From: Psammoneis japonica
Taxonomy: Eukaryota
Assembly (NCBI GenBank): GCA_008632985.1
Contig: QPGO01000109.1
Location: forward strand, 1-64,000
Length of the DNA: 64,000 nucleotides
Reading direction: 5' to 3'
In this document: positions 1 to 64,000 of the stretch, in pieces
Layout: each line of letters opens with the position of its first letter
How positions within the stretch are numbered: the stretch's first letter is position 1
Position numbers and translations under genes: made by a program
Notes under the pieces: generated by a model
Told to the model about the DNA's origin: nothing
The model's input: only the letters and a program-made list of their open reading frames with translations
Databases searched by the model: none

Positions 1-259
1 CAATTTGCTGTTGCTGTCACAATTCTGCCTTTGTTTCACGGCCATGCCCTCTGCGTGGTTTTCTGCGCAAGCTCTGGCGCAGATGTCGCCTTTTTTGACG
101 GTGCAATGACGGCTTTCACCTGCCTGTTCAGACGTGTTCCTTTGTCAACATGCCATTGTTCTGTGATCATTGACAATCTTGTGCAGTGGAGAACGAATTG
201 CACCCAGCTCTCTTGGCTCAATCGCTCGACGTTTTTCTTGGTGTTTTTTGTTCTCGCGT

Positions 260-960
260 GCAAAGTTTCCACACAGGTCTCAGTGCAAATTCTGCGTGTT
301 CTGCAAGTCATTTCAGACGGACGACTCATCAAACTGCCGACTGCTCTCTCTCCATGCCTCTCAAGCATCAACGACCCCCCTTCTCTCTGTTGTCTGTTCA
401 AGTTTCCTGTGTTGTGTGGTGAACATCTTCCTGTCGTTGTTCCTTTCAGAAGTTTGAAGAAGAGACCAACTCAGTGTGCATTGGCCAATCTTCCTTGTGC
501 CGACAAGTCCACACAAGTTTCAGTGCAAGTTCTGCGTGTCAAGGAAATGTTTTCAAACGGCCGATCTCCCAATCACTCGACCGCTCTCCATCCACACCTG
601 CCAAGCTCCAAAGACCCCCCCTCTGCCTGCTGTCCTTTCAAGTTCTCTGCTTCATGCAGTGAACACCCTTCCATCTTTGCTGCTTCCAGAAGTGTGAATT
701 TGAGACCAACTCGGCTTGATTTGGCTTTTTGCCTTTTTGCCAATGCTTCCTGCCAAGTTCCTGCGCGAGACTCAGCACAAGTTCTGCATGTCATGAAAAC
801 ATTTTCTGATGGCCTGTTGTCCGATCATCTGACGGCTCTCCATCCATGCCTGCCAAGCTCCAGTGACTCCCCCTTTCCTCAGTGCCTTTTTGAGTTCTTT
901 GCTCTATGTCATGAACTCCTTTTTGTTGTTGCTGCTGCCAGAGGTTTGATTTTGAGAACA
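260..960. repeat. Three diverged tandem copies of a ~245-bp unit
   Basis: 'cagtgcaaattctgcgtgt' ~281, 'cagtgcaagttctgcgtgt' ~521, 'cagcacaagttctgcatgt' ~773, each with similar downstream sequence. Confidence 0.65.
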
Positions 961-1139
961 AATCGGTGGCTGGTGATGTTTTGGTCCCTGTTTGTGAAAT
1001 TTACGGTGTTTGCTCTGTTTCAGATCCCTTCTCACTTTGGAGTGTTCCAACATGGCTTGCTTCAGTGGAATGATCAGATCCAGTCAGAAGCAAAGAGCCA
1101 CTCCATTGCTGTGGTTTCAAGTGCTTTGAAGGTGCCAAA

Positions 1140-1531
1140 TCAATTTGCCGTTGCTGTCTGCGACACTGCTCCCAGCTGTTCCGGCGGGCATCATCATTTG
1201 TTGGTGACGCCCATCTTGGCTGGTCGCAATGCATTCCTGCCGCACACATGTGTGCTGGGGGTGTGGGTCAGCTTGTTGCCGGAGTTGCAGGGTGGAAGCG
1301 CAGCAGCACTTCAAACACAGAATTTTGGTTTTGTTTTTAATTTGCTGTTGCTGTCTGTGACACCACTCCCAACTGTTCCTGGCGGGCATCATCATTTGTT
1401 GGTGACACCCATCTTGGCCAATCGCAATGCATTCCGGCCACGCTGTTGGTGCGCTGGGGGTGTGGGTTGGCTTGTTGCCGGAGTTGCAGGGTGGAAGTGC
1501 AGCAGCACTTTAAATGCAGAATTTTGGTTTT
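1140..1531. repeat. Tandem duplication of ~195 bp
   Basis: 'ggcgggcatcatcatttgttggtgac...gttgcagggtggaag...agaattttggtttt' at ~1183-1332 and ~1381-1531. Confidence 0.75.
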
Positions 1532-1761
1532 GATGCCATGGCGCAAAAGGAGGAAGCGCACGCATGTGCCAGTGAGCGCCAAGGGTCAGTGAAGTCTGAT
1601 GGACAGGCAATGATGATGAACGCGACCAGGTGTGTCGCTTCAATTCATTCACACCAAACATCTCATCATGACGAGAACGCCATTGTGGACACTGATGACG
1701 ATGATTCTCTGCATCGCCACCTGGTTGCTCAGGCAAACGCATCTCCCACAACAACATTGAG

Positions 1762-2157
1762 GACGCGCTCCAGCTCTGGGTGGGACCTTGCACTGCTGAG
1801 CTGTGACATGTTTGTTTTTTGTCATCCGTCGCATGTTTCACGCGCACATTTCTGCGTGCTCTGTCACAAAAAATTGTTCCACACCCCTTTTTTTGCGAAG
1901 CCAAAGGCTTTCTGTTGACTGCACTCATGTTGACAAAAACACTCTGGGTGTGTTCTTCAATGTCTGAAGAACACACCCGGGCATGCTGCAAAGCACGTGT
2001 TTCAAGTGTGGAGGAGGAGATGCGTTTGCAAAATTGCCTCTTTTTCTGTTGGCGATCATTCACATGTTCATTGCCCAATGATTTTGCTGCAGAGCTTGCA
2101 CGCAGAATTCTGCGGGCCCAATGTCACAAAAAGTCCCACCTGGGGCTGGAACCCATC
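1762..2157. mobile_element. MITE, GAC...GTC family, copy 1 (396 bp), TSD TGAG
   Basis: TIR 'gacgcgctccagctctgggtgggac' / 'gtcccacctggggctggaacccatc'; TGAG at 1758-1761 and 2158-2161. Confidence 0.9.
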
Positions 2158-2259
2158 TGAGGGAGACGGGCTGCACAACCGGTGCAACCCAGACATCCAC
2201 CTGGATTGTGCCAAGCGGAAATGGGTGCATGCACTGTTGACCTGAAGTCGTGCATCAAC

Positions 2260-5200
2260 CATCACACCCGAGATGCTCTCCAAGAGGTGGAACATTGGTT
2301 TGACAGCCACCAAGAACACCCTCAGAGTGACGACCCAGGCAGGGGTCCGCAATGTCTGTGTGCCATCCGAGTGGAAAGTCTGGAAGAAAGCCCCGTGGCT
2401 TGAGTTCCCTGCTGTCAAGAGACACTTCTGCTCTGGCCAGATGTTTTCGAAGGTCAGGTCAATGCATGGCAAGATGGGAGGAAGCGCATTTGCCAACAGA
2501 AGAGGGCATGACAAGCTCCATCCTTGGAAGAGAAACAGGACCACCCGAATGCCATCATGTCTTTTGTGCATGACGTTGGCATTCCGCAAGTCCTTGTGTT
2601 GGATGGTGCACCGGAGATGGCAGAAGGCCAGACCAAGGAGATTTGCAAGGAATGCAGGATGCACCAGGAGGTGTCCACCCCGCACAGCCCCTGGCAGAAC
2701 CTGGCCGAGGCATCCATCCATGAGTTGAAGAAGAGAGTCCGAGTGACTCTGCGCCGGACTGGTGCTCACAGGCGACTTTGGTCCCGCAGTGCCAAATGGA
2801 CATGTGATGTCCAACGCATGATTGTGACTGCCAGCACATCAGACATGGGAGGACGAGTCCCAGAAGAAGAGGTGACAGGTTCAACACCTGACATTTCGTC
2901 GCTCTCTCTCTTTGATTGTTGTCAACCTGTCTGCTGTCACATGCCTGTGGCAGAGTTCCCACACAAGAAGAAGTGCATCGGCCATTGGCTTGGAGCAGCC
3001 GTCAACTGCAACTGCGCTGACGACATGGCATTTGTCATCCTCCCCGAATCAGGCAGACCCATCATTTGGAAAGATGTGCGGGCCATGCCGGAGGATGACC
3101 TTAAAACTCTGGCGATCAAAACGGATCTTGCGTCAGTCAATCAGGCCTTGATCGAATGACTTAACATCCCGGAACAGGGCGCCAATGCTGACTTCCCTGA
3201 ACTCCCTGATGACTTCATGGACGAGTGGGGCAATGCTGTCAAACCCATGGAGCCCGATGCTTCCAAACCAGAAGCTGATGAGCACACCCCGGAGGGGCCA
3301 GATGAACACCTCACAGCTCAAGTCATGTCACCACGTGGAGGCCAGCTGACTCATGCTGGGGTCATTGCACGCAAATGAGATGATGACGGGGTTCCCATTG
3401 GCGCTGGGAATGACAACCCTGTCCCAGACTTGAGGACACACGATGTGGAGTTTCCTGATGGATCCACTGTTTCCTGTGCCACTGACACAATTGCAAAGAA
3501 CCTGTTCACTCAGATGGACTCTGAAGGGAATGACTGCCAGATCATGAAGGAGACAGTCAATCACCAATGTGATGCCCGTGCCACAATGGCTGATGACAGG
3601 TGCATGACAACTGAGACTGGCAGGCATGCTCCTGGGAGGATGACTGCAGGCTGGGACCTGCAAGTCAAATGGAAGGACGGGACTGCATCCTGGGTTCCCC
3701 TCAAGGATTTGAAGGAATCTGACCCAGTCGAGGTTGCTGAGTGCGCTGCAGCAAACAAGGCAGCTGGTGGGCCATCTTTTAACTGGTGGGTCCGAGACAT
3801 CTTGCGTCACAGGTCAAGGATCCTGAAGAAAGTCAAGTCGCGTTGCTGGAAACGCACGCACAAGTTCAGAGTTGAGCTCCCAAAATCCGTTGAGGAAGCT
3901 GTGGAGACAGACAACAGAGTGGGGGCTGACTTTTGGTTCAAGGCCATTGAGAAGGAAATGCGCAACGTCATGCATGTGTTCGAATTCTGTGATGATGACA
4001 CTGCACCGGTCGGGCACAATCACATTGATTGTCACATGATCTTTGACATCAAGAGCACCCTCCAACGCAAAGCAAGGTTTGTGGCCGGAGGCCATCAAAC
4101 CGATCCACCCAAGGAATTGACTTGTTCCAGTGTGGCATCACATGACAGCGGTGGGACAGCATTCACTGCAGCAGAGCTCTGAATGACCTGGAGGTCCTGA
4201 GTGCTGACGCTCAGAGTGCCCACTTGAACGCACACACTGAGGAGAAGTGTTGCACTGCTGCTGGCCTGGAATTTGGGAAGCACAACAAAGGAAGGCCGGC
4301 AATTGTTGTCTGAGCCTTGTGTGGTCTCAAGTCTTCAGGTGCGAGATTCAGGGAACACATGGCAGCCACCTTGCATGACGCTGGGTTCGAGTCTTGCAAG
4401 GCTGACCCGGATGTCTGGATGTGAGCTGCGGTCAAGCCAGGTGGCTTCAAGCACTGGGAACATGTGCTTGTGTGCATGGATGACTTGTTGTGCATCTCCC
4501 ATGAACCTCAGAAGGTCATGGATCATGTGAGCTCCAGGCATGGGCTCAAGGATGGAAGTGTCTGCGAGCCGGAAGAGTGCTTGGGTGCCCAGATCAGAAA
4601 GTGCCAGTTGTCTGACTTGGATGGCAAGACGCGCTGGGCCATGTCCTCTGACCTTTGTGTCAAAAGGGCATTGGCCGATGTTGAGTTGGAGCTCAAGAAA
4701 ACTGGCGGGCCTTCCGACAAAGGTGTTGATGCCCTTGAGCTCAGGGCATGGGCCTGAGCTGGATGGCTCACCTGAGTTGAGTGCCAAAATGGCCAACTGC
4801 TGCCAAGGCCTTGTTGGTGTGCTGCGATGGACAGTTGAGCTGAGGCGAGTGGACATTTTTGTCGCTTCCTCACTCATGTTTTCCTGCTTGGCAGCACCAC
4901 GAGTTCAACACCTGGGCGAGGTGCTCCATGTCTTTACATGCTTGAAGGCTTGCTCCAAGTCTGCACCAGTGTTCGACGACGCTGAGCCGGTCTTTGATGA
5001 GAGTCGTTTTGCCAAGTGCAACTGGGGAGAACATTGTCCTGGTGCGGCTGAACCAATTCCGCCGAACATGCCAGAAGCACGTGGGAACAGCATGACTGCT
5101 GCTTGCTTTGTTGGCGCTGATCATGCCGGATGCTGTGTGACGTGCAGGCCCCACGCTGGGATCCTGACATTCAACAACAAGCTCCCATCTTGTGTTGCTC

Positions 5201-5560
5201 TGAGCGGCAGAATGCCATGGAATCATCCACTTTTGGGTCGGAGTTCATGGCAATGAAGACTGCAGTGGAGCAAATTGAAGCCTTGCGTTGCAAGCTTCGG
5301 ATGCTGGGAATCCCCGCGGATGGAGCCACTGATGTCGTCTGCGACAATGAAGCTGTCTTCAAGAACTCAACTGAGCCGGAGTCTGCTTTGAAGAAGAAGC
5401 ACAGTGCGATTGCCTGTCACAGGACTCGTGAGGCACAAGCCGCTGGAACAGCGTGCATTGCTTGGAAAGACGGGTGCACGAATTTGGTGGATGTGCCAAC
5501 CAAGTTTGTTGCCTGGGCTGAAGCTCCGGGAAATTGCAAGCCATGTCCTGTGGCAAGTCC
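2260..5560 (+). pseudogene. Copia A pol (integrase, RT, RNase H) with frameshifts and stops
   Basis: 'MLSKRWNIGLTATKNTLRVTTQ', 'PHSPWQNLAEASIHELKK', 'CHMIFDIK..RKARFVAGGH', 'ALCGLKSSGARFR', 'LVCMDDLLCIS' (YxDD), 'CDNEAVFKNSTEPESALKKKHSAIACHR'. Confidence 0.9.
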
Positions 5561-5706
5561 CAAAAGGGGACAAACAGAATGGGTTTGCCACGCATGTGTG
5601 GCTTTTCTCATCCCCAAACGAAAATGATGCCCTGGAGCAGGGCAGCATCAGGTTGCACTTGTCTGTCAATCTGGCCCAAGTGGAGCCAGCATGAGTTCAA
5701 GGGGGC

Positions 5707-5890
5707 TGAACAAATGCTGGCACACTGTCACGAATGCTGGCAATTCACACACCATTGGCAATTGGTCCACTGTCACTCATTTGGTGGTCCCAGCAGCGTG
5801 ACATCTCACAACTGTGGAACCTGCTGATGCTGTCCAACACTCTGTCTTGTCTCACACCCAATTCTTGGTTGTCATGGCAGTGTTTGTTCA
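5707..5890 (+). repeat. 3' LTR of Copia A (184 bp)
   Basis: Starts TGAACAAA right after the PPT and ends TTTGTTCA (8-bp inverted termini, TG...CA). Confidence 0.8.
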
Positions 5891-7410
5891 ATCGCAAAGG
5901 CCAAAAAATCACAAAGGGCACAAAATGGCCAAGGGTGCAAAATCACAAAGGGTGCAAAATCACAAAGGGCGCAAAATGGCGGAAAAGGGCGCAAAATCAC
6001 AAAGGGCGCAAAATCACAAAGGGCACAAAATGGCCAAGGGCACAAATTCACAAAGGGTGCATGGTCACAAAGGGTGCAAAATCACAAAGGGTGCAAAATG
6101 GCAGCAAAGGGTGCAAAATCACAAAGGGCACAAAATGGCGGCAAAGGGTGCAAAATCACAAAGGGTGCAAAATGGCCAAGGGTGCAAAATCACAGAGGGT
6201 GCAAAATCACAAAGGGTGCAAAATGGTGGCAAAGGGTGCAAAATCACAAAGGGTGCAAAATCACAAAGGAAGCAAGGTGGCCAAGGGCGCAAAATCACAA
6301 AGGGCGCAAAATGGCAGCAAAGGGTGCAAAATCACAAAGGGTGCAAAATGGCGGCAAAGGGTGCAAAATCACAAAGGGTGCAAAATGGCCAAGGGTGCAA
6401 AATCACAAAGGGCGGAAAATGGCGGCAAAGGGCTCAAAATCACAAAGGGTGCAAAATGGCCAAGGGTGCAAAATCACAAAGGGTGCAAAATCACAAAGGG
6501 TGCAAAATGGCCAAGAACGCAAAATCACAAAGGGCGCAAAATGGCGGCAAAGGGCACAAAATCACAAAGGGCGCAAAATGGCGGCAAAGGGCACAAAATC
6601 ACAAAGGGCGCAAAATCGCAAAGGGTGCGAAATGGCAGCAAAGGGTGCAAAATGACAAAGGGCGCAAAATGGCGGCAAAGGGCGCAAAGTCACAAAGGGT
6701 GCAAAATGGCCAAGGGTGCAAAATCACAAAGGGCGGAAAATGGCGGCAAAGGGCTCAAAATCACAAAGGGCGCAAAATGGCCGAGGGCACAAAATTACAA
6801 AGGGTGCAAAATCACAAAGGGTGCAAAATGGCAGCAAAGGGCACAAAATCACAAAGGGTGCAACACAGCGGCAAAGGGTGCAAAATCACAAAGGGTGCAA
6901 AATGGCCAAGGGCGCAAAGTCGCAAAGGGCTCAAAATCACAAAGGGTGCAAAATGGCCAAGGGTGCAAAATCACAAAGGGTGCAAAATGGCCAAGGGTGC
7001 AAAATCACAAAGGGCGCAAAATGGCGGCAAAGGGCACAAAATCACAAAGGGCGCAAAATGTCGGCAAAGGGTGCAAAATCACAAAGGGTGAAAAATCGCA
7101 AAGGGTGCAAAATCACAAAGGGAGCAAAATGGCCAAGGGCGCAAAATCACAAAGGGTGCAAAATGGCAGCAAAGGGTGCAAAATCACAAAGGGCGCAAAA
7201 TCGCAAAGGGTGCAAAATGGCAGCAAAGGGTGCAAAATCACAAAGGGCGCAAAGTGGCGGCAAAGGGTGCAAAATCACAAAGGGCGCAAAATCGCAAAGG
7301 GTGCAAAATGGCAGCAAAGGGTGCAAAATCACAAAGGGCGGAAAATGGTGGCAAAGGGCTCAAAATCACAAAGGGTGCAAAATGGCCAAGGGTGCAAAAT
7401 GGCGGCAAAG
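5891..7410. repeat. Minisatellite of 17/20-bp units (caaaatcacaaagggtg, caaaatggccaagggtg, caaaatggcggcaaagggtg)
   Basis: Directly visible ~1.5-kb tandem array. Confidence 0.95.
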
Positions 7411-8228
7411 CTTCATTTGAATCTTTCACATTGCTCTTCTTTTTGGCAGCTCACTTCTCTGTTTTTTCTTCTAGAAAATCAGATGAGCCAGTTTGTGTTT
7501 GAGGTCATTTGTGGTCCGCTTTCCCACTTCCTTTTCCCCTTTTCCATTTCCTTTTCCATTCTCAGCTTTGCTTTCCTTTTGGCCTTTGCTTTCAGCCTTT
7601 GCCCACTGCCCATTGCCCGAGCCCTGACCCCAACTGGCACACGAACCCCTTTTTGGTGGACGATCAATTGGCGAGTGGAGCAAGCATTCAAGTGTGCACC
7701 AGTTGGTTGACAGGTGCCTGTCAAAGACCATCGACACAACGGACAGCAATGAAGAGGTGACGCACAAGTTGAAGGCAGAATTCACCAAATTGAACAAACA
7801 GCGTGGCGCCGTTGCTTGTGCCATCGCTTGCATGCAGCTGAACAAAAATGTGAGCGTGCAATGATCAAGGCAACACTCATCCACCAGAATCATTTCAACA
7901 CCCCCCAATGTGAGTGCTTGGAGCTCAACAAAGGTGGGTTTGACAGAGGCCAGGACATCAATCATTCTCAAAAAACTGGAGTTTCCAAGCAGACTGCTGA
8001 ATCTCAGCCGTCAGCTGCGAGGCAGCAGGAAAATCCTGAGGTTGACGGTGTCGAGACGAATGAAATGACAGGAACTTCTGGTCGGTCAGGTGAGTGGGGC
8101 GAAATGGAGCCAGCGATGGTCCCAAAATGACACAGTCTGCACCTCACACGTCGATTCTGAACATGATGCAGAAAATGCCGAGTCGGTTGAACATGAGCAA
8201 GGCATCATTTCTGAAAGTTTGAAAGACG

Positions 8229-9437
8229 ATGAATGCACAGTCCCAGAAGGAACCGAGATTCAGGAAGATGCGACGAATGGTGATGCAGCACGAGATGCAG
8301 CCAGCGACAAGCTGGAAAAAGACGACCTTGCATCTGTGCAACAAAAGGGCCATGGTGATGGCCAGAAGGCAGAAGAAGGCAAGTCTGAAGAGGGACAGAA
8401 GACATCGTCAGGTGAAGCATTTCGAACAGGCGAGCAAAGGCGAAATGGAACCAGCCACGGTCCCAAATGGCACTGTCTTTGTTTCTCACGTAAAACCTTT
8501 CGAACGCTGTGCAGACAAACAAGACTTGGACGAAATGGACCCAGCACTGGACCCAAATGGCTCGCCCCATGCTGGGCAGGACATTTCTGGAAATGTGCAA
8601 GACCATGGCTCCTTTCCAGTCCAAGACGACAATGGCGAGATGCAGGGATCACAAGACAGCATTGAGGATCCCGCTGCATCTCTGAATTCACACGAAGCCT
8701 CAGAGGGTGATCAGTCTGAAGCGGCTTCTCAAGAATTTGACAGTGCATCTGAAGAACTGAGTGCAGCTGGAGAGGAAATCCTGGCGGAAGAGGAAAGCAA
8801 AGCTGAAGAGAAATGCCAGGAGGAAGTTGAGAAGGAGGATGTGGAGTCGTCAGGCAACAATGATGATGGGAAACGCGGTGACGGCAACAAGAGAGCAAGC
8901 AGGCAAAACCGTGAGGGAGATCGTCAGAAAAAAAATTCTCACAAGAACGATCGTGACGACGAAGACAAAGCCAACAAGCGAAGCAGAACGGAAAAGGTGC
9001 GGAAAGAATTGTCCCAGAACAAAGAGCACAACAATGATGGAGATGCAGAAGGATTTCCAAAGGCAATCGAGCAGGACCAAGAGTCTGAAACAGCAAGCGT
9101 TGTCAGCGATGGATCTGATGCACCAGAACTCCCTGTTGTCAGCAATCAAAAGGCAGCTGTCGCTGCCTTGAAGGAAAGGGATCCAGCAATGGCAACAGTC
9201 AAAACATTTGCCACATCACAAGAGCAGGCAGAGAGTTGTCTGTTTGTTTTTGGAAAAGACGAGACAGGAAGCCAAAGCCAAGAAGAAAAAAGCAGATTCC
9301 GGAAAGAAAAGAAAGACAGAGGGCCTCGCTGCTCCACCAAAGTCAAAAAAAAAAGAGGGGGGTTGTCGCTGCCACGCCCCGTTCCTCTGCAAGAAATCAG
9401 AGCAAGAGAAAGACGGGCTGAAACATCAACCGTGTAA
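8229..9437 (+). other. Acidic/charged low-complexity ORF remnant of unknown origin, probably repeat-derived
   Basis: 402-aa E/D/K-rich ORF without Tyr in TpA-depleted DNA; no recognisable domain. Confidence 0.3.
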
Positions 9438-9770
9438 AACCACAATCGTTGCATGTGTTGAAATTCGTCTGTGTTTGCACACCCAGTGTTTCAACTGACT
9501 TGTCAAAATGACATTGCAGTTGTGGACAGCAAACCAGTGTCCAATCCCAAAAATCATTGGCAACTCCAGTTGCAGGTCGAAATGGGTCCAGTGTTGGTCC
9601 CAAAATGGCGCAGTCTGTCCATCACCTGGCAACCGAAATGGGTCCAGCAAAGGTCCCAAATGGGCAGTCTGTGTGTCGTACGTCGCCATTTTATGATTAA
9701 AAACATTGACGGGACGATGCACAGACTCTTGCCCCAACCCAAAACCGAGCCAAAAAGATGTGTGCACTGA

Positions 9771-9871
9771 CCCCCAAACCCCAACCCCCAAACCCCAACC
9801 CAAGGCCCCAACCCCAACCCCAACCCAACCCCAACCCTGACCCCAACCCTGATCCCAGCCCTGACCCCAAC
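9771..9871 (+). repeat. Degenerate telomere-type (CCCTAA)n array reading CCCCAA/CCCTGA
   Basis: 'ccccaaccccaacccaaccccaaccctgaccccaaccctgatcccagccctgaccccaa'; shorter arrays at ~10965-11005 and ~30335-30364. Confidence 0.75.
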
Positions 9872-9955
9872 ACGGTTGGCAAGGAGCTGGGCCACGGCGA
9901 CGCCATGCACAGGGTCGAATTGATCCTGCCAAAGCTGGCGTCCATTCGAGGGGAC

Positions 9956-10131
9956 TGAGTGAGTGCAGTCACACTGTCGCTGAACATGGCATTTGGCGAA
10001 GACCATCACTGTCGCTGACACAGAGGGTGGCACAGAACAACCTTGCAATTTTCTGGAACCTGTTGATTGCTGCACCAACATTTTCTGTCGCATCTTGTCA
10101 AATTCCCAGAGACTGCAGCGTGAATTGCTCA
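9956..10131 (+). repeat. Duplicated 3' LTR of Copia B (176 bp) with PPT
   Basis: Preceded by 'gaggggac'; TGAG...CTCA ends; followed by TTGC and the same flank as 29589-29764. Confidence 0.9.
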
Positions 10132-10900
10132 TTGCAATGGCACCAGTGCCCCTCACTGCCAGACGCCAGGCTTCGCGGATGCTTGACTTGAACATTGGTC
10201 AAGCCATGGCCAACCAGCTGCGCAGTCTGTGGGTCAAACAAGTGTCTGCATGAAAAGTTCACCAGGCTGTCTCCAGACTGCCCTCTCAAATGGAACATCA
10301 TGACGGAGTCAACTTTTCACATTGCAGTCAACTTGTTGGTTTTGCACGTCCTCAGTCGGCATCACCCTGAGGTGATGTTGTGCCAAAACAACTTGCAATG
10401 GTGCCAGTGCCCCTCACTGCCAGACGCCAGGCTCTTCGCGGATGCTTGACTTGAACATTGGTTGAGCCATGGCCAACCAGCTGCGCAATCTGTGGGTCGA
10501 ACAAGTGAGATGCTCCTCCACTGAGCTGAGCAACTCGGATCGATTGCAAGCTGAACAATTGCCTGCCTTGGAATGGATGGCTTGTGCTTCTGCCTTGGCG
10601 CCACGGTGCTGTGAGGACTTTCTTGTGCCCAGATTGTGCCCATGTGCAGTGTTGTCATGGAGTGTTCCCACCATTGGAGCCACACAAAACTGCCAATCGC
10701 AGCGGCCCAATCTGAGTGCTTTTCCATGTTCAACAAGGAGCGGCACAATCCAGTTGACAGCGAGCATGATGGCTGAGCTTTGTTCCACAAAGACGAGAAG
10801 CGCCCATTAAAAATCTGTCTCCAACCAATTTTGTCTTGAGCTTGAAACACTGCCGCAGCACTTTGATGGACATTTGCTGAGCACAACACCTTGTCGTGAA
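10132..10900 (-). pseudogene. C-terminal fragment of a non-LTR (LINE-like) ORF; paralog at ~29765-30280
   Basis: 'QAQDKIGWRQIFNGRFSSLW...WAAAIGSFVWLQWWE' resembles the QxxIGWxxxxxGR..W tail of diatom non-LTR elements (from memory). Confidence 0.55.
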
Positions 10901-11008
10901 ACCAACACACAAAAAACATTGTCATGTTGACAGACAAGATGTCATGTGCCAAAGATTCAGAAACAAACCCCAACCCCAAACCCAACCCCAAACCCAAGCC
11001 TGACCCTT

Positions 11009-11470
11009 TTTGCATTTTTGCATTTCCACATTTCCGTGTTTTCGTGTTTTTCTGCATTCCCACATTTCTGCATTTCTGCACTTCTGCATTTCTGCATTTT
11101 TGCATTTCCACATTTCCACATTTCCACATTTCTGCATTTCCGCATTTCCGCGTTTGGGCATTTTCGCATTTCCTCATTTCCTCATTTTCGAATTTCCGCA
11201 TTTCCGCATTTCCGCACTTTTGCATTTCCGCATTTCCGCATTTCCGCATTTTCGCATTTCCGCATTTTCGCGTTTTCGCATTTTCGCACTTCTGCACTCA
11301 CGCATTTGCGCATTTTCGCACTTCCGCATTTTCGCACTTCTGCATTTCCGCATTTCCGCATTTTCGCATTTCCACATTTTCGCGTTTCTGCATTTTTGCA
11401 TTTTCGCACTTCTGCACCCGCGCATTTGCACATTTGCACATTTGTGCATTTGCGCTTTTGTGCGTTTGTG
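11009..11470. repeat. 8-bp satellite (tttYcgca)n; also ~12435-12550, 13429-13530
   Basis: Visible 'catttccgcatttccgcattttcg' arrays. Confidence 0.95.
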
Positions 11471-12119
11471 CACCTCCATGCACTGAAGGGACACAGCCCA
11501 CTGGCAAGGGCGCTGATCAAACAAGATTTGTGGTGCAAGTGTTTGGGGCTGGGGGTGCCAGAGCAAAGCCAACGGGGCAACTGCCACAAATGCCTTGGGA
11601 AAGCAGAGCAGGGTTTGTTGCTTCAAACAACACATGTGTTTGGGCAGAATGGAGTGCAGCGCCGGTGGTGTGGACGGCAACACAAGGGAAGGAGACGAGG
11701 AGGCATGCGCCCACAAAAATGGAGCTGACGTGGAGCGGACACATCAGCAACAAAAGAGACATCACCTGCAGCTGTGGATTGAAGGACACTCATGATGAAA
11801 CCAGGTCAAGCAAAATGGCTTCTGTGGCACGTCAACAAAAGCGTGCGTGGTGCGGGAATGGTGCACTGGGGGAGAGAGGTTGACATGCTCACCCAACATG
11901 CTGTGACCCCCAATGTGCAGAGCCGAGGATGAGCACATCATGGGGGACAAATGGGCTTCCCCATGGTGCAGAGACGGATTTCACTGATTTGTCCCCTCGC
12001 GCGCCGCATCTTGGCTTTTTTGTAAAGTGCAACAACAACAACATGAGGGCAACTGTGACAACAACTTGAGTCACAAGGGTGGCACAACTGCTGCCGCTGC
12101 CACCGCCATTTTTCCATTC

Positions 12120-14010
12120 ATGATTTTGTGCCCTTGACCACTTTGCGCCCTTTTTGATTTTGTGCCAATGGCCGCCTTTTTTGCTCTTCCTGGTTTTTTG
12201 CCGTTGGCCACTTTGTGCCCTTTGTGCCTTTGTGACTTTTGCACTGTCCTTGGCCAATTTGTGCCCTTTGCAACTTTGTGCCCTCAGCTGCCACCACGCA
12301 CTCTCGCTCCGTTCAGTGATTTTTTTTGTGCCCCAGGAAAGTTTGTGCCCTTTGTGTTTTTGTGCCCTCAACTCCCATTTTTTGTCATTTTTTGTTTTGT
12401 GCCCTTGGCCATTTTGCACCTTTGAGATTTTGCGTGCATTTTCGCATTTTCGCGTTTTTGCATTTTTGCGTTTTCACATTTTCGCGTTATCGCATTTTCG
12501 CACCCTCGCTTGCACTTTCGCATTTTTGCTCGCATTTTCGCACTCTCGCATTTGGCGCTGGGGGCACCTTTGAGATTTTGTGCCCTCAGCCATGTTGCGC
12601 AATTCTTGGTTTTGTGCTCTTGACCTTTTTGTGCCCTTGGCTGCTTTGCGCCCTTTTCTTTTTTTGTGCCCTTGGGCACTTTGCCCTGTCTCGTGGTTTT
12701 GTGCCCTTGGCCATTTTGCGCCCTTTGCAACTTTGTGCCCTTTGCCATTTTGTGCCTTTTTTGGTTTTGGGCCCTCAGCCGCATTTGGTGCCCCTCATGA
12801 TTTTGTGCCTTCAGGAATTTTTGGCCATTGTGGTTTTGTGCCTTTTGCCGTTTTGGACCCTTTCTGATTTTTTGCCCTTGGCAGCTTTGTGCCCTCAGCC
12901 ACCATTTTGCACCCTCAGTCATTTTGTGACCTCAGCAGCTTTGTGCCCCTGCCTGGTTTGTGCCCTTTGTGGTTTGGCGCCCTCAACAGAATTTTTTGTC
13001 CTTTTTGATTTTGTGCCCTTGGCCATTTTGCTGGTCACGACAGAGCTGCGGAACAACAAGAACCTGCCCGATGAAGAGCGCGGGGCAAAGAAGAGAAAGT
13101 GCGCGAGATGCCTGAAGTGCTTCGTGGCAGAGAACTCCAAGAACGGAGACGCGGAATGGAGCGCACCCAGGGGACGCAAAAAGGAGGATTTTTGCAGGAA
13201 GACTGTGGCAGAGTGTGGCAGGAAAGTGGGGGAGGGGGGCAGCATGTTGGGGAGCGAGGAAAGCCACGTGACGGGCTGCGCTGAGATGCGTGGGCTGGAG
13301 CCAGCACCTGTTTGGCAGACAATGTGTGAAAAGCGGCAGTCACGCTTGTTGCAAATGACATTGCAGACACAATCTAAATTGAGCGGCTGTGCTCCACGGC
13401 GCCAGCTGGAGAGCAGCTGGAGAAGGGTGCATTTTCGCATTTCCGCATTTTCGCATTTCCGCATTTTCGCATTTTCGCATTTTCGCATTTTCGCATTTTC
13501 GCATTTTCGCATTTTCGCATTTTCGCATTTGGCGCTGGGGGCACCTTTGAGATTTTGTGCCCTCAGCCATGTTGCACAATTCTTGGTTTTGTGCCCTTGA
13601 CCTTTTTGTGCCCTTGGCTGCTTTGTGCCCTTTCCTTTTTTTGTGCCCTTGAGCACTTTGCCCTGTCTCGTGGTTTTGTGCCCTTGGCCATTTTGCGCCC
13701 TTTGTGACTTTGTGCCCTTTGCCATTTTGCGCCTTTTTTGGTTTTGGGCCCTCAGCCGCATTTGGTGCCCCTCATGATTTTGTGCCTTCAGGAATTTTTG
13801 GCCATTGTGGTTTTGTGCCTTTTGCCATTTTCGACCCTTTCTGATTTTTTGCCCTTGGCAGCTTTGTGCCCTCAGCCACCATTTTGCACCCTCAGTCATT
13901 TTGTGAGCTCAGCAATTTTGTGCCCCTGCCTGGTTTGTGCCCTTTGTGATTTGGCACCCTCAACAGACACCTTTTGTCCTTTTTGATTTTGTGCCCTTGG
14001 CCATTTTGCT
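12120..14010 (-). repeat. Degenerate reverse-complement copies of the 17/20-bp minisatellite, interleaved with other repeats
   Basis: Recurring 'ttttgtgcccttggccattttg', the reverse complement of the 5891-7410 unit; paralog ~31575-32400. Confidence 0.85.
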
Positions 14011-14409
14011 GGTCAAGACAGAGCTGCAGAACAACAAGAACCTGCCCAACGAAGAACGCGGGGCAAAGAAGAGAAAGTGCGTGAGATGCCTGAAGCACTT
14101 CACGGCAGGGAACTCCAAGAACGGAGATGCGGAAGGGAGTGCACCCAGGAAACGCAAGAGGGAGGATTTTTGCAGGAAGATTGTGGCAGAGCGTGACAGG
14201 AAAGTGGAGGAGGGGGGCAACGGGTTGGGGGATGAGGAAAGCCACGTGGTGGGTTGCACTGAGACAAATGAGCTGGAGCCAACACCTGTTTGGCAGACAA
14301 TGTGTGAAAAGCGGCAGTCACGTTTGTTGCAAATGACACTGCAGACACAATCTAAATTGAGCGACTGCACTCCACTGCGCCAGCCGGAGAGCAGCTGGAG
14401 AAGGGCACA

Positions 14410-14950
14410 ACACAAGCGGCGCTTTGGGAAGCCAGCCAACCGATCTGTTGTCAGCCAGCTGTCCAATGTGTTTGAGTGGGTGCGCCAGAGTTTTTGGCCC
14501 GTTCGCTTTCTGCATGGCCTGGAACAACCCAAATCTGTGCAGACTCAGTGCGCTTTGCCCTGCAGAACAGTTTTTGGGAGTGTTTTCTGGCTCGCGGCTC
14601 AAAATGACATGCAAAACAGCACGGACAATGGTGTTTTGCCAAATTGAAAAATGCGATCATCTCTGAGGTCGGAACCTGGATGCTCTCAACAGAGTTTGAC
14701 ACATTGCGTCATCTTCTGCAAGACAAGGTCAAGAACATCCAGGTTCATGTGGGTGGATCATGGTGAAAATTCTTGCTGAAGGCTCGCATTGACAACGTCG
14801 CTTCTGTTGCATCACGACCAACCTTGTGCATTGCCATTCATGCTGTGTGTTTTGTCGGGGCTTTGTGCGCTTGTGACCGTTTGGCTCATGCGCGATTTCT
14901 CTTTCTGCGCTGTTCTTTTGTTCTGCAGGGTCTCCGTTGTCGCGAGGCAT
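14410..14950 (-). pseudogene. Possible Harbinger/DDE_Tnp_4-like transposase fragment; paralog ~32810-33340
   Basis: Minus strand 'KTHSMNGNAQ', 'HPGSDLRDDRIF', 'VCTDLGCS' loosely match K.HS.N.Q / PGS..D / D.GY if Tyr is restored. Confidence 0.25.
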
Positions 14951-15635
14951 CTGACAGAATTCGAAGAAGAGCTGGATGCCGGCATGTCACTCTCTGGCTG
15001 AAACACATCCAGCTGCTGTGTGCAAAAAGCCTCTCAACTTGAGCTGTGCGGCAAATGGTCCAGCTGGCAACCGGCTGCTTGATGGCCTGGGCTCGAATCC
15101 TGGGCATCGCATTTTTCAAGTCGTTGGGTCGGATTTGGTCGAGTTGGTCAATCTTGATCAAATCCTGTCATGGCACGATTCTCAGAGTGACGCGCGTGTC
15201 TCTCTGTCTCAAAAACGGGGCATGCCTGCCTCGGGGGGACAGCATTGTTGGGAAGCCCCCCGCAAAACAGTCGGGGCAGAATGGGGTGTTGCCAGTGTGC
15301 AGAGGGCAGCCGCTCAGCATGCTTTGAACAAGGGGGGTGCAAAAAATTGCCCAGGGAGTTTGGAATCTGTCAGCGATGCAGTCGACATCAGCGCGCTGTG
15401 GGGAGTGCCATGCACTGCAACGAGAGTCCATGTTTGAGCCCTGTCTTCAACTCCGGCATCAAAGATGTGGGTGGGTCCCTTGACAGCAGCGGAGCTGTGT
15501 GACAGGAGTGATTCAACCTGCCCGTCCAAATGATCCTGGGTGGCTTGGAAACCTTGTGGGGGCGATTCGGTGACAGCCACATCTGACAGATTCACGACAC
15601 ATGGGGAGTGACAGAATTTGAAGAAGAGTTGAATG

Positions 15636-16031
15636 GACGTGTTCCAGATGCAGGTGGGAATCCGTGTGACATTGGGCCCGCAGACTTCTGCATGCGAGCT
15701 CCGCAGCAAAATCATGCGGCAATTGAAATGTCAATGATCGCCAACAGAAAATGAGGCAATTTTGCGAACGCACAAACTCGCACATGATTGAAGTGCATCA
15801 TTTTTTACTTGGCCAGTTGCATTCTTCAGACATTGAAGAATGCAGCTGGCGCATTGTTGTTTCTGTAAATTTGTCACACAAAACATCTGGGGCTTTGCAA
15901 AACAGCGAGTCTGGACAATTTTTTTTAAATGTCACACGCAGAAATCTACGTGCGAAACACACGATGGATGACAAAAATCATTGTTGTCACACATCAGCAC
16001 TGCGAGCTCCCACCCAGGGCTGGAACGCGTC
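15636..16031. mobile_element. MITE, GAC...GTC family, copy 2 (396 bp), TSD AATG
   Basis: 'gacgtgttccagatgcaggtggga...tcccacccagggctggaacgcgtc'; empty site 'gagttgaatgctggc' in the paralog at ~34420. Confidence 0.92.
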
Positions 16032-16899
16032 AATGCCGGCATGTCACTCTCTGGCTGAAACACATCCAGCTGCTGTGTGCAAAAAGCCTCTCGACTTGAG
16101 CTGCGCTGTGAATGGTTTGGTTGGCAACCGGTCACTTGATGGCCTGGGCTCGAATCCTGGGTGTCACATTTTTCAAGTCATTGGGTCGGATTTGGTCAAG
16201 TTGGTCAATCTTGATCAAATCCTGTCAGTGTCCCAGAGACACTTTTTCTTGTCAAGAATGTCGCCTCTGAAGCGCGATGGCCATGGCAATTGAACGACGA
16301 AGCCAAGTCACAGACACAGCATCAGGAAGAGTTCACAACAAACATGGCGACTTGGAGCCATGATGTCTCAAGCTGGGTGAGCTCTCAAGAGCTCAAACAC
16401 ATCATCGTGCAGTTTTGACAACATTTCTCCCCGACTGTCCATGGTGATGCAGAGTTTGATTTGGCAGACCAGTGCATCATGGTGGCTCTAAAGGCAAAGA
16501 TTGCTTCTTTTGGCTGCAAGGCAGCATGTGACCCAGAAACATGTGACTCATTTGCACTGTTTGTCAGCCAGTGCAACAACATCAGAGCGCAAATTGCAGC
16601 GATCCTGACCACCCTTCTCACAGGCAATTTTTGCTGCCGTCACAGGCACAAATGTCAAGGCTTCAATCCTTGACAGTTGTGTGGACCGTGGCTTTTTGTC
16701 ACATGTCACAGTGTGCAATTTTTCACCATGGGAACCCACCTTGTCCCATGGGATCCAACCCTTGACTGTCAGAATGCCGTCCCTTTTTACCTTTTCAATG
16801 CGAAATTCAAAACGTTTGGTCTGATGACAAGTCAATGCTGACCACTGCATTTCATGGGTTTGAGGAACCTTCCATTGTGAACACTGGTTGTCAAATGAA

Positions 16900-17660
16900 A
16901 GTTTGGATCATGCAACAATGACCATCAAAATGCTTCGTAGAACCCCACAACTGTTTGCATTGAACACTGATGCGCTGCTCACCCGCTTTCCATTCTCACA
17001 CCAACAAAAGCCTCCGCTGCATTTTCGTGCCGCAGCTCGCTCATCATCTGCATCTGCACTCGTCTTGCTTCCCTCGTCGCTTTCTTCATCCTCTTCCTTG
17101 CTGTCCTTGTCTCCTCTGTTCTTGTCCGTTGCCTTTTCCTCCTTCTCCTTGTTGTCGCTTGAAAGCTCTGTCGTTGCCTGTGTTCTTGCCTCCTTCCCCA
17201 CTGGCTTTTTCTTTCTTTTTGATCCCTTGCCTCTTTCACCACTCTTCCTTTTCTTGCCTTCGCTGCACCATGTGTCGAACTGCATGCCCTCCTCACTCAA
17301 CCTGTCTTTCTTCACTTCTGCAAGCAGTTCGTTGAATCGCAATGTCCCTGCATCCTTCCACGAGTCTCATTGCCTCGACGGGTCCATGTGCTTGGGTGTT
17401 GGTTCTGACTCTTCCTCATCCTCTTCGTCTGAGCCCCCCCAGCTCCAACAGTCTTGTCATGACGGGCCTTGTGCTCCGAACTGTTCCAGCAGTTTTCCAG
17501 CATCAACAGCCCCAGAGCCTCGTCGCTTGCTGTGGCCAGACCGGCTGCCTTCATCTCACCCATGGTGCTCTTCGTGAATTTCAGGACGTTTTCGCAGAAC
17601 CAAGCATGCGCTTCCTTGTTCTTGCGCTTGTCCTCCACAATCGTCTTCAACACTTAAAAT
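16900..17660 (-). pseudogene. Degenerate repeat-associated ORF family; homolog at 46579-47640
   Basis: 'WFCENVL...SDEALGLLMLENCW...RFNELLAEVKKDR' matches 'WFCDHI...GDEALAPSAMENRW...RFNDLCKEVTKDR'. Confidence 0.55.
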
Positions 17661-18612
17661 CTGATGCTTTTCATCAATGATTCTCTTTTCTCAATTGCAG
17701 CACAATTGAGAATCAACCAAATCTTTCAATGTGTGTGTTTTGTCAATTTTGCCATTCCTTGTCATCTTTTGAAAATTTCGAATCCATGCAAATTCCAGCT
17801 CAAACCTCTCTGTCGCTGCAATGTCAAAATCCACTTCCATGCTGTCAACAGCATGCACAAGCATTTTGCTCAAAACATCATTGTGAAAACGTGCACCTGT
17901 AAAAGTCATTTTTGCCGCAATGAACAAACCCCACACATGCTTCAACAGAACCAAGCATGCGCTCCCTTGTTCTTGCGCTTGTCCTCCACAATCGTCATCA
18001 CTGTCTCCTCCTCCCAAGTCACCAGGAACGGCTCTTCATCTGCTGTCTGATCGCTCTTCTTCCTCTTCTTGCTCTTCTTCCCTCCTTTGCCTCTCGCTGC
18101 CGGTTTCTTCTGACCGCGCATCCCCTTGGCTTTGTTGTCTGTCAACACAACTTCAGCAAACATGGGTGCACTTGCCAGCCGTTGCAATGTTCTTGATTGC
18201 CTGAGTGACCGTGCTCTTTTTCGCGTTGAGCCTGTGCCACTGTCGCCAATTGTGGGTGGCTCCATGCCTTGGTTCCCCAGTTCATTTCGCCATTGGGAAA
18301 TTTTCAAACCTCTCTTTAACACCAAAAATCTGATGCTTTTCATCAATGATTCTCTTTTCTCAATTGCAACACAATCGAGAATTAGCCAAATCTTTTGATG
18401 TGTGCATGATTCAACAATTTTGCCATTCCTTGTCATCTTTTGAAAATTTCGAATCCATGCAAATTCCAGTTCAAACCTCTCTGTTTTGCTGCAATGTCAA
18501 AATCCACTTCCATGCTGTTGACAGCATGCACAAGCATTTTGCTCAAAACATTGTGAAAACATGTGCCTGTAAAAGTCATTTTTGCCACAATGAACAAACC
18601 CCACACATGCTT
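17656..18612. repeat. Direct repeat of ~287 bp (17656-17942 and 18324-18612)
   Basis: 'aaaatctgatgcttttcatcaatgattctc...gaacaaaccccacacatgctt' occurs twice. Confidence 0.85.
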
Positions 18613-19136
18613 TGATGACATTCTGGTTTGCTGGTGGGGCTGCAGCACATCCATCCTTTTTGGCGCCAAATTGTTTTTTCCAGCCCACTTTGTCATCCCC
18701 CTCTAACCTTGTGGCTCTAAACCTGCTGCGTTGCCCAATGTCCAAACAATCAGTCATGCAAATGAAAGCCCTCGTCTCCACTCCGGCAAATCTCACAAAC
18801 TCGTTAACTTTGGCACGCCGCCATCTCTCCACCCAACGCATTTCCTCTCTCCTGCTGTGAAAGTTCTCCTGCTCATCCTCCTCCTCTGCAATTAAATCCA
18901 GTGTCCATTCATTGACTGTCCTTGGAGACAACAGGAAGAACTCCATTTCCTCACAGAACCACAGTCTTTCACACTGGAACCACTTTGCCAGCATCAACGC
19001 ATCGCAAACAATGCCCATTTTGTCCATCAACGGTCCACAAGTGCCTCCCCTTGGTGATGTTTCTCCCAACGGTCCACAAGTGCCTGTCTCGTCCATTCCA
19101 CAAGTTGGCAAGCTGACGCTTGACTTCTGTCTCAAT

Positions 19137-19525
19137 GATGGGCTCCAGTCCTGGGTGGGACTTTTTGTGACATTCGCCCCATGGAATTCCACGTGCGAGC
19201 TCTGCATTTCTTGCTTTGGTCAATGGACACATTTGTCTTTGACACAAAATGAACGGCCAAGTTTGCAGCACACATGTCTCTGTTCGCACTCAAAGTTTTG
19301 GACAGTGTGCCTGCCCCACACCACTCTTAAGACACTCGAGAATGGCGTAGAAGGAAAAAACATTAAAAGTTGTTGAATGGATCGCCTGATGATTGCACCA
19401 TAAAATCATGCAAAATTTTGCCAACATCACGCAGAAATGTGCGTGCGCGACACACGGCACGATTCAAAAAACTGTCGATGTCACAGTTCAGCAGTGCGAG
19501 GTCCCACCTAGACCTGGAATGTGTC
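19137..19525. mobile_element. MITE, GAC...GTC family, copy 3 (389 bp), TSD CAAT
   Basis: 'gatgggctccagtcctgggtgggac...gtcccacctagacctggaatgtgtc'; CAAT on both sides. Confidence 0.9.
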
Positions 19526-20141
19526 CAATGTTGAAATGTCTCCCCTGTCCATGACCAGTTTTGCATCATCAAACGCACCCGCTGCAAATTCATCCCGCAG
19601 CTCACTCTCTCCAAGGAGGGCAGGAATGCACACACGAAGGCACCCAAAGTGCCCTTTGCACAGAGAGTTGGCTTGTCTGGCAATGGAGAGTTCCTTGGAG
19701 AAGTGATCAAGGTCAGGAGGGTGCTTGGTTTGGACACAAGATGTGGTGGCGGAATCACATGAAGGAGCATTGTTTGAGAACGTGTGCCAGTTTTCCCGCA
19801 AGTTGTCCGCCAGGTGAAAGTCGGCGGAATGATGAAGCAACCGATCAGTGTTGGTGGCTTTGTCAATGATGTGCAGGTGTGACAAATGAGAAGCAACTTC
19901 CTCGGTGGTGGCGGGCCAACACTTGGACAGGTCAAAGTGATTGCAGAGTGTGGACTTGTCCAGCCACGACATGTCATCAGGGTTGCTGGGAGGAGACGCA
20001 ACCGCAGGAAGATTTGCTGAAACAGACGGAGGAGAAGAGCATGGTTTGGACAAAGGACCTTTGGAGGTGGGAGCAGGTTTTTGGTTTTCCATCATTTCTG
20101 AGAGTGACAGAAGTTTGGTGGTGAGAGTCCGGCGCGCCTCC

Positions 20142-20479
20142 AACGCGTTCCAGCCCCAGGTGGGAGCTCGCAGCACTGACGTGTGACACAAATGATTTTT
20201 GTCGTCCGTCGCATGTTTCGCACGTGCATTTCCATGTGTGGCATTTTAAAAAAATTGCCCAGAAGCACTGTTTTGCAAAGCCCCAGACATTTTGTGTGAT
20301 GAATTTGTGGAAACAACAATGCACCAGTTGCGTTCTTCAATGTCTGAAGAATGTAGCTGGCTGAGTAAAAAACGATGCACTTCACATTTTGGTTGCCGTG
20401 TGATTTTACTGCGGAGCTCGCACGCAGAATTCTGTGGGCCCAATGTCACACGGATTCCCACCTGTGCCTGGAGCGCTTC
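20142..20479. mobile_element. MITE, GAC...GTC family, copy 4 (338 bp), TSD CTCC
   Basis: 'aacgcgttccagccccaggtggga...tcccacctgtgcctggagcgcttc'; CTCC on both sides. Confidence 0.85.
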
Positions 20480-21299
20480 CTCCCCAGACAATGGCACATC
20501 ACCAGACAATGAAGGAGGTGCTGGTTTCGAGCGAGATGCAGGCTTGGCCTTCTTGTCAGGGACGGTCAAGGAAGGCTCTGGTGAGGCGTGTGCAGTCACA
20601 GAGTGTGAGAAGGGACATTGAGGCGACAGATGCAGGCAGAAAGGCAAAAGGCGGGAGGTGGGCGGGTTGCTTGCCATCGCACAAACAGGTGCCATCTTTG
20701 CGGATCCTCTTAATTTTGCGTTTGGTTTTAGATTTGCAATGTTGTTTGTCATCATCTTCCAAGCAGTCGGCCCTCTGATCGTGCACTCTGCAACAAAGCA
20801 TTGTGAGCTGCTTGCTGTGCCCAGGCCAGATGCCATTTTGCTCCTTGGGACAACGGTTTTCAAATTCATGATTCAACATGGAATTGATTTTTTCTTCATG
20901 AGCCTCCCGGCGTGCAAGGGAATCGCCTTGCATCATCACCGTGTTCTTGATGTTGCCGGTTGGGTCACCAAGGAACCCCTTGATCTCATCCACCTGGGAA
21001 CCAGGATCGTCAGCATTGCATGCATCAAGAAAGCTGTTGACAAAGAGGCGCCATTCCTTTTGGGCATTGACATGACAGAAAATCTTCAGGAACCAACAGC
21101 CCATGTCCTTGGGTTTGCACTGAATGTAACGCATGACGATGTCAGTGACAAAATGGGCTGACCAGATGCGGGATCATTTGGGTTGTCTCTGGCAATGATC
21201 ATGTGAACAAATTCTGCCATTGCCTGGATGTCACGGCGGAGAAGCACGCGGTTCTGCTGTTCCTTTTCTGTCTCTCCGGACATTTTTCGGCTTCGGTGA

Positions 21300-21500
21300 A
21301 CTCGAAATTTAAGTCAGTTCTCCGTTGCAAAGCTTCCAGCCCAGCTCTGATCCAACATGTGCAGGAGAAGTGCAGATGGTCTGACCCAGCGTGCAAATCT
21401 GTCGATTGGAAAGTTCACTCCAAACTGATGTCTTGCAACATGCGACGAAAGGTGAGCACCATGAAATTGGTTCAGGATCTGCTGCTGACAAACAACACAA
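21300..21500 (+). pseudogene. Non-LTR retrotransposon ORF fragment
   Basis: 'SPALIQHVQEKCRWSDPACKSVDWKVH...KLVQDLL' resembles the Y...KY.W....VDW motif with Tyr->His/Cys. Confidence 0.45.
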
Positions 21501-23479
21501 CAGCACACCCTCTTGTCAAATGCATTTTGGGGAGAGGGTGCGCTGCTGTGAAATGGGCAGAGCATTGCACACACAGAAAATGTGCCAAAATGCAGGCAGG
21601 GAGCTGCTGACTGGAAAACTGGTGGGTGCAGGTGAAAACAAGGTAATTTTTTGGTGTCATTGACAGAACACAAAAGAGGAGGGGAGGAGAGAGAGAGGAG
21701 AAGAGAGGAAAAGGGAAAAGAAGGGAGAAAGAGTTCAGCACTGCAAGTCCAAGTGTGTGTTGTCATGCTTCGTTTTGATGCAAAAAATCTGATTCTTTAG
21801 TGTGCCTCCAATGAACATGAAAAAGACACAAGCTTTGTAGAAACAAAGCAACAATGAATGCAAAACAGTTTTCCACATTCAAGTGAGACAACGCAGCGCA
21901 GAAAACCATCACAAAAAACCACCATGATGGCGCAGAAGCAGCCGATGCTTGATCATTGCCATCAAACCTTCTCTTGCAAACAACGCCAATGCAGGTCAAT
22001 TCCACATTTTACTCTGACATTGTGTGTCCAAGAAAACAGAGGTGAGAAAGTCCAAAAATGGGTGAAAGCTCCTTCTGTGTTTTTGCTGCTGTTGGCATTG
22101 CTTGATTCTCACACGGTTGGCAAGGAGTTGGGCCACGGTGACACCATCGATGGATGTTGGGAACACAAAATCGACTTTGCTGAAGAGCACACAACAAATC
22201 GCAGCTGCGAGCAGGGGCTGCAATGCAACAATGCCATCAATGGACCTTGGGAAAGGGGGGGCTGTGGAAACGCCGAGGGGCTGCGTGATGCCGTCGGGCC
22301 GTGGTGTCACCCTTGGGATGCCGGTCGAAAGTCAAAACAGCAGCAAGAGATGGAAATGGATGCACCTGTCATGAGGGCATGTTTGCTTTTTGTGCCAACA
22401 GAAGGCAAGTTTGTGGTCACTCTTGCTGGTGATTGCTGGTCCAGCTGAATGGCACGACAGCAGTGCAGTGTTGATTTCCTGACTGTGGATGCATCTGGTG
22501 CTCACACAAATGTTTGCCTCCACGTCCTTTGCAGTCTTGACATTGGCAAGCACGGCAAGTCCTCCTGCCCCTTCTCTCTTTGTCAGGGCCACGCAAGACT
22601 GCGGTGGAGCCATTGAAAAGCACTGTCAAAGTTGACATTTCCATGAATGTGCAACAAATTCATCAAAACAAAACTCATTTTTTGATGACAAAATGTGCAT
22701 TGAAAGTCTTTGGCAAATTTAAATCAAAACAAAAAGGCAACAATTGCACACATGAAAAGGAAATGAGAAATTCAACTTGACTCTTAAAATTTTTGTTGAA
22801 GTTGAACAATGATGACACACTTTTGTGCAATTCAATGTTCCAAAATTTACAAAGGAAAGTGAGCAACACTGTGTTGCGGCCTCTGATGAAATGTGGAGGG
22901 TGAAGGACGGGACAAATGGGTCATTGTGTCAAGTCTCAAAAGCAGCTCAAGAGTTTCAGCCAACAAGAATCATCAGCTTCATAATTTGTCAAGTGAGTGA
23001 ATGGCAAATGGTGTTGATTTGGCTGACAGCACAGCCAATGTGCAGGTGCGCCTTGACAATCTGTTGCACTGCACTCTGATGTTGCAGAACAAAAAGAACA
23101 ACTTTGGTTTACATTGATCCATCATGACAGAAGCACACGAGCTTTCCCTGGCCCTTTTGGAGCAATTGGGCAAGTGAAAGAGGAGCTGCAGAAAGAGATG
23201 TGGACGACTCCATTTTGATGCATGGTCATCACGTGGTGTTGTCGTGAGTCGCTGATGGGCATGCCATGCTTTCTGTTTTTGTGCTGCGTCTGTGCAGGAA
23301 TGCACGTGCTTGGCTCTCGTGCAGTTTCTGTGTAAAAAGTGCAGCAGGCTGTCTCCGGACCGCCCTCTTAAATGGAGCATCATGATGGAGTCAACTTTTT
23401 ACATTGCAGTCAACTTGTTGGTTTTGCACATCCTTGGTTGGCATCACCCTGAGACGATGTTGTGCCAAAACAAACTTGC

Positions 23480-23655
23480 TGAGTGAATGCAGTCATGCTG
23501 TTGCTGAGTGTGGTGTTTGGCAAAGACCATCACTGTCGCTGACACAGAGGGCGGCATGGAATGACCTCACAATTTTCTAGAACCTGTTGATTGCTGTGCC
23601 AACATTTTCCATCGCATCTTGTCAAATTCCTGGAGACTGTGGTGTGAATTGCTCA
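23480..23655 (+). repeat. 5' LTR of Copia B
   Basis: TGAG...CTCA; same length as and alignable with 29589-29764 and 9956-10131. Confidence 0.92.
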
Positions 23656-23770
23656 CTTTGTCAGAGCCAATGACGTCTCTCTTTGTTCTGCAGCCTGGAA
23701 CGGGCAATGGCGTGGCGGCCATTCTTTCGATTTTTGCGGCAAGCGCCATGGTCCATGGACGCTCGCGCAA

Positions 23771-24267
23771 CAGAAATTGTTCACTGCAAATGTGACACAG
23801 TTGTGAATGTGAACACAACTCGCTCGTTGGACCTGAGCAATGTGCAACGGAAATCAATCGTTGGAAACGATTTGATGTGCGCGCAATGCAGATGTGCACT
23901 GGGATGTGTTGAGCATGGAATTGTTGAGGAAATTGACACTCCGTTGATTTGCCGGTCTCAATGTCATTGGTTGAGCCAACTTTTGCCGTTGGCGATCGCG
24001 CACCAACTGCACAATGGAAAGACACACCATGACCTCACTTCAATCGAAATTGTTCACTGCAAATGTGACACAGTTGTGAATGTGAGCACAATTCGCTCGT
24101 TGGACCTGAGCAGTGCACAACAGAAATCAATCATTGGAAACAATTTAATGTGCGTGCAATGCTGATGTGCACCGGGACATGTTGAGTGTGGAGTTGTTGA
24201 GGAAATTGACACTCCGTTAATTTGCCGGTTTCAATGTCATTGGCTGAGCCAACTTTTGCCGTTGGCA
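23771..24267 (+). repeat. Two ~220-bp direct repeats (spacing ~273) in the Copia B leader
   Basis: 'gaaattgttcactgcaaatgtgacacagttgtgaatgtga...gagccaacttttgccgttggc' at ~23773 and ~24046. Confidence 0.85.
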
Positions 24268-24335
24268 TGAGAAAATCGAAACGAAACATGCACGCACGCA
24301 TGTCGTGCCTCTGATGGGGTTATTTTGACTGCACA

Positions 24336-25625
24336 ATGGCTGCCGCTGTCGCTTTCAATGCAGCCCTCACCCGGATTGGGTTTGACGATGCCACCAGGGC
24401 CCATGTTGTGGTGCAAGGGATCACCGATGCTGATTCCTGCCACCAAATCCCGCTGTCCGAGGTCGGAGACATGGTCAAGGGATTCGTCAAGGACGCTGTT
24501 GACAACCCAGCTGTGCAGTTCCCACACCTCTTGATCAGGAAGTTCAAGGCATTTTGAGCTTTTCTGGATTGGCAAACGACACGTGGACAGCCAAGGCAGG
24601 CCCAATCTTTCAACGACGCTGCAATCACTTGCTGAACAGAGTGTCTGAGTGAATTGTTGAACATCCAGAAGGACAAATCGGACGACAACTCCCCAAGCGC
24701 TACACCTCTGAGTCAGATGCACGATTTTTGCAATTGGGACGAGCTGTTTGGGACCAAGCTCCAGCACCGCCGCAATGCAGTTACGGGCGTTCCACTTTTG
24801 TGCGTTGTTTGCGAGACTTCGGAAGTCAACAATGAGGTGCGCAGTGCCACTCATTCGAACGTCGACAAGGACCTTGTCGCTGCCACGATCCATCAAGGGA
24901 ATTTGCATGACACTGACAACAAGCAGGTTTGTGATCTCTTGAAAAAGCTGATCATTGATGGGCCAGGGTGGGCCTTGATCAAACCACGCAAGAACCGCGC
25001 GCATGCTCAGATCACTGCCGCAAAATGCGCTGGGCGCGGTCGTCATGCGTTCAACCAGCATGAGCCGGTGGCAGAGACCAAGAAGGTCTCAGATTTCCTG
25101 AAGGGAATCACGGACCCAAGGTTGGAGACCGGAAAGAGCATCGCAGACGGCGACAAGGCAAAACTCTCCAGCTTTGATTTGTGTCAACAGCACATGAAGA
25201 CACTGGTCGAGAACTCAAAGAATCGGGTGACGGATCACCGCCAGATCGCAGCATTGGAACGGGACAACGCCAGGAACAGGAACCAAGGCCAGGGAAAAGG
25301 CAAGGTGAAAGACAAGCCCAGGATCAAGGCAGGCCATTGTCCCAAGGAAGAATGGGATGACCTCAACCAAGAGGAGAAGGCCAAAGTCAATGAGCTTTGG
25401 GAGAAGAAGAAGCGTGAGAAGAAGCGCCGAGCTGCTGCTCTGAAAACGGAGGAAACCAAAGAACCTTTGAGGAAACATTCCAAGGTGATGGTTGCTGATC
25501 CCAAGGACATTGAAAAGGAGAAAACCTCAAAGGAAAAAGGGGGTGCCGATGCTGGGAATCAGTTTGGGCGCAGAGCGCACAAGCCTGCGGCTGCAAGCAT
25601 TGCGGAAGCCAAGAAAAAGGAATGA
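24336..25625 (+). pseudogene. Copia B gag with internal stops
   Basis: 'FNAALTRIGFDDATRAHVVVQGI', 'GVPLLCVV' (cf. G.PL.YVV), 'DNKQVCDLLK...GPGWALIK', 'KVSDFLKGITDPRL'. Confidence 0.8.
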
Positions 25626-25631
25626 AAGGTC

Positions 25632-28600
25632 ATGCCAACGAGCAAGGACAACAACCTTGTAGAAGTTAAAATAGAATCTCGAATCAATTCTTATGATGCT
25701 GATTCTGTCTGCACCAATGGAAATGTGTCTGTGCCTTTCGCTAAATCCTTAAGACGCACAGCTTCAGTCGACACTGATGCAGGCGACAACTCCCTTTTCA
25801 ACAAGCTGGGCGCGCATGCCGACACATGCGTTGCAGGATCCAGCTGTGCTCCCTTCTCTGACCCCTCTCGTGCTGTCACTGTAGATCCACATTCCAGCGA
25901 ATGCGACCCAATCAACAACATCCCGATGCAGATGGTTGCTGCTGTCTGGGTTGACCCGAGTTCTGGTCAACCACACCTCCTCATCTTGAATGAGGCCATG
26001 CACATTGGGGACAGGATGAAACACTCACTGACATGTCCCAATCAGCTCCATGCTGACGGCTTGACGGTGCATGATGTGCCAAAGCAGTTTGACAGCTCCA
26101 GCACTCATTCAATTGCCTTCCCGGACTCCAAGGTCTGGATCCCATTGTGAGTCATTGGGGTTGTCTCTGCTTTCGAAACAAGCAAACCTGCGGAAGATGA
26201 TCTTGAAGACTTGCCTGGGCTCAAACTTGCCTCACCCCTCCAATGGGAGCCGAACTCAAGCTGGGGTGTGGAACGTCTGTGCACCATTGGGAAGGAAGGC
26301 ACAAAAGAAGGCGCCCTGGCTCAAGTTCCCGAGCATCAAGGACAGGTTCTGCACAGACCACATGTTCTCGACTGTGAAATCTGTTCTCATGGGGATGTGG
26401 GTGGCTCCACATTTGCAAATGGTTGTGGACATGACTGCTTCCATCCATGGAAGTCGAAGGGCAAGCATCCCGATGCGACTGCGTCATTCATGCACGACGC
26501 AGGCGTTCCAACGGAAATTGCATCGGACGGTGCTCCCGAGCTGACTGATGGCTGCACAAAGGAAATTTGTGAGGAGTGCTGGATCAAACAAGGGGTTGCT
26601 GTTCCTTGCAGTCCATGGCAGAACTTGGCCAAAGCCTCCATTCGTGAGCTGAAGAAGAAAATGCAGATTGCAACAAGGTGCACGAATGCGCCAAAACGCT
26701 GCTGGTCCTGCTTTGCCAAGTGGGCCATGGCTGTCAGGAGGCTCGCAGCCTCTGAGCATCCGGAAATGGATGGGAAAGTCCCCAAAGAGGACATCACGGG
26801 TTCAACACCAGACGTCTCAGCTCATGCCCTCTTTGACTGGCACCAGCCGGTGCACTTTATGATGCCTCAGGCAAAATTTCCCTTTGAAAGGAAGTGCATC
26901 AGGCGCTGGTCAGGTGTCGCAGAAAACTGTGCAGATGACATGGCATTTGTGATCCCACCTGAATCAGGCACACCCATCATTCGGAAGGATGTGTGGGCTC
27001 TGCCTGAGGATGACTTGAGGGCCAATGCAATTTGGCAAAAGATTGAGCATCTCGATGCCAGTCTGAAACTCAGGCCAGGGGACGGTCAGGAAGGGAATGA
27101 CAAGTTCCCAGAACCACCCGAAGACCCATTTGGCAAGGAAGATGCCAATGCAGAGCCGTTCGAAGAAGATGCAACTTCTCCGGAAGCAGATGAGTTCACG
27201 CCGGAGGCAATGGATGAGTGTCTGGCGGTGGAACTTAGGCTCTCACGAGCTGGTGAGCTGCAGCATGCAAAAGTTGTTGCCAGGAAGCGCGACGCGGATG
27301 GAAATCTGACAGGGAAGCGGCACAAAAAGCCTGTCCTGGATTCACGGCTTTGTGAGGTAGAGTTCCCAGACAGATCTGCCGACACGTTCACAGCCAATTT
27401 AATTGCTGAGAACATCTGCTCCCAGGTTGATGGGGAGGGACGATCTTGCCAAATTGTCAAAGAGATTGCAGGTCACCAAAGTGACGCATGCGCAGTGCAC
27501 AAAGATGACGGTTTCTTTGTCACAAAGAGTGGCACGCGCAGGCCCCGCCGAACGACGATCGGCTGGGACACACAGTTTGAGTGGAAAGATGGAAGCTCTA
27601 GTTGGCTCCCTTTGTCGGAGGCAAAAGAATCGTTCCCTGTCCAAGTCGCGGAGCATGCTGTTGCAAATGAGATGGCTGGTGAGCCAGCGTTCAACTGGTG
27701 GGTTCGAGACGTGTTGCGTCGTCATGCCAGGATGGTCATGAAAGTCAAGACCAGGTGCTGGAAGCGCACTCACAAATTTGGTGTCGAACCGCCAAAATCC
27801 GTGGAGCAGGCCTTGATGCTGGACAAACAGTCTGGGCTTGACCTGTGGTGAAATGCAACTGAGAAGGAGATGCGCAATGCAATGCCAGCCTTCGAATTTG
27901 TCGATGATGACCAGATGGGACACAAGGAAATTAAGTGCCACTTGGTGTTTGACATCAAGTTGGACTTGAACAGGAAAGTGCCAGCAGCTCTGAATGACTT
28001 GGAAGTCATGTGTGCCAACATTCAGAATGCTCGTCTGAATGCACCAATGAAAGAGTGCTGTTGCACAATTGCTGGCCTGGAATTTGGCAAGCAGAGTGTC
28101 GGTCGACCCGTTAAAATTGTCAGGGCCCTGTGCGGACTGAAGAGTTCCGGCGCTGCTTTCAGGGAACATGTGGCAGCAATGCCAAGGCTCGCAGTGTTCA
28201 CCTGTGGCAAGGGCGATCCCGATGTGTGGATGCACAAGAATGCCAAGCTGGATGGCTTCAAGTGCTGGGGGTGCATGCTTGCACATGCAGATGACCTGCT
28301 GGTTGTCTCGCACGAACCCCAGAAGTTCATGGATTGCATGGCTTTGAGACATGTGCTAAAAGAGGGAAGCGTCAAGGAACCGGAAGAGCACTGGGTGCCG
28401 AAGTGAAGAAGTTCCAACCATCTGACTCGGACGGCAAAACACGTTGGGCCCTTTCATCTGACTTGTGTGTCAAGCGGGCCACTGCCAACGTTGAGTTTGA
28501 ACTCGGCCGTGCAGGCCGGGGACTCAAGAAGAGAGTCACAACGCCATTGAGTTTGGGGCATCACCCTGAACTTGACGCTGCGCCTGAGCTGGATGCCTGA

Positions 28601-29368
28601 AGGGCGACTTGTTTCCAGGGACTCATTGGCGTTTTGTGTTGGGTGGTGGAACTGGGGCGCACTGACATTGCAGCGCCAGTCTCTCTTCTGTCTTCTTGCT
28701 TGGCAGCGCCAAGGGTTGGGCACCTGGATGAGGTGTTTCACATCTTTGCCTGTTTGAAGGCACACGCCAGGTCAGCGATGGTGTTTGATGACACGGAACT
28801 GACCTTCAATCAACCACGTTTTCAGGAATGTGACTGGTCGGAACACCATCCTGGGGCAGCCGAAGCTGTCCCTCATGATGCCCCTGAGGCCAGAGGGAGC
28901 AGTGTCGCTGCTGCATGTTTCGTCGACGTGGATCATGCTGGTTGTCGAGTGACGCGCCGATCCCATTCTAGGATCATTGCATTCATGCAACGGGCCCCAA
29001 TCTTGTGGTGCTCCAAGCGGCAGAACACTGTGAAATCCTCAACTTTTGGGTTGGAATTCGTTGCGATGAAGATTGCCGTGGAGCAGATTGAGGCCTTTCG
29101 ACACAAGCTTCGCATGATGGGTGCTCCCATCGATGGCTCCACCAACGTCTTCTGTGACAATGAGGCCGTGTTTAAGAACTCAATGCGGCCCGAGTCGACA
29201 CTCAAAAAGAAGCACAATGCCATTGCTTGTCACCGGATGCGTGAGGCACAGGCTGCTGGCATTGTGCGCATTGCTTGGGAGGATGGCGAGACGAATCTCG
29301 CTGACGTTCTCACCAAGTTGATGCCCGGACCAAGGCTCCGGGAGTCAATTCATCACATTTTGTGGTGA
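25632..29368 (+). pseudogene. Copia B pol (protease, integrase, RT, RNase H), frameshifted, with internal deletions
   Basis: 'LGAHADTCVAG', 'PCSPWQNLAKASIRELKK', 'RALCGLKSSGAAFR', 'LAHADDLLVVS', 'ILWCSKRQNTV', 'CDNEAV...IACHRMREA...NLADVLTK'; the ARFVAGGH block seen in copy A is missing. Confidence 0.92.
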
Positions 29369-29588
29369 GTGTGATTCCAGTGGCGGGCAAAACACCCGAG
29401 CCCAATGCAGTTGTGGCACCACTGATTGCTTCGTCTTGCAGACGAACCGGGATTTTCCGTTTCCAAAATGGAGACGGTTTTGCCCATCCCGAGACATGGT
29501 TTTTTTTGAACTGGCCTGGAAAGGGCCGGCAACGCGGGTGCACAGGGTCAAATTGATCCTGCCGAAGCTGGTGTCCATTCGAGGGGAC

Positions 29589-29764
29589 TGAGTGAGTGCA
29601 GCCACACTGTCGCTGAACATGGCATTTGGCAAAGACCATCACTGTCGCTGACACAGAGGGTGGCACAGAACAACCTTGCAATTTTCTGGAACCTGTTGAT
29701 TGCCGCACCAACATTTTCTGTCGCATCTTGTCAAATTCCCAGAGACTGCGGCGTGAGTTGCTCG
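29589..29764 (+). repeat. 3' LTR of Copia B
   Basis: Follows the PPT; ends CTCG (CA->CG); followed by TTGC. Confidence 0.92.
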
Positions 29765-30367
29765 TTGCAATGGTGCCAGTGCCCCTCACTGCCAGACGCC
29801 AGGCTTTGCGGATGCTTGACTTGAACATTGGTCGAGCCATGGCCAACCAGCTGCGCAGTCTGTGGGTCGAACAAGTGAGGTGCTCCTCCACTGAACTGAG
29901 CAACTCGGATGGATTGCAAGCTGAACAATTGTCTGCCTTGGAGTGGATGGCTCATGCTTCTGCCTTGGCGTCACGGTGCTGTGAGGACTTTCTTGTGCCC
30001 AAATTGTGCCCATGTGCAGTGTCATCATGGAGTGTTCCCGCCATTGGGGCCACACAAAACTGCCAATCGCAGCGGCCCAATCTGAGTGCTTTTCCATGTT
30101 CAACAAGGAGCGGCACAATCCAGTTGACAGCGAGCATGATGGCTGAGCTTTGTTCCACAAAGACGAGAAGTGCCCATTAAAAATCTGTCTCCAACCAATT
30201 TTGTCTTGAGCTTGAAACACCGCCACAGCACTTTGATGGACATTTGCTGAGCACAACACCTTGTCGTGAAACCAACACACAAAAAACATTGTCATGTTGA
30301 CAGACAAGATGTCGTGTGCCAAAGATTCAGAAACAAACCCCAACCCCAAACCCAAGCCTGACCCTTT

Positions 30368-30930
30368 TTGCATTTTTGCATTTCCACATTTCCATGTTTT
30401 CGTGTTTTTCTGCATTCCCGCATTTCTGCATTTTTGCATTTCCACATTTCCACATTTCTGCATTTTCGCATTTCCACATTTCCGCGTTTGGGCATTTTCG
30501 CATTTCCTCATTTTCGCATTTCTGCATTTTCGCATTTCCGCACTCCCGCATTTCCGCACTTCCGCATTTCCGCATTTTCGCATTTCCGCATTTCTGCATT
30601 TCCGCACTTCCGCACTTCCGCGTTTCCGCATTTCTGCATTTCCGCATTTCCGCATTTCCGCGTTTCCGCATTTTCGCATTTTCGCATTTTTGCATTTTCG
30701 CATTTTCACATTTTGCATTTCCGCATTTTTGCATTTTCGCATTTTCGCACTTCTGCACTCGCGCATTTGCGCATTTCCACACTTCCGCATTTCCGCATTT
30801 TCGCATTTTCGCATTTTCGCATTTCCGCGTTTTCGCATTTTCACATTTTCGCACTTCTGCACCCACGCATTTGCGCATTTGTGCGTCTGCGCTTTTGTGC
30901 ATTTGCGCTTTTGTGCATTTGCGCATTTCC
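30368..30930. repeat. 8-bp satellite (tttYcgca)n
   Basis: Visible tandem array, paralog of 11009-11470. Confidence 0.95.
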
Positions 30931-33486
30931 ACGCACTGAAGGGACACAGCCCACTGGCAAGGGCGCTGATCAAACAAGATTTGTGGTGCAAGTGTTTGGG
31001 GCTGGGGGCACTGGAGCAAAGCCAACGGGGCAACTGCCACAAATGCCTTGGGAAAGCAGAGCAGGGTTTGTTGCTTCAAACAACACGTGTGTTTGGGCAG
31101 AATGGAGTGCAGCGCCGGCAGTGTGGACGGCAACACAAGGGAAGGAGACGAGGAGGCATGTGCCCACAAAAATGGAGCTGACGTGGAGCGGACACATCAG
31201 CAACAAAAGAGACATCACCTGCAGCTGTGGATTGAAGAACGCTCGTGATGAAACCAGGTCAAGCAAAATGGCTTCTGTGGCACGTCAACAAAAGCGTGCA
31301 TGGCATGGGAATGGCACGTTGGGGGAGAGAGGTTGACATGCTCACCCAACATGCTGTGACCCCCAACGTGCAGAGCCAAGGATGAGCGCATCATGGGGGA
31401 CAAATGGGCTTCCCCATGGTGCAGAGACGGATTTCACCGATTTGTCCCCTCGTGCGCCGCATCTTGGCTTTTTTGTAAAATGCAACAACGACAATGTGAG
31501 GGCAACTGTGACAACAACTTGAGTCACAAGGGTGGCACAACTGCTGCCACTGCCGCCGCCATTTTTCCATTCATGATTTTGCACCCTTGACCACTTTGCG
31601 CCCTTTTTGATTTTGTGCCAATTTCCGCCTTTTTTGCTCTTCCTGGTTTTTTGCCATTGGCCACTTTGTGCCCTTTGTGTCTTTGTGACTTTTGCACTGT
31701 CCTTGGCCAATTTGTGCCCTTTGCAACTTTGTGACCTCAGCTGCCACCATGCACTCTCGCTCCGTTCAGTGATTTTTTTTGTGCCCCAGGAAAGTTTGTG
31801 CCCTTTGTGTTTTTGTGCCCTCAACTCCCATTTTTTGTCATTTTTTGTTTTGTGCTCTTGGCCATTTTGCACCTTTGAGATTTTGTGTGCATTTTTGCAT
31901 TTTCGCTTGCATTTTCGCATTTGGCACTGGGGGCACCTTTGAGATTTTGTGCCCTCAGCGATGTTGCACAATTCTTGATTTTGTGCCCTTGACCTTTTTG
32001 TGCCCTTGGCTGCTTTGTGCCCTTTTCTTTTTTTTTGTGCCCTTGAGCACTTTGCCCTGTCTCGTGGTTTTGCGCCCTTGGCCATTTTGCGCCCTTTGTG
32101 GCTTTGTGCCCTTTGCCATTTTGTGCCTTTTTTGGTTTTGGGCCCTCAGCCACATTTGGTGCCCCTCATGATTTTGCGCCTTCAGCAATTTTTGGCCATT
32201 GTGGTTTTGTGCCCTTTGCCACCTTGGGCCCTTTCTGACTTTTTGCCCTTGGCAGCCTTGTGCCCTCAGCCACCATTTTGCACCCTCAGTCATTTTGTGA
32301 CCTCAGCAATTTTGTGCCCCTGCCTGGTTTGTGCTCTTTGTGATTTGGCGTCCTCAACAGACATTTTTTGTCCTTTTTGATTTTGTGCCCTTGGCCATTT
32401 TGCTGGTCACCACAGAGCTGCAGAACAACAAGAACCTGCCCGATGAAGAGCGCGGGGCAAAGAGGAGAAAGAGCATGAGACGCCTGAAGCTTTTCACGGC
32501 AGGGAACTCCAAGAATGGAGACGCGGAAGGGAGCGCACCCAGGAAACGCAAGAGGGGAGGATTTTTGCAGGAAGATTGTGGCAGAGCATGACAGGAAAGT
32601 GGAGGAGGGGGGCAGTGAGTTGGGGGATGAGGAAAGCCACATGGTGGGTTGCACTGAGACACATGAGCTGGAGCCAACACCTGTTTGGCAGACAATGTGT
32701 GAAAAGTGGCAGTCACATTTGTTGCAAATGACGTTGCAGACACAATCTAAATTGAACGACTGCACTCCACGGTGCCAGCCGGAGAGCAGCTGGGGAAGGG
32801 CACAACACAAGTGGCACTTTGGGAAGCCAGTCAACTGATCTGTTGTCATTCAGTTGTCGAATGTGTTTGAGTGGGTGCGCCGGAGTTTTTGGCCCGCTCA
32901 CTTTCTGCGTGGCCTGGAACAGCCCAAATCTGTGCAGACTCAGTGCGCTTCGCCCTGCAGAACAGTTTTTGGGAGTGTTTTCTGGCTCGTGGCTCAAAAT
33001 GACATGCAAAACAGCACGAACAATGGTGTTTTGCCAAGCCAAAAAATGCGATCATCTCTGAGGTCGGAACCTGGATGCTCTCAATGGAGTTTGGCACATT
33101 GCGTCATCTTCTGCGAGACAAGGTCGAGAACACCCAGGTTCATGTGGGTGGATCATGGTGAAAATTCTTGCTGAAGGCTCGCATTGACAACGTCGCTTCT
33201 GTTGCATCACAACCAACCTTGTGCGTTGCCACTCATGCTGTGTGTTTTGTCGGGGCTTTGCGCGCTTGTAACCGTTTTGCTCATGCGCGATTTCTCTTTC
33301 TGCGCTGTTCTTTTGTTCTGCAGGGTCTCCATTGTCGCGAGGTGTCTGACAGAATTCGAAGAAGAGTTGGATGCCGGCATGTCACTCTCTGGCTGAAACA
33401 CATCCAGCTGCTGTGTGCAAAAAGCCTCTCGACTTGAGCCACGCGGCAAATGGTCCAGCTGGCAACCGGTTGCTTGATGACCTGGG

Positions 33487-33882
33487 GATGGGCTCCAATC
33501 CCAGGTGGGACTTTTTGTGACATTGGGCGCACAGAATTCTACGTGCGAGCTCCGCAGTGAAATTGTTGAGCAATGAAAATGTGAATGATCGCTGACAGAA
33601 ATAGAGGCAATTTTACGAACGCATCTCCTCCTCCAAATTTGAAGTGCGTCATTTGTGGTTTGCCCGGGCACATTCTTTAGACATTGAACAACATGCCCAG
33701 CGCATTTTCATTGTCATAAATGCAGAAAACAGAAAGCCTTTGGCTTCGCAAAAGAGGCAGTGTGGAACAATTTTTTGCAACAGAACACGCAGAAATGTGC
33801 GTGCAAAACATGCGACGGATGACAAAAAACAATTGTGTCACAGTCCAGCAGTGCGAGGTCCCACCTGGAGCTGGAACGCGTC
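33487..33882. mobile_element. MITE, GAC...GTC family, copy 5 (396 bp), TSD TGGG
   Basis: 'gatgggctccaatcccaggtgggac...gtcccacctggagctggaacgcgtc'; empty site 'cctgggctcgaatcc' at ~15086. Confidence 0.92.
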
Positions 33883-36800
33883 TGGGCTCGAATCCTGGGC
33901 ATCGCATTTTTCAAGTCGTTGGGTCAGATTTGGTCGAGTTGGTCAATCTTGATCAAATCCTGTCATGGCATGATTCTCAGAGTGACGCGCGCGTCTCTCT
34001 GTCTCAAAAATGGGGCATGCCTGCCTCGGGGGGACAGCATTGTTGGGAAGCTCCTGTGAAGCCGTCGGGGCAGAATGGGGTGTTGCCGGTGTGCAAAGGG
34101 CAGCCACTCAGCATGCTTTGAATGAGGGGGGCGCGAAAAATTGCCCAGGGAGTTTGGAATCTGTCAGCGATGCAGTCGACATCGGCGCGCTGTGGGGAGT
34201 GCCATGCACTGCGGCGAGAGTCCATGTTTGAGCCCTGTCTTCAACTCCGGCATCTAAGATGTGGGTGGGTCCCTTGACAGCAGCGGAGCTTTGTGATGGG
34301 AGCGATTCAACCTGCCAGTCCGAATGATCCTGGGTGACTTAGAAACCTTGTGGGGGCGATTCGGGGACAGCCACATCAGACAGATTCGTGACACATGGGG
34401 AGTGACAGAATTCGAAGAAGAGTTGAATGCTGGCATGTCACTCTCTGGCTGAAACACATCCAGTTGCTGTGTGCAAAAAGCCTCTCGACTTGAACTGTGC
34501 GGTGAATGGTTTGGTTGGCAACCAGTCACTTGATGACCTGGGTTCGAATCCTGGGTGTCGCATTTTTCAAGTCGTTGGGTCGGATTTGGTCGAGTTGGTC
34601 AATCTTGATTAAATCCTGTCAGTGTCCCAGAGACACTTTTTCTTGTCAAGAATGTTGCCTCTGAAGTGCGATGGCCACGGCAATTCAATGACGAAGCCAA
34701 GTCACAGACACAGCATCAGGAAGAGTTCATGACAAACATGGTGACTTGGAGCCATGATGTCTTAAGCTGGGTGAGCTCTCAAGAGCTCAAACACATCGTC
34801 ACGCAGTTTTGACAACATTTCTCCCCAACTGTCCATGGTGATGCAGAGTTTGATTTGGCAGACCAGTGCATCATGGTGGTTCTAAGGGCAAAGATTGCTT
34901 CTTTTGGCTGTGAGGCAGTTTGCAACCTGGAAACATCACTGCAGATGAGATTCACTTCATCCATGCTCTGAATGTTTTAATCAGAGCAAAGCTTTGTTTA
35001 AATCATCACATCACAACGCAGCATGTTCAGATCAAAATGCAGCCAATCAAGGCAAAAACGCCTGCGCAGAGCACAGTCAGAGCAATTTTGGTTGTTCGGA
35101 GCTTGTGAAATTTGTTTGGAGCATTGCACTCAGAGCACGATTTTTTGCAAAGTAGAGCACTGAGCTGACATTCAGAGCATTGCTGCGATCATTTCCATTT
35201 GATCAGAGCACGACTCTGAACATGTTTTGAAGTGCCCCACCATTTCCATTTAATTGCAGCACAACCACTCACACTCTGAACAATGCCAGGATGCCCATTC
35301 AAACAGAGCACAACTCTCGACAAAGTTGTCGATGCTCCGAATGACCTCTTTTGGACAACAACAAGCTGCGCAGTGCTCTGAATAAAACTTTCATTTAAGA
35401 AGCTGTGCTTCAATTAACTCTGGTTGACAAACACATCCACCGAACTCCGATGCATCGTGTCGTTGCGGCGATGTGTGACATGTGTGTTGTTGCTGCAACA
35501 ATTTGTTCTCATTGCATGTCCTTGTCTGTCGGCACTGTCGTTTGTCAGATGCTGCTGACATGGCCTTTTGATGACACTCCTGACACAATGCAAACATGCA
35601 TTTGCAAGAACCATTCAATGCATTCATGCAAACCCACACCGCCTTTCTTTTTCCCACCTTGCAAATGCTTGATCCAAAAACAACGTCACACTTGTCGCCA
35701 CAGCACTTTGTTGGGAAGAGTGGGTTTGTTTTGAAGCACACTTGAGTGAAACATTTTCCATCATCTTGATGGACCAAGGCATGGATCAAGTGAGCCTCCT
35801 TGCACTTGCACTGTGAACACAGACAAAGAAGTGCAATTGGTTGCTGTGCATGGACCAGACAAAGCAACAACAAGGCATCAACAACGTTTGTTCTCTGCCT
35901 GGGAATTGCAATCAGTTGCTTCATTGGCTCCAGCAATGACGAGCATTGCACTTTTGAGGTGACGTTTCTTTGTTGCCTTTTTTGTGACAAACAAAAAAAG
36001 TGAGAAGTGTTTCCAACGTTTTGCGCACAATCCGTGTGCATTTTTCTCATGCATTCTCACCATTTTCATTTGCAATTGATCCAATGGCATGGATGGATTG
36101 CCCGGTTGAGTCTGTCAAAATGTGCCGGCATGATGCCAACCAAAGGCCGTTAGATCAATTTCTCAATTTCAAACCGGAGCAACGACGGCGCTCTCACCTT
36201 TTTGTTTGCACCATTGACAATCATTGCATTTGCCTTTCTCATGACAAACAATGAATGTTTGAGACGTGCCCAATCAATTGCACAATTTGTCACAAGACAA
36301 CATGTGATCTTGCCATCTTCTGTGGCACTGTCCTCCGCGTTTCAGTCACTGGGTGTGGCTGAGTCTGGTCTCCAGCAATGCAATGATGCCAAGTTAGAGC
36401 AACAGCCCACATCGGCAACTGGAGCACCAACGATGCTCTCACCTTTTCATTTGCCCAGTGGCAACTGCCTTGTCTGCCTTGGCACAAACAATGGCAGCTG
36501 CACGAGATGCAATGATGCGCGTCAAGCCTCACAACTGCCTGTTTGCTCACCCTTTCTTTTTGCACTCACTCCATCATTGTTTCAGGCATTGGCGATGGTT
36601 GAGTCTGGCAAGCAGCAACACAATGACAACAATTGATCAAAGCAACAATCTACATCGACAACTGCTGGAGCACTGACAACGTCCTCACCTTTTGTTTTTT
36701 GCCAGTGGATGCCATCTCATTTGCCTTTGCATGAACCACATTGTGAGAAGCGTGCAATCAACCGCCCATGTGCATTCGCAGAACAACAATGTGTGCTTGC

Positions 36801-36899
36801 TGCACCAGTCTTCCTTTTCTCTTGTTCCGTCATGCAACAAGGGAGTGCAGACAACCGGGCCTGAGAAGCAACACAAGGCATCAAAGCTGAAGTTCAAAA

Positions 36900-37180
36900 C
36901 ATTGCTCCAGACTTGCTGTTTTGCAAAACCCCAGATGTTTCATTTGGCAAAATCATGGGAACCTGAGTGAGCCAGGTGCATTCTTCAATGTCTGAAGAAT
37001 GCACCTGGCCAAGCAGAAAATGATGCGCTTCAACCATGGATGAGTTTGTGCTTTCACAAAATTGCCTCATTTTCTGTTGGCAATCATTGGCACATTGATT
37101 GCCTGACAATTTCACTGCGGAGCTTGCTCACAGAATTCTGCGGGCCCACACTGTCACACGGATTCCCACAAACATCTGGA
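36900..37180. mobile_element. Truncated, diverged copy of the GAC...GTC MITE
   Basis: Shares 'ttcttcaatgtctgaagaa' and 'cagaattctgcgggccc...tgtcacacggattcccac'; other TIR not found. Confidence 0.7.
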
Positions 37181-40100
37181 CAAGTGTGGCTGACATTGCC
37201 GCCATGTGCCATTGAGCGCTGCAATCAAGCACAATGCAACAACAAGGAGAAACAGCCCCAGCACTTGTGCTCCAACTGATGTGGATGCAAGCAAGCCTGG
37301 AGGCGGCAGAGGTGATTCTGCTTGGAACAACGAAGGCATGGGATCAACAAGTGCCAATGGACTGGTCGATGCTCCTTGCATGGGCATGTGCATGGCAGAG
37401 GAGCATCCAGGAGGTGTGGCAATGGCTTTTCTCAGGATGATTCCCAAGCAGAGCCTCCTCCATCTGGAGGTGATTGAGACTCACCCAGAGCCCAGCAGAG
37501 CCAATCGGAGCCAACAACAGGTGTCAAGATGAACTGCAGCAACAAGAAGGAGGATGCAGCCAATGGAGTGCAGGCAGAGAAGGTGTCAGCATGCAAAGTG
37601 GCAGAATGGCTGTTGACATGGTGCCAGCTGAGAAGGTTGAATGGCAACAAACACAGCAGGCATTTGCCAAAAGCACCTTGCCACCTGCTTCCATTTTAGC
37701 AACTTGCAAAAACAGCACATTGCACACAGTGTGCAGAACTCAAATGGCGAGAGTGGCTTCTCATGGAATTGCAGACAATGATCCAGTTCTGGCAAATGGA
37801 GCAGTGTCCAAGTCACATGCACCAATTAAAACCTTGCCAAGTTGCCTGCAAACAAATGCTGGTTTGCTGTCCTCTGCAACCAAAAACTGTGAAAGCACGC
37901 CCCTGCCATCTGAGTGTCATCAGGTTTCTAATTTGCAGAGAGCTGTGTCACATCTCTGCACATTGCAAAGATTGGGCTGCACTCAAGAGCTGACAAAGAG
38001 GTGCTGTTCACGTCCATTGATGTTTCAGGCCAGCAAAGGGCAGGCACAAAGAGCCCACTGAATGCTTGTGCAACACAGGCGTTGATGCTGGCAACATTTG
38101 AAAATTTGATTGCCATGTCTTTGCCCAGCAGGCTGCAAGATCTTGGGAAGATGCGCTGAACCAAAACCAGAAAACCATGAACAAACATGGAAAGCATGAG
38201 AGCCACAACACCAACACTCGTCCATCAGCAGGCCATGGCAAGGGTTTCCTGGTCTGCCATTGTCCATTGTTCTCCTTCCAAAGCAAAAACAATGACAGTG
38301 TCAACAGCACCTGTGGCAGCAAGGGCAGAAGGAACAGTGTCGGGCATGCCAGTGGACCGAAATGCAGTTGCGGCATTTGAGCTCATGACAGCATCTGTGG
38401 GAGGCAGCGGGGCAAGAACAAAAGAAGTGTGAGTCACTGGCCTTCATTGTGGATGTTGTTGGCAAAAGACAATGATGGCATCAACAGCGCCTACATCAGT
38501 GAGGGCAGGAGCAACAGCGCTGGGCAAGCCAGGGGCCCAAAATGCAGGGACGGCATTGGAATTCATGACGGCATCTGTGGGAGGTGGCGGAGTGTGCAAA
38601 CACCAGTGTGAGTTTGTGGCATCTTATTTTGCATGCACCACACCCACAAGAACTGGAACAATGACATCACCTGTTGCATCAGCGTCATTGGCAACCGGCA
38701 TCAGCAGGACTGGCATCCTGGGAAGGCAATGGGGAAGAACCACAAGGCACCATCATGGTCGAGTCATCAAAACGCATGTTTTTTTGTGCAAAGAAAAGGA
38801 GCTGCCAAAAGTGTGTTTCCACGCCCCTGGTTTTTAGAGGTCAGAGTTCCAGGGGAGAATGTGGTTCAGATTTTTTTTGTTGCCATTGGCATTTGTGCCA
38901 GGTGCACAAAGAAATGTGAGGGCATTTGTGCAAAAACACAAAATGAACAAGATGCCAATCTGCCACACAGCCATGACATCACCACATTCTCCCCTGCCCA
39001 CCACAGCTCAACTTATGTGTGCGGTGGTGTTGGCATCAAATCACATGACCAAAAACATTTTGTGTCACTTGCAGATGACATGGCAGGAATTTGGAGTTCT
39101 CACAAAAAACACATGTCTCACTGAGCTCGCAGATTCCATGAGTGCTGCACCAGAAACAAAGATTGCAGCAAAACATTTGCATTTTTTTCTTTGATGATGA
39201 GCAAAAGCCGTTGCGCAATGCTGGGTGAAGGCATCAAGACCCTTGGTTTGATGGCCCCATGTGCCAACCTTGACACATGCCAAGCACACATGGGAAGCCT
39301 GTGCCAAGGGTTTGAAGTGGGGATGTCGCGAATGTTGCCGATGCTTTTTTGGAGCCCTGTTTCACCATCTTTGTCTGCTGGCCAGTGCGCTTTCTTTGTC
39401 AACTGTTTCAGCAAAGACTTGGTCAGCAGCAAAAAGTGCAAGCCACACTTGCATCACAACATGTCTGAGCCACAACCTGAGAGCTTTGCACTGTGCAAAA
39501 CCAACAAAAGCTGCAAAACCTCATCACTGTTTTCCTCGGCACCGGGTGAGTGGGGATTGGAGCAACGTCTTGTGTCAAATGCAGGAAGCAACAAACAAGT
39601 GGATGAACATGGTGGCACATGGCACACCCCACATTCTCATTCTTGAATGCCCGCTTGACAACATGAGAGCTTGCCGATGCAATGAAAGCGAACATCAAAC
39701 AAGTGCTTGCTTCTTCTTCTTCGGAGTCCACAGAGAGAAGACCATGCAACAAAAGACAAAGCAAGATTTGGTCAAAACCAAACACTTCAAACCACACACC
39801 CACATTCTCGCACATGCTGACAACAACATGAGAGGTTTGCACCACAATGAAACAAAAACTAAAAGGCCTTCTCACTTTCTTTCCTCGGCGCAGCGGGTGG
39901 AGTCGACAGGTGCAACGACTGGAGTCGAACAGAGCAAAAAACAAGCCAGCGGTTCTAAATGTGGCACTTGATCCCCCACACTTGCACTCTTGCATGCTCA
40001 CATGACAACATCAGACCTTGCTGCTGCAACAGAAGCAAAAATCAATTGAGTGTTCTTGCTTCTCTTGAGAGTGCACAAGAGAGAAGAAATTGAAAGTGAG

Positions 40101-41299
40101 AAAATTGAAAAGCACATTTCGACATTTTGGCATTGTTTTGAATTACAATGTTCACATTTAACTCACCTTGAACATTCGAAACAGACAACATTCCAGCTCT
40201 TGGTTCAATGAGATGAATAGACACAAAACCCCACCATGTTGCCACTTGTCGGCACCCTCATCAGAGTGCACGATGCAGTGTCATCTGCACACATGATGAA
40301 AACATGTTGCTGTGTCATAAAATCAGCTCATCTGCACACAATGGTCTTTGTCATTTAGCCAATCATCAATCTCCTGCTGTCCTTCATGTTTGAACACAGA
40401 TGTTTTTTAATTTTCACGCTCAGCCTTTTTCACAACAACTGACGATCTTCAACGACAAGCCAAACATTGCAACTGCGTGCAATGAAATTTTCATCATGCA
40501 AAGTGTGCACCAATTGTTCAATCAACAACTGTGCTCCAATTTGCCCAGTCGTCCACATCATCCTCTTCATTCCACATGTCTTGTCCACTCTCTTGCAAGA
40601 ATTTCAAATGTGCCGCTGCCGCGTTGGATGTTTCCTCGTCACCGTTCCAAAAAAGCCACACTGCATTTCTTGCATTTGGGCGAACATCATCGAGAGGAAG
40701 AGGTCCCTTGAAACGCTGAATCGCATCGCTGCTCCCCTCTTGACATCGTGTTGTCGGCTTCTTTTTGTCTTTCTTCATTTTGCCCGTCCCATTTTTCTCT
40801 TCCTTCCTCGTCTTGGCACCGCCTGTTTTCACCGTCTCCGGCGTCTTTCCACCCGAATCCTTCTTTTTCATTGATCCCGTCGCCGTTGCCTTCATCTCTT
40901 GTTGTTGTTGTTGTTGTTTTTTCTGTTGTGTCACTTTGTTTTGGATCCATGTTTCTGACTTCTCTCTGTGCCATCTCCATTTCCGGATGTTTCTTTGTGA
41001 TTGTTCGCATGCGTCACTTGAAGGCACCCATGTGTTTTTCACGTGCCTCAATGCGCGTGCAGAAATCCATGTTGTTTTCCAGTGCGTGCACCCTTTCTCC
41101 TGATGCTGTCATGCACAATGTTTTCTTCCATCAGCTCTACACTCTGCATTGCCCTTTCCCGGTGTGATCTCACGTGGGATTTCCCTGGGAGAAGTCACAT
41201 GCGCGTCTGGCAGGTTTTTGTGTTTAAAACTCCAAATTGTGCCAGGCACGCATGTGACTTCTCCCACACACCACTCTGGCACATTTCTGCAGAAACCAG

Positions 41300-44200
41300 A
41301 TTTTTTGGTGTTGGAACAGCAACCATGGCGCCGTGTGACCTGTTGGTTGCCTCTCTGTTGCAAGACAACAATGATTCCCACCTCGAGGAGGCCGCATTTG
41401 AATCTCTCTTTGCCAATGGTTTTGGAGTGATTGATGGCAACGAGCGGAGCCATGTCAAAGCGACAATCAAGATGGTGAAACCCAAGGTTCAGTTTCACCG
41501 CGATTCCACTTGTGACCCCTCTCTGAATTGGATCGCGCTTGCCTGTGTGTGGCAAAAGTCGAAGGGCAGACCTCATTTTTTTGCAGAGCTGGTGGCTGTG
41601 AACCACATTGTTGCAAAGGAACTTGGGCACAAGAGCTTGCTGCACTTTCTTTCCGCAAAAGGATGGAGTCATTCCAGTCAAGGCACCAAACATCCTCATG
41701 CATTGGAGCATCACCGTGCTCCCAAAGCAGAGGATGTGAAAGTCGTCGTTGACAAGGCAAAATCAACAGACATTGCAACCAACATGATGGCAAAGATTTC
41801 CATGTTGTGCAAGCTTCTCCATGATCCCGGATTGTGCAACCCAAAGGGAGAGCCACTTGTCAAGCACATCAAGCTGAGAAGTTTTGAAGAGAAGGTTTTG
41901 CGTTGTGTGCAACACCTTCACATTGGTTTTTTGATTCTTCGTGAAAAGATTCTGCCGCACGCACCTGAAAGGAATGGTGATTGCGATTGTTGGCTGTGCT
42001 CCCTGTTCGGCGAATGTGACAAGACATCAACTTGCATCAACTTTTTGGAGAATTTCCTGGCTCTTGGTCACTGTGAGACAACTTAAGACGAATGCCCTGT
42101 GTCCTTCCCTGAACTCATAAAGTCGTTGTTCCATCAACACAAACATTCTTGGGGACAGCCCATGCGACCAGCAATGCTCGATGTTGAGCGAGAACAAATG
42201 CACACAACACATGTCGATGAGACTCTTTTAAGATGTGTGAAAATTGATCGTGTGGTTTCTGCCACTGACGATTCCGGCAAAAGCAAGGCCACAAGGGATT
42301 GTTTTGAGGCAGTGTGGAAAGCCAGGCTTTGTGACTTTGCCACTCAGTGCAAGAAGAAAGAAATCGGCAATGCAATTCCATCTGTTGCGAAAAATGCTCG
42401 GAAACAAAAAAATCCAAATGGTGTGAATCCATCACATTGTTTGATTGATTGTTTGTGCTCCTCTTCTCATCTCCAATTCTTCCATTCTTCTTGCCACCTC
42501 TTTAGCCACCTCCCTTTGCTCCTCAAGCCCCAGTCTCAAAAACCCCAAAGATGGCGAACCTTCTGATGTTTCTCAGAACAAATCGTGGATTCTCCAAGAT
42601 GTGCCGACTCTCAAGGAACAATTTGAATGTTCCCGAACAAAGTGGCCGACCCTCGGCACAACTTGTCAGTCGCCTCCTCCTCCGCCAGACAATTTCACAA
42701 AAGAAGAGCTTGTGAAAGTGTTTCCTGAACCATCTCCGTTTGCAATTCTGGGTGAGGTGAAGTCACAACATTCTCACCTTGTCGTCTTTGAGGAAACCCC
42801 CATTTCCGGCTCCTTTGAGGGGAACTGTGTCAAGCACCAGTTGTTCCACAGCATCTCCGATTTCTGCTTGGTGAATCACCTCCGCAAGTTTAAGCATGGA
42901 TTTGAAAACGGCACAGCTCCCAATGATCCGACGCAAGAATCGATGGTTGCGATCACTCACCTGACCCAGTCAACCTCTCATTTTTCCGACGCGGTCACTT
43001 GTTTGCGATGCACGGACAAGATGTGTCAGAAGTGCTTTTTTGGATTGCGATTCAGTGTGTTGTCGACACTCCGTGCAGTGTTGGAACATGGCGAGCCAAA
43101 CAAAAAAAGGGATGGACCAGAATGCAAGTTGTGCTGTCGGATCTGTTTTGGTTGTTGTGGCCAGAATTGCGAAGTCGCAGATGGTGAGTTAGCTGAAGTG
43201 GGACCTGCTCACAAGCCTGGTGCTGTCTTTGGCAGGGACAAGTGGGAGAAGCTTCCAAAGGATGTGCGTGCAATGATGGCCTCAATCTTGGATGCCGTGC
43301 AACTCTGCAAGGATGAAATCAATCTTGTTGCATTGAAAGAAATGCGTTCCTTCCATGACCCGCACCGTGACAGTCTTTTCGCGGCTGAGCTCCGTAAGAT
43401 GGTTGGAGCCAAGCATTTTAGAAGGGAAGGCGTGGAAATTCAAGTTAAGTGCATCTCGTCATCTGGCAAAAAATCCGTTGATTCGGACACCGAGCTGCAC
43501 ATTGACAAAGAGGATTGTGACATGGATGGGTGCAGCAAGACTGGTGCTCTTTGCTTGTCACTGCGAGACGCTGTTGGTCGCTCTTGGTCATTGAAGGTTG
43601 TCACTGCATCCAAAGGCAATGCTGGAAACCATGTCAGTTCGGTGCATGGGCATGCCGAGTTCCGATTGTGCGTGCATGGTCATTTCGCAAAACTTGATCT
43701 GTCACATGCTGCAGAAATGATGAGACACCGTGGCCCTTGTCGTCCTCCGTCGGGCAAGCCAGCCCACAGAAACATCAAAGATTTTTTCCTTGACCCTCAC
43801 TCTGTGTGGGTGGAAGAGGAAATTGGCAAGCCAAATCTTCCGTCCGACACAGTTGAGCATCCCGTTGTTGTCATGCCGAGGAAACGTCTTCTGTTTGCCA
43901 TCGTGGAGGACTTCAATTTGTCGCGCGGTTGTTTGGCAATCATCGACAACCTCGATGAGGTTGGTGTGTGCAATTGCTTTCATTGCACCATTGTGGCTGG
44001 GTGTCAAACAGGATTCTCCCATTTTTGCTGCTTGTTGCGCAACACAGATGCTGTGAAGCATCCTTTTGTGGCTGGCGATTGTGCCCCTTCATCACTTCAG
44101 AGAAGCTGCGAGGCTGTTTGGCAGCATTGTGGGGGATCACAACAACCGACGCATGCAGAGCCCGGGACTTGATTTCGAGGAGGTTCATGTGGCAGAGTGC

Positions 44201-45867
44201 GGGACGAAACTCAATGGTTTGATGGATTTGCTTGTTGGCGGACTGGTTGTTCTCATCGACTGGATCAACGACAATGTTGGCAAGCCAACGTTCAACCACA
44301 AGGCGATCAAGGACATGTTTCAAACTGTGGTCCAAACATGGGATCATGCAGGTGCTGATTGTGGAGAGTTCAGATGCATGAACTCTGTGCAGACATTGAT
44401 GCCCATGTGGCACAGGGATCCATCCTCACCCTGACCTTCACAATCTTGTCCATCCGGCAGCCAAGTTGGGAGTGGCAAAGCAAATGGAGGAAATGAAGGT
44501 CCCGGCGGAGGAGCGCAATTTACTCTTGGAATGGACAGAGGGTGATTTTGATTTGGAAGACTGTGGAAAGAATGGCCCAGAGTCTTTGCCATGTGACCTG
44601 AGTGCAGCTCGTGAAAAGATGGGAATCTGCGATGTCTTTTGTTGCAGACAGCATCTGTTGCTCTTGTTCTCTGATGGGCAATCAATGATCAAGCGGTTTG
44701 GAAGGCATGAACGGGAGCCAGTCCCGTTCGTGACGATTGATGAAGTTCGAGCCGAACTGGAACGGCAAAGAGAGGTTGCTTTTTCATGGCAATCACATTT
44801 GTTTTTTGTCTGATTGTGCTGACATCATCACATTGATTTCTCGTTCTAACAGGAAGAAGGCCGCCGGTGATTTGTTGTCATTCTCAATGAACAAAAGCGA
44901 CAATTGCAAGGAGGAGTCAATTGACGAGAAAACAAGCAAACTTCCCACAACTTACATGGGTGAAGAGGACAAAAGCAAAGAGCCCATTGACGATGAGCAA
45001 AACCAAGTTGCACATTGCTCCGAGGGCGAAGAGGACCACAGCGACTTGGGAGATTGTTTTGCAAGTGACGAAACTGACGGGGAAACACACAATGTGCTGT
45101 GGTTGGGGATGACCCATCTGCTCAATGCAAGGCAACTATCTTCTCAAGAATTGTGCTCTGAGAAGGGGGTGGCCTCAGTGTCGTCCAACCAACACAGGCG
45201 AGACGAGGCCCGCGCAATGGCATTTGAGGAATCTAACAAAACAATCACAAACGTCGTTCTGACAGTTTCTCTCCAAGATGGACATCCTGATCTGCACTTA
45301 AATTGCAATGTGAGAGCAAGAGATTTCGTCAAGAGAGTCAAGCAGCAGTTTGAGAAACTTGTTGATTTTGACAATCATGGGTTCGACCAAATCATGTTGG
45401 ACTGCCGCTGGATGCCAGATGGAGAGTGGTGCGACAGTCGTTTTGGGACGACTCAATTTTTCCAAAGTCTAATTGATCTTTGGGCCTTGCTCTCCAAAAA
45501 CGAAGAAGGGGGGGACATGGTGATTCCCTTTGCTCTTGCAACATTCTTCCAGGTTGTCAAACAATGGAAGAAATTGTCGGCTGTGTTCGACACACGCACA
45601 ATGGACAAGGATGCTGCAAAGAGCCGTGCGAGTGTGTTCTTTGCAAGCAACCTTGTGACCCAAGAACAACAAGAACGGTGGTTGGGAAAGCCTTCCGATC
45701 AGGAAGAAGCTTGTCTTGGAGTTTCCGAAGAAGACATCAGAATGAAAGCAATGGAAGGTGCTCGCACCGCACTGCTTCACGTGCACCGCAATGACTTCGC
45801 CAATTCTGAAAGGATCAAATTCATCATGTTTGCAAGAAAGAGTTGGGTGATCACTGTGAGTGAATGA
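41300..45867 (+). pseudogene. Long degenerate coding region(s) of unknown function, probably from a large transposon
   Basis: Consecutive + ORFs (41043-42086, 42099-42566, 42445-44172, 44737-45867) with protein-like complexity, almost no Tyr, excess Cys/His. Confidence 0.5.
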
Positions 45868-46578
45868 CAGATCCAGACGCGCACCCCATTTTAGAAACAA
45901 ATCTGACCAACACTTCCTTCTGTCCTGTGCAGCCCAAACAAATGGGGCCTTTTCTTGCGCTTCTGCTGCTCCTGGACATTGTTCACAAACCAAAACATTG
46001 TCCCCAATTGCTTTGACAGGGACAACCCACAACTCAGGTGAGTGCTGAGTCTTCTCAGGCATTGAAAGCCAGCTGTTTTGTTTGTGATCAAGCTGCCAGC
46101 GACTGACCAAGTCTGCATGCTGATGCCGTTGCCTCATGGTTCTCTGGTCAATGTTGACAGGGCCTTCATCAAGACTCATGCTCGTCGTCCTTGTCTTGTG
46201 GATGAGAAGGGAAAAGAAGAACAACACGCAAAAAATGGCGGGAAAATGGCAAACATTGCATTGTCTTCCAGATTTGGATGATTCTTGTGGGTGTGACGTG
46301 TCTGCACTTTGATCTTTTGTCTGGCATTTACAGCAAACATTGTTCTTTTTCATTCACTGTCAAAACAAAGGACATTGTCTCCGTTGGAACGCAATGACAG
46401 CCACATCAAAAAGTGAGTTGGACTGTTCATTGTCACACACAAATGTGTTTTCAAATTTCAACGTTGCTGACAACAATTTGTGCAATGTCACAGAGAAAAA
46501 TGGAGTGGCTGGCTGTCTCAACACAACCCAGACGATGGCTGCACTGTCGAACAGTGACACTGCTCTCATTGTTGCCGT

Positions 46579-47640
46579 GTGAAGATCAAGATGTTGTCTC
46601 CAGCACCACCGGCAAAGAAGAGAAAGAAAAATGAGACTGTCAAGCCAATGAGCCCAAGACTTCAGGCAGTGTTGAAGAGAACAGGTGCGCAGGCAGCGCA
46701 TGGTGCATTGAAATCAGAAGCAGAGAAGGTGGCTAGAAATGATCTCTTTCCACAGGTGAAGTTTCTCAGTCCATCAGAATTGGCAAGCAATGGGAGCGTC
46801 TCAATGTTTGTCAAGAAACAGATTGCTGGTGGCAACATGGACACTTCAAATTGGTCAGGAACTTGGGAGGAATGGGCAAAAAAGGCGGTAAAAAGGCAAA
46901 TTGACAATCGCAGAAACACGGTGTGTTCGGCCATTGGGGCAGAGGCAATGGCCCGTAAGTCAAGTGACCAATGTGTGTGATTCGAGAGTTGCGCGCATCT
47001 CACAAGAAGATGACGGTGATGCTTCATCCATGCAGGCATTGTCGCTGAGGAAGAGGGAAAGGAAAAAGAAAAGAAACTCAAGGCGGCAGTCAGGAGGAAA
47101 AAGCAAAACAGGAAAAAGTCAAGCCGTGACAAGAATGAAGAGAATGATGTCCCGTTTGTGCCGACATGGGATCCGTCTGGCCTGGACACTGTCACCGGCG
47201 GCAAACGAAGGAACAAGCAGGCGTGCAAGTGGTTCTGTGATCACATCCCACCTCAAACCAAGCAAAAGCAGGCATGGAGTCGCGCCGTCAAAACTGGGAA
47301 GCACAGGTCTCACAGTTGTTTGCGGCAGGTGACGAAGCTTTGGCGCCATCAGCCATGGAGAATCGCTGGCAGGTGTGGGCATGCAGGAACAAGGAGGAGG
47401 CGGTGGAAGAATTGGGTGAGGAAATGGAGCCCAAAGAAACAAGGCCTGCCCCTCGGCACACGAAGCCAAAGAAACAACGAGTGTCTTGGGGAGACGACGG
47501 AGTCATTCGGTTCAATGATTTGTGCAAAGAGGTGACGAAAGACAGAGACTCCAAGGAGGGCAAGGAGTTTGAAAAGTGGTGTGCAGAGATCAAGAAAAGC
47601 AAGTGCGAGAAGTCCGGAGAAGCAAAAAAGAAGAAGAAGA
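46579..47640 (+). pseudogene. Degenerate repeat-associated ORF family; homolog of 16900-17660
   Basis: 'RNDLFPQVKFL...RQIDNRRNTV', 'DEALAPSAMENRW', 'GVIRFNDLCKEVTKDR'. Confidence 0.55.
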
Positions 47641-47645
47641 CAGCA

Positions 47646-48034
47646 GACGGGTTCCAGCCCCAGGTGGGACTTTTTGTGACATTTGCCCCGCAGAATTCTA
47701 CGTGCAAGCTCTGCAGTTCATGCTCTGGTCAATGGATGTGTTCATCTTTGACAGAAAATGAATGGCCAAGTTTGCAGCACACACATCTCTGTTCGCACTT
47801 GAAGTTTTGGACAATGCGCCTGCCCTGCGCCATTCTTGAGACACTCGAGAATGGCGCAGAAGAAAAAAATGTCAAAAGTTGTTGAATGGATCGCCTGACA
47901 ATTGTGCTGTAAAATGATGCAAAATTTTGCCAAAACCACGTAGAAATGTACGTGCGCGACACACGACGCAATTCAAAAAACTGTCGATGTCACAGTTCAG
48001 CAGTGCGAGGTCCCACCCAGACCTGGAACGCGTC
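47646..48034. mobile_element. MITE, GAC...GTC family, copy 6 (389 bp), TSD AGCA
   Basis: 'gacgggttccagccccaggtgggac...gtcccacccagacctggaacgcgtc'; AGCA on both sides. Confidence 0.92.
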
Positions 48035-48930
48035 AGCACCGACCGGTGATGCGGAGAAGGTGAAGGCAATGAACAGCCTGATGGTGGAGAGCAGCAGAGA
48101 CGACAACAGCAACGACAATGAGCAGGAGGAAGGCGCAAAAGGAAAAATGAATGATGGAGGAGATGAATCCGATGAAGACCAGTCCAATGAAGACGAGTCC
48201 GATGATGATTGTCAGCTCAGTTTAAGAGAGTTGCAGCAAGAAAATGTGCGCACAGTTGACACAGCACTCGGTCATTGCACTGCAGACGTGACAAGGAATT
48301 GACTTAACCAACAAAATGTTTTTCTCGTTTAAAATGATGTTTGCGAAAATTAACAAACCAAGGTTTGTGTGGCAATGCAATCGCGCATTGGCATGTGGCA
48401 AAAAGGTGGAGGCAGAAATGGCGATGTGGACACAGTGAAAAACAGCACACACAATTCTCAACAAGTTATTGCAACATTGGCACACCAAACTTGTGACCAG
48501 AGGTTGGCCTGTCATCACACGACAACAACATTTTGCAACATTTTAACAAATTGTCATCATGCAAATCTGCACATTTTTAACATTTCGTGCACTCTGATGC
48601 TCAGAATGCTCCGACATTTCTTCCTCATTGTTGGCAACTGAATTTCTTTAATTTCCGTGCAATTTCAAGCAAACAAGCATTGTGGGGCACTTCGAATGTT
48701 AATGATGCAAGGAGCTGATTGTCAGCACATGATGCACTTACGATGGCCTTCGAAACACTTCCAGCTTCATGGTGAAGGTTTCGGGTTGAGAAAAAAATGC
48801 GCAACCTTCCGCTGCGGTCTTGCCGTCACAAGTCTACTCAAGATCTTGGTGCTATTTGTTTTGGCCTGCTATTGTCATAAACCTCGCTTCTTACTTCCAC
48901 ACAACATTCAATCAATGCACACATTAATCA

Positions 48931-49866
48931 ATGAAAGACCTCTCATTGCTCTTTCATCTTCTTCTTCTTGTGGCATTCTCTGCGCCTGCCTTGGGATTTT
49001 CCCCGCAATTTCGGCAGAAGTACCTGACTCGTCGGTACGACGCGGTGAAGGATGTCCAAAACCTTCTCCGGGACGCCAACGCTTTTGCCAGGGATTGGCT
49101 GCCCGATTTATCTCCTGAGGAACTCAATCAACTGGTGGAAATTGATTATGACGCCATTCAAGATTCCCTTCAGTCCTCCGACACGGTCCAAGTGACGTAC
49201 CACAGGAACTGGCTGTCTCGCAAACTCTTTATTGGCTTTGAACCAACCGGCAAGGCCAATGGCAAAGGCTTTGTCTTTTATCCCGGTGCGCTAGTCCGTG
49301 CCGAGGCCTATGCTCCCATGTGTCGGGCCATTGCCGAACAGGGCTGTCATGTCGCGCTGTTGACGCCACCCATGTTGGTTAGTTTGGCCGATGTCGATGA
49401 AGCCGATGCCCCGATCAACTACTATGGCGATCAGGTCCAACAATGGGCCATTTCGGGACATTCCATGGGAGGCGTGGTGGCGGCGGCCTATGCCAACAAG
49501 CATGCGCACGATGCGAACAACAAACTGCAAGCCGTCATTCTGTTAGCGTCGTATCCGTCGGCCTTGCCCGATGTTATCACCGCTGGCGACTTGTCCGACG
49601 ATTCCTACGATACCACGTCCATTTATGGCAGTGTCGATGGCCTGACGACGCAGTTGTTTATTCAAGCCAGCAAGTACCTGTTGCCCGCCAATGCCAAATT
49701 TGTCTGCATTGAGGGAGGCAATCATTCTCAGTTCTACTATGGGAAACACCTACAGTTGGGCGACAATCCCGCCACCGTGAGCCGGGCCGAGCAACAACAC
49801 ATTGTGATCAATGCCATTGGAACCATTCTGAACAACATGGTGGTGGCGAGGCGACGCGAGGTGTAA
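48931..49866 (+). CDS. Alpha/beta hydrolase (esterase-like) with signal peptide
   Basis: 311 aa; FYPGA, nucleophile GHSMGG, GSVDG, GGNHSQF; hydrophobic N-terminus; normal Tyr/TpA use. Confidence 0.9.
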   Translation: MKDLSLLFHLLLLVAFSAPALGFSPQFRQKYLTRRYDAVKDVQNLLRDANAFARDWLPDLSPEELNQLVEIDYDAIQDSLQSSDTVQVTYHRNWLSRKLFIGFEPTGKANGKGFVFYPGALVRAEAYAPMCRAIAEQGCHVALLTPPMLVSLADVDEADAPINYYGDQVQQWAISGHSMGGVVAAAYANKHAHDANNKLQAVILLASYPSALPDVITAGDLSDDSYDTTSIYGSVDGLTTQLFIQASKYLLPANAKFVCIEGGNHSQFYYGKHLQLGDNPATVSRAEQQHIVINAIGTILNNMVVARRREV

Positions 49867-50221
49867 TTCTTTCTCCTATTTTTCAAAAGCAACAAAACCA
49901 CTTGCTACCTTTTCCCCTATACCGTGAACGAAGTATCCGAGTTATTTTTTCCCATGAGCAACACCAAAGCTGTGTACGCGGTGCCTTGCTCATAACGAGG
50001 TTCGGCCGGAATGACAAAACTTGGGAGTGCCACCTGTGTGTGGTATTGCGCCGGATGATGAACAAGGGTCTAGCCAGCTAGCTAATTCTAAGACCAACAA
50101 GTGCATCTCTCCCACGGAGCGTCTACCGGGTTTCTTCAGCAATCACTTAATTTCAATTCTTCTAGTTGGGCGTGTACCGTATGTCCACCAGGACCCCCCC
50201 TTCACTGAAATCAAAACGAGG

Positions 50222-50416
50222 CGAAAGTAAACAACTTTCTGCATTAAGGGGCTGAATGGACTGGCACTGGTTGAGTACCACTGGAGAGCAAAGTGGCCAA
50301 TAGTTATAATGTTGGTGACGAAAGTGCACAACTTTCTGCATTAAGGGGCTGAATGGACTGGTACAGGTTGAGTACCACTGGAGAGCAAAGTGGCGCCAAC
50401 AGTTAAAATGTTGGTT
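50222..50416. repeat. Tandem duplication of ~97 bp in intergenic DNA
   Basis: 'acaactttctgcattaaggggctgaatggactgg...ggttgagtaccactggagagcaaagtggc' at 50231 and 50328. Confidence 0.9.
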
Positions 50417-50458
50417 ATGTGCTTATCAAACTTATTCTACGGGGCTGGCTGCTAACTA

Positions 50459-51372
50459 TTACAGCCAGGGGAGCACTCTCCAAGGGACTCATTCCTTGTA
50501 CTCATCAAAAGCCTCACCAAAGGTTTCCGCCAGAATCTGTTCCTCCTCGCCAATTCGAGCACGGTAGTAGTAGGCCGTCACCACCAGGAGGATTGCTAGC
50601 GGAATGTAGGATTGCAAGGTCAAGAGCGTCGAGCTAAAGAACAGCAAATAGGATGTGTAAATGGGATTACGAACAATCGCATACGGACCCGTCGAGATGA
50701 GTTCGTCCGGTTCCGTGACCCGATCGTAGGACTTGCCAAGCTCCCGGCCAGAAGCTCCGACCAAGACCGTGGCCAAGAGTCGAATCGCGAAAAAGAATTG
50801 TGGAGCCAACAGGGCCTGTCCCCTCAGGGCATGCTGGTAGGCTCCCACCCAGTGGGCGGCAATCAAGGACACAGCAAAGCCAAAGGCGCCGCAATGGCTC
50901 CAACGGTGGGTTTCTCCTCCTCGCGATCCGGTGTATCAAAGGCCCCATATTGGTATGCTCGGGGCAATAGCAGCACGGAAAAGAAGGCCAAGTATTCGTA
51001 TGGCAAGGAGCCCATAACCGCCGCTCCACCCAAGAGAGGGTTGCCCACGGCCAATCCGGAGGGAAGCAGTAACAGCAGATGGATACCCAGCATAATTTGA
51101 AGGGGCAACAAGATCTTATCTTGGAGAGACAGAGGTGCCCAGCGTTTGTTTACGGGACCAGGATCTGCGGGAGCGTTTGACATTTGCATCATCACATTGG
51201 ATTCTCTTATGGTGGTATGATGAGGCAGGCCCAGACGGCCAGGAACTCGTTCTTGGACAACTGAAGTCGAGAGGTGAAGATAAGGGCGCTGAAAGGCCAT
51301 GCTTGACTGGGAGCTAGCACTTAGCAATAGCACAGTAGCCAAGAGGAATTGAGAAGAATGTTGCAGGATCAT
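50459..51372 (-). pseudogene. ICMT/phospholipid methyltransferase-family membrane protein, probably plastid-targeted; frameshift plus premature stop
   Basis: 'LISTGPYAIVRNPIYTSY...EEEQILAETFGEAFDEYKE*VPWRVLPWL*'; frame change near 50885; signal peptide ending 'SSMA-F'. Confidence 0.75.
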
Positions 51373-51699
51373 TAGACTCGATGGCTGGCTAGCTAGATGG
51401 TTTGGGCTTGTAGAGAAGATGTTGTGGCTTTCGCAGTTGGTTGATTCATATATGATTTATTTGAAACAGTTGATCGCAATCTGGTGGAATGAATCCGACG
51501 ACAGATTCCTTTTCTGCGGGATTCACACACACCACATTATGTGATAACGCCACGCGTCACGCGCCGACCGGACGCAGCTGCATGGTGCGGCACGGTTGGG
51601 ACGCCGCACCGGCAGATGTCACGTAGAAACGAATTTTCTTGGATCGAAACGAGAGTTACCTCATTCGACAGAAAGTGCTTAGAGGTGCTTGGAACGGGG

Positions 51700-54600
51700 T
51701 GTGACTTTTTCATTGGCCTTGTGTTTGTCAAGACAGAGAACGACGAAGTGACCACCATTTTCCCACAGCAGTTTGTGGTGCAATCACGACTGAAAATTCA
51801 ACATTTTGGGTGTTGACTCATTCGCAGTTTTGGGGTGTCATTGCGGCTTTTGTGATGCCAGTTGTGAATGATGTCAAAAGCAGAAGCTCTCAAGTCTCTA
51901 ACAACGCATCTGCTGAGTCACCTGACTGTGCAGTTGGAGAGAACGTGAAATGGCATTTTTCTCGATTTTGCCACACTTCGCCGCGCAAAACCCAGGCAAG
52001 CACAAACAGCTCACATGCCGTTTTTGTGGTGAAATGAAGGCCACATTTTCAAGTGAAACCCACCTTTTTTTATTCTTTCCATTTGTCCATTCTGTGTTTG
52101 GAGCTCCCCGCCACCCTTGGCTCGAGCAGCGGCCCAATTCTCCTCCATTGCAAGGTCGCGCTCGCTCGTTGCCTCCTCTGTTCCCACGTTTGCATCCTTC
52201 TGCTTGTCAACATCCACATTTTCTAACTCCTCTTCTCTTTGCAAACCAGTGCCAGTCATTTTGTTGTTCTCCTCTCCCTTTGCTTCAACCACATCCACTC
52301 ATGCTGAAATGCTTCTTGTGGCGCCAGTTGGTCCCTTGGATCTGCCAAATCCTTGGGCACCTCCAAAACACTGGCAAAGGCACCTGGTGCAAATGTTGAT
52401 TGACCTTTGGTGGCTCCAGCAGCATTGCCAACAAAAGGAGGAACATGACTCAGCAGATGCAGACAATGGCTCCCTGCACAAACATGTCAGCCTTCTTTCC
52501 ACACTTCCTCATCAAGCAACTGTGTGATGGCATCACAACACTTTGGGTGCAAAGCACAGCTTCTTTCCACAAAAGGTCTTCACAGGTGGTCCTTGCCCTT
52601 TCTGGCCAATCTCCAAAGTCTGTTGGGAGCTTGATGCCACCAACTCTGTGTCAGAATTGAGGTCAATCGTCAGAATGTCTTCTGGCACCAGTTCGCTGCA
52701 AACAACCTGTCAGTCCTTGTCAAGACATCAAACAGAACTGAGCAATTGTCTCATGACTCAGCGGCTCTCAGCTTCAGAGTGCTTGCCTTTGGACATGATC
52801 CAATTAAAGTGGAGGACACCACTGTGCAAAATCTCCATGAATCAGGTCATTTGAGAGAGGGGCAAGAGCAGTCAGCGCTGCCATTGTTTCGCACATTGCC
52901 GATGAAAGACAGCAGGCACAACCAGACACATTCCGGCCTCACTCACTGAATGAAGAATGGCTGGGATTGCTGCTGCAAAACATGGCATGCAGCTTGACAA
53001 CAAAGGCACGATTCAATTCCTGTGACATGGTGGCTTTGACTTGGAGTGCAGTGAATCCTCAGCCATCAGGGTTTGTTGTTTGGTTGGAGCAACCTTGACT
53101 GCAAACTCTTGTCCCATGCAACTGTGGCACACTTGCCATGACAACAACCCAAATGATTGTGCATGAAGAAGAAGTTGTTGCCATCAATGAGCTCGCACAA
53201 CAAAAAGAAAGAAAAGGGCTCTTTGGTGTCTTTGCAGAAGCAACAGGTCTCCGTGACAAACAGAAAATCAACCATGCCTTTTGGTGTCACAGAGCCAAAC
53301 AGACAAGATTGGTTCCTGCCACAGCATTTGCACATGGGGACAAACATGACTGCAGTGAGGTGAGGCAATTGAGTGACAACACAGAGCACATTTGTTTCAA
53401 TGCCTGCACTGTCAGAAACCCACCTTTGTCAAAAATCTGGAACAAAATTGGGGTCGGTTGCACTTCTTGTCATTGTTGTTCTTTTCAATCTGAAGAGTTG
53501 TGTCCATCCATTCTCCATGTCACACCTGATTGCAAAAGTGTCTTGGCACTCTTGAGACAGCAACATCCTCTTGCAGATGATTTGTTTTGAAATCTTCTGG
53601 GATCTGCAGCAAGCATCCCTGCCATGGCTGCCAATGATGCCACTTTCCTGCATCTGCAGGCTGTCTGCAGCAACGATGATCCCGCAGAAGTGCGCACCAG
53701 AAAATGCAACTCCCAGTGTCAGACCTGCAATGTGCAAATGGGCAGCAGGAGCTCCATGTGGCTGAGACCGGCACGACTGGCCATTGCACGCAAGTGACTC
53801 ACTTTGTGTGAAAGGTCTGCACAGGATGTGCACAGTGCCAAGTGTGGCTGATTCTGTGAAAGGACTCAAACTTCACATGTCTTTCTGTTGCGCATGCGCA
53901 TGCTCTGAGCAAAACAATCTCACAACTTTTACACACAACAGAAAATCTCTGTCTCTGCTGTGTGAGCACTTGCGTGCAATTCCTGCATGGGTCAGAGCCC
54001 ATGATTGAAACAACAAATCTTAAAACAATTTTGTTGAGTGCTTTGCAGGTCTGACACAGGAAACCATGCAGTTTGTGTGCGCCCTTCCTGATGTTGTGAA
54101 AATGCCCCTTTTGCAATGCAGTGACCAGATTTCCAACTTGCACACATGCTGACAGGCCATCCTTTGACTTCATTTTGAGGTGTGTGGGTGTTTGCAGACA
54201 TTTCAAAATTGTTTGTTGAGATTGCAGTCAAAAGTTGCACTTCAGTGCACCCTGCCTGACTTGATGATGGTGGGCACAATGGCATCAAAAGTGCAACTTT
54301 TTGTGATGATCCTGAAAGCACAAGAGCAAAACAGCAGGTTGATTTGGTTGTCGCACAGTGGAGGCTGTGGCGGGAGTTGAGTCTTGTGAGTCATGATGGC
54401 ACTTTTTGTTGTCATGACGTTGCCAACCACCATGGTCCATTTGGGCAACGAGGTTGATTTTTCTAAGAAAAACAGCATGTGCATGATTTTCGCAGCATCC
54501 CCACCCACAGCAGCAATTGTGTTGATTCCAAAGGGGCTGCAAAGTCTGTCCTGCAGTCAGTGCACATGCTCGCACAAGGCCCAAGGGCCTTTTGTCACAA

Positions 54601-56250
54601 ATGCCAGCAGCTCTGTCTCCCCCATGAGAAGAATCCAACAGCTTGGATGGACAGATCATTCATTGGATGGCAAAGATTGTGCCCACGCAGGAAACGAGGG
54701 ACTTGTTCCAGACTTAGGTGGCGCGCACATGCCCCTTTTCGCAGAAAAAATAATTTTTTAATGCTTTATTCAACACCGTACATATTTAATAAAATTGAAT
54801 ATATTAATGGCTTTTAAGTAAAATAAACAGAATAAACTCGAACAAACAAACAGCCAAACCGGCCATGGCTTTCAGTGACCATGACGGCCCACTTTTTTCA
54901 GCCTTATGGAAAATTGAATGTCATGACCAGGATCTCCGTATTTGATATAGTCTGTGTCATCAACAACAATAGTGAAAATGCTTGTTGAAGGCTGCAGCGC
55001 GGCACAATAATGCTAAATCTGTCAGCAACAACAATTGAGCCTCTATTCACTCACAATTTGCCTCTAAGGACCATTTCTTTTCTATTACCATGTATATTTC
55101 CTCAATATATTCGACTGATTCAAGTGTATCAATCGTTTATGCCTTCTAAACCGTGAAAAATGGTCCGAAGTCGACGCCATTGCGTGGGCTGAGCTACACT
55201 ACTTCTTCTCACGTCGTCCTAAACTTATTAATCAACGGATGCTTTATTCGATCCGTTGAGTGTAACTCGTATTCGCGTATATAAACAAAATATTAATTAT
55301 GCTATGTTAAAGACTTAATTTATATATATTAATAATATTTTATATGTTTCTTCTTACATTAAGGCATATATAAATCGCTCATCGGAAAATTCGAGCTCTC
55401 AACTTACGGTACAATTTAGCGACTAATGACTGAGTCCATCAACAGTTTCGAATACATGGGTACACGCACAAGACAATTCTGTATGAACCCATAAAAACAC
55501 ATTTGTAAATTGTTATGTTTTTACTATCGAAAATGGTGCCGCAAGTGTGGACCGCGCGTTTCATGCGAAAAGGGTCATTTTTTCGCGCGTGAGTGCACCC
55601 AAGTCTGGAACAAGTCGAGGACAACTCAACCTGTTGAATGTTGGGGGGCAATTCGGTGTGAATCACTCTGGCAGGTTCGTTGCTCTTTTCCTTGTCCTTT
55701 GCCTTTTTTCTTTTCCCTTTCTTTCCTTTTTCTCTGGTGCTTTGTTGTTGAGTGCACTCTTGAGCTTTTTCTTGTCTGTCTCACTCACACTGCAGCTGGC
55801 TGCAGGAGAGACTGCTTCAGGGCAATGTGGTTGCACCACAAGTCTCCAGCTTTGTCAGGAGAGGAGGTTGCTGGCGCATTCCTTCATTGGCGACAAAGTG
55901 GCATCTGACCTTGCTGTTGCTTGAATTGTCCTCACCATTCGGAAGAATGATCGGCGCACATTTTTTCGGACTGAGCGCCCCCACTCCACTTCTGTTCTCA
56001 TCACTTGTTGCATTGAGGATGTGCCGAGAGCATCCTCTCTTGTGCCCAGAGAATCATTTGGCAACCCTGCACTGAGCATTTCTTCATCAGATGTGTCATG
56101 CTCATGTTGAAACACTGCAGGAAAGTCATCGACAACAACCCACCTGTTCCGAAACCGGCCACACCCCAGCACGGTCTGAAATGATGTTGCCACACAGCCT
56201 TCTGCATGTTTTCCAGCAGCTGTGCAGGCAACTTTGCACTCGGATCCCCG
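51700..56250 (-). mobile_element. Degenerate TpA-depleted transposon remnant, possibly MULE/SWIM-like
   Basis: Sharply TpA-depleted block between genes; minus-strand 'VAFSGAHFCGIIVAADSL', 'IRCDMENG', 'DCSCP' loosely recall MULE and SWIM motifs; ends not defined. Confidence 0.35.
54700..55616. mobile_element. 917-bp non-autonomous TIR element with GAC...GTC ends, TSD GAGG
   Basis: 'gacttgttccagacttaggtg' / 'cacccaagtctggaacaagtc'; subterminal inverted 'atgccccttttcgca' / 'tgcgaaaagggtcat'; GAGG at 54696-54699 and 55617-55620. Confidence 0.9.
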
Positions 56251-56585
56251 TGGGGGTGTAGAGGCTAAAACGGATGGCGCCTGTAGCTGGACGGTTGTTG
56301 TGTCATCAACAAATGCAACAACGTCGCGACGACACTTCGGCGCGAAAAAGATTCCACAGTTTTATCAGCGGATGCAATTCCTGCCTGCGCTGTTGTTGCG
56401 GAATTGAGAGGGAATCTTAGATTGATGAGAAAGCGCAACTTTTTCTATTTTTTATTCCAAATAAGATTCCTTTCTTCAAAAATGGACGATAATAGTGACG
56501 ACTTCACAAATAATGAGGTTGCTGCGGTTATTATTGTTGTAACAGCATCGAATCATCTCCATCAAGCAACCCCTTCGCAAACACT

Positions 56586-57905
56586 ATGCCCTTATTCTTT
56601 GAAAACATATCCAAGGTGGAGTACAAGGGCCCCGACTCTAAGGATCCGTTGTCGTTTCGCTATTACAATCCCAATGAAGTGATTCTCGGCAAGCCCATGA
56701 AGGATTGGCTGCGCTTTTCTGTTTGTTTCTGGCATACCATGGTGGGTGGAGGCGGAGCAGACCCCTTTGGAGCAAAGACTCTACAGCGTCCTTGGGAAGA
56801 TGGTATTTCGGATCCAATCGAACTAGCCAAACGTCGCATTGACGTAGCCTTTGAACTCTTTACCAAGCTCAACATTGAGTATTACACTTTTCACGACTTT
56901 GACGTGGCTCCGGAAGGAAACACAATTGAAGAATCTCATGCCAATCTGGATCAGATTGTGGAGTATCTTGCGCAAAAGCAAGAAGAGACCGGCGTCAAGC
57001 TCTTGTGGGCGACTCAGAATCTCTTTACAAATCCACGTTATATGAATGGAGGCATGACGAATCCTGAAGTTGACGTCTTTTGCCATGCGGCTGCCCAAAT
57101 CAAAAAAGTCATGGACATTAACCATAAACTGGGTGGTCTTAATCATGTCTTTTGGGGTGGTCGTGAGGGATATCAGTCTCTATTGAACACCGACATCCGT
57201 AAAGAGTGCGACCACATGGCAAGCATGTATATAATGGCAATCAAGTACAAGCAAGAGCAAAACATGACGGCTCAGTTTCTAATTGAACCCAAGCCCCGCG
57301 AACCCACCAAGCATCAGTACGATTATGATGCTCAGACTACCATGGCCTTTCTCCATCAGTACGGCTTGCAAGACCATTTCAAGCTCAACATTGAACCCAA
57401 CCACACGACCCTGGCAGGACACGATGTGGAGCACGACATTATCGTAGCTTCCAAATTCAACATGTTGGGAAGCATCGATTCCAATACGGGCGATACACTC
57501 TTGGGATGGGATACGGATCAGTTTCCCATGGATGTGGCCAAGACGGCAAGCATCATGACGGCCGTGGTGCAGCAGGGTGGACTGGGCTTGGGCGGTCTCA
57601 ACTTTGACTGCAAAGTTCGTCGTGAGTCCGTAGATCCTACGGATTTGTTTTATGGGCACATTGGTGCCATGGACACGTATGCTCGTGGACTCCGCATTGC
57701 AGCTCAAATGCAAATGGATGGAACGTTGAACGACATGATCAAGGCCAGGTACCTGTCGTTTGAAACTACAGAGATTGGGAAGAAGATCGGGGCCGGAACG
57801 GCAACCTTGGAAGAATGCGAGGCTTATGCGAAACACGTAGGTGAACCCAAACCAGTTTCGGCCAGGCAGGAGCTCTACGAGATTATCCGAAACCAGTACT
57901 TGTGA
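56586..57905 (+). CDS. xylA: Xylose isomerase (class II)
   Basis: 439 aa; LRFSVCFWHT, FHDFD, WGGREGY, IEPKPREP, NIEPNH, GWDTDQF, GGLNFD. Confidence 0.97.
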   Translation: MPLFFENISKVEYKGPDSKDPLSFRYYNPNEVILGKPMKDWLRFSVCFWHTMVGGGGADPFGAKTLQRPWEDGISDPIELAKRRIDVAFELFTKLNIEYYTFHDFDVAPEGNTIEESHANLDQIVEYLAQKQEETGVKLLWATQNLFTNPRYMNGGMTNPEVDVFCHAAAQIKKVMDINHKLGGLNHVFWGGREGYQSLLNTDIRKECDHMASMYIMAIKYKQEQNMTAQFLIEPKPREPTKHQYDYDAQTTMAFLHQYGLQDHFKLNIEPNHTTLAGHDVEHDIIVASKFNMLGSIDSNTGDTLLGWDTDQFPMDVAKTASIMTAVVQQGGLGLGGLNFDCKVRRESVDPTDLFYGHIGAMDTYARGLRIAAQMQMDGTLNDMIKARYLSFETTEIGKKIGAGTATLEECEAYAKHVGEPKPVSARQELYEIIRNQYL

Positions 57906-58037
57906 GAACTGGTACCGGTATGGACGTGAAAGAATAATCCGCTATAGCTAGACACTAATAGTGCAGTATTAATAGGTTAGCAATTCCCCACATGGTGCGG
58001 TACGACAAATAGTGGAGTAGTCACTCTAAGTTATGAA

Positions 58038-59168
58038 TCAATAGGGAAACTCGGTCACCTCTGATACTAGCGCGTCTTTGGCTCGATCCCATTCTTCCCC
58101 CGTCTGGTGTTTTGTTTCTAAAAGTGGCCTCAGGATTTGCTCTGGCGATTCTCCATTCCCATTTGTCAGCCACGATGTGATGCCATTGACATGACCCGCG
58201 CCAACAATAGCAACAACTTTCAGTCTTTGAGGATGCCTATGTAGCAGGGACATTAACCGACTGGTCTGGAAGAGTTTGCACGCCATGTATGCGTCTCGTT
58301 CCTTGAGAATCACTCGAGCAAGAGTCGGAAAGTGCCGCTGCAGCTCCATCATGCTCTTGGTCAAAACATCTTCGTTTCCTTCCAGTACTTTTTGCATCCA
58401 TTCTCGTATTTTGTCCGGATCTGTCTTTTTAAGACAACTCCATGTCAGGCCGGCAAGTAACTGAGCCTTCTTGTACCATCTAAGGGATTCCCACGCTCTC
58501 GCCAGGGTGATTTGCAAAGGACGATCCCCCAAGACCAAGTGGGGTTTATGGTCATGATGTTTTTGAGCAAGACAATATCTATAAGCCGTACGAAACTCTC
58601 CACCCAACTCGACACCCAACGAGTCGGCATAGTCTTCTTGCACTTGAGTCAACATGGCATTCCCCATGGCTGATAACTTGGATTGATGTCTTTCTGGATT
58701 TTTCTGAATCATTTTTACTCGGTCCCAAAATTTCATAGTCTCATTCTTTTCACTCACAAGAAGCTCCTTTTCTGGTTCCATCATCATAGGGATACGTTGA
58801 TGACACAATTCGACAAAGACAACCTCGGGATGTATGTGTTCCAATAATATTCGAGCGTGCGCGTTGGAATCGTTGGAAACGTGGGACGTCCCCAAAAGAT
58901 ACAGCTCTACTGATTCAGAAATAATTATTCTTTGCAACGTAGCACATGTGTTGAGAGGTTCTGGTAAGGCTTTTTTCCACTCTGGAATGACGGTTGAATT
59001 GGCTATTATTGACAAATCATGGGTCGTCGCTTGATTTCGTGTGTCGGAGGGAGTTTTTGATTTTCGAAAAAACCAACCGCGCCTTTGACTCGATACGGTT
59101 GCGCAACGAACTAGCCCACTCCCAACCAAGAACAATACCGTCAAGAGCAAGCAACGGACGAGCCACAT
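58038..59168 (-). CDS. TraB/PrgY-family (TRABD-like) protein
   Basis: LYLLGTSHVS, VVFVELCHQR, GGEFRTA, LGDRPLQITLARAW, ERDAYMA, VAIVGAGHVNGI; first ATG at 59168; N-terminal signal. Confidence 0.9.
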   Translation of the reverse strand: MWLVRCLLLTVLFLVGSGLVRCATVSSQRRGWFFRKSKTPSDTRNQATTHDLSIIANSTVIPEWKKALPEPLNTCATLQRIIISESVELYLLGTSHVSNDSNAHARILLEHIHPEVVFVELCHQRIPMMMEPEKELLVSEKNETMKFWDRVKMIQKNPERHQSKLSAMGNAMLTQVQEDYADSLGVELGGEFRTAYRYCLAQKHHDHKPHLVLGDRPLQITLARAWESLRWYKKAQLLAGLTWSCLKKTDPDKIREWMQKVLEGNEDVLTKSMMELQRHFPTLARVILKERDAYMACKLFQTSRLMSLLHRHPQRLKVVAIVGAGHVNGITSWLTNGNGESPEQILRPLLETKHQTGEEWDRAKDALVSEVTEFPY

Positions 59169-59246
59169 GGTGGTTTTCAAGAGCGTGATCAGCGAGATGA
59201 ACCGTGGCGATCGTGGAGGACGCTTTTCTGTTTTTTTATTTTTTAA

Positions 59247-59640
59247 GGCGGGTCATCCCCCACTTTTTTTAGCTCGAATTTGGCCGAATAGCTCGTGATT
59301 TGCATGATTTTTCTTGAATTTCACCGTGCTTCACCGCGGTGAAAACATCAAGCCATAAGTCTGTGACGGAGGTGGGCCGTGCGTCAACTTTCATTTATTT
59401 TATGCTTGTTGTGTATCTAAGGTCACATATACATCAAATGTTTGCGCACGGACCACTACGTTTTGGATTTATGTCGATATTACCGTCATCGTCGTGCTTC
59501 GATCACGGTGCCTGATGTTCTCGTTTTCGTGCGCGATCGGGGGTGAATGTAAATAATTTTTGTATTCAAAAATAAACACTATAAATATCCTTATTCAAAT
59601 GCCACGATAATTTCTAGGATAAACGCGGGGATGACCCGCC
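59247..59640. mobile_element. Non-autonomous Kolobok-like element (394 bp), TTAA TSD
   Basis: Perfect 14-bp TIR GGCGGGTCATCCCC / GGGGATGACCCGCC, TTAA at 59243-59246 and 59641-59644; GG...CC ends fit Kolobok better than piggyBac. Confidence 0.85.
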
Positions 59641-61047
59641 TTAAAAAGTTCGCAGTTGCGTCGCAGCGGATCTCAAGTGCCACGTGGATTATGGCGTGGC
59701 GGGCAAGACCGTCCTGAGTCCGTCAGACGAAGTGACTTACCGTGCTCTCTACTCTAGCAGCAGCAGCTGCTCTAGCCACTCTCTAGGATTTTGGGGGGGT
59801 TAGTGACTCCAAGAGAGGGGGGGAGGGGAGAGGAGAAAGAAGGAGGAGGAGGAGAGAAAGGAAGGAGAGAGGAAGGGGTTGCGAGGGCAGCGAGCTTGAT
59901 CTAAAAGGCAGAAGTGGTTTGAAGAGCCATCGTCAATTCTTTCTCCCGTTTCACCACCCGATGTGTCAGATCTCCGGGTGCTCCCATGTTGAAGTAATTT
60001 GGTGTGGTGACACAGATCGAGACATTGTAGTGTTGAAGTATCTCTGGCATGAATTTTATGTAGAAATCTACGCAATTCAGGAGTTTCCCTCCGACACCAC
60101 ACAAAAAATCGACCATGAGAGCTGCAAGAGCCGGCAGTCGAAATTGTCGCTGTCACTTGTGACACTGTTGTGACAACAAAGCACGCATTAAAACTCTCTC
60201 TGATGAATGAACATACGAAAAGAGATGCATGAAAAACGTGAAAAATGGATGAGAAATGCTTGGCACTTTTTCCATTTTTTGAACTCGTCTCTCACCACTC
60301 TTGCGTTGCAATTTCTGTTCGTTCTTGACAGATTGAAGAGCCCTCCTTTAAGCATTGATCATTCATGGCGTCTCTCATGCTGATGCTTTGTATTGTTGCC
60401 TTTTTGGCTTCAGCCGAGTGTTCACCCTTCGTTGACGAGGCTTTAGAAGTTGTTGGAGTGGTGGCTTTTCAGGGTTCATTGGAATTGCTGAGTGCGGCGG
60501 CACCACAAGCGCTGTTGACCGGGATATGATGGAATGGATGTCACATGTTGGTTGTGGGTGTGGTTTGTTTTGGCTGGTGATCTACAATCTGCCACTTTTG
60601 GAAAAGTCCGTGTACAAGCGGCAGACGAGGTTGCCCTCGTCTTTAAATAACACGGGCTGCTGCCGAGGTTGCTGACTGCAGCAGCGCCTCGGTAATTTTT
60701 TTTCTGCAACAATGTTCATGTGGCCCCACCTCTGAACATTGAGACGGCCAACGAGAGCCAAGGGGTTGCCCCCCGGTGAGGCGTTGACTGGTGCTTCCAA
60801 GGACGGGAGTGCCTTCAACCGCCGCAGACCCGAATCTCCGTTGCGACAGGGTTCACCTGCCCTTGAAAGGTGGCATTTGAGTGTGGCATTGTGATGAAGT
60901 ATGTGGAGGACACAACAACCAACAGTTATAGAAGTGTGGCAGATAAGAAATAAAACAGTGAATTCGTAACTCATGGAAACTCAGCTCTGTTTCGAAAACA
61001 CTGCTGTGCGTCTCTAGGCTAGATCGCTTCTACGAGTAGCAGCCATC

Positions 61048-63948
61048 TCACGAGAATGTCAACAAAAGTGGCAATGCATAAAGCATGCCCAGCAATGACA
61101 ACATCTGCCTCCTTGACTGCTGTCTCTTTGGGCAATCCTTAGAATGCGCTGGTCGACCTCTTGGTCGGCACCCCGTCACACTGTGGCTTTGCTGCAGCTT
61201 GCATTGTAGGAAGACAGGACAACAGTGTGGATCAATGTCTTGCTTCCTCTGATCCCATATCAGATCATTAAGATTTGAAAGAGCCGGTTGCACTTGATGT
61301 GGAACAGATGGGAGGGATGCGCTCATGCTCAATGCAATGGCAACTTGTTGTGACAGGGCGCTTCTCACGGCTTGCAACATGTTGAACTGCTCCTCGACTC
61401 GAACGTGAGCCGCGTTAAGCAATGGTGTGTCATTCACACACACAGATTCAACCCCCACCTGAGGAGCCGCCACAATTTCCACAAAACCACTAGCCGGTCG
61501 AACGCTTGCCACTGCTGTAGTTTCTCCATCGTTGCCGTTTCCAACAACTGATCTTGTTGTTCGCTTGCATGGATTTGTCACTGGCTTTGTCCCACAGATG
61601 TTGCACATGCATCGATCCGTCTCCGGGTGTGGAGTAATTGTTTCATTTCTAGCATTCTGCTCCCGCAGGTGCTTGGACAGAAAACGCTCGCCGGTGTCCG
61701 CCTCGAGTTCCCTCACATCTGGACAGGGCGCTTTCTTCCCCTTCTTTGTTGCTAGCTTGTTGATTTCGATTAGATTGAGCACGTTCCGATGAGTGACCAC
61801 ACCCCAAAAATCGCATGGAATCTTTGCTCGAGTCTCTGGATTCATTCGTTCAACGCGTTCCTTTTCTTCAATTGCAGCGTTGTAGAGAACCAAACCTTCC
61901 AGAGTGATCAAATCCATCAATGAATCTTGCATCCCACAGTTCCCATGATGAGCCAGCGAATCATGAGCCTTTTCCAACTTTGACTCCGGCCCGAGCAATG
62001 TCCGCCACTTCACCAGCTTCGCTCTTGAATGGAGCGATGGAGCCACTGGCCAGTGCTGCTCTGACTTTGGCACTGGAACGTCCAATCCCTTGGATGTTTC
62101 TCTTCCATTTGCCACGGCATCCTTTGCATCACTTGTAAAGAGTGTCAAACCACTGTTTGGATCAAGACGTCCCCCAGCGGGTCGCGATCCATCAGAAGCC
62201 GTACACTTGTGTCGGGCGTGCCAATCGTCAAGCAAGCTGATTCTCTTTTCCAGCGGATGCCTCCAAATGCGCATGTGTTCTGAGCAGTGCTTCCACCTGG
62301 AAGAATGGATGATCTCATCCATTTCTGCATCCGTGTGCTTTTTGCCATTGAGAGTTCCATCCTTGAGGGCTTGCATCACTGCTTGGCGGTCCGACCACTC
62401 GGTGCATGAAACTGTAGCTCGAAGGTCCCGAACTGCTTGATGACAGTCGACGTGGTCTTTTCGAAGTGTCTGTACAATACGGTGCATCCAGTGAAAGAGA
62501 CCCAAACGGCATGCTGTGTAACCTCCAAATAACACCTTCCATGACGATGACTCATTCGGCCAAGTGTCGCTGCAATGGATTTTTGGACGCACGTTCTTTC
62601 GCCTCGCGAACTGCTCGGCTGCGTGAGCAAAATCTTTTGCTTCCAACGTCGGTGTCAGACAAGCAACTCCAACCTGTCCCTTTTCGTTGCACACAGCAAA
62701 CAGTCCTGCCGCCGCTCCACCACCTTTCTTTGCACAATTCTTGAGAATTTGAAAAGTGTGGTCAGAAGCCACGCTCATTGATGCTCCCACCATCTGGATC
62801 AATCTTGCACATCTGGAGTGTGATGACGCATCAAGAGCTGTCAATTCCGATGCGCCAGATTCATCATAAAGATCAAGAATCGCAGAACCTGATGGACTGT
62901 AGCTGCCAATCCACTCGTAGAAAGATGTCCAGTCACCTGATTCATCGTTGGCTCGTTGACAATGCTCTTTCTGGAGATCCTCGAAATAGGCAGCTCGCAT
63001 CTGGTGTAGCGTGTGAGAAAACTTATCGCCGTTTGTGTGCGTGACAAGAAAGGATTCAAATGGCCTTGTGGTTTCCCTTGTAAGGTGCCATTTGTTGGTT
63101 GCGCTGGCATGCTTTGGCTCAGTTGGATGCGATGATTGAAGGCTTTTTGGTAACTTGTGTAGCAGTCGACCGTCGTTGCCCTTGCATCGCGTCTTGCATT
63201 TGTTGCACTCACACCACATTGACACTGCCACATGAGTCTCACCGCTGATGCAACACATTGGCGTCGCCCCACCGTATCGAGTAAAGTCCATACGGTCATG
63301 AATCATCTCCCCGTCACACTCTCCGTCAATGCAGGAAATGTAGATGTTAGGACAATTCAGCTCCCAACAAACGATGCACATTGTCACACCCTGCAGCTGG
63401 TGGCAGCAACAATCAGGCGGTGAAGTGCAGTCATCCTTGGGAACTTGAAACAACATTGTGCCAGGCGGAAAGGTGCCATCCTTGACCTCCAGAATCTCTT
63501 TGAGCTCAGTGCTTTTTGCTGTGGCAACAGGATACGTGTTGCTGCCCTGATCAAATCTGGGCTTGACAGAATCCAACAGACAACTGATGAGAGCACTCAC
63601 TGCAGCCGGGCACTTTGTCTTCTCCTCCGAGTTCTCATGCTTTTTCACTCGTGCTCGAATCTCTTTTTTCAACGTCTCAACCGAGAATTTTGTATTCCTT
63701 GCGGCATCAAAAAGATTCGGGTTGCTTGCGACGGCAGAACTGGACGCTCCCAGATTCACGGGCTTGCAAAAGTTTGAATCACCGGGAGGAGGCAATGGAG
63801 CTCGACTGTTTGATTCTTTAATTTCAAAATGGTCTTCCATGGTAGAAACTCCTTTCTGTGGGGCGGCTGGGATCGTATTGTTCTTTTCATGGAGCTCTTT
63901 TTCCCGTCGCTCTGCATCTTTCGCAGCCGCGGTGACATTGATTTGCAT
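61048..63948 (-). CDS. Zisupton/KDZ-like transposase with Cys-rich N-terminal region, partly mutated
   Basis: 966-aa ORF; 'WCECNKC', 'VASDHTFQILKN', 'FAVCNEKGQV', 'KIHCSDTWPN', 'RLGLFHWMHRI' parallel Zisupton D.T.K / NE.GQV / Y.D / LD..H..RR motifs (from memory). Confidence 0.65.
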   Translation of the reverse strand: MQINVTAAAKDAERREKELHEKNNTIPAAPQKGVSTMEDHFEIKESNSRAPLPPPGDSNFCKPVNLGASSSAVASNPNLFDAARNTKFSVETLKKEIRARVKKHENSEEKTKCPAAVSALISCLLDSVKPRFDQGSNTYPVATAKSTELKEILEVKDGTFPPGTMLFQVPKDDCTSPPDCCCHQLQGVTMCIVCWELNCPNIYISCIDGECDGEMIHDRMDFTRYGGATPMCCISGETHVAVSMWCECNKCKTRCKGNDGRLLHKLPKSLQSSHPTEPKHASATNKWHLTRETTRPFESFLVTHTNGDKFSHTLHQMRAAYFEDLQKEHCQRANDESGDWTSFYEWIGSYSPSGSAILDLYDESGASELTALDASSHSRCARLIQMVGASMSVASDHTFQILKNCAKKGGGAAAGLFAVCNEKGQVGVACLTPTLEAKDFAHAAEQFARRKNVRPKIHCSDTWPNESSSWKVLFGGYTACRLGLFHWMHRIVQTLRKDHVDCHQAVRDLRATVSCTEWSDRQAVMQALKDGTLNGKKHTDAEMDEIIHSSRWKHCSEHMRIWRHPLEKRISLLDDWHARHKCTASDGSRPAGGRLDPNSGLTLFTSDAKDAVANGRETSKGLDVPVPKSEQHWPVAPSLHSRAKLVKWRTLLGPESKLEKAHDSLAHHGNCGMQDSLMDLITLEGLVLYNAAIEEKERVERMNPETRAKIPCDFWGVVTHRNVLNLIEINKLATKKGKKAPCPDVRELEADTGERFLSKHLREQNARNETITPHPETDRCMCNICGTKPVTNPCKRTTRSVVGNGNDGETTAVASVRPASGFVEIVAAPQVGVESVCVNDTPLLNAAHVRVEEQFNMLQAVRSALSQQVAIALSMSASLPSVPHQVQPALSNLNDLIWDQRKQDIDPHCCPVFLQCKLQQSHSVTGCRPRGRPAHSKDCPKRQQSRRQMLSLLGMLYALPLLLTFS

Positions 63949-64000
63949 GCATCGTTTCGAAAACTTGCACGTGGGATCGTGACCATGATGGCATGTAGGC

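Follow-up and report, generated by a model that had tools for sequence, protein, structure and literature searches.

The closest described counterpart of the locus reported here is found in the chlorarachniophyte Bigelowiella natans, where TpA→TpG/CpA hypermutation arises de novo in integrated giant-virus and virophage DNA (Mettrop et al., bioRxiv 10.64898/2026.01.13.699255). According to the main text of that preprint, two viral regions acquired 231 mutations de novo, of which 230 are A→G or T→C, all of these stated to lie on TpA, and TpA-poor, TpG/CpA-rich clusters in the same genome are enriched in reverse transcriptase and DDE transposase domains. Other systems share parts of this behavior. 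Fungal RIP inactivates mobile DNA through transitions that depend on sequence context, affect both strands and leave a dinucleotide footprint, while APOBEC3 (C→U, in cDNA) and ADAR (A→I, in dsRNA) are deaminases that mutate invading elements with a nearest-neighbor bias. In diatoms, transposable elements are methylated through DNMT5a, as far as the consulted part of the source reports (PMC9998398).

The window analyzed here, 64,000 nucleotides of Psammoneis japonica contig QPGO01000109.1 (GCA_008632985.1), contains the following features:

1–48,650, no strand: unbroken block of satellites and transposon remnants, depleted of TpA, poor in CpG and rich in TpG/CpA
2228–5504, plus: Copia A, remnant of an integrase-RT-RNaseH region interrupted by frameshifts and a stop (tblastn)
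5890–7400, no strand: satellite array, 17/34/37-bp unit, consensus without TpA (TRF)
9772–9870, plus: telomere-like array, by unit counts 10 CCCCAA, 3 CCCTGA, 0 CCCTAA
9906–16,542, plus: duplicated segment, copy 1, 85–96% identical to 29,539–34,936
23,479–23,654, plus: direct repeat 5′ of Copia B, possibly a piece of an LTR, 84% identical to 29,588–29,763
25,794–29,365, plus: Copia B, remnant of gag-pol interrupted by a frameshift and a single in-frame TGA (tblastn)
29,539–34,936, plus: duplicated segment, copy 2, partner of 9906–16,542
29,588–29,763, plus: direct repeat 3′ of Copia B, partner of 23,479–23,654
48,928–49,866, plus: host gene, alpha/beta hydrolase (Abhydrolase_5, E=2.9e-38)
50,492–50,935, minus: host ORF, PEMT/ICMT-like methyltransferase, unaffected (PF04191, E=1.4e-11)
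51,700–54,700, no strand: island with no annotation, depleted of TpA and CpG, its depth approximately that of single-copy DNA
54,700–55,616, no strand: unmutated TA-rich element inside the island, bounded by terminal inverted repeats
55,620–56,400, no strand: depleted island, continued (TpA-free from 55,526 to 56,258)
56,517–57,905, plus: unaffected host gene for xylose isomerase, serving as a taxonomic marker by protein identity
58,038–59,252, minus: unaffected host gene of the TraB family, likewise a taxonomic marker (PF01963, E=8.6e-16)
61,051–63,999, minus: Mutator-like (DUF6729-type) transposase ORF, partly hypermutated, open at the window edge, 42% identical to P0271

An earlier note, made from the sequence alone, had reported a near-absence of TpA over about 48 kb, and the counts bear this out: positions 1–48,650 hold 158 TpA, as against 3,072 expected from base composition and 1,954 from the frequency in the adjacent host genes, a deficit far past chance. 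The sliding-window profile that it had proposed is low in each 2-kb bin of 1–48,000 (1–12 TpA per bin; observed/expected ratio, O/E, 0.01–0.10) and higher over genes (0.37–0.59 in 2-kb bins, 0.62 for host genes overall). Its local counts were reproduced as well, with two TpA in the first kilobase (at 905 and 1002, no others there), few in the Copia A pol region (four in 2228–5504, O/E 0.023) and nine in 49,021–49,320. Across 1–48,650 the O/E is 0.05 for TA, 0.56 for CG, 1.60 for TG and 1.63 for CA, while AA (1.33), TT (1.36) and AT (0.87) are abundant, as the note had said, and show no depletion in the affected DNA. The range that it had given is depleted throughout, but depletion is not confined to it and recurs at about 51.7–54.7 and 55.6–56.4 kb. 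Summed word depth in the sequencing run X1 reaches 250–53,000 at 38–48.6 kb, compared with about 55 over genes, this depth sum not being a copy number.

The host genes provide unaffected controls and, by their protein matches, are diatom genes. Tyr makes up 4.8% of the alpha/beta hydrolase (TpA O/E 0.5–0.65), 7.4% of the PEMT/ICMT-like ORF and 4.6% of the xylose isomerase, which is 70–71% identical to proteins of Nitzschia, Epithemia and Fistulifera, 66% to Chaetoceros and 62% to Triparma; the named matches of the TraB family gene are all diatoms (40–51% identity).

The direction of change can be read from the Copia elements, since Tyr and TpA are normal in intact Copia relatives and the ancestral state is thus known: 78 of 80 related metagenome Copia loci have a TpA O/E of at least 0.54, and their 1-kb windows never fall below 0.2. 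By tblastn, Copia A is colinear with residues 295–1356 of P0124, a relative that carries RVT_2, and Copia B (11 TpA, O/E 0.057) matches residues 21–1356. At columns with Tyr in at least 70% of 18 full-length Copia relatives, the Copia fragments of the window keep none of 30 Tyr (13 Cys, 8 His, 9 other), while Trp is kept at 25 of 26 positions and Phe at 20 of 22. The 566-aa ORF of Copia B has 0.00% Tyr, the median for 150 relatives being 3.45%. The Tyr→Cys/His replacements that the earlier note had listed in Copia motifs (ALCGLK, CMDD/HADD, WCSKRQ, IACHR, PHSP/PCSP) were all found, with ALCGLK, CMDD, IACHR and PHSPWQN in Copia A. Both elements are old and decayed, as their frameshifts, stops and mutual identity of 65–68% indicate. 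Where both have Cys or His at a shared column, one has Cys and the other His in five of six cases, and the repeats flanking Copia B, possibly an LTR pair on an alignment of just about 180–196 bp, differ by 11 CA/TG double differences, where CpG decay by itself would be expected to give about 3 (Poisson P=3e-4), and by one TA/TG difference; these opposite outcomes and double differences imply that each copy was mutated separately.

The Mutator-like transposase, whose nearest Atlas clusters carry DUF6729 or Mutator (a lead only), is about half-way through the same loss, with a TpA O/E of 0.22 and 1.0% Tyr, 4.6% Cys and 4.6% His; among the 33 Tyr of P0284 aligned to it, 18 have become Cys or His (9 each) and 4 are still Tyr. 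The list of affected classes in the earlier note therefore holds for LTR elements (Copia) and for a DNA transposon, although the only DNA transposase identified lies outside 1–48,650 and is partly mutated, but not for LINEs, none of which was identified in the window; the satellite arrays lack TpA and may be affected as well. Pfam detected no transposable-element domain in the 283 ORFs searched (of 287 of at least 90 aa), which is weak as a negative because the Copia RT was missed too.

A mass balance identifies the products of the process. Relative to host-gene frequency, the block has lost 1,796 TA and 870 CG and gained 1,489 TG and 1,182 CA, so that the TpG plus CpA surplus (+2,671) matches the joint TpA and CpG deficit (−2,666). 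Decay of 5mC co-occurs in the depleted DNA (CpG O/E 0.56) but covers just about a third of this surplus and neither removes TpA nor converts TAY to TGY or CAY, and TpA loss has progressed about six times as far as CpG loss (158 of 1,954 remaining vs. 1,689 of 2,559). At saturation about 92% of TpA is gone, together with every conserved Tyr codon. The contention of the earlier note that CpG decay is insufficient and that the direction is opposite to fungal RIP is thereby upheld: RIP makes C→T changes, mainly CpA→TpA, and creates TpA, whereas the process in the diatom destroys it.

Both strands were hit equally, with Cys and His outcomes in a ratio of 22:17 across the Copia elements and the Mutator-like ORF (P=0.52). 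A purine precedes the codon in 16 of 17 His outcomes but in 9 of 22 Cys outcomes (Fisher P=7e-4), and among surviving TpA, TTAA is the best survivor (51 of 157 vs. a 5% baseline) while ATAC and ATAT are absent (0 of 157 vs. 18–25%); the mutated A prefers a 3′ pyrimidine (T-A-Y), and TTAA is slowest to change. In the partly mutated 60–64 kb stretch that includes the transposase, ATAC still makes up 15% of 66 TpA, and an order in which ATAC and ATAT go first is not seen. What is established is the spectrum with its motif, its symmetry between strands, and its confinement to mobile DNA poor in CpG while genes are spared, and the TpA-specific A:T→G:C process on both strands of mobile DNA that the earlier note had proposed agrees with the spectrum, the Tyr columns and the bins alike.

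Its description of the process as repeat-targeted, by contrast, proved too simple. The unannotated island at 51,700–54,700, without a Pfam match, is fully depleted (TpA O/E 0.0–0.07, CpG O/E 0.16–0.35) at an X1 contig depth of 37–62, three of its four depth bins lying at 66–229. The TA-rich element inserted in it, which falls in bins where summed read depth is high, whose inverted repeats begin GACTTGTTCCAGACTT and which is flanked on both sides by GAGG, is spared (76 TpA, O/E 0.85; CpG O/E 1.29), although the neighboring DNA contains no TpA over 250 bp on its left side and 730 bp on its right. Copy number does not set the target, and in this the process departs from RIP, which needs duplication. 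The better correlate of TpA loss is CpG depletion, which probably marks methylated or silenced DNA: over 1-kb bins the two O/E values covary (Spearman 0.49, P=3e-5).

Taken together, it is quite likely that silenced mobile DNA in this diatom underwent TpA-specific hypermutation, TpA→TpG/CpA, at the DNA level, as in B. natans. The process would have acted in place on chromosomal DNA, on both Copia elements, the Mutator-like transposon, the satellites and old insertions that carry no annotation, turning the A:T pair on either strand of TpA into G:C and so yielding TpG or CpA, and it would have been guided by chromatin that is silenced or methylated, not by copy number. As described in the preprint, the two cases share A→G and T→C changes only, restriction to TpA, both products, and confinement to foreign or mobile silent DNA in an otherwise normal genome. 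They differ in host (Rhizaria vs. Stramenopiles), in evidence (de novo mutations in mutation-accumulation lines vs. a footprint alone) and in extent, the viral regions being unsaturated (Rho TpA 0.45) and the diatom block at O/E 0.05 over 48 kb. APOBEC3 and ADAR differ in being strand-biased and limited to retro-copied targets, whereas the diatom footprint is unbiased and includes a DNA transposon.

Our leading guess for the chemical step, a tentative one, is that an ADAT2/TadA-like deaminase may convert adenine to hypoxanthine. Since TpA is palindromic, an attacked A and an attacked T are indistinguishable from sequence; TpA→CpA is TpA→TpG on the other strand, and the R-T-A-Y motif is identical on both. 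The same footprint would by this symmetry arise if a TET/JBP-type dioxygenase oxidized T in TpA to 5-hydroxymethyl- or 5-formyluracil, which would mispair with G and give T→C. Dinoflagellate DNA carries 5hmU preferentially at TpA, and 5-formyluracil does mispair with G. We know of no such modification in diatoms. We regard this route as unlikely, given that the sequence lends it no preference over adenine deamination and that, in the part of the preprint consulted, the sole published candidate for the spectrum, itself only a candidate, is an ADAT2 homologue (bioRxiv 10.64898/2026.01.13.699255). Error-prone patch repair, in which a polymerase-eta-like enzyme is brought in to repair deaminated 5mC in methylated repeats and makes mis-insertions opposite T at WA motifs, would explain why TpA loss coincides with CpG decay. 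Although A→G at WA is a polymerase-eta signature, such a mutator should deplete ApA and enrich ApG, whereas AA stands at 1.33 in depleted DNA vs. 1.12 in host DNA and AG at 0.91 vs. 0.92, and a TpA loss about six times as advanced as the CpG loss is hard to fit as a by-product of CpG repair; this suggestion of the earlier note is accordingly disfavored and very improbable.

That two affected elements are retrotransposons, and that ADARs favor a 5′ U (as noted in bioRxiv 10.64898/2026.01.13.699255), might point to ADAR-like A-to-I hyperediting at the RNA level, the edited transposon transcripts being reverse-transcribed and then integrated. Editing of the sense strand would yield Tyr→Cys alone, however, while His is as common, a DNA transposase, satellites and the unannotated island are hit too, and ApA is undepleted, so that RNA editing is already contradicted and scarcely credible. 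Equally implausible is that assembly or base calling created the pattern by reading a modified base of heterochromatin as G or C. The sequencing platform is unrecorded and X1, the best-matching run, may be the assembly's own data; yet X1 contigs (word depth about 55) each match the island with 0–6 differences, TpA is restored by none of the 14 island differences listed, and a modified palindrome would be expected to make reads of the two strands disagree rather than give clean TG/CA plus CpG depletion. The age of the decayed elements and the occurrence of the same footprint in JGI and ENA metagenomes that were assembled independently also speak against it. In the latter, two JGI contigs (L072 and L073) carry one element with 0.2–0.3% Tyr and a TpA O/E of 0.25–0.30, ATAC and ATAT accounting for 0 of 82 TpA in L073; this element is a second instance of the TpA footprint and the one exception among the 80 related Copia loci, and P0229 and P0242 (ENA) are Tyr-poor too.

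The statement in the earlier note that it knew of no description of such a process has been overtaken, as the spectrum is reported de novo in the B. natans preprint (bioRxiv 10.64898/2026.01.13.699255). A term search of its main text returned no flanking-base preference, CpG-depletion coupling or diatoms, and a full-text literature search found no report of TpA hypermutation in diatoms. In the diatom the process has reached saturation, affects transposons and is accompanied by CpG decay, the kind of process itself having been described very recently.

Copies within the window bear on timing. The two duplicated segments differ mostly by CG↔TG/CA (154 of 390 mismatches), with 30 CA/TG differences vs. 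22 expected (P=0.06) and just 4 TA↔TG/CA, so duplication followed TpA loss, and comparison of these 6-kb segments gave no clear TpA change since. The 40 copy or allele differences listed (CpG gained 14, lost 5; TpA gained 1, lost 1) are mostly CpG transitions and therefore lend no support to ongoing TpA activity. The telomere-like array fits CCCTAA with each TpA converted, but is ambiguous because TTGGGG units are native to Nitzschia inconspicua telomeres, as reported in the part of the source consulted (PMC8329260). Arrays related to the satellite at 5890–7400 occur at 12.1–14.0 and 31.6–32.4 kb.

The observed/expected ratio (O/E) of TpA lies between 0.01 and 0.10 in all 24 of the 2-kb bins from position 1 to 48,000, and between 0.37 and 0.59 across the genes to the right. 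The depleted block (1-48650) retains 158 TpA, against 3,072 predicted from its base composition and 1,954 from the frequency in the adjacent host genes, and the by-eye counts of the earlier note are borne out (2 in the first kb, 4 in the first Copia remnant, Copia A, and 9 in 49,021-49,320). The range of 1 to 48650 given in that note is depleted throughout, but depletion also occurs at ~51.7-54.7 and 55.6-56.4 kb (O/E 0.0-0.13); partial depletion (O/E 0.18-0.40) is seen at 60-64 kb. Host genes had been described as unaffected, and they do retain TpA (O/E 0.62, with four host genes at ~0.6 and a tyrosine content of 1.7-7.4%). The named matches of the TraB-family host gene are all diatoms (40-51% identity), and the xylose isomerase host gene shares 70-71% identity with Nitzschia, Epithemia and Fistulifera, 66% with Chaetoceros and 62% with Triparma. 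Together the two genes assign the DNA to a diatom; none of their matches is identical, so this species is absent from the protein collection searched.

Within the depleted block the O/E is 0.05 for TA, 0.56 for CG, 1.60 for TG and 1.63 for CA, with no depletion of AA, TT or AT (1.33, 1.36 and 0.87) and a value of 0.91 for AG. Measured against host-gene frequency, the block is short of 1,796 TpA and 870 CpG and carries 1,489 TpG and 1,182 CpA in excess; the combined TpG and CpA surplus (+2,671) matches the combined TpA and CpG deficit (-2,666), a balance which implies that about two-thirds of the surplus derives from TpA and about one-third from CpG decay. What remains of the host frequency is 158 of 1,954 TpA and 1,689 of 2,559 CpG, and on a log scale, with host-like starting frequencies assumed, TpA loss is about six times CpG loss. 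Stop triplets in 1-48650, counted at all offsets on the plus strand, comprise 1,096 TGA, 89 TAA and 33 TAG. With TAA and TAG lost and TGA left as nearly the sole stop, the block is packed with long false ORFs: the window holds 50 ORFs of at least 200 aa, the majority in 1-48650 and many overlapping on both strands, and automatic gene prediction would return too many genes from DNA of this kind. The 575-aa ORF at 42,445-44,169, for which the ESM Atlas gave no usable match, is probably spurious as well, its frame left open by stop-codon loss.

The depleted block contains two Copia remnants, satellite arrays, a 6-kb internal duplication and abundant unannotated repeat DNA. The features of the window discussed here are as follows.

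2228-5504, plus strand: Copia A, Copia remnant inside the depleted block
9772-9870: telomere-like array with 10 CCCCAA, 3 CCCTGA and 0 CCCTAA units
11049-11459 and 30407-30930: arrays of the 8-bp unit TTTCCGCA, 51 and 66 copies, inside the duplicated segment
25794-29365, plus strand: Copia B, Copia remnant inside the depleted block
54700-55616: TA-rich element, 917 bp, non-coding, with terminal inverted repeats that begin GACTTGTTCCAGACTT and GAGG on both sides
61,051-63,999, minus strand: Mutator-like ORF, 983 aa, kin to two hypothetical proteins

By tblastn, Copia A and Copia B are colinear with P0124, an intact relative whose RVT_2 domain occupies residues 892-1087 (E=3.7e-19), and in the remnants the reverse transcriptase (RT) motifs are preceded by the integrase-like motifs SDGAPE and P[CH]SPWQN. 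Judged by this colinearity and order of motifs, the two pol-bearing elements are of the Ty1/Copia type, with a Copia-type RT and an upstream integrase in one predicted polyprotein. A 176-bp direct repeat lies on either side of Copia B, and no such repeat was found for Copia A. Pfam detected neither RVT_2 nor rve in the Copia ORFs of the window, even at E up to 1, whereas RVT_2 in intact Copia relatives scores 1e-16 to 1e-19; hypermutated transposons can thus escape domain-based annotation. The window has 287 stop-to-stop ORFs of at least 90 aa, and a Pfam search of 283 of them (the set excludes 1395-2123, 2071-2838, 10365-11297 and 12922-13908, all on the minus strand) found no transposable element domain in the depleted DNA and no LINE in the window, and no Rfam match reached the gathering score anywhere in the window. 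Annotation pipelines can misread depleted DNA on both counts, through false ORFs and through transposon domains that fall below Pfam detection.

The peptide motifs quoted in the earlier note, with Cys or His at Copia tyrosine sites, were all found. At alignment positions occupied by Tyr in at least 70% of 18 full-length Copia relatives, the Copia fragments carry 13 Cys, 8 His and 9 other residues, and Tyr at 0 of 30; other residues are kept (Trp 25/26, Phe 20/22, Lys 27/32). The Tyr content of the Copia ORF in the window is 0.00%, versus a median of 3.45% in the 150 best relatives. The proposed TpA-specific change from A:T to G:C is upheld by this conversion of 21 of 30 conserved tyrosines to Cys or His with none kept, and by the O/E of 0.05 for TA against 1.33 for AA. 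The Mutator-like ORF, for which a resemblance to DUF6729/Mutator transposases by Atlas features serves as a lead only, has a TpA O/E of 0.22 and 1.0% Tyr; the 33 tyrosines of its relative P0284 that align to it correspond to 9 Cys, 9 His and 4 Tyr, and the ORF represents an intermediate stage of TpA loss.

Where Tyr has become Cys, the sense strand was changed; where it has become His, the antisense strand was. The ratio of Cys to His is 13:8 in Copia, 9:9 in the Mutator-like ORF and 22:17 combined (P=0.52), and both strands are hit, yielding TpG and CpA products alike. Copia A and Copia B share 6 Tyr columns with Cys or His in both, 5 of which show different outcomes, and a 196-bp alignment of the direct-repeat pair at Copia B contains 11 CA/TG double differences and one TA/TG difference, where about 3 double differences would be expected from CpG decay alone (P=3e-4). 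Each copy was mutated separately; the direct-repeat pair may be the LTRs of Copia B itself. Among the 157 surviving TpA with both flanks, TTAA accounts for 51 (baseline 5%) and ATAC plus ATAT for none (baseline 18-25%), and survivors relative to TG/CA forms drop from 0.078 for TTAA to 0. A preference before T and one after A look the same among survivors and are separated by the Tyr codons: a purine precedes the codon in 16 of 17 His outcomes and 9 of 22 Cys outcomes (Fisher P=7e-4), the contrast predicted by a target of T-A-pyrimidine (T-A-Y) on the mutated strand.

The earlier note took repeats, or heterochromatin, to be the target of the process, and the Copia remnants, the Mutator-like ORF and repeats are indeed depleted, but one TA-rich element escapes although it lies in bins of high depth, and an island is depleted although its depth is about that of single-copy DNA. 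In contigs of X1, a sequencing run matched to the window, word depth, which does not equal copy number, is 37-62 for this island (~51.7-54.7 kb) and 54-61 for genes. The TA-rich element has 76 TpA, a TpA O/E of 0.85 and a CpG O/E of 1.29, is flanked by 250 bp and 730 bp devoid of TpA, and lies in bins whose summed read depth of 1,900-4,000 is likewise not a copy number; it resembles a miniature inverted-repeat transposon that landed in the depleted island. TpA and CpG O/E co-vary over 1-kb bins (Spearman 0.49). This co-variation, together with the depleted island and the spared element, suggests that what decides the target is silencing or methylation, or else age, and not copy number, and the spared element may be younger than the last activity or may not be silenced. 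CpG O/E is lower at 51700-54700 (0.16-0.35, versus 0.56 in the 48-kb block) than anywhere else in the window; no recognisable coding remnant was found in this stretch, which may be the oldest insertion here. Diatom transposons are CpG-methylated through DNMT5a, as described in PMC9998398, in keeping with the CpG decay of the window.

Native avoidance of TpA by the Copia lineage, raised in the earlier note as a possibility that would undo its proposal, was rejected. Among 80 related metagenome Copia loci, the best-scoring of 506 matches and a choice that favours intact copies, TpA O/E is 0.25-0.91 and at least 0.54 in 78, and the relatives have normal Tyr (the median of 3.45%), so the lineage does not natively avoid TpA. 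Across these best 80 of 506 loci, only 7 of 1,532 one-kb windows fall below a TpA O/E of 0.2, all of them in one environmental Copia element split over two JGI contigs (L072:1-1500 and L073:1250-3750). This element shares ~34% protein identity with that of the window and has 0.2-0.3% Tyr, 4.7-5.0% His, a TpA O/E of 0.10-0.30 and, in L073, no ATAC or ATAT among 82 TpA; related elements of the same sample series are intact, and its relatives L058, L061, L074 and L076 have 4-5% Tyr. It carries the same footprint and gives independent support against an artefact. P0229 and P0242, metagenome Copia proteins from ENA and the only two of the 150 best relatives with less than 0.8% Tyr, have Cys or His at Tyr motifs (e.g., VAEHAV for the consensus VAEYAV of intact relatives) and may be further instances of TpA hypermutation. 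That the depletion arose in sequencing or assembly is therefore improbable, given the footprint in these other assemblies and the agreement of X1 contigs with the depleted island (0-6 differences each), although X1 may be the assembly's own data. The 14 listed X1 differences at the island are mostly of CpG type and none restores TpA. Where repeat copies or alleles differ, CpG transitions predominate.

An in-place, DNA-level, TpA-specific A:T-to-G:C mutator directed at silenced mobile DNA is judged the probable explanation, with good confidence. Within it, adenine deamination by an ADAT2/TadA-like enzyme would be the first choice, held tentatively and at somewhat below even confidence; such enzymes act on tRNA at A34, next to the conserved U33, a context that would match a preference for a 5' T. 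The main alternative takes thymine to be the attacked base, by oxidation, and because TpA is a palindrome the two are inseparable from sequence. Polymerase-eta-type repair, suggested in the earlier note, has a WA motif and would hit ApA as well as TpA, but ApA is spared in depleted DNA (AA O/E 1.33, AG 0.91), which contradicts it. ADAR-type RNA hyperediting fixed by retrotransposition would confine A-to-G changes to retro-copied sequences and, in these, to the transcribed strand; it is contradicted by antisense His outcomes as frequent as Cys and by the effect on a DNA transposase.

The mutator reading is not categorically new, as this kind of process, of which the earlier note knew no description, has very recently been described: a preprint reports TpA hypermutation in Bigelowiella natans (bioRxiv 10.64898/2026.01.13.699255). 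According to its text, 231 of 302 new nuclear mutations in mutation-accumulation lines fell in an integrated giant virus and virophage, at a rate ~1000 times background; 230 of these 231 were A to G or T to C, all placed on TpA by the authors. The same text describes 124 TpA-poor, TpG/CpA-rich genomic clusters enriched in RT and DDE domains and proposes an ADAT2 homologue as an untested candidate. As in the B. natans system so described, changes in the window are almost only A:T to G:C, restricted to TpA and of both products, and mobile DNA is hit while ordinary genes and one TA-rich inverted-repeat element are spared. The B. natans mutations were measured de novo, whereas the window shows a footprint, and its contig differences are mostly CpG changes. 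The main text of the preprint makes no mention of flanking-base preference or diatoms, and its supplement, with mutation tables that include flanking bases, may already document the extended motif. A full-text search, with most subscription journals outside its range, found only the Bigelowiella preprint and nothing for diatoms; beyond the preprint, the window offers a new host lineage, a saturated footprint, transposons as targets, a T-A-Y motif and an association with CpG-poor DNA. Fungal RIP changes C:G to T:A and creates TpA in duplicated DNA, whereas in the window TpA is destroyed, the opposite direction that the earlier note had recognized; RIP also depends on duplication; on that point the window offers a depleted island of about single-copy depth and a spared high-depth element, summed contig depth not being a copy number.

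With these observations, a genome-defence-like mutator that first appeared in print in 2026, and for a single alga, would gain a second lineage, one that dominates ecologically. Since certain diatoms are genetically tractable, the enzyme could be sought in them, and the footprint provides features against which candidates can be tested (T-A-Y preference, TTAA resistance, strand symmetry, and a dependence that follows CpG-poor DNA and not copy number). A far broader and rather unlikely scenario is an ancient enzyme system, guided by chromatin and common to diatoms and chlorarachniophytes, that would deaminate adenine at T-A-Y in double-stranded chromosomal DNA, a functional mirror image of fungal RIP and a natural A:T-to-G:C duplex-DNA editor, widespread in marine protists as the environmental matches suggest.

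The 6-kb duplicated segments differ by 154 exchanges between CG and TG/CA and 4 between TA and TG/CA, in either direction, and the duplication is younger than the TpA loss; CA/TG differences that would mark TpA change after duplication number 30, with 22 expected (P=0.06, not significant). The telomere-like array may derive from interstitial CCCTAA units whose TpA steps were converted. Its value as an internal control, for which the ancestral sequence would be known, was downgraded, since TTGGGG units are native to Nitzschia inconspicua telomeres, for which PMC8329260 gives the published telomere as TTAGGGTTGGGG. That published telomere contains the exact unit that a TA-to-TG change would make from TTAGGG, which is offered as a lead and not as a claim.

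Follow-up and report, generated by a model that had tools for sequence, protein, structure and literature searches.

Fungal RIP turns CpA and TpG (or other CpN, by C to T changes) into TpA, so that an excess of TpA and a deficit of CpA and TpG result. Hypermutation of chromosomal DNA that is directed at TpA itself is so far known from one 2026 preprint on one chlorarachniophyte. The available part of this preprint describes mutation-accumulation lines of Bigelowiella natans in which TpA changes de novo to CpA or TpG in chromosomal DNA, about 1000-fold over background and in some lines only, reports that TpA-poor coding sequences are enriched in RT and DDE domains, and notes that the A edited by ADAR is preferably preceded by a 5' U (bioRxiv 10.64898/2026.01.13.699255). 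Among diatoms, the CoDi elements of P. tricornutum are CpG-methylated according to the accessible part of the source (PMC2806351). Searching the literature for such TpA decay in diatoms or diatom elements, we found no report.

The same signature is present in the diatom DNA analysed here, a stretch of 64 kb (the window). Per 2 kb, the TA o/e of its TpA-depleted repeat domain is 0.01-0.10; the intact genes at 48.5-51.7 kb and 56.3-60.2 kb have 0.5-0.6. The borders are sharp at the 250-bp scale, as TA per 250 bp rises from 0-3 to 10-16 at ~48 kb and drops again at ~51.75 kb, and other depleted islands lie at ~51750-54750 and 55500-56250; in the 64 kb seen the depletion is confined to regions, and neighbouring genes are normal. 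Within the domain CA (4732) and TG (4853) are symmetric, CG o/e is 0.45-0.7, and TA o/e amounts to 0.01-0.05 in satellites and flanks and to 0.06 in the retrotransposon described below (element B).

Measured against the available part of the preprint, the locus resembles B. natans in that only TpA is hit, by A to G and T to C changes on either strand of resident chromosomal DNA and confined to regions, with little TpA and much CpA+TpG as the long-term signature. It differs in the host, which is a diatom (stramenopile) and not a chlorarachniophyte (rhizarian); in the targets, a copia element, satellites and flanks here and giant-virus or virophage inserts there; in the degree of depletion, which is near saturation here (o/e ~0.03) and 0.45 in the B. 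natans NCLDV region; and in the kind of evidence, historical here (LTR pair, codons) and observed de novo events there. With RIP the locus shares a regional, transition-only, dinucleotide-specific decay of chromosomal repeats on both strands, which leaves dead, skewed copies, but the direction is opposite, TpA to CpA/TpG; the fungal RIP signature was tried and rejected (TA o/e 0.14, CA 1.58, TG 1.54). APOBEC3/ADAR editing likewise kills retroelement copies through hypermutation of the deaminase type with transitions only; unlike here, where both strands are affected equally and non-retroelement DNA is hit too, it is strand-specific and acts only on reverse-transcribed sequences. Methyl-CpG decay appears to operate at this locus as a second process (CG deficit, CG vs TG/CA between copies, ~2/9 of the swaps discussed below), but it cannot remove TpA or explain the Tyr to His/Cys changes at 25/25 conserved columns.

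Element B (23480-29764) is one dead Ty1/copia LTR retrotransposon of the diatom CoDi-like kind, inserted at TTGC in a repeat-rich diatom chromosome domain (Table 1). Its PBS-like stretch may resemble a primer site of the initiator-Met-tRNA type. According to tblastn the element is collinear with its 1,398-aa relative P0121 over residues 20-1398 (matched are residues 20-193, 320-363, 365-1071 and 1042-1398), with integrase before RT; this copia gene order is read from the collinearity as a whole. The polyprotein region has at least three frame changes and lacks ~126 residues of the relatives. A C-terminal frame of 255 aa is at most 71% identical to proteins of 1,350-1,415 aa with PF07727 (RVT_2), the profile carried by the relatives, one of which also has PF00665. 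Diatom host, copia gene order, short LTRs and a 4-bp TSD are shared with CoDi elements such as Blackbeard of P. tricornutum; unlike these, as far as the accessible part of the source describes them (PMC2806351), the window's copies are non-coding and devoid of TpA.

Table 1. Features of element B, of its surrounding domain and of related copies in the window
Feature	Position	Strand	Remarks
Left TSD, TTGC	23476..23479	+	same 4 bases after 3' LTR; once in in-window empty site
5' LTR (L5), 176 bp, TG...CA	23480..23655	+	dinucleotides TA 1, CG 3, CA 16, TG 27
PBS-like stretch right after 5' LTR	23657..23667	+	candidate, read from sequence
Internal tandem duplication in 5' part of element B, 221-bp copies, 91% identical	23773..24266	+	20 differences, 19 transitions, 3 swaps
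Putative gag-like open frame, 329 aa	24636..25625	+	suggested by position; DUF5726 match weak, sub-threshold
Degenerate protease-integrase-RT-RNase H polyprotein region	25737..29365	+	tblastn with relative P0121
Polypurine tract GAGGGGA directly 5' of 3' LTR	29581..29587	+	from sequence; element A has GGGGG at equivalent place
3' LTR (L3), 176 bp, starts TG, ends CG	29589..29764	+	dinucleotides TA 0, CG 7, CA 20, TG 20
Right TSD, TTGC	29765..29768	+	alignment with empty site
TpA-depleted, CA/TG-enriched repeat domain (~48 kb) holding element B	1..48250	.	TA o/e ~0.03
Paralogous unoccupied target site, upstream and downstream flank joined	10241..10505	+	single TTGC at 10393-10396; BLAST and alignment
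Duplicate of last 50 bp of interior plus 3' LTR (Lx = 9956-10131)	9906..10131	+	left end of segmental duplication 9906-16542 / 29539-34936
Element A, older relative of same copia lineage	2162..5888	+	coding 2162-5504 (tblastn); own 3' LTR ~5707-5888

The first-pass annotation had placed the two LTRs exactly, as 176-bp direct repeats. L5 and L3 come from one insertion, because the element is flanked by the TTGC TSD, an empty site exists within the window, and contigs of the public run X1 bridge the flanks, joining 23473 to 29765 at a depth of 315. By BLAST, 23323-23479 matches 10241-10396 (88%) and 29765-30365 matches 10393-10988 (96%). The TSD, the empty site and the flank-joining contigs also answer the objection, raised in advance by the annotation, that the LTRs might stem from different insertions. 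Its use of Lx as a third independent LTR had to be given up: Lx is the 3' LTR, copied along with its flank by segmental duplication, it differs from L3 at only 6/176 positions, and both have all nine swap states in common. Element A is a separate copy with 66.5% DNA identity to element B, and its 3' LTR was detected with nhmmer (E = 3.7e-5).

L5 and L3 differ at 29/176 positions, by 29 transitions and no transversion, and after purine/pyrimidine recoding L5, L3 and Lx are identical at 176/176 positions. Sorted by dinucleotide, the differences comprise nine TG/CA swaps, six sites with CG vs TG or CA, and one with TA vs TG, while two CG and no TA are common to both LTRs. Because TA and CG are self-complementary, hits on opposite strands of the two LTRs, top in one and bottom in the other, produce a swap. 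The seven string pairs that the annotation gave as swaps were all recovered, as was its TA/TG pair; two further swaps, at 23507-23511 and 23612-23615, had been missed. Adjacent differing pairs number 10 vs 4.6 expected from random placement of the 29 differences (20,000 permutations, P = 0.006), and the control swap AC/GT occurs once. The LTR pair represents a natural before-and-after experiment, which informs on post-integration timing and on both strands within 176 bp, and it reveals a much faster loss of TpA than of CpG.

The coding part gives a second record of TpA loss. For conserved columns, taken from 20 relatives of 120 among the matches listed, 446/564 are unchanged in element B, but none of the 25 conserved Tyr codons is kept: 14 have become TGY (Cys), 10 CAY (His) and one CGY. 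Element A has likewise kept 0/26, with a Tyr to Cys:His ratio of 14:11, and in both elements the two outcomes are interleaved without long runs. At the 24 Tyr columns common to both, 11 are concordant, 11 swapped and two involve CG; TpA hits are independent between copies. First-position A to G replacements in element B are preceded by T in 8/12 cases vs 1/90 for unchanged A-initial codons (P = 2e-8; the P values of the preceding-T test are 2e-8 and 1e-11).

Transitions only, TpA specificity, strand symmetry, independence between copies and a regional extent that includes non-retroelement DNA are all observed. Most probably, element B was shaped by a post-integration, chromosomal, two-strand process that destroys TpA, together with ordinary CpG decay. 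One process would be a very fast, near-saturating change of TpA to CpA or TpG on the double-stranded chromosomal copy, that is A:T to G:C on either strand, chosen independently per site and per copy; the other would be a slower decay of the methyl-CpG type, from CG to TG or CA. By analogy with B. natans, the leading idea for the enzyme is adenine deamination in TpA of DNA (A to I, read as G), which may be aimed at repeats or foreign DNA. Nearly balanced, yet on the doubtful side in our judgement, is a wider proposal: a diatom defence that is RIP-like with opposite chemistry, a TpA-specific A:T to G:C hypermutation of chromosomal dsDNA that saturates whole, sharply bordered transposon and satellite domains, acts per strand, erases RTAY and spares TTAA, and is the same system as in B. 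natans, old and SAR-wide. If the process is common to stramenopiles and rhizarians, the responsible enzyme comes within practical reach in transformable diatoms.

The annotation had derived each swap from an ancestral TA or CG. This stands, mostly for TA: about seven of the nine swaps go back to TA, whereas about two of nine, and in addition the three-state site, represent ordinary CpG decay. At the latter (23642-23643 and equivalents), L5 has TG, L3 CG and Lx CA, and a CG ancestor is certain. Could then all or nearly all swaps be methyl-CpG decay, with the LTR pair silent on any TpA process? Besides the three-state site, the six further CG vs TG/CA sites are in favour of this view, as is the CpG methylation of LTR retrotransposons in P. 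tricornutum, as given in the accessible part of the source (PMC2806351). The same holds for a 94%-identical segmental duplicate with 65 shared CG, 79 one-sided CG and 12 swaps: CpG decay predicts 12.0 and alone accounts for all 12. Applied to the LTR counts by themselves, a Fisher test (P = 0.13) does not formally reject independence or the CG-only model. The element A LTR shows CA or TG only at the five alignable swap sites; no unmutated family LTR was found, none of 80 related metagenome loci having an alignable one, so the share of TA is an estimate over the nine swaps together. However, an origin from CG only needs ~25 CpG in 176 bp, whereas in 19 unmutated related LTRs the CG count per 176 bp is 7.6 at the median and 15.7 at most (median TA 12.2), and no 176-bp segment in the normal part of the window reaches 25. 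The CpG classes of the LTRs (2 intact, 6 one-sided) predict ~1-3 CG-derived swaps. A simulation whose CpG decay was set from the neighbouring duplicate, and which assumes equal CpG decay rates in LTR and flanking duplicate and independent sites, derives on average 5.6-7.2 of the 9 swaps from TA, so the sites are not nearly all of CG origin, and gives P = 0.002-0.05, depending on the prior, for at most one swap from TA; swaps from CG only have a probability below 0.05. Another pair of repeats, diverged to a similar degree (19137 / 47646), has 12 swaps vs 1.3 predicted by CpG decay, and 7 one-sided TA. TA removal is also evident in element B itself, from the LTRs without shared TA and the lost Tyr codons, and we consider an explanation by CpG decay alone very unlikely.

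An equally small chance is given to the idea that TA was changed before integration, in the RNA genome or in single-stranded cDNA during reverse transcription, with the LTRs edited at different synthesis steps. If ssDNA were edited at adenine, one would expect TG in the 5' LTR, from editing of plus-strand strong-stop DNA, and CA in the 3' LTR, from editing of the minus strand, and TG stands in L5 at 7/9 swaps (likelihood ratio ~4 under the editing model by hand arithmetic; two-sided binomial P = 0.18, not significant). Against this, two swaps and the TA/TG site have the opposite direction, the interior lacks strand bias at the Tyr codons of either element, CA and TG balance over the domain, and satellites, target flanks and the empty site were never reverse-transcribed and are equally TpA-free; in the available part of the preprint, the B. 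natans mutations also arose in resident chromosomal DNA (bioRxiv 10.64898/2026.01.13.699255). The annotation had argued against editing at the RNA or RT stage from the LTR pair, which alone does not exclude RT-stage editing; its conclusion of a chromosomal, post-integration process on both strands holds by the divergence of the LTRs after one insertion, the interior His:Cys ratio of 10:14 and the TpA-free satellites and flanks. Hardly credible is also that the LTRs belong to two elements, or that recombination or gene conversion put the LTR of another family copy in the place of L5, so that their differences reflect family divergence. The region is indeed rearranged, with the 3' LTR and its flank segmentally duplicated, and the family is abundant (860 X1 contigs map on element B), but the 4-bp TSD is perfect, the empty site has one TTGC, a contig bridges the flanks, and for Blackbeard, a diatom copia element, the accessible part of PMC2806351 reports a 4-bp TSD (TTCC). 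Moreover, X1 contigs differ from element B by 97 transversions among 676 places listed (14%), compared with 0/29 in the LTR pair (P ~0.013, hand calculation). Least credence goes to an artefact of assembly or base calling, for example a misread modified base in heterochromatin. Just 56% of the sampled 31-mers of element B are present in run X1, and at 40 places among those listed (nearly) all X1 depth shows another letter than the window; yet only 3 of these 40 are CA/TG to TA, 15 being CA/TG vs CG in the contigs, while 194 X1 contigs match the window at 99% identity or more. Normal TA in the neighbouring genes, the sharp borders, kept reading frames and the clean 50:50 of His and Cys at Tyr codons do not fit an artefact either.

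The preferred reading, TpA destruction on the integrated copy plus CpG decay, has consequences for the annotation of such genomes. None of the five frames of element B reaches E 0.01 with the RVT_2 or rve Pfam models, because of decay (118/564 conserved columns changed), so Pfam-based transposon annotation fails on such copies. Dating by LTR divergence is inflated, as the first-pass annotation had expected: the K2P distance between L5 and L3 is 0.200 for all sites vs 0.029 outside CG, TA and swap sites, a 6.8-fold difference. TG/CA swaps between repeat copies can serve as an easy marker when other genomes are scanned; as a negative control, 19 pairs of LTR-like repeats were compared that belong to related copia elements on metagenome contigs, and over 3,505 aligned bp, with 62 differences including 34 transitions, no TG/CA swap and 239 shared TA were counted.

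Between the two LTRs of the copia-type retrotransposon element B (L5 and L3, its 5' and 3' LTR), 29 of 176 positions differ, each of them by a transition. When recoded to purines and pyrimidines L5, L3 and a further LTR copy in the window (Lx) are identical at 176 of 176 positions; E-values of the recoded BLAST are meaningless everywhere and it was used for this identity alone. Nine sites are swaps, where TG in one copy stands opposite CA in the other, which implies an ancestral TA or CG. Six sites have CG opposite TG or CA and one has TA opposite TG, while CG is found in both LTRs twice and TA in both never. There are 10 adjacent differing positions where chance alone would give 4.6 (P = 0.006). 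AC/GT, taken as control swap, was seen a single time, and one site shows three states (TG in L5, CG in L3, CA in Lx), which points to CpG decay there. No swap but 239 shared TA were found in 19 LTR-like pairs of unmutated related elements from metagenome contigs (19 of 38 loci of at least 5.5 kb; 3,505 bp, 62 differences, 34 transitions). The description by the first-pass annotation, that the LTR differences are mostly TG/CA swaps, is confirmed: all seven quoted string pairs were found, plus two more.

L5 and L3 are from one insertion, as had been claimed, because TTGC is present immediately 5' of L5 and immediately 3' of L3, the window holds an unoccupied paralogous site at which both flanks join on one TTGC, and contigs of the public sequencing run X1 bridge the element. 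One such contig passes from 23473 to 29765 (word depth 315; 0.56 of sampled words present in X1), and another, more diverged, from 23434 to 29765. X1 is the only public run found to contain the stretch; runs X2 and X3 contributed no contigs. For the diatom copia element Blackbeard, too, a 4-bp duplication (TTCC) has been described (PMC2806351).

Lx had been proposed as a third LTR for comparison. Judged by the alignments it is not independent but a duplicate of the 3' LTR, copied together with its flank. Six of 176 positions separate it from L3, and the two have the same state at every swap. The segmental duplication to which it belongs extends over more than 5 kb at 85-96% identity and includes 8-bp and 17-bp satellites, and 88% of the differences are transitions, mostly CG versus TG/CA. 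The left copy is longer by one unit of about 261 bp, the empty target site. Unit variants of the 8-bp satellite are chiefly CCGCA, CTGCA and CCACA, therefore the CG/TG/CA triad is seen within a single array.

Features of the window and their positions
Feature	Position	Strand	Remarks
Element B	23480-29764		copia-type LTR retrotransposon
L5	23480-23655	+	176-bp direct repeat, starts TG, ends CA
L3	29589-29764	+	176-bp direct repeat, starts TG, ends CG
Tandem duplication	23773-24266		5' part of element B; 221-bp segment, 91% identity
Lx	9956-10131		LTR copy
Segmental duplication	9906-16542 / 29539-34936		Lx in left part; carries 50 bp interior, 3' LTR, >5 kb flank
Unoccupied site, 5' flank	23323-23479 / 10241-10396		88% identity
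Unoccupied site, 3' flank	29765-30365 / 10393-10988		96% identity
Element A	2162-5504 (coding)		older copia relative, same lineage as element B, 66.5% DNA identity
Element A 3' LTR	~5707-5888		own, diverged; nhmmer E = 3.7e-5
17-bp-period satellite	5890-7400		adjoins element A LTR; inverted relative to arrays 12100-14000 and 31560-32400
8-bp satellite	10985-11900, 30365-31030
Repeat pair	19137-19525 / 47646-48034		86% identity
TpA-depleted islands	51750-54750, 55500-56250		between normal genes
AT-rich segment	54750-55500		19-33 TA per 250 bp
Cys-rich open frame	61048-63999	-	983 aa, continues past window end

The region between L5 and L3 is a decayed copia-type element. By tblastn, the relative P0121 (1,398 aa) is collinear with it across residues 20-1398; the frame changes at least three times and about 126 residues are absent. 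A search with the last frame (255 aa) gave 1,041 matches at E <= 1e-5; among the 120 listed, identity to PF07727-carrying proteins of 1,350-1,415 aa is at most 71%. The five copia frames of the window gave no Pfam match to RVT_2 or rve. The polypurine run GAGGGGA is located just 5' of L3, and the stretch following L5 presumably resembles a primer-binding site. In the tandem duplication of the 5' part 19 of 20 differences are transitions, with three swaps and two one-sided TA.

As protein outgroup served 20 of the 120 listed relatives, and columns with at least 80% agreement among at least 12 aligned relatives were regarded as conserved. Unchanged are 446 of 564 such columns in element B and 420 of 552 in element A, and none of the conserved Tyr codons is retained (0/25 and 0/26, respectively). 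In element B Tyr was replaced by Cys (TGY) 14 times, by His (CAY) 10 times and by Arg (CGY) once; the numbers for element A are 14, 11 and 1. Tyr makes up at least 2.9% of each of the 120 listed relatives and is absent from the window frames. First-codon-position A->G changes are preceded by T in 8 of 12 cases in element B and 11 of 15 in element A, compared with 1 of 90 (P = 2e-8) and 0 of 85 (P = 1e-11) unchanged A-initial codons. We take these codons as proof that TA was the substrate in element B. Of the 24 Tyr columns common to both elements 11 are concordant, 11 swapped and two have CG, and 11:11 is the 1:1 expectation for independent resolution of TA in each copy. Long same-strand runs are not evident along the element, His and Cys outcomes being interleaved.

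The loss of TpA is regional. In the whole window the observed/expected ratio (o/e) is 0.14 for TA, 1.58 for CA, 1.54 for TG and 0.60 for CG. Up to about 48 kb from the window start, and likewise in the two islands, TA o/e is 0.01-0.10; across intact intronless genes (alpha/beta hydrolase, PEMT/ICMT-like, xylose isomerase, TraB) it is 0.5-0.6, and the borders are sharp at 250-bp resolution. Element B, its target flanks and the satellites are depleted to a like degree, and in the repeat domain around element B (1 to 48250) CA and TG are balanced (4732 versus 4853). For the neighbouring TraB-family gene all 11 organism-named relatives among the 120 matches listed are diatoms, with at most 54% identity, which places the host among the diatoms; a protein search with the xylose isomerase yielded no usable taxon. 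The islands are short and TpA-free, and CG is very low in them (o/e 0.26 at 52-54 kb). The Cys-rich frame at the window end has no Pfam match, is depleted to an intermediate degree (o/e 0.2-0.3) and still contains Tyr; it may be a mobile element earlier in the same decay.

The 150 TpA surviving in the depleted parts are non-random by context (chi-square P = 2e-23). Survival in 1-47500 and 52000-54000, relative to the normal parts 48700-51500 and 54500-60000, is highest in TTAA (0.35), about 0.19 in TTAG/CTAA and TTAC/GTAA, 0.007 in GTAC and 0 in ATAT and ATAC/GTAT, the values being approximately multiplicative per strand. Either a 3'-neighbour preference is suggested, with TAT and TAC hit most and TAA least, or part of the survivors arose anew as TA.

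CpG decay is a second genuine source of swaps. In the 94%-identical segmental duplicate, 156 of the 178 differences over 2,993 bp are transitions. It contains 65 shared CG, 79 one-sided CG and 12 swaps, compared with 12.0 predicted by CpG decay alone, so that the first-pass annotation is right in naming TA or CG as the ancestor. Because CpG decay also makes swaps, the two shares need estimating. The CpG classes of the LTR pair (two intact, six one-sided) predict about 1-3 CG-derived swaps. Arg columns that look derived from CGN in both elements, counted by hand, comprise eight intact, nine one-sided and two doubly changed ones including one swap. The second repeat pair (19137-19525 / 47646-48034), whose divergence is like that of the LTRs, has 12 swaps versus 1.3 predicted by CpG decay, and seven one-sided TA sites. 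A rejection simulation was run with CpG decay of 0.38 per lineage, calibrated on the segmental duplicate, an elapsed time of 1-3 times that of the duplication and TA loss of 0.85-1.0 per lineage, under four priors for the numbers of TA and CG.

TA-derived swaps among the nine of the LTR pair in accepted simulations
Prior	Accepted	Mean	P(>=5)	P(<=1)
Normal window part	156/400,000	5.6	0.76	0.02
Flat	113/400,000	5.9	0.73	0.05
19 related LTRs	390/500,000	6.9	0.91	0.003
19 related LTRs, weighted for transversion absence	389/500,000	7.2	0.93	0.002

An origin of the LTR swaps from CG alone, named beforehand as the result that would speak against the interpretation, is not rejected by the LTR counts by themselves (Fisher P = 0.13), which are not decisive. 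However, it requires about 25 CpG per 176 bp, and the 19 related LTRs have a maximum of 15.7 (median 7.6; TA median 12.2); at most one TA-derived swap has a simulated probability of 0.002-0.05, and on average 5.6-7.2 of nine come from TA. About two of the nine swaps are attributed to CpG decay, as a statistical share rather than a site-by-site assignment. The alignable element A 3' LTR has neither TA nor CG at the swap sites, and in 80 related metagenome loci an nhmmer search with an LTR profile gave no LTR that could be aligned (best E = 0.34). A formula for CG-derived swaps, applied to the interior of A versus B (39/59), was dropped for codon-anchored counts; it was judged unreliable because the 356 transversions represent real lineage divergence.

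If the LTR differences had been made by editing of RNA or during reverse transcription, a single-stranded DNA model expects TG in the 5' and CA in the 3' LTR. Seven of nine swaps fit, a skew that is not significant (binomial P = 0.18, likelihood ratio about 4 by hand arithmetic) but has the orientation to be expected if cDNA was edited in part while single-stranded, and therefore the LTR pair by itself is a weaker argument against such editing than had been claimed. The conclusion holds via the interior and non-retroelement DNA: Cys:His is symmetric (14:10 in element B, 14:11 in element A), DNA that was never reverse-transcribed shows equal TpA loss and, further, some LTR sites are oriented opposite to the model. 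Editing at this stage is contradicted, mainly by evidence beyond the LTRs. Family divergence or gene conversion is unlikely to explain the LTR differences, as 97 of the 676 listed places where X1 differs from the element are transversions, compared with 0 of 29 in the LTR pair. An assembly artefact is also an unlikely cause of the TpA loss: of 40 places listed with all or nearly all X1 depth against the window letter, only three are CA/TG versus TA, and none of the 40 lies in the LTRs. Post-integration mutation of chromosomal DNA on both strands, as read by the first-pass annotation, is supported with three corrections, concerning the roughly two swaps from CpG decay, the duplicate nature of Lx and the argument on reverse-transcription-stage editing.

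The signature, TpA-only, A->G or T->C, chromosomal and regional, matches the de novo mutations reported for Bigelowiella natans. A->G or T->C account for 230 of the 231 mutations that the preprint on its mutation-accumulation lines gives for two integrated viral regions, all at TpA and at a rate about 1000-fold over background; an ADAT2-like DNA adenine deaminase is proposed there (bioRxiv 10.64898/2026.01.13.699255). In fungal RIP the dinucleotide skew is opposite to that in this window. The literature searched gave no diatom report of such a TpA process, with the B. natans preprint as the only match, and a term search of a 2025 diatom-transposon preprint returned no mention of TpA, RIP, dinucleotide, hypermutation or deamination. 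This kind of process is already known from one preprint on another lineage; within the literature searched, its occurrence in a diatom, where it saturates a domain of transposons and satellites, is new.

LTR dating overestimates the age of element B, as had been anticipated: K2P between L5 and L3 is 0.200 over all sites and 0.029 (4/140) excluding CG-bearing, TA-bearing or swapped dinucleotides, a 6.8-fold inflation.
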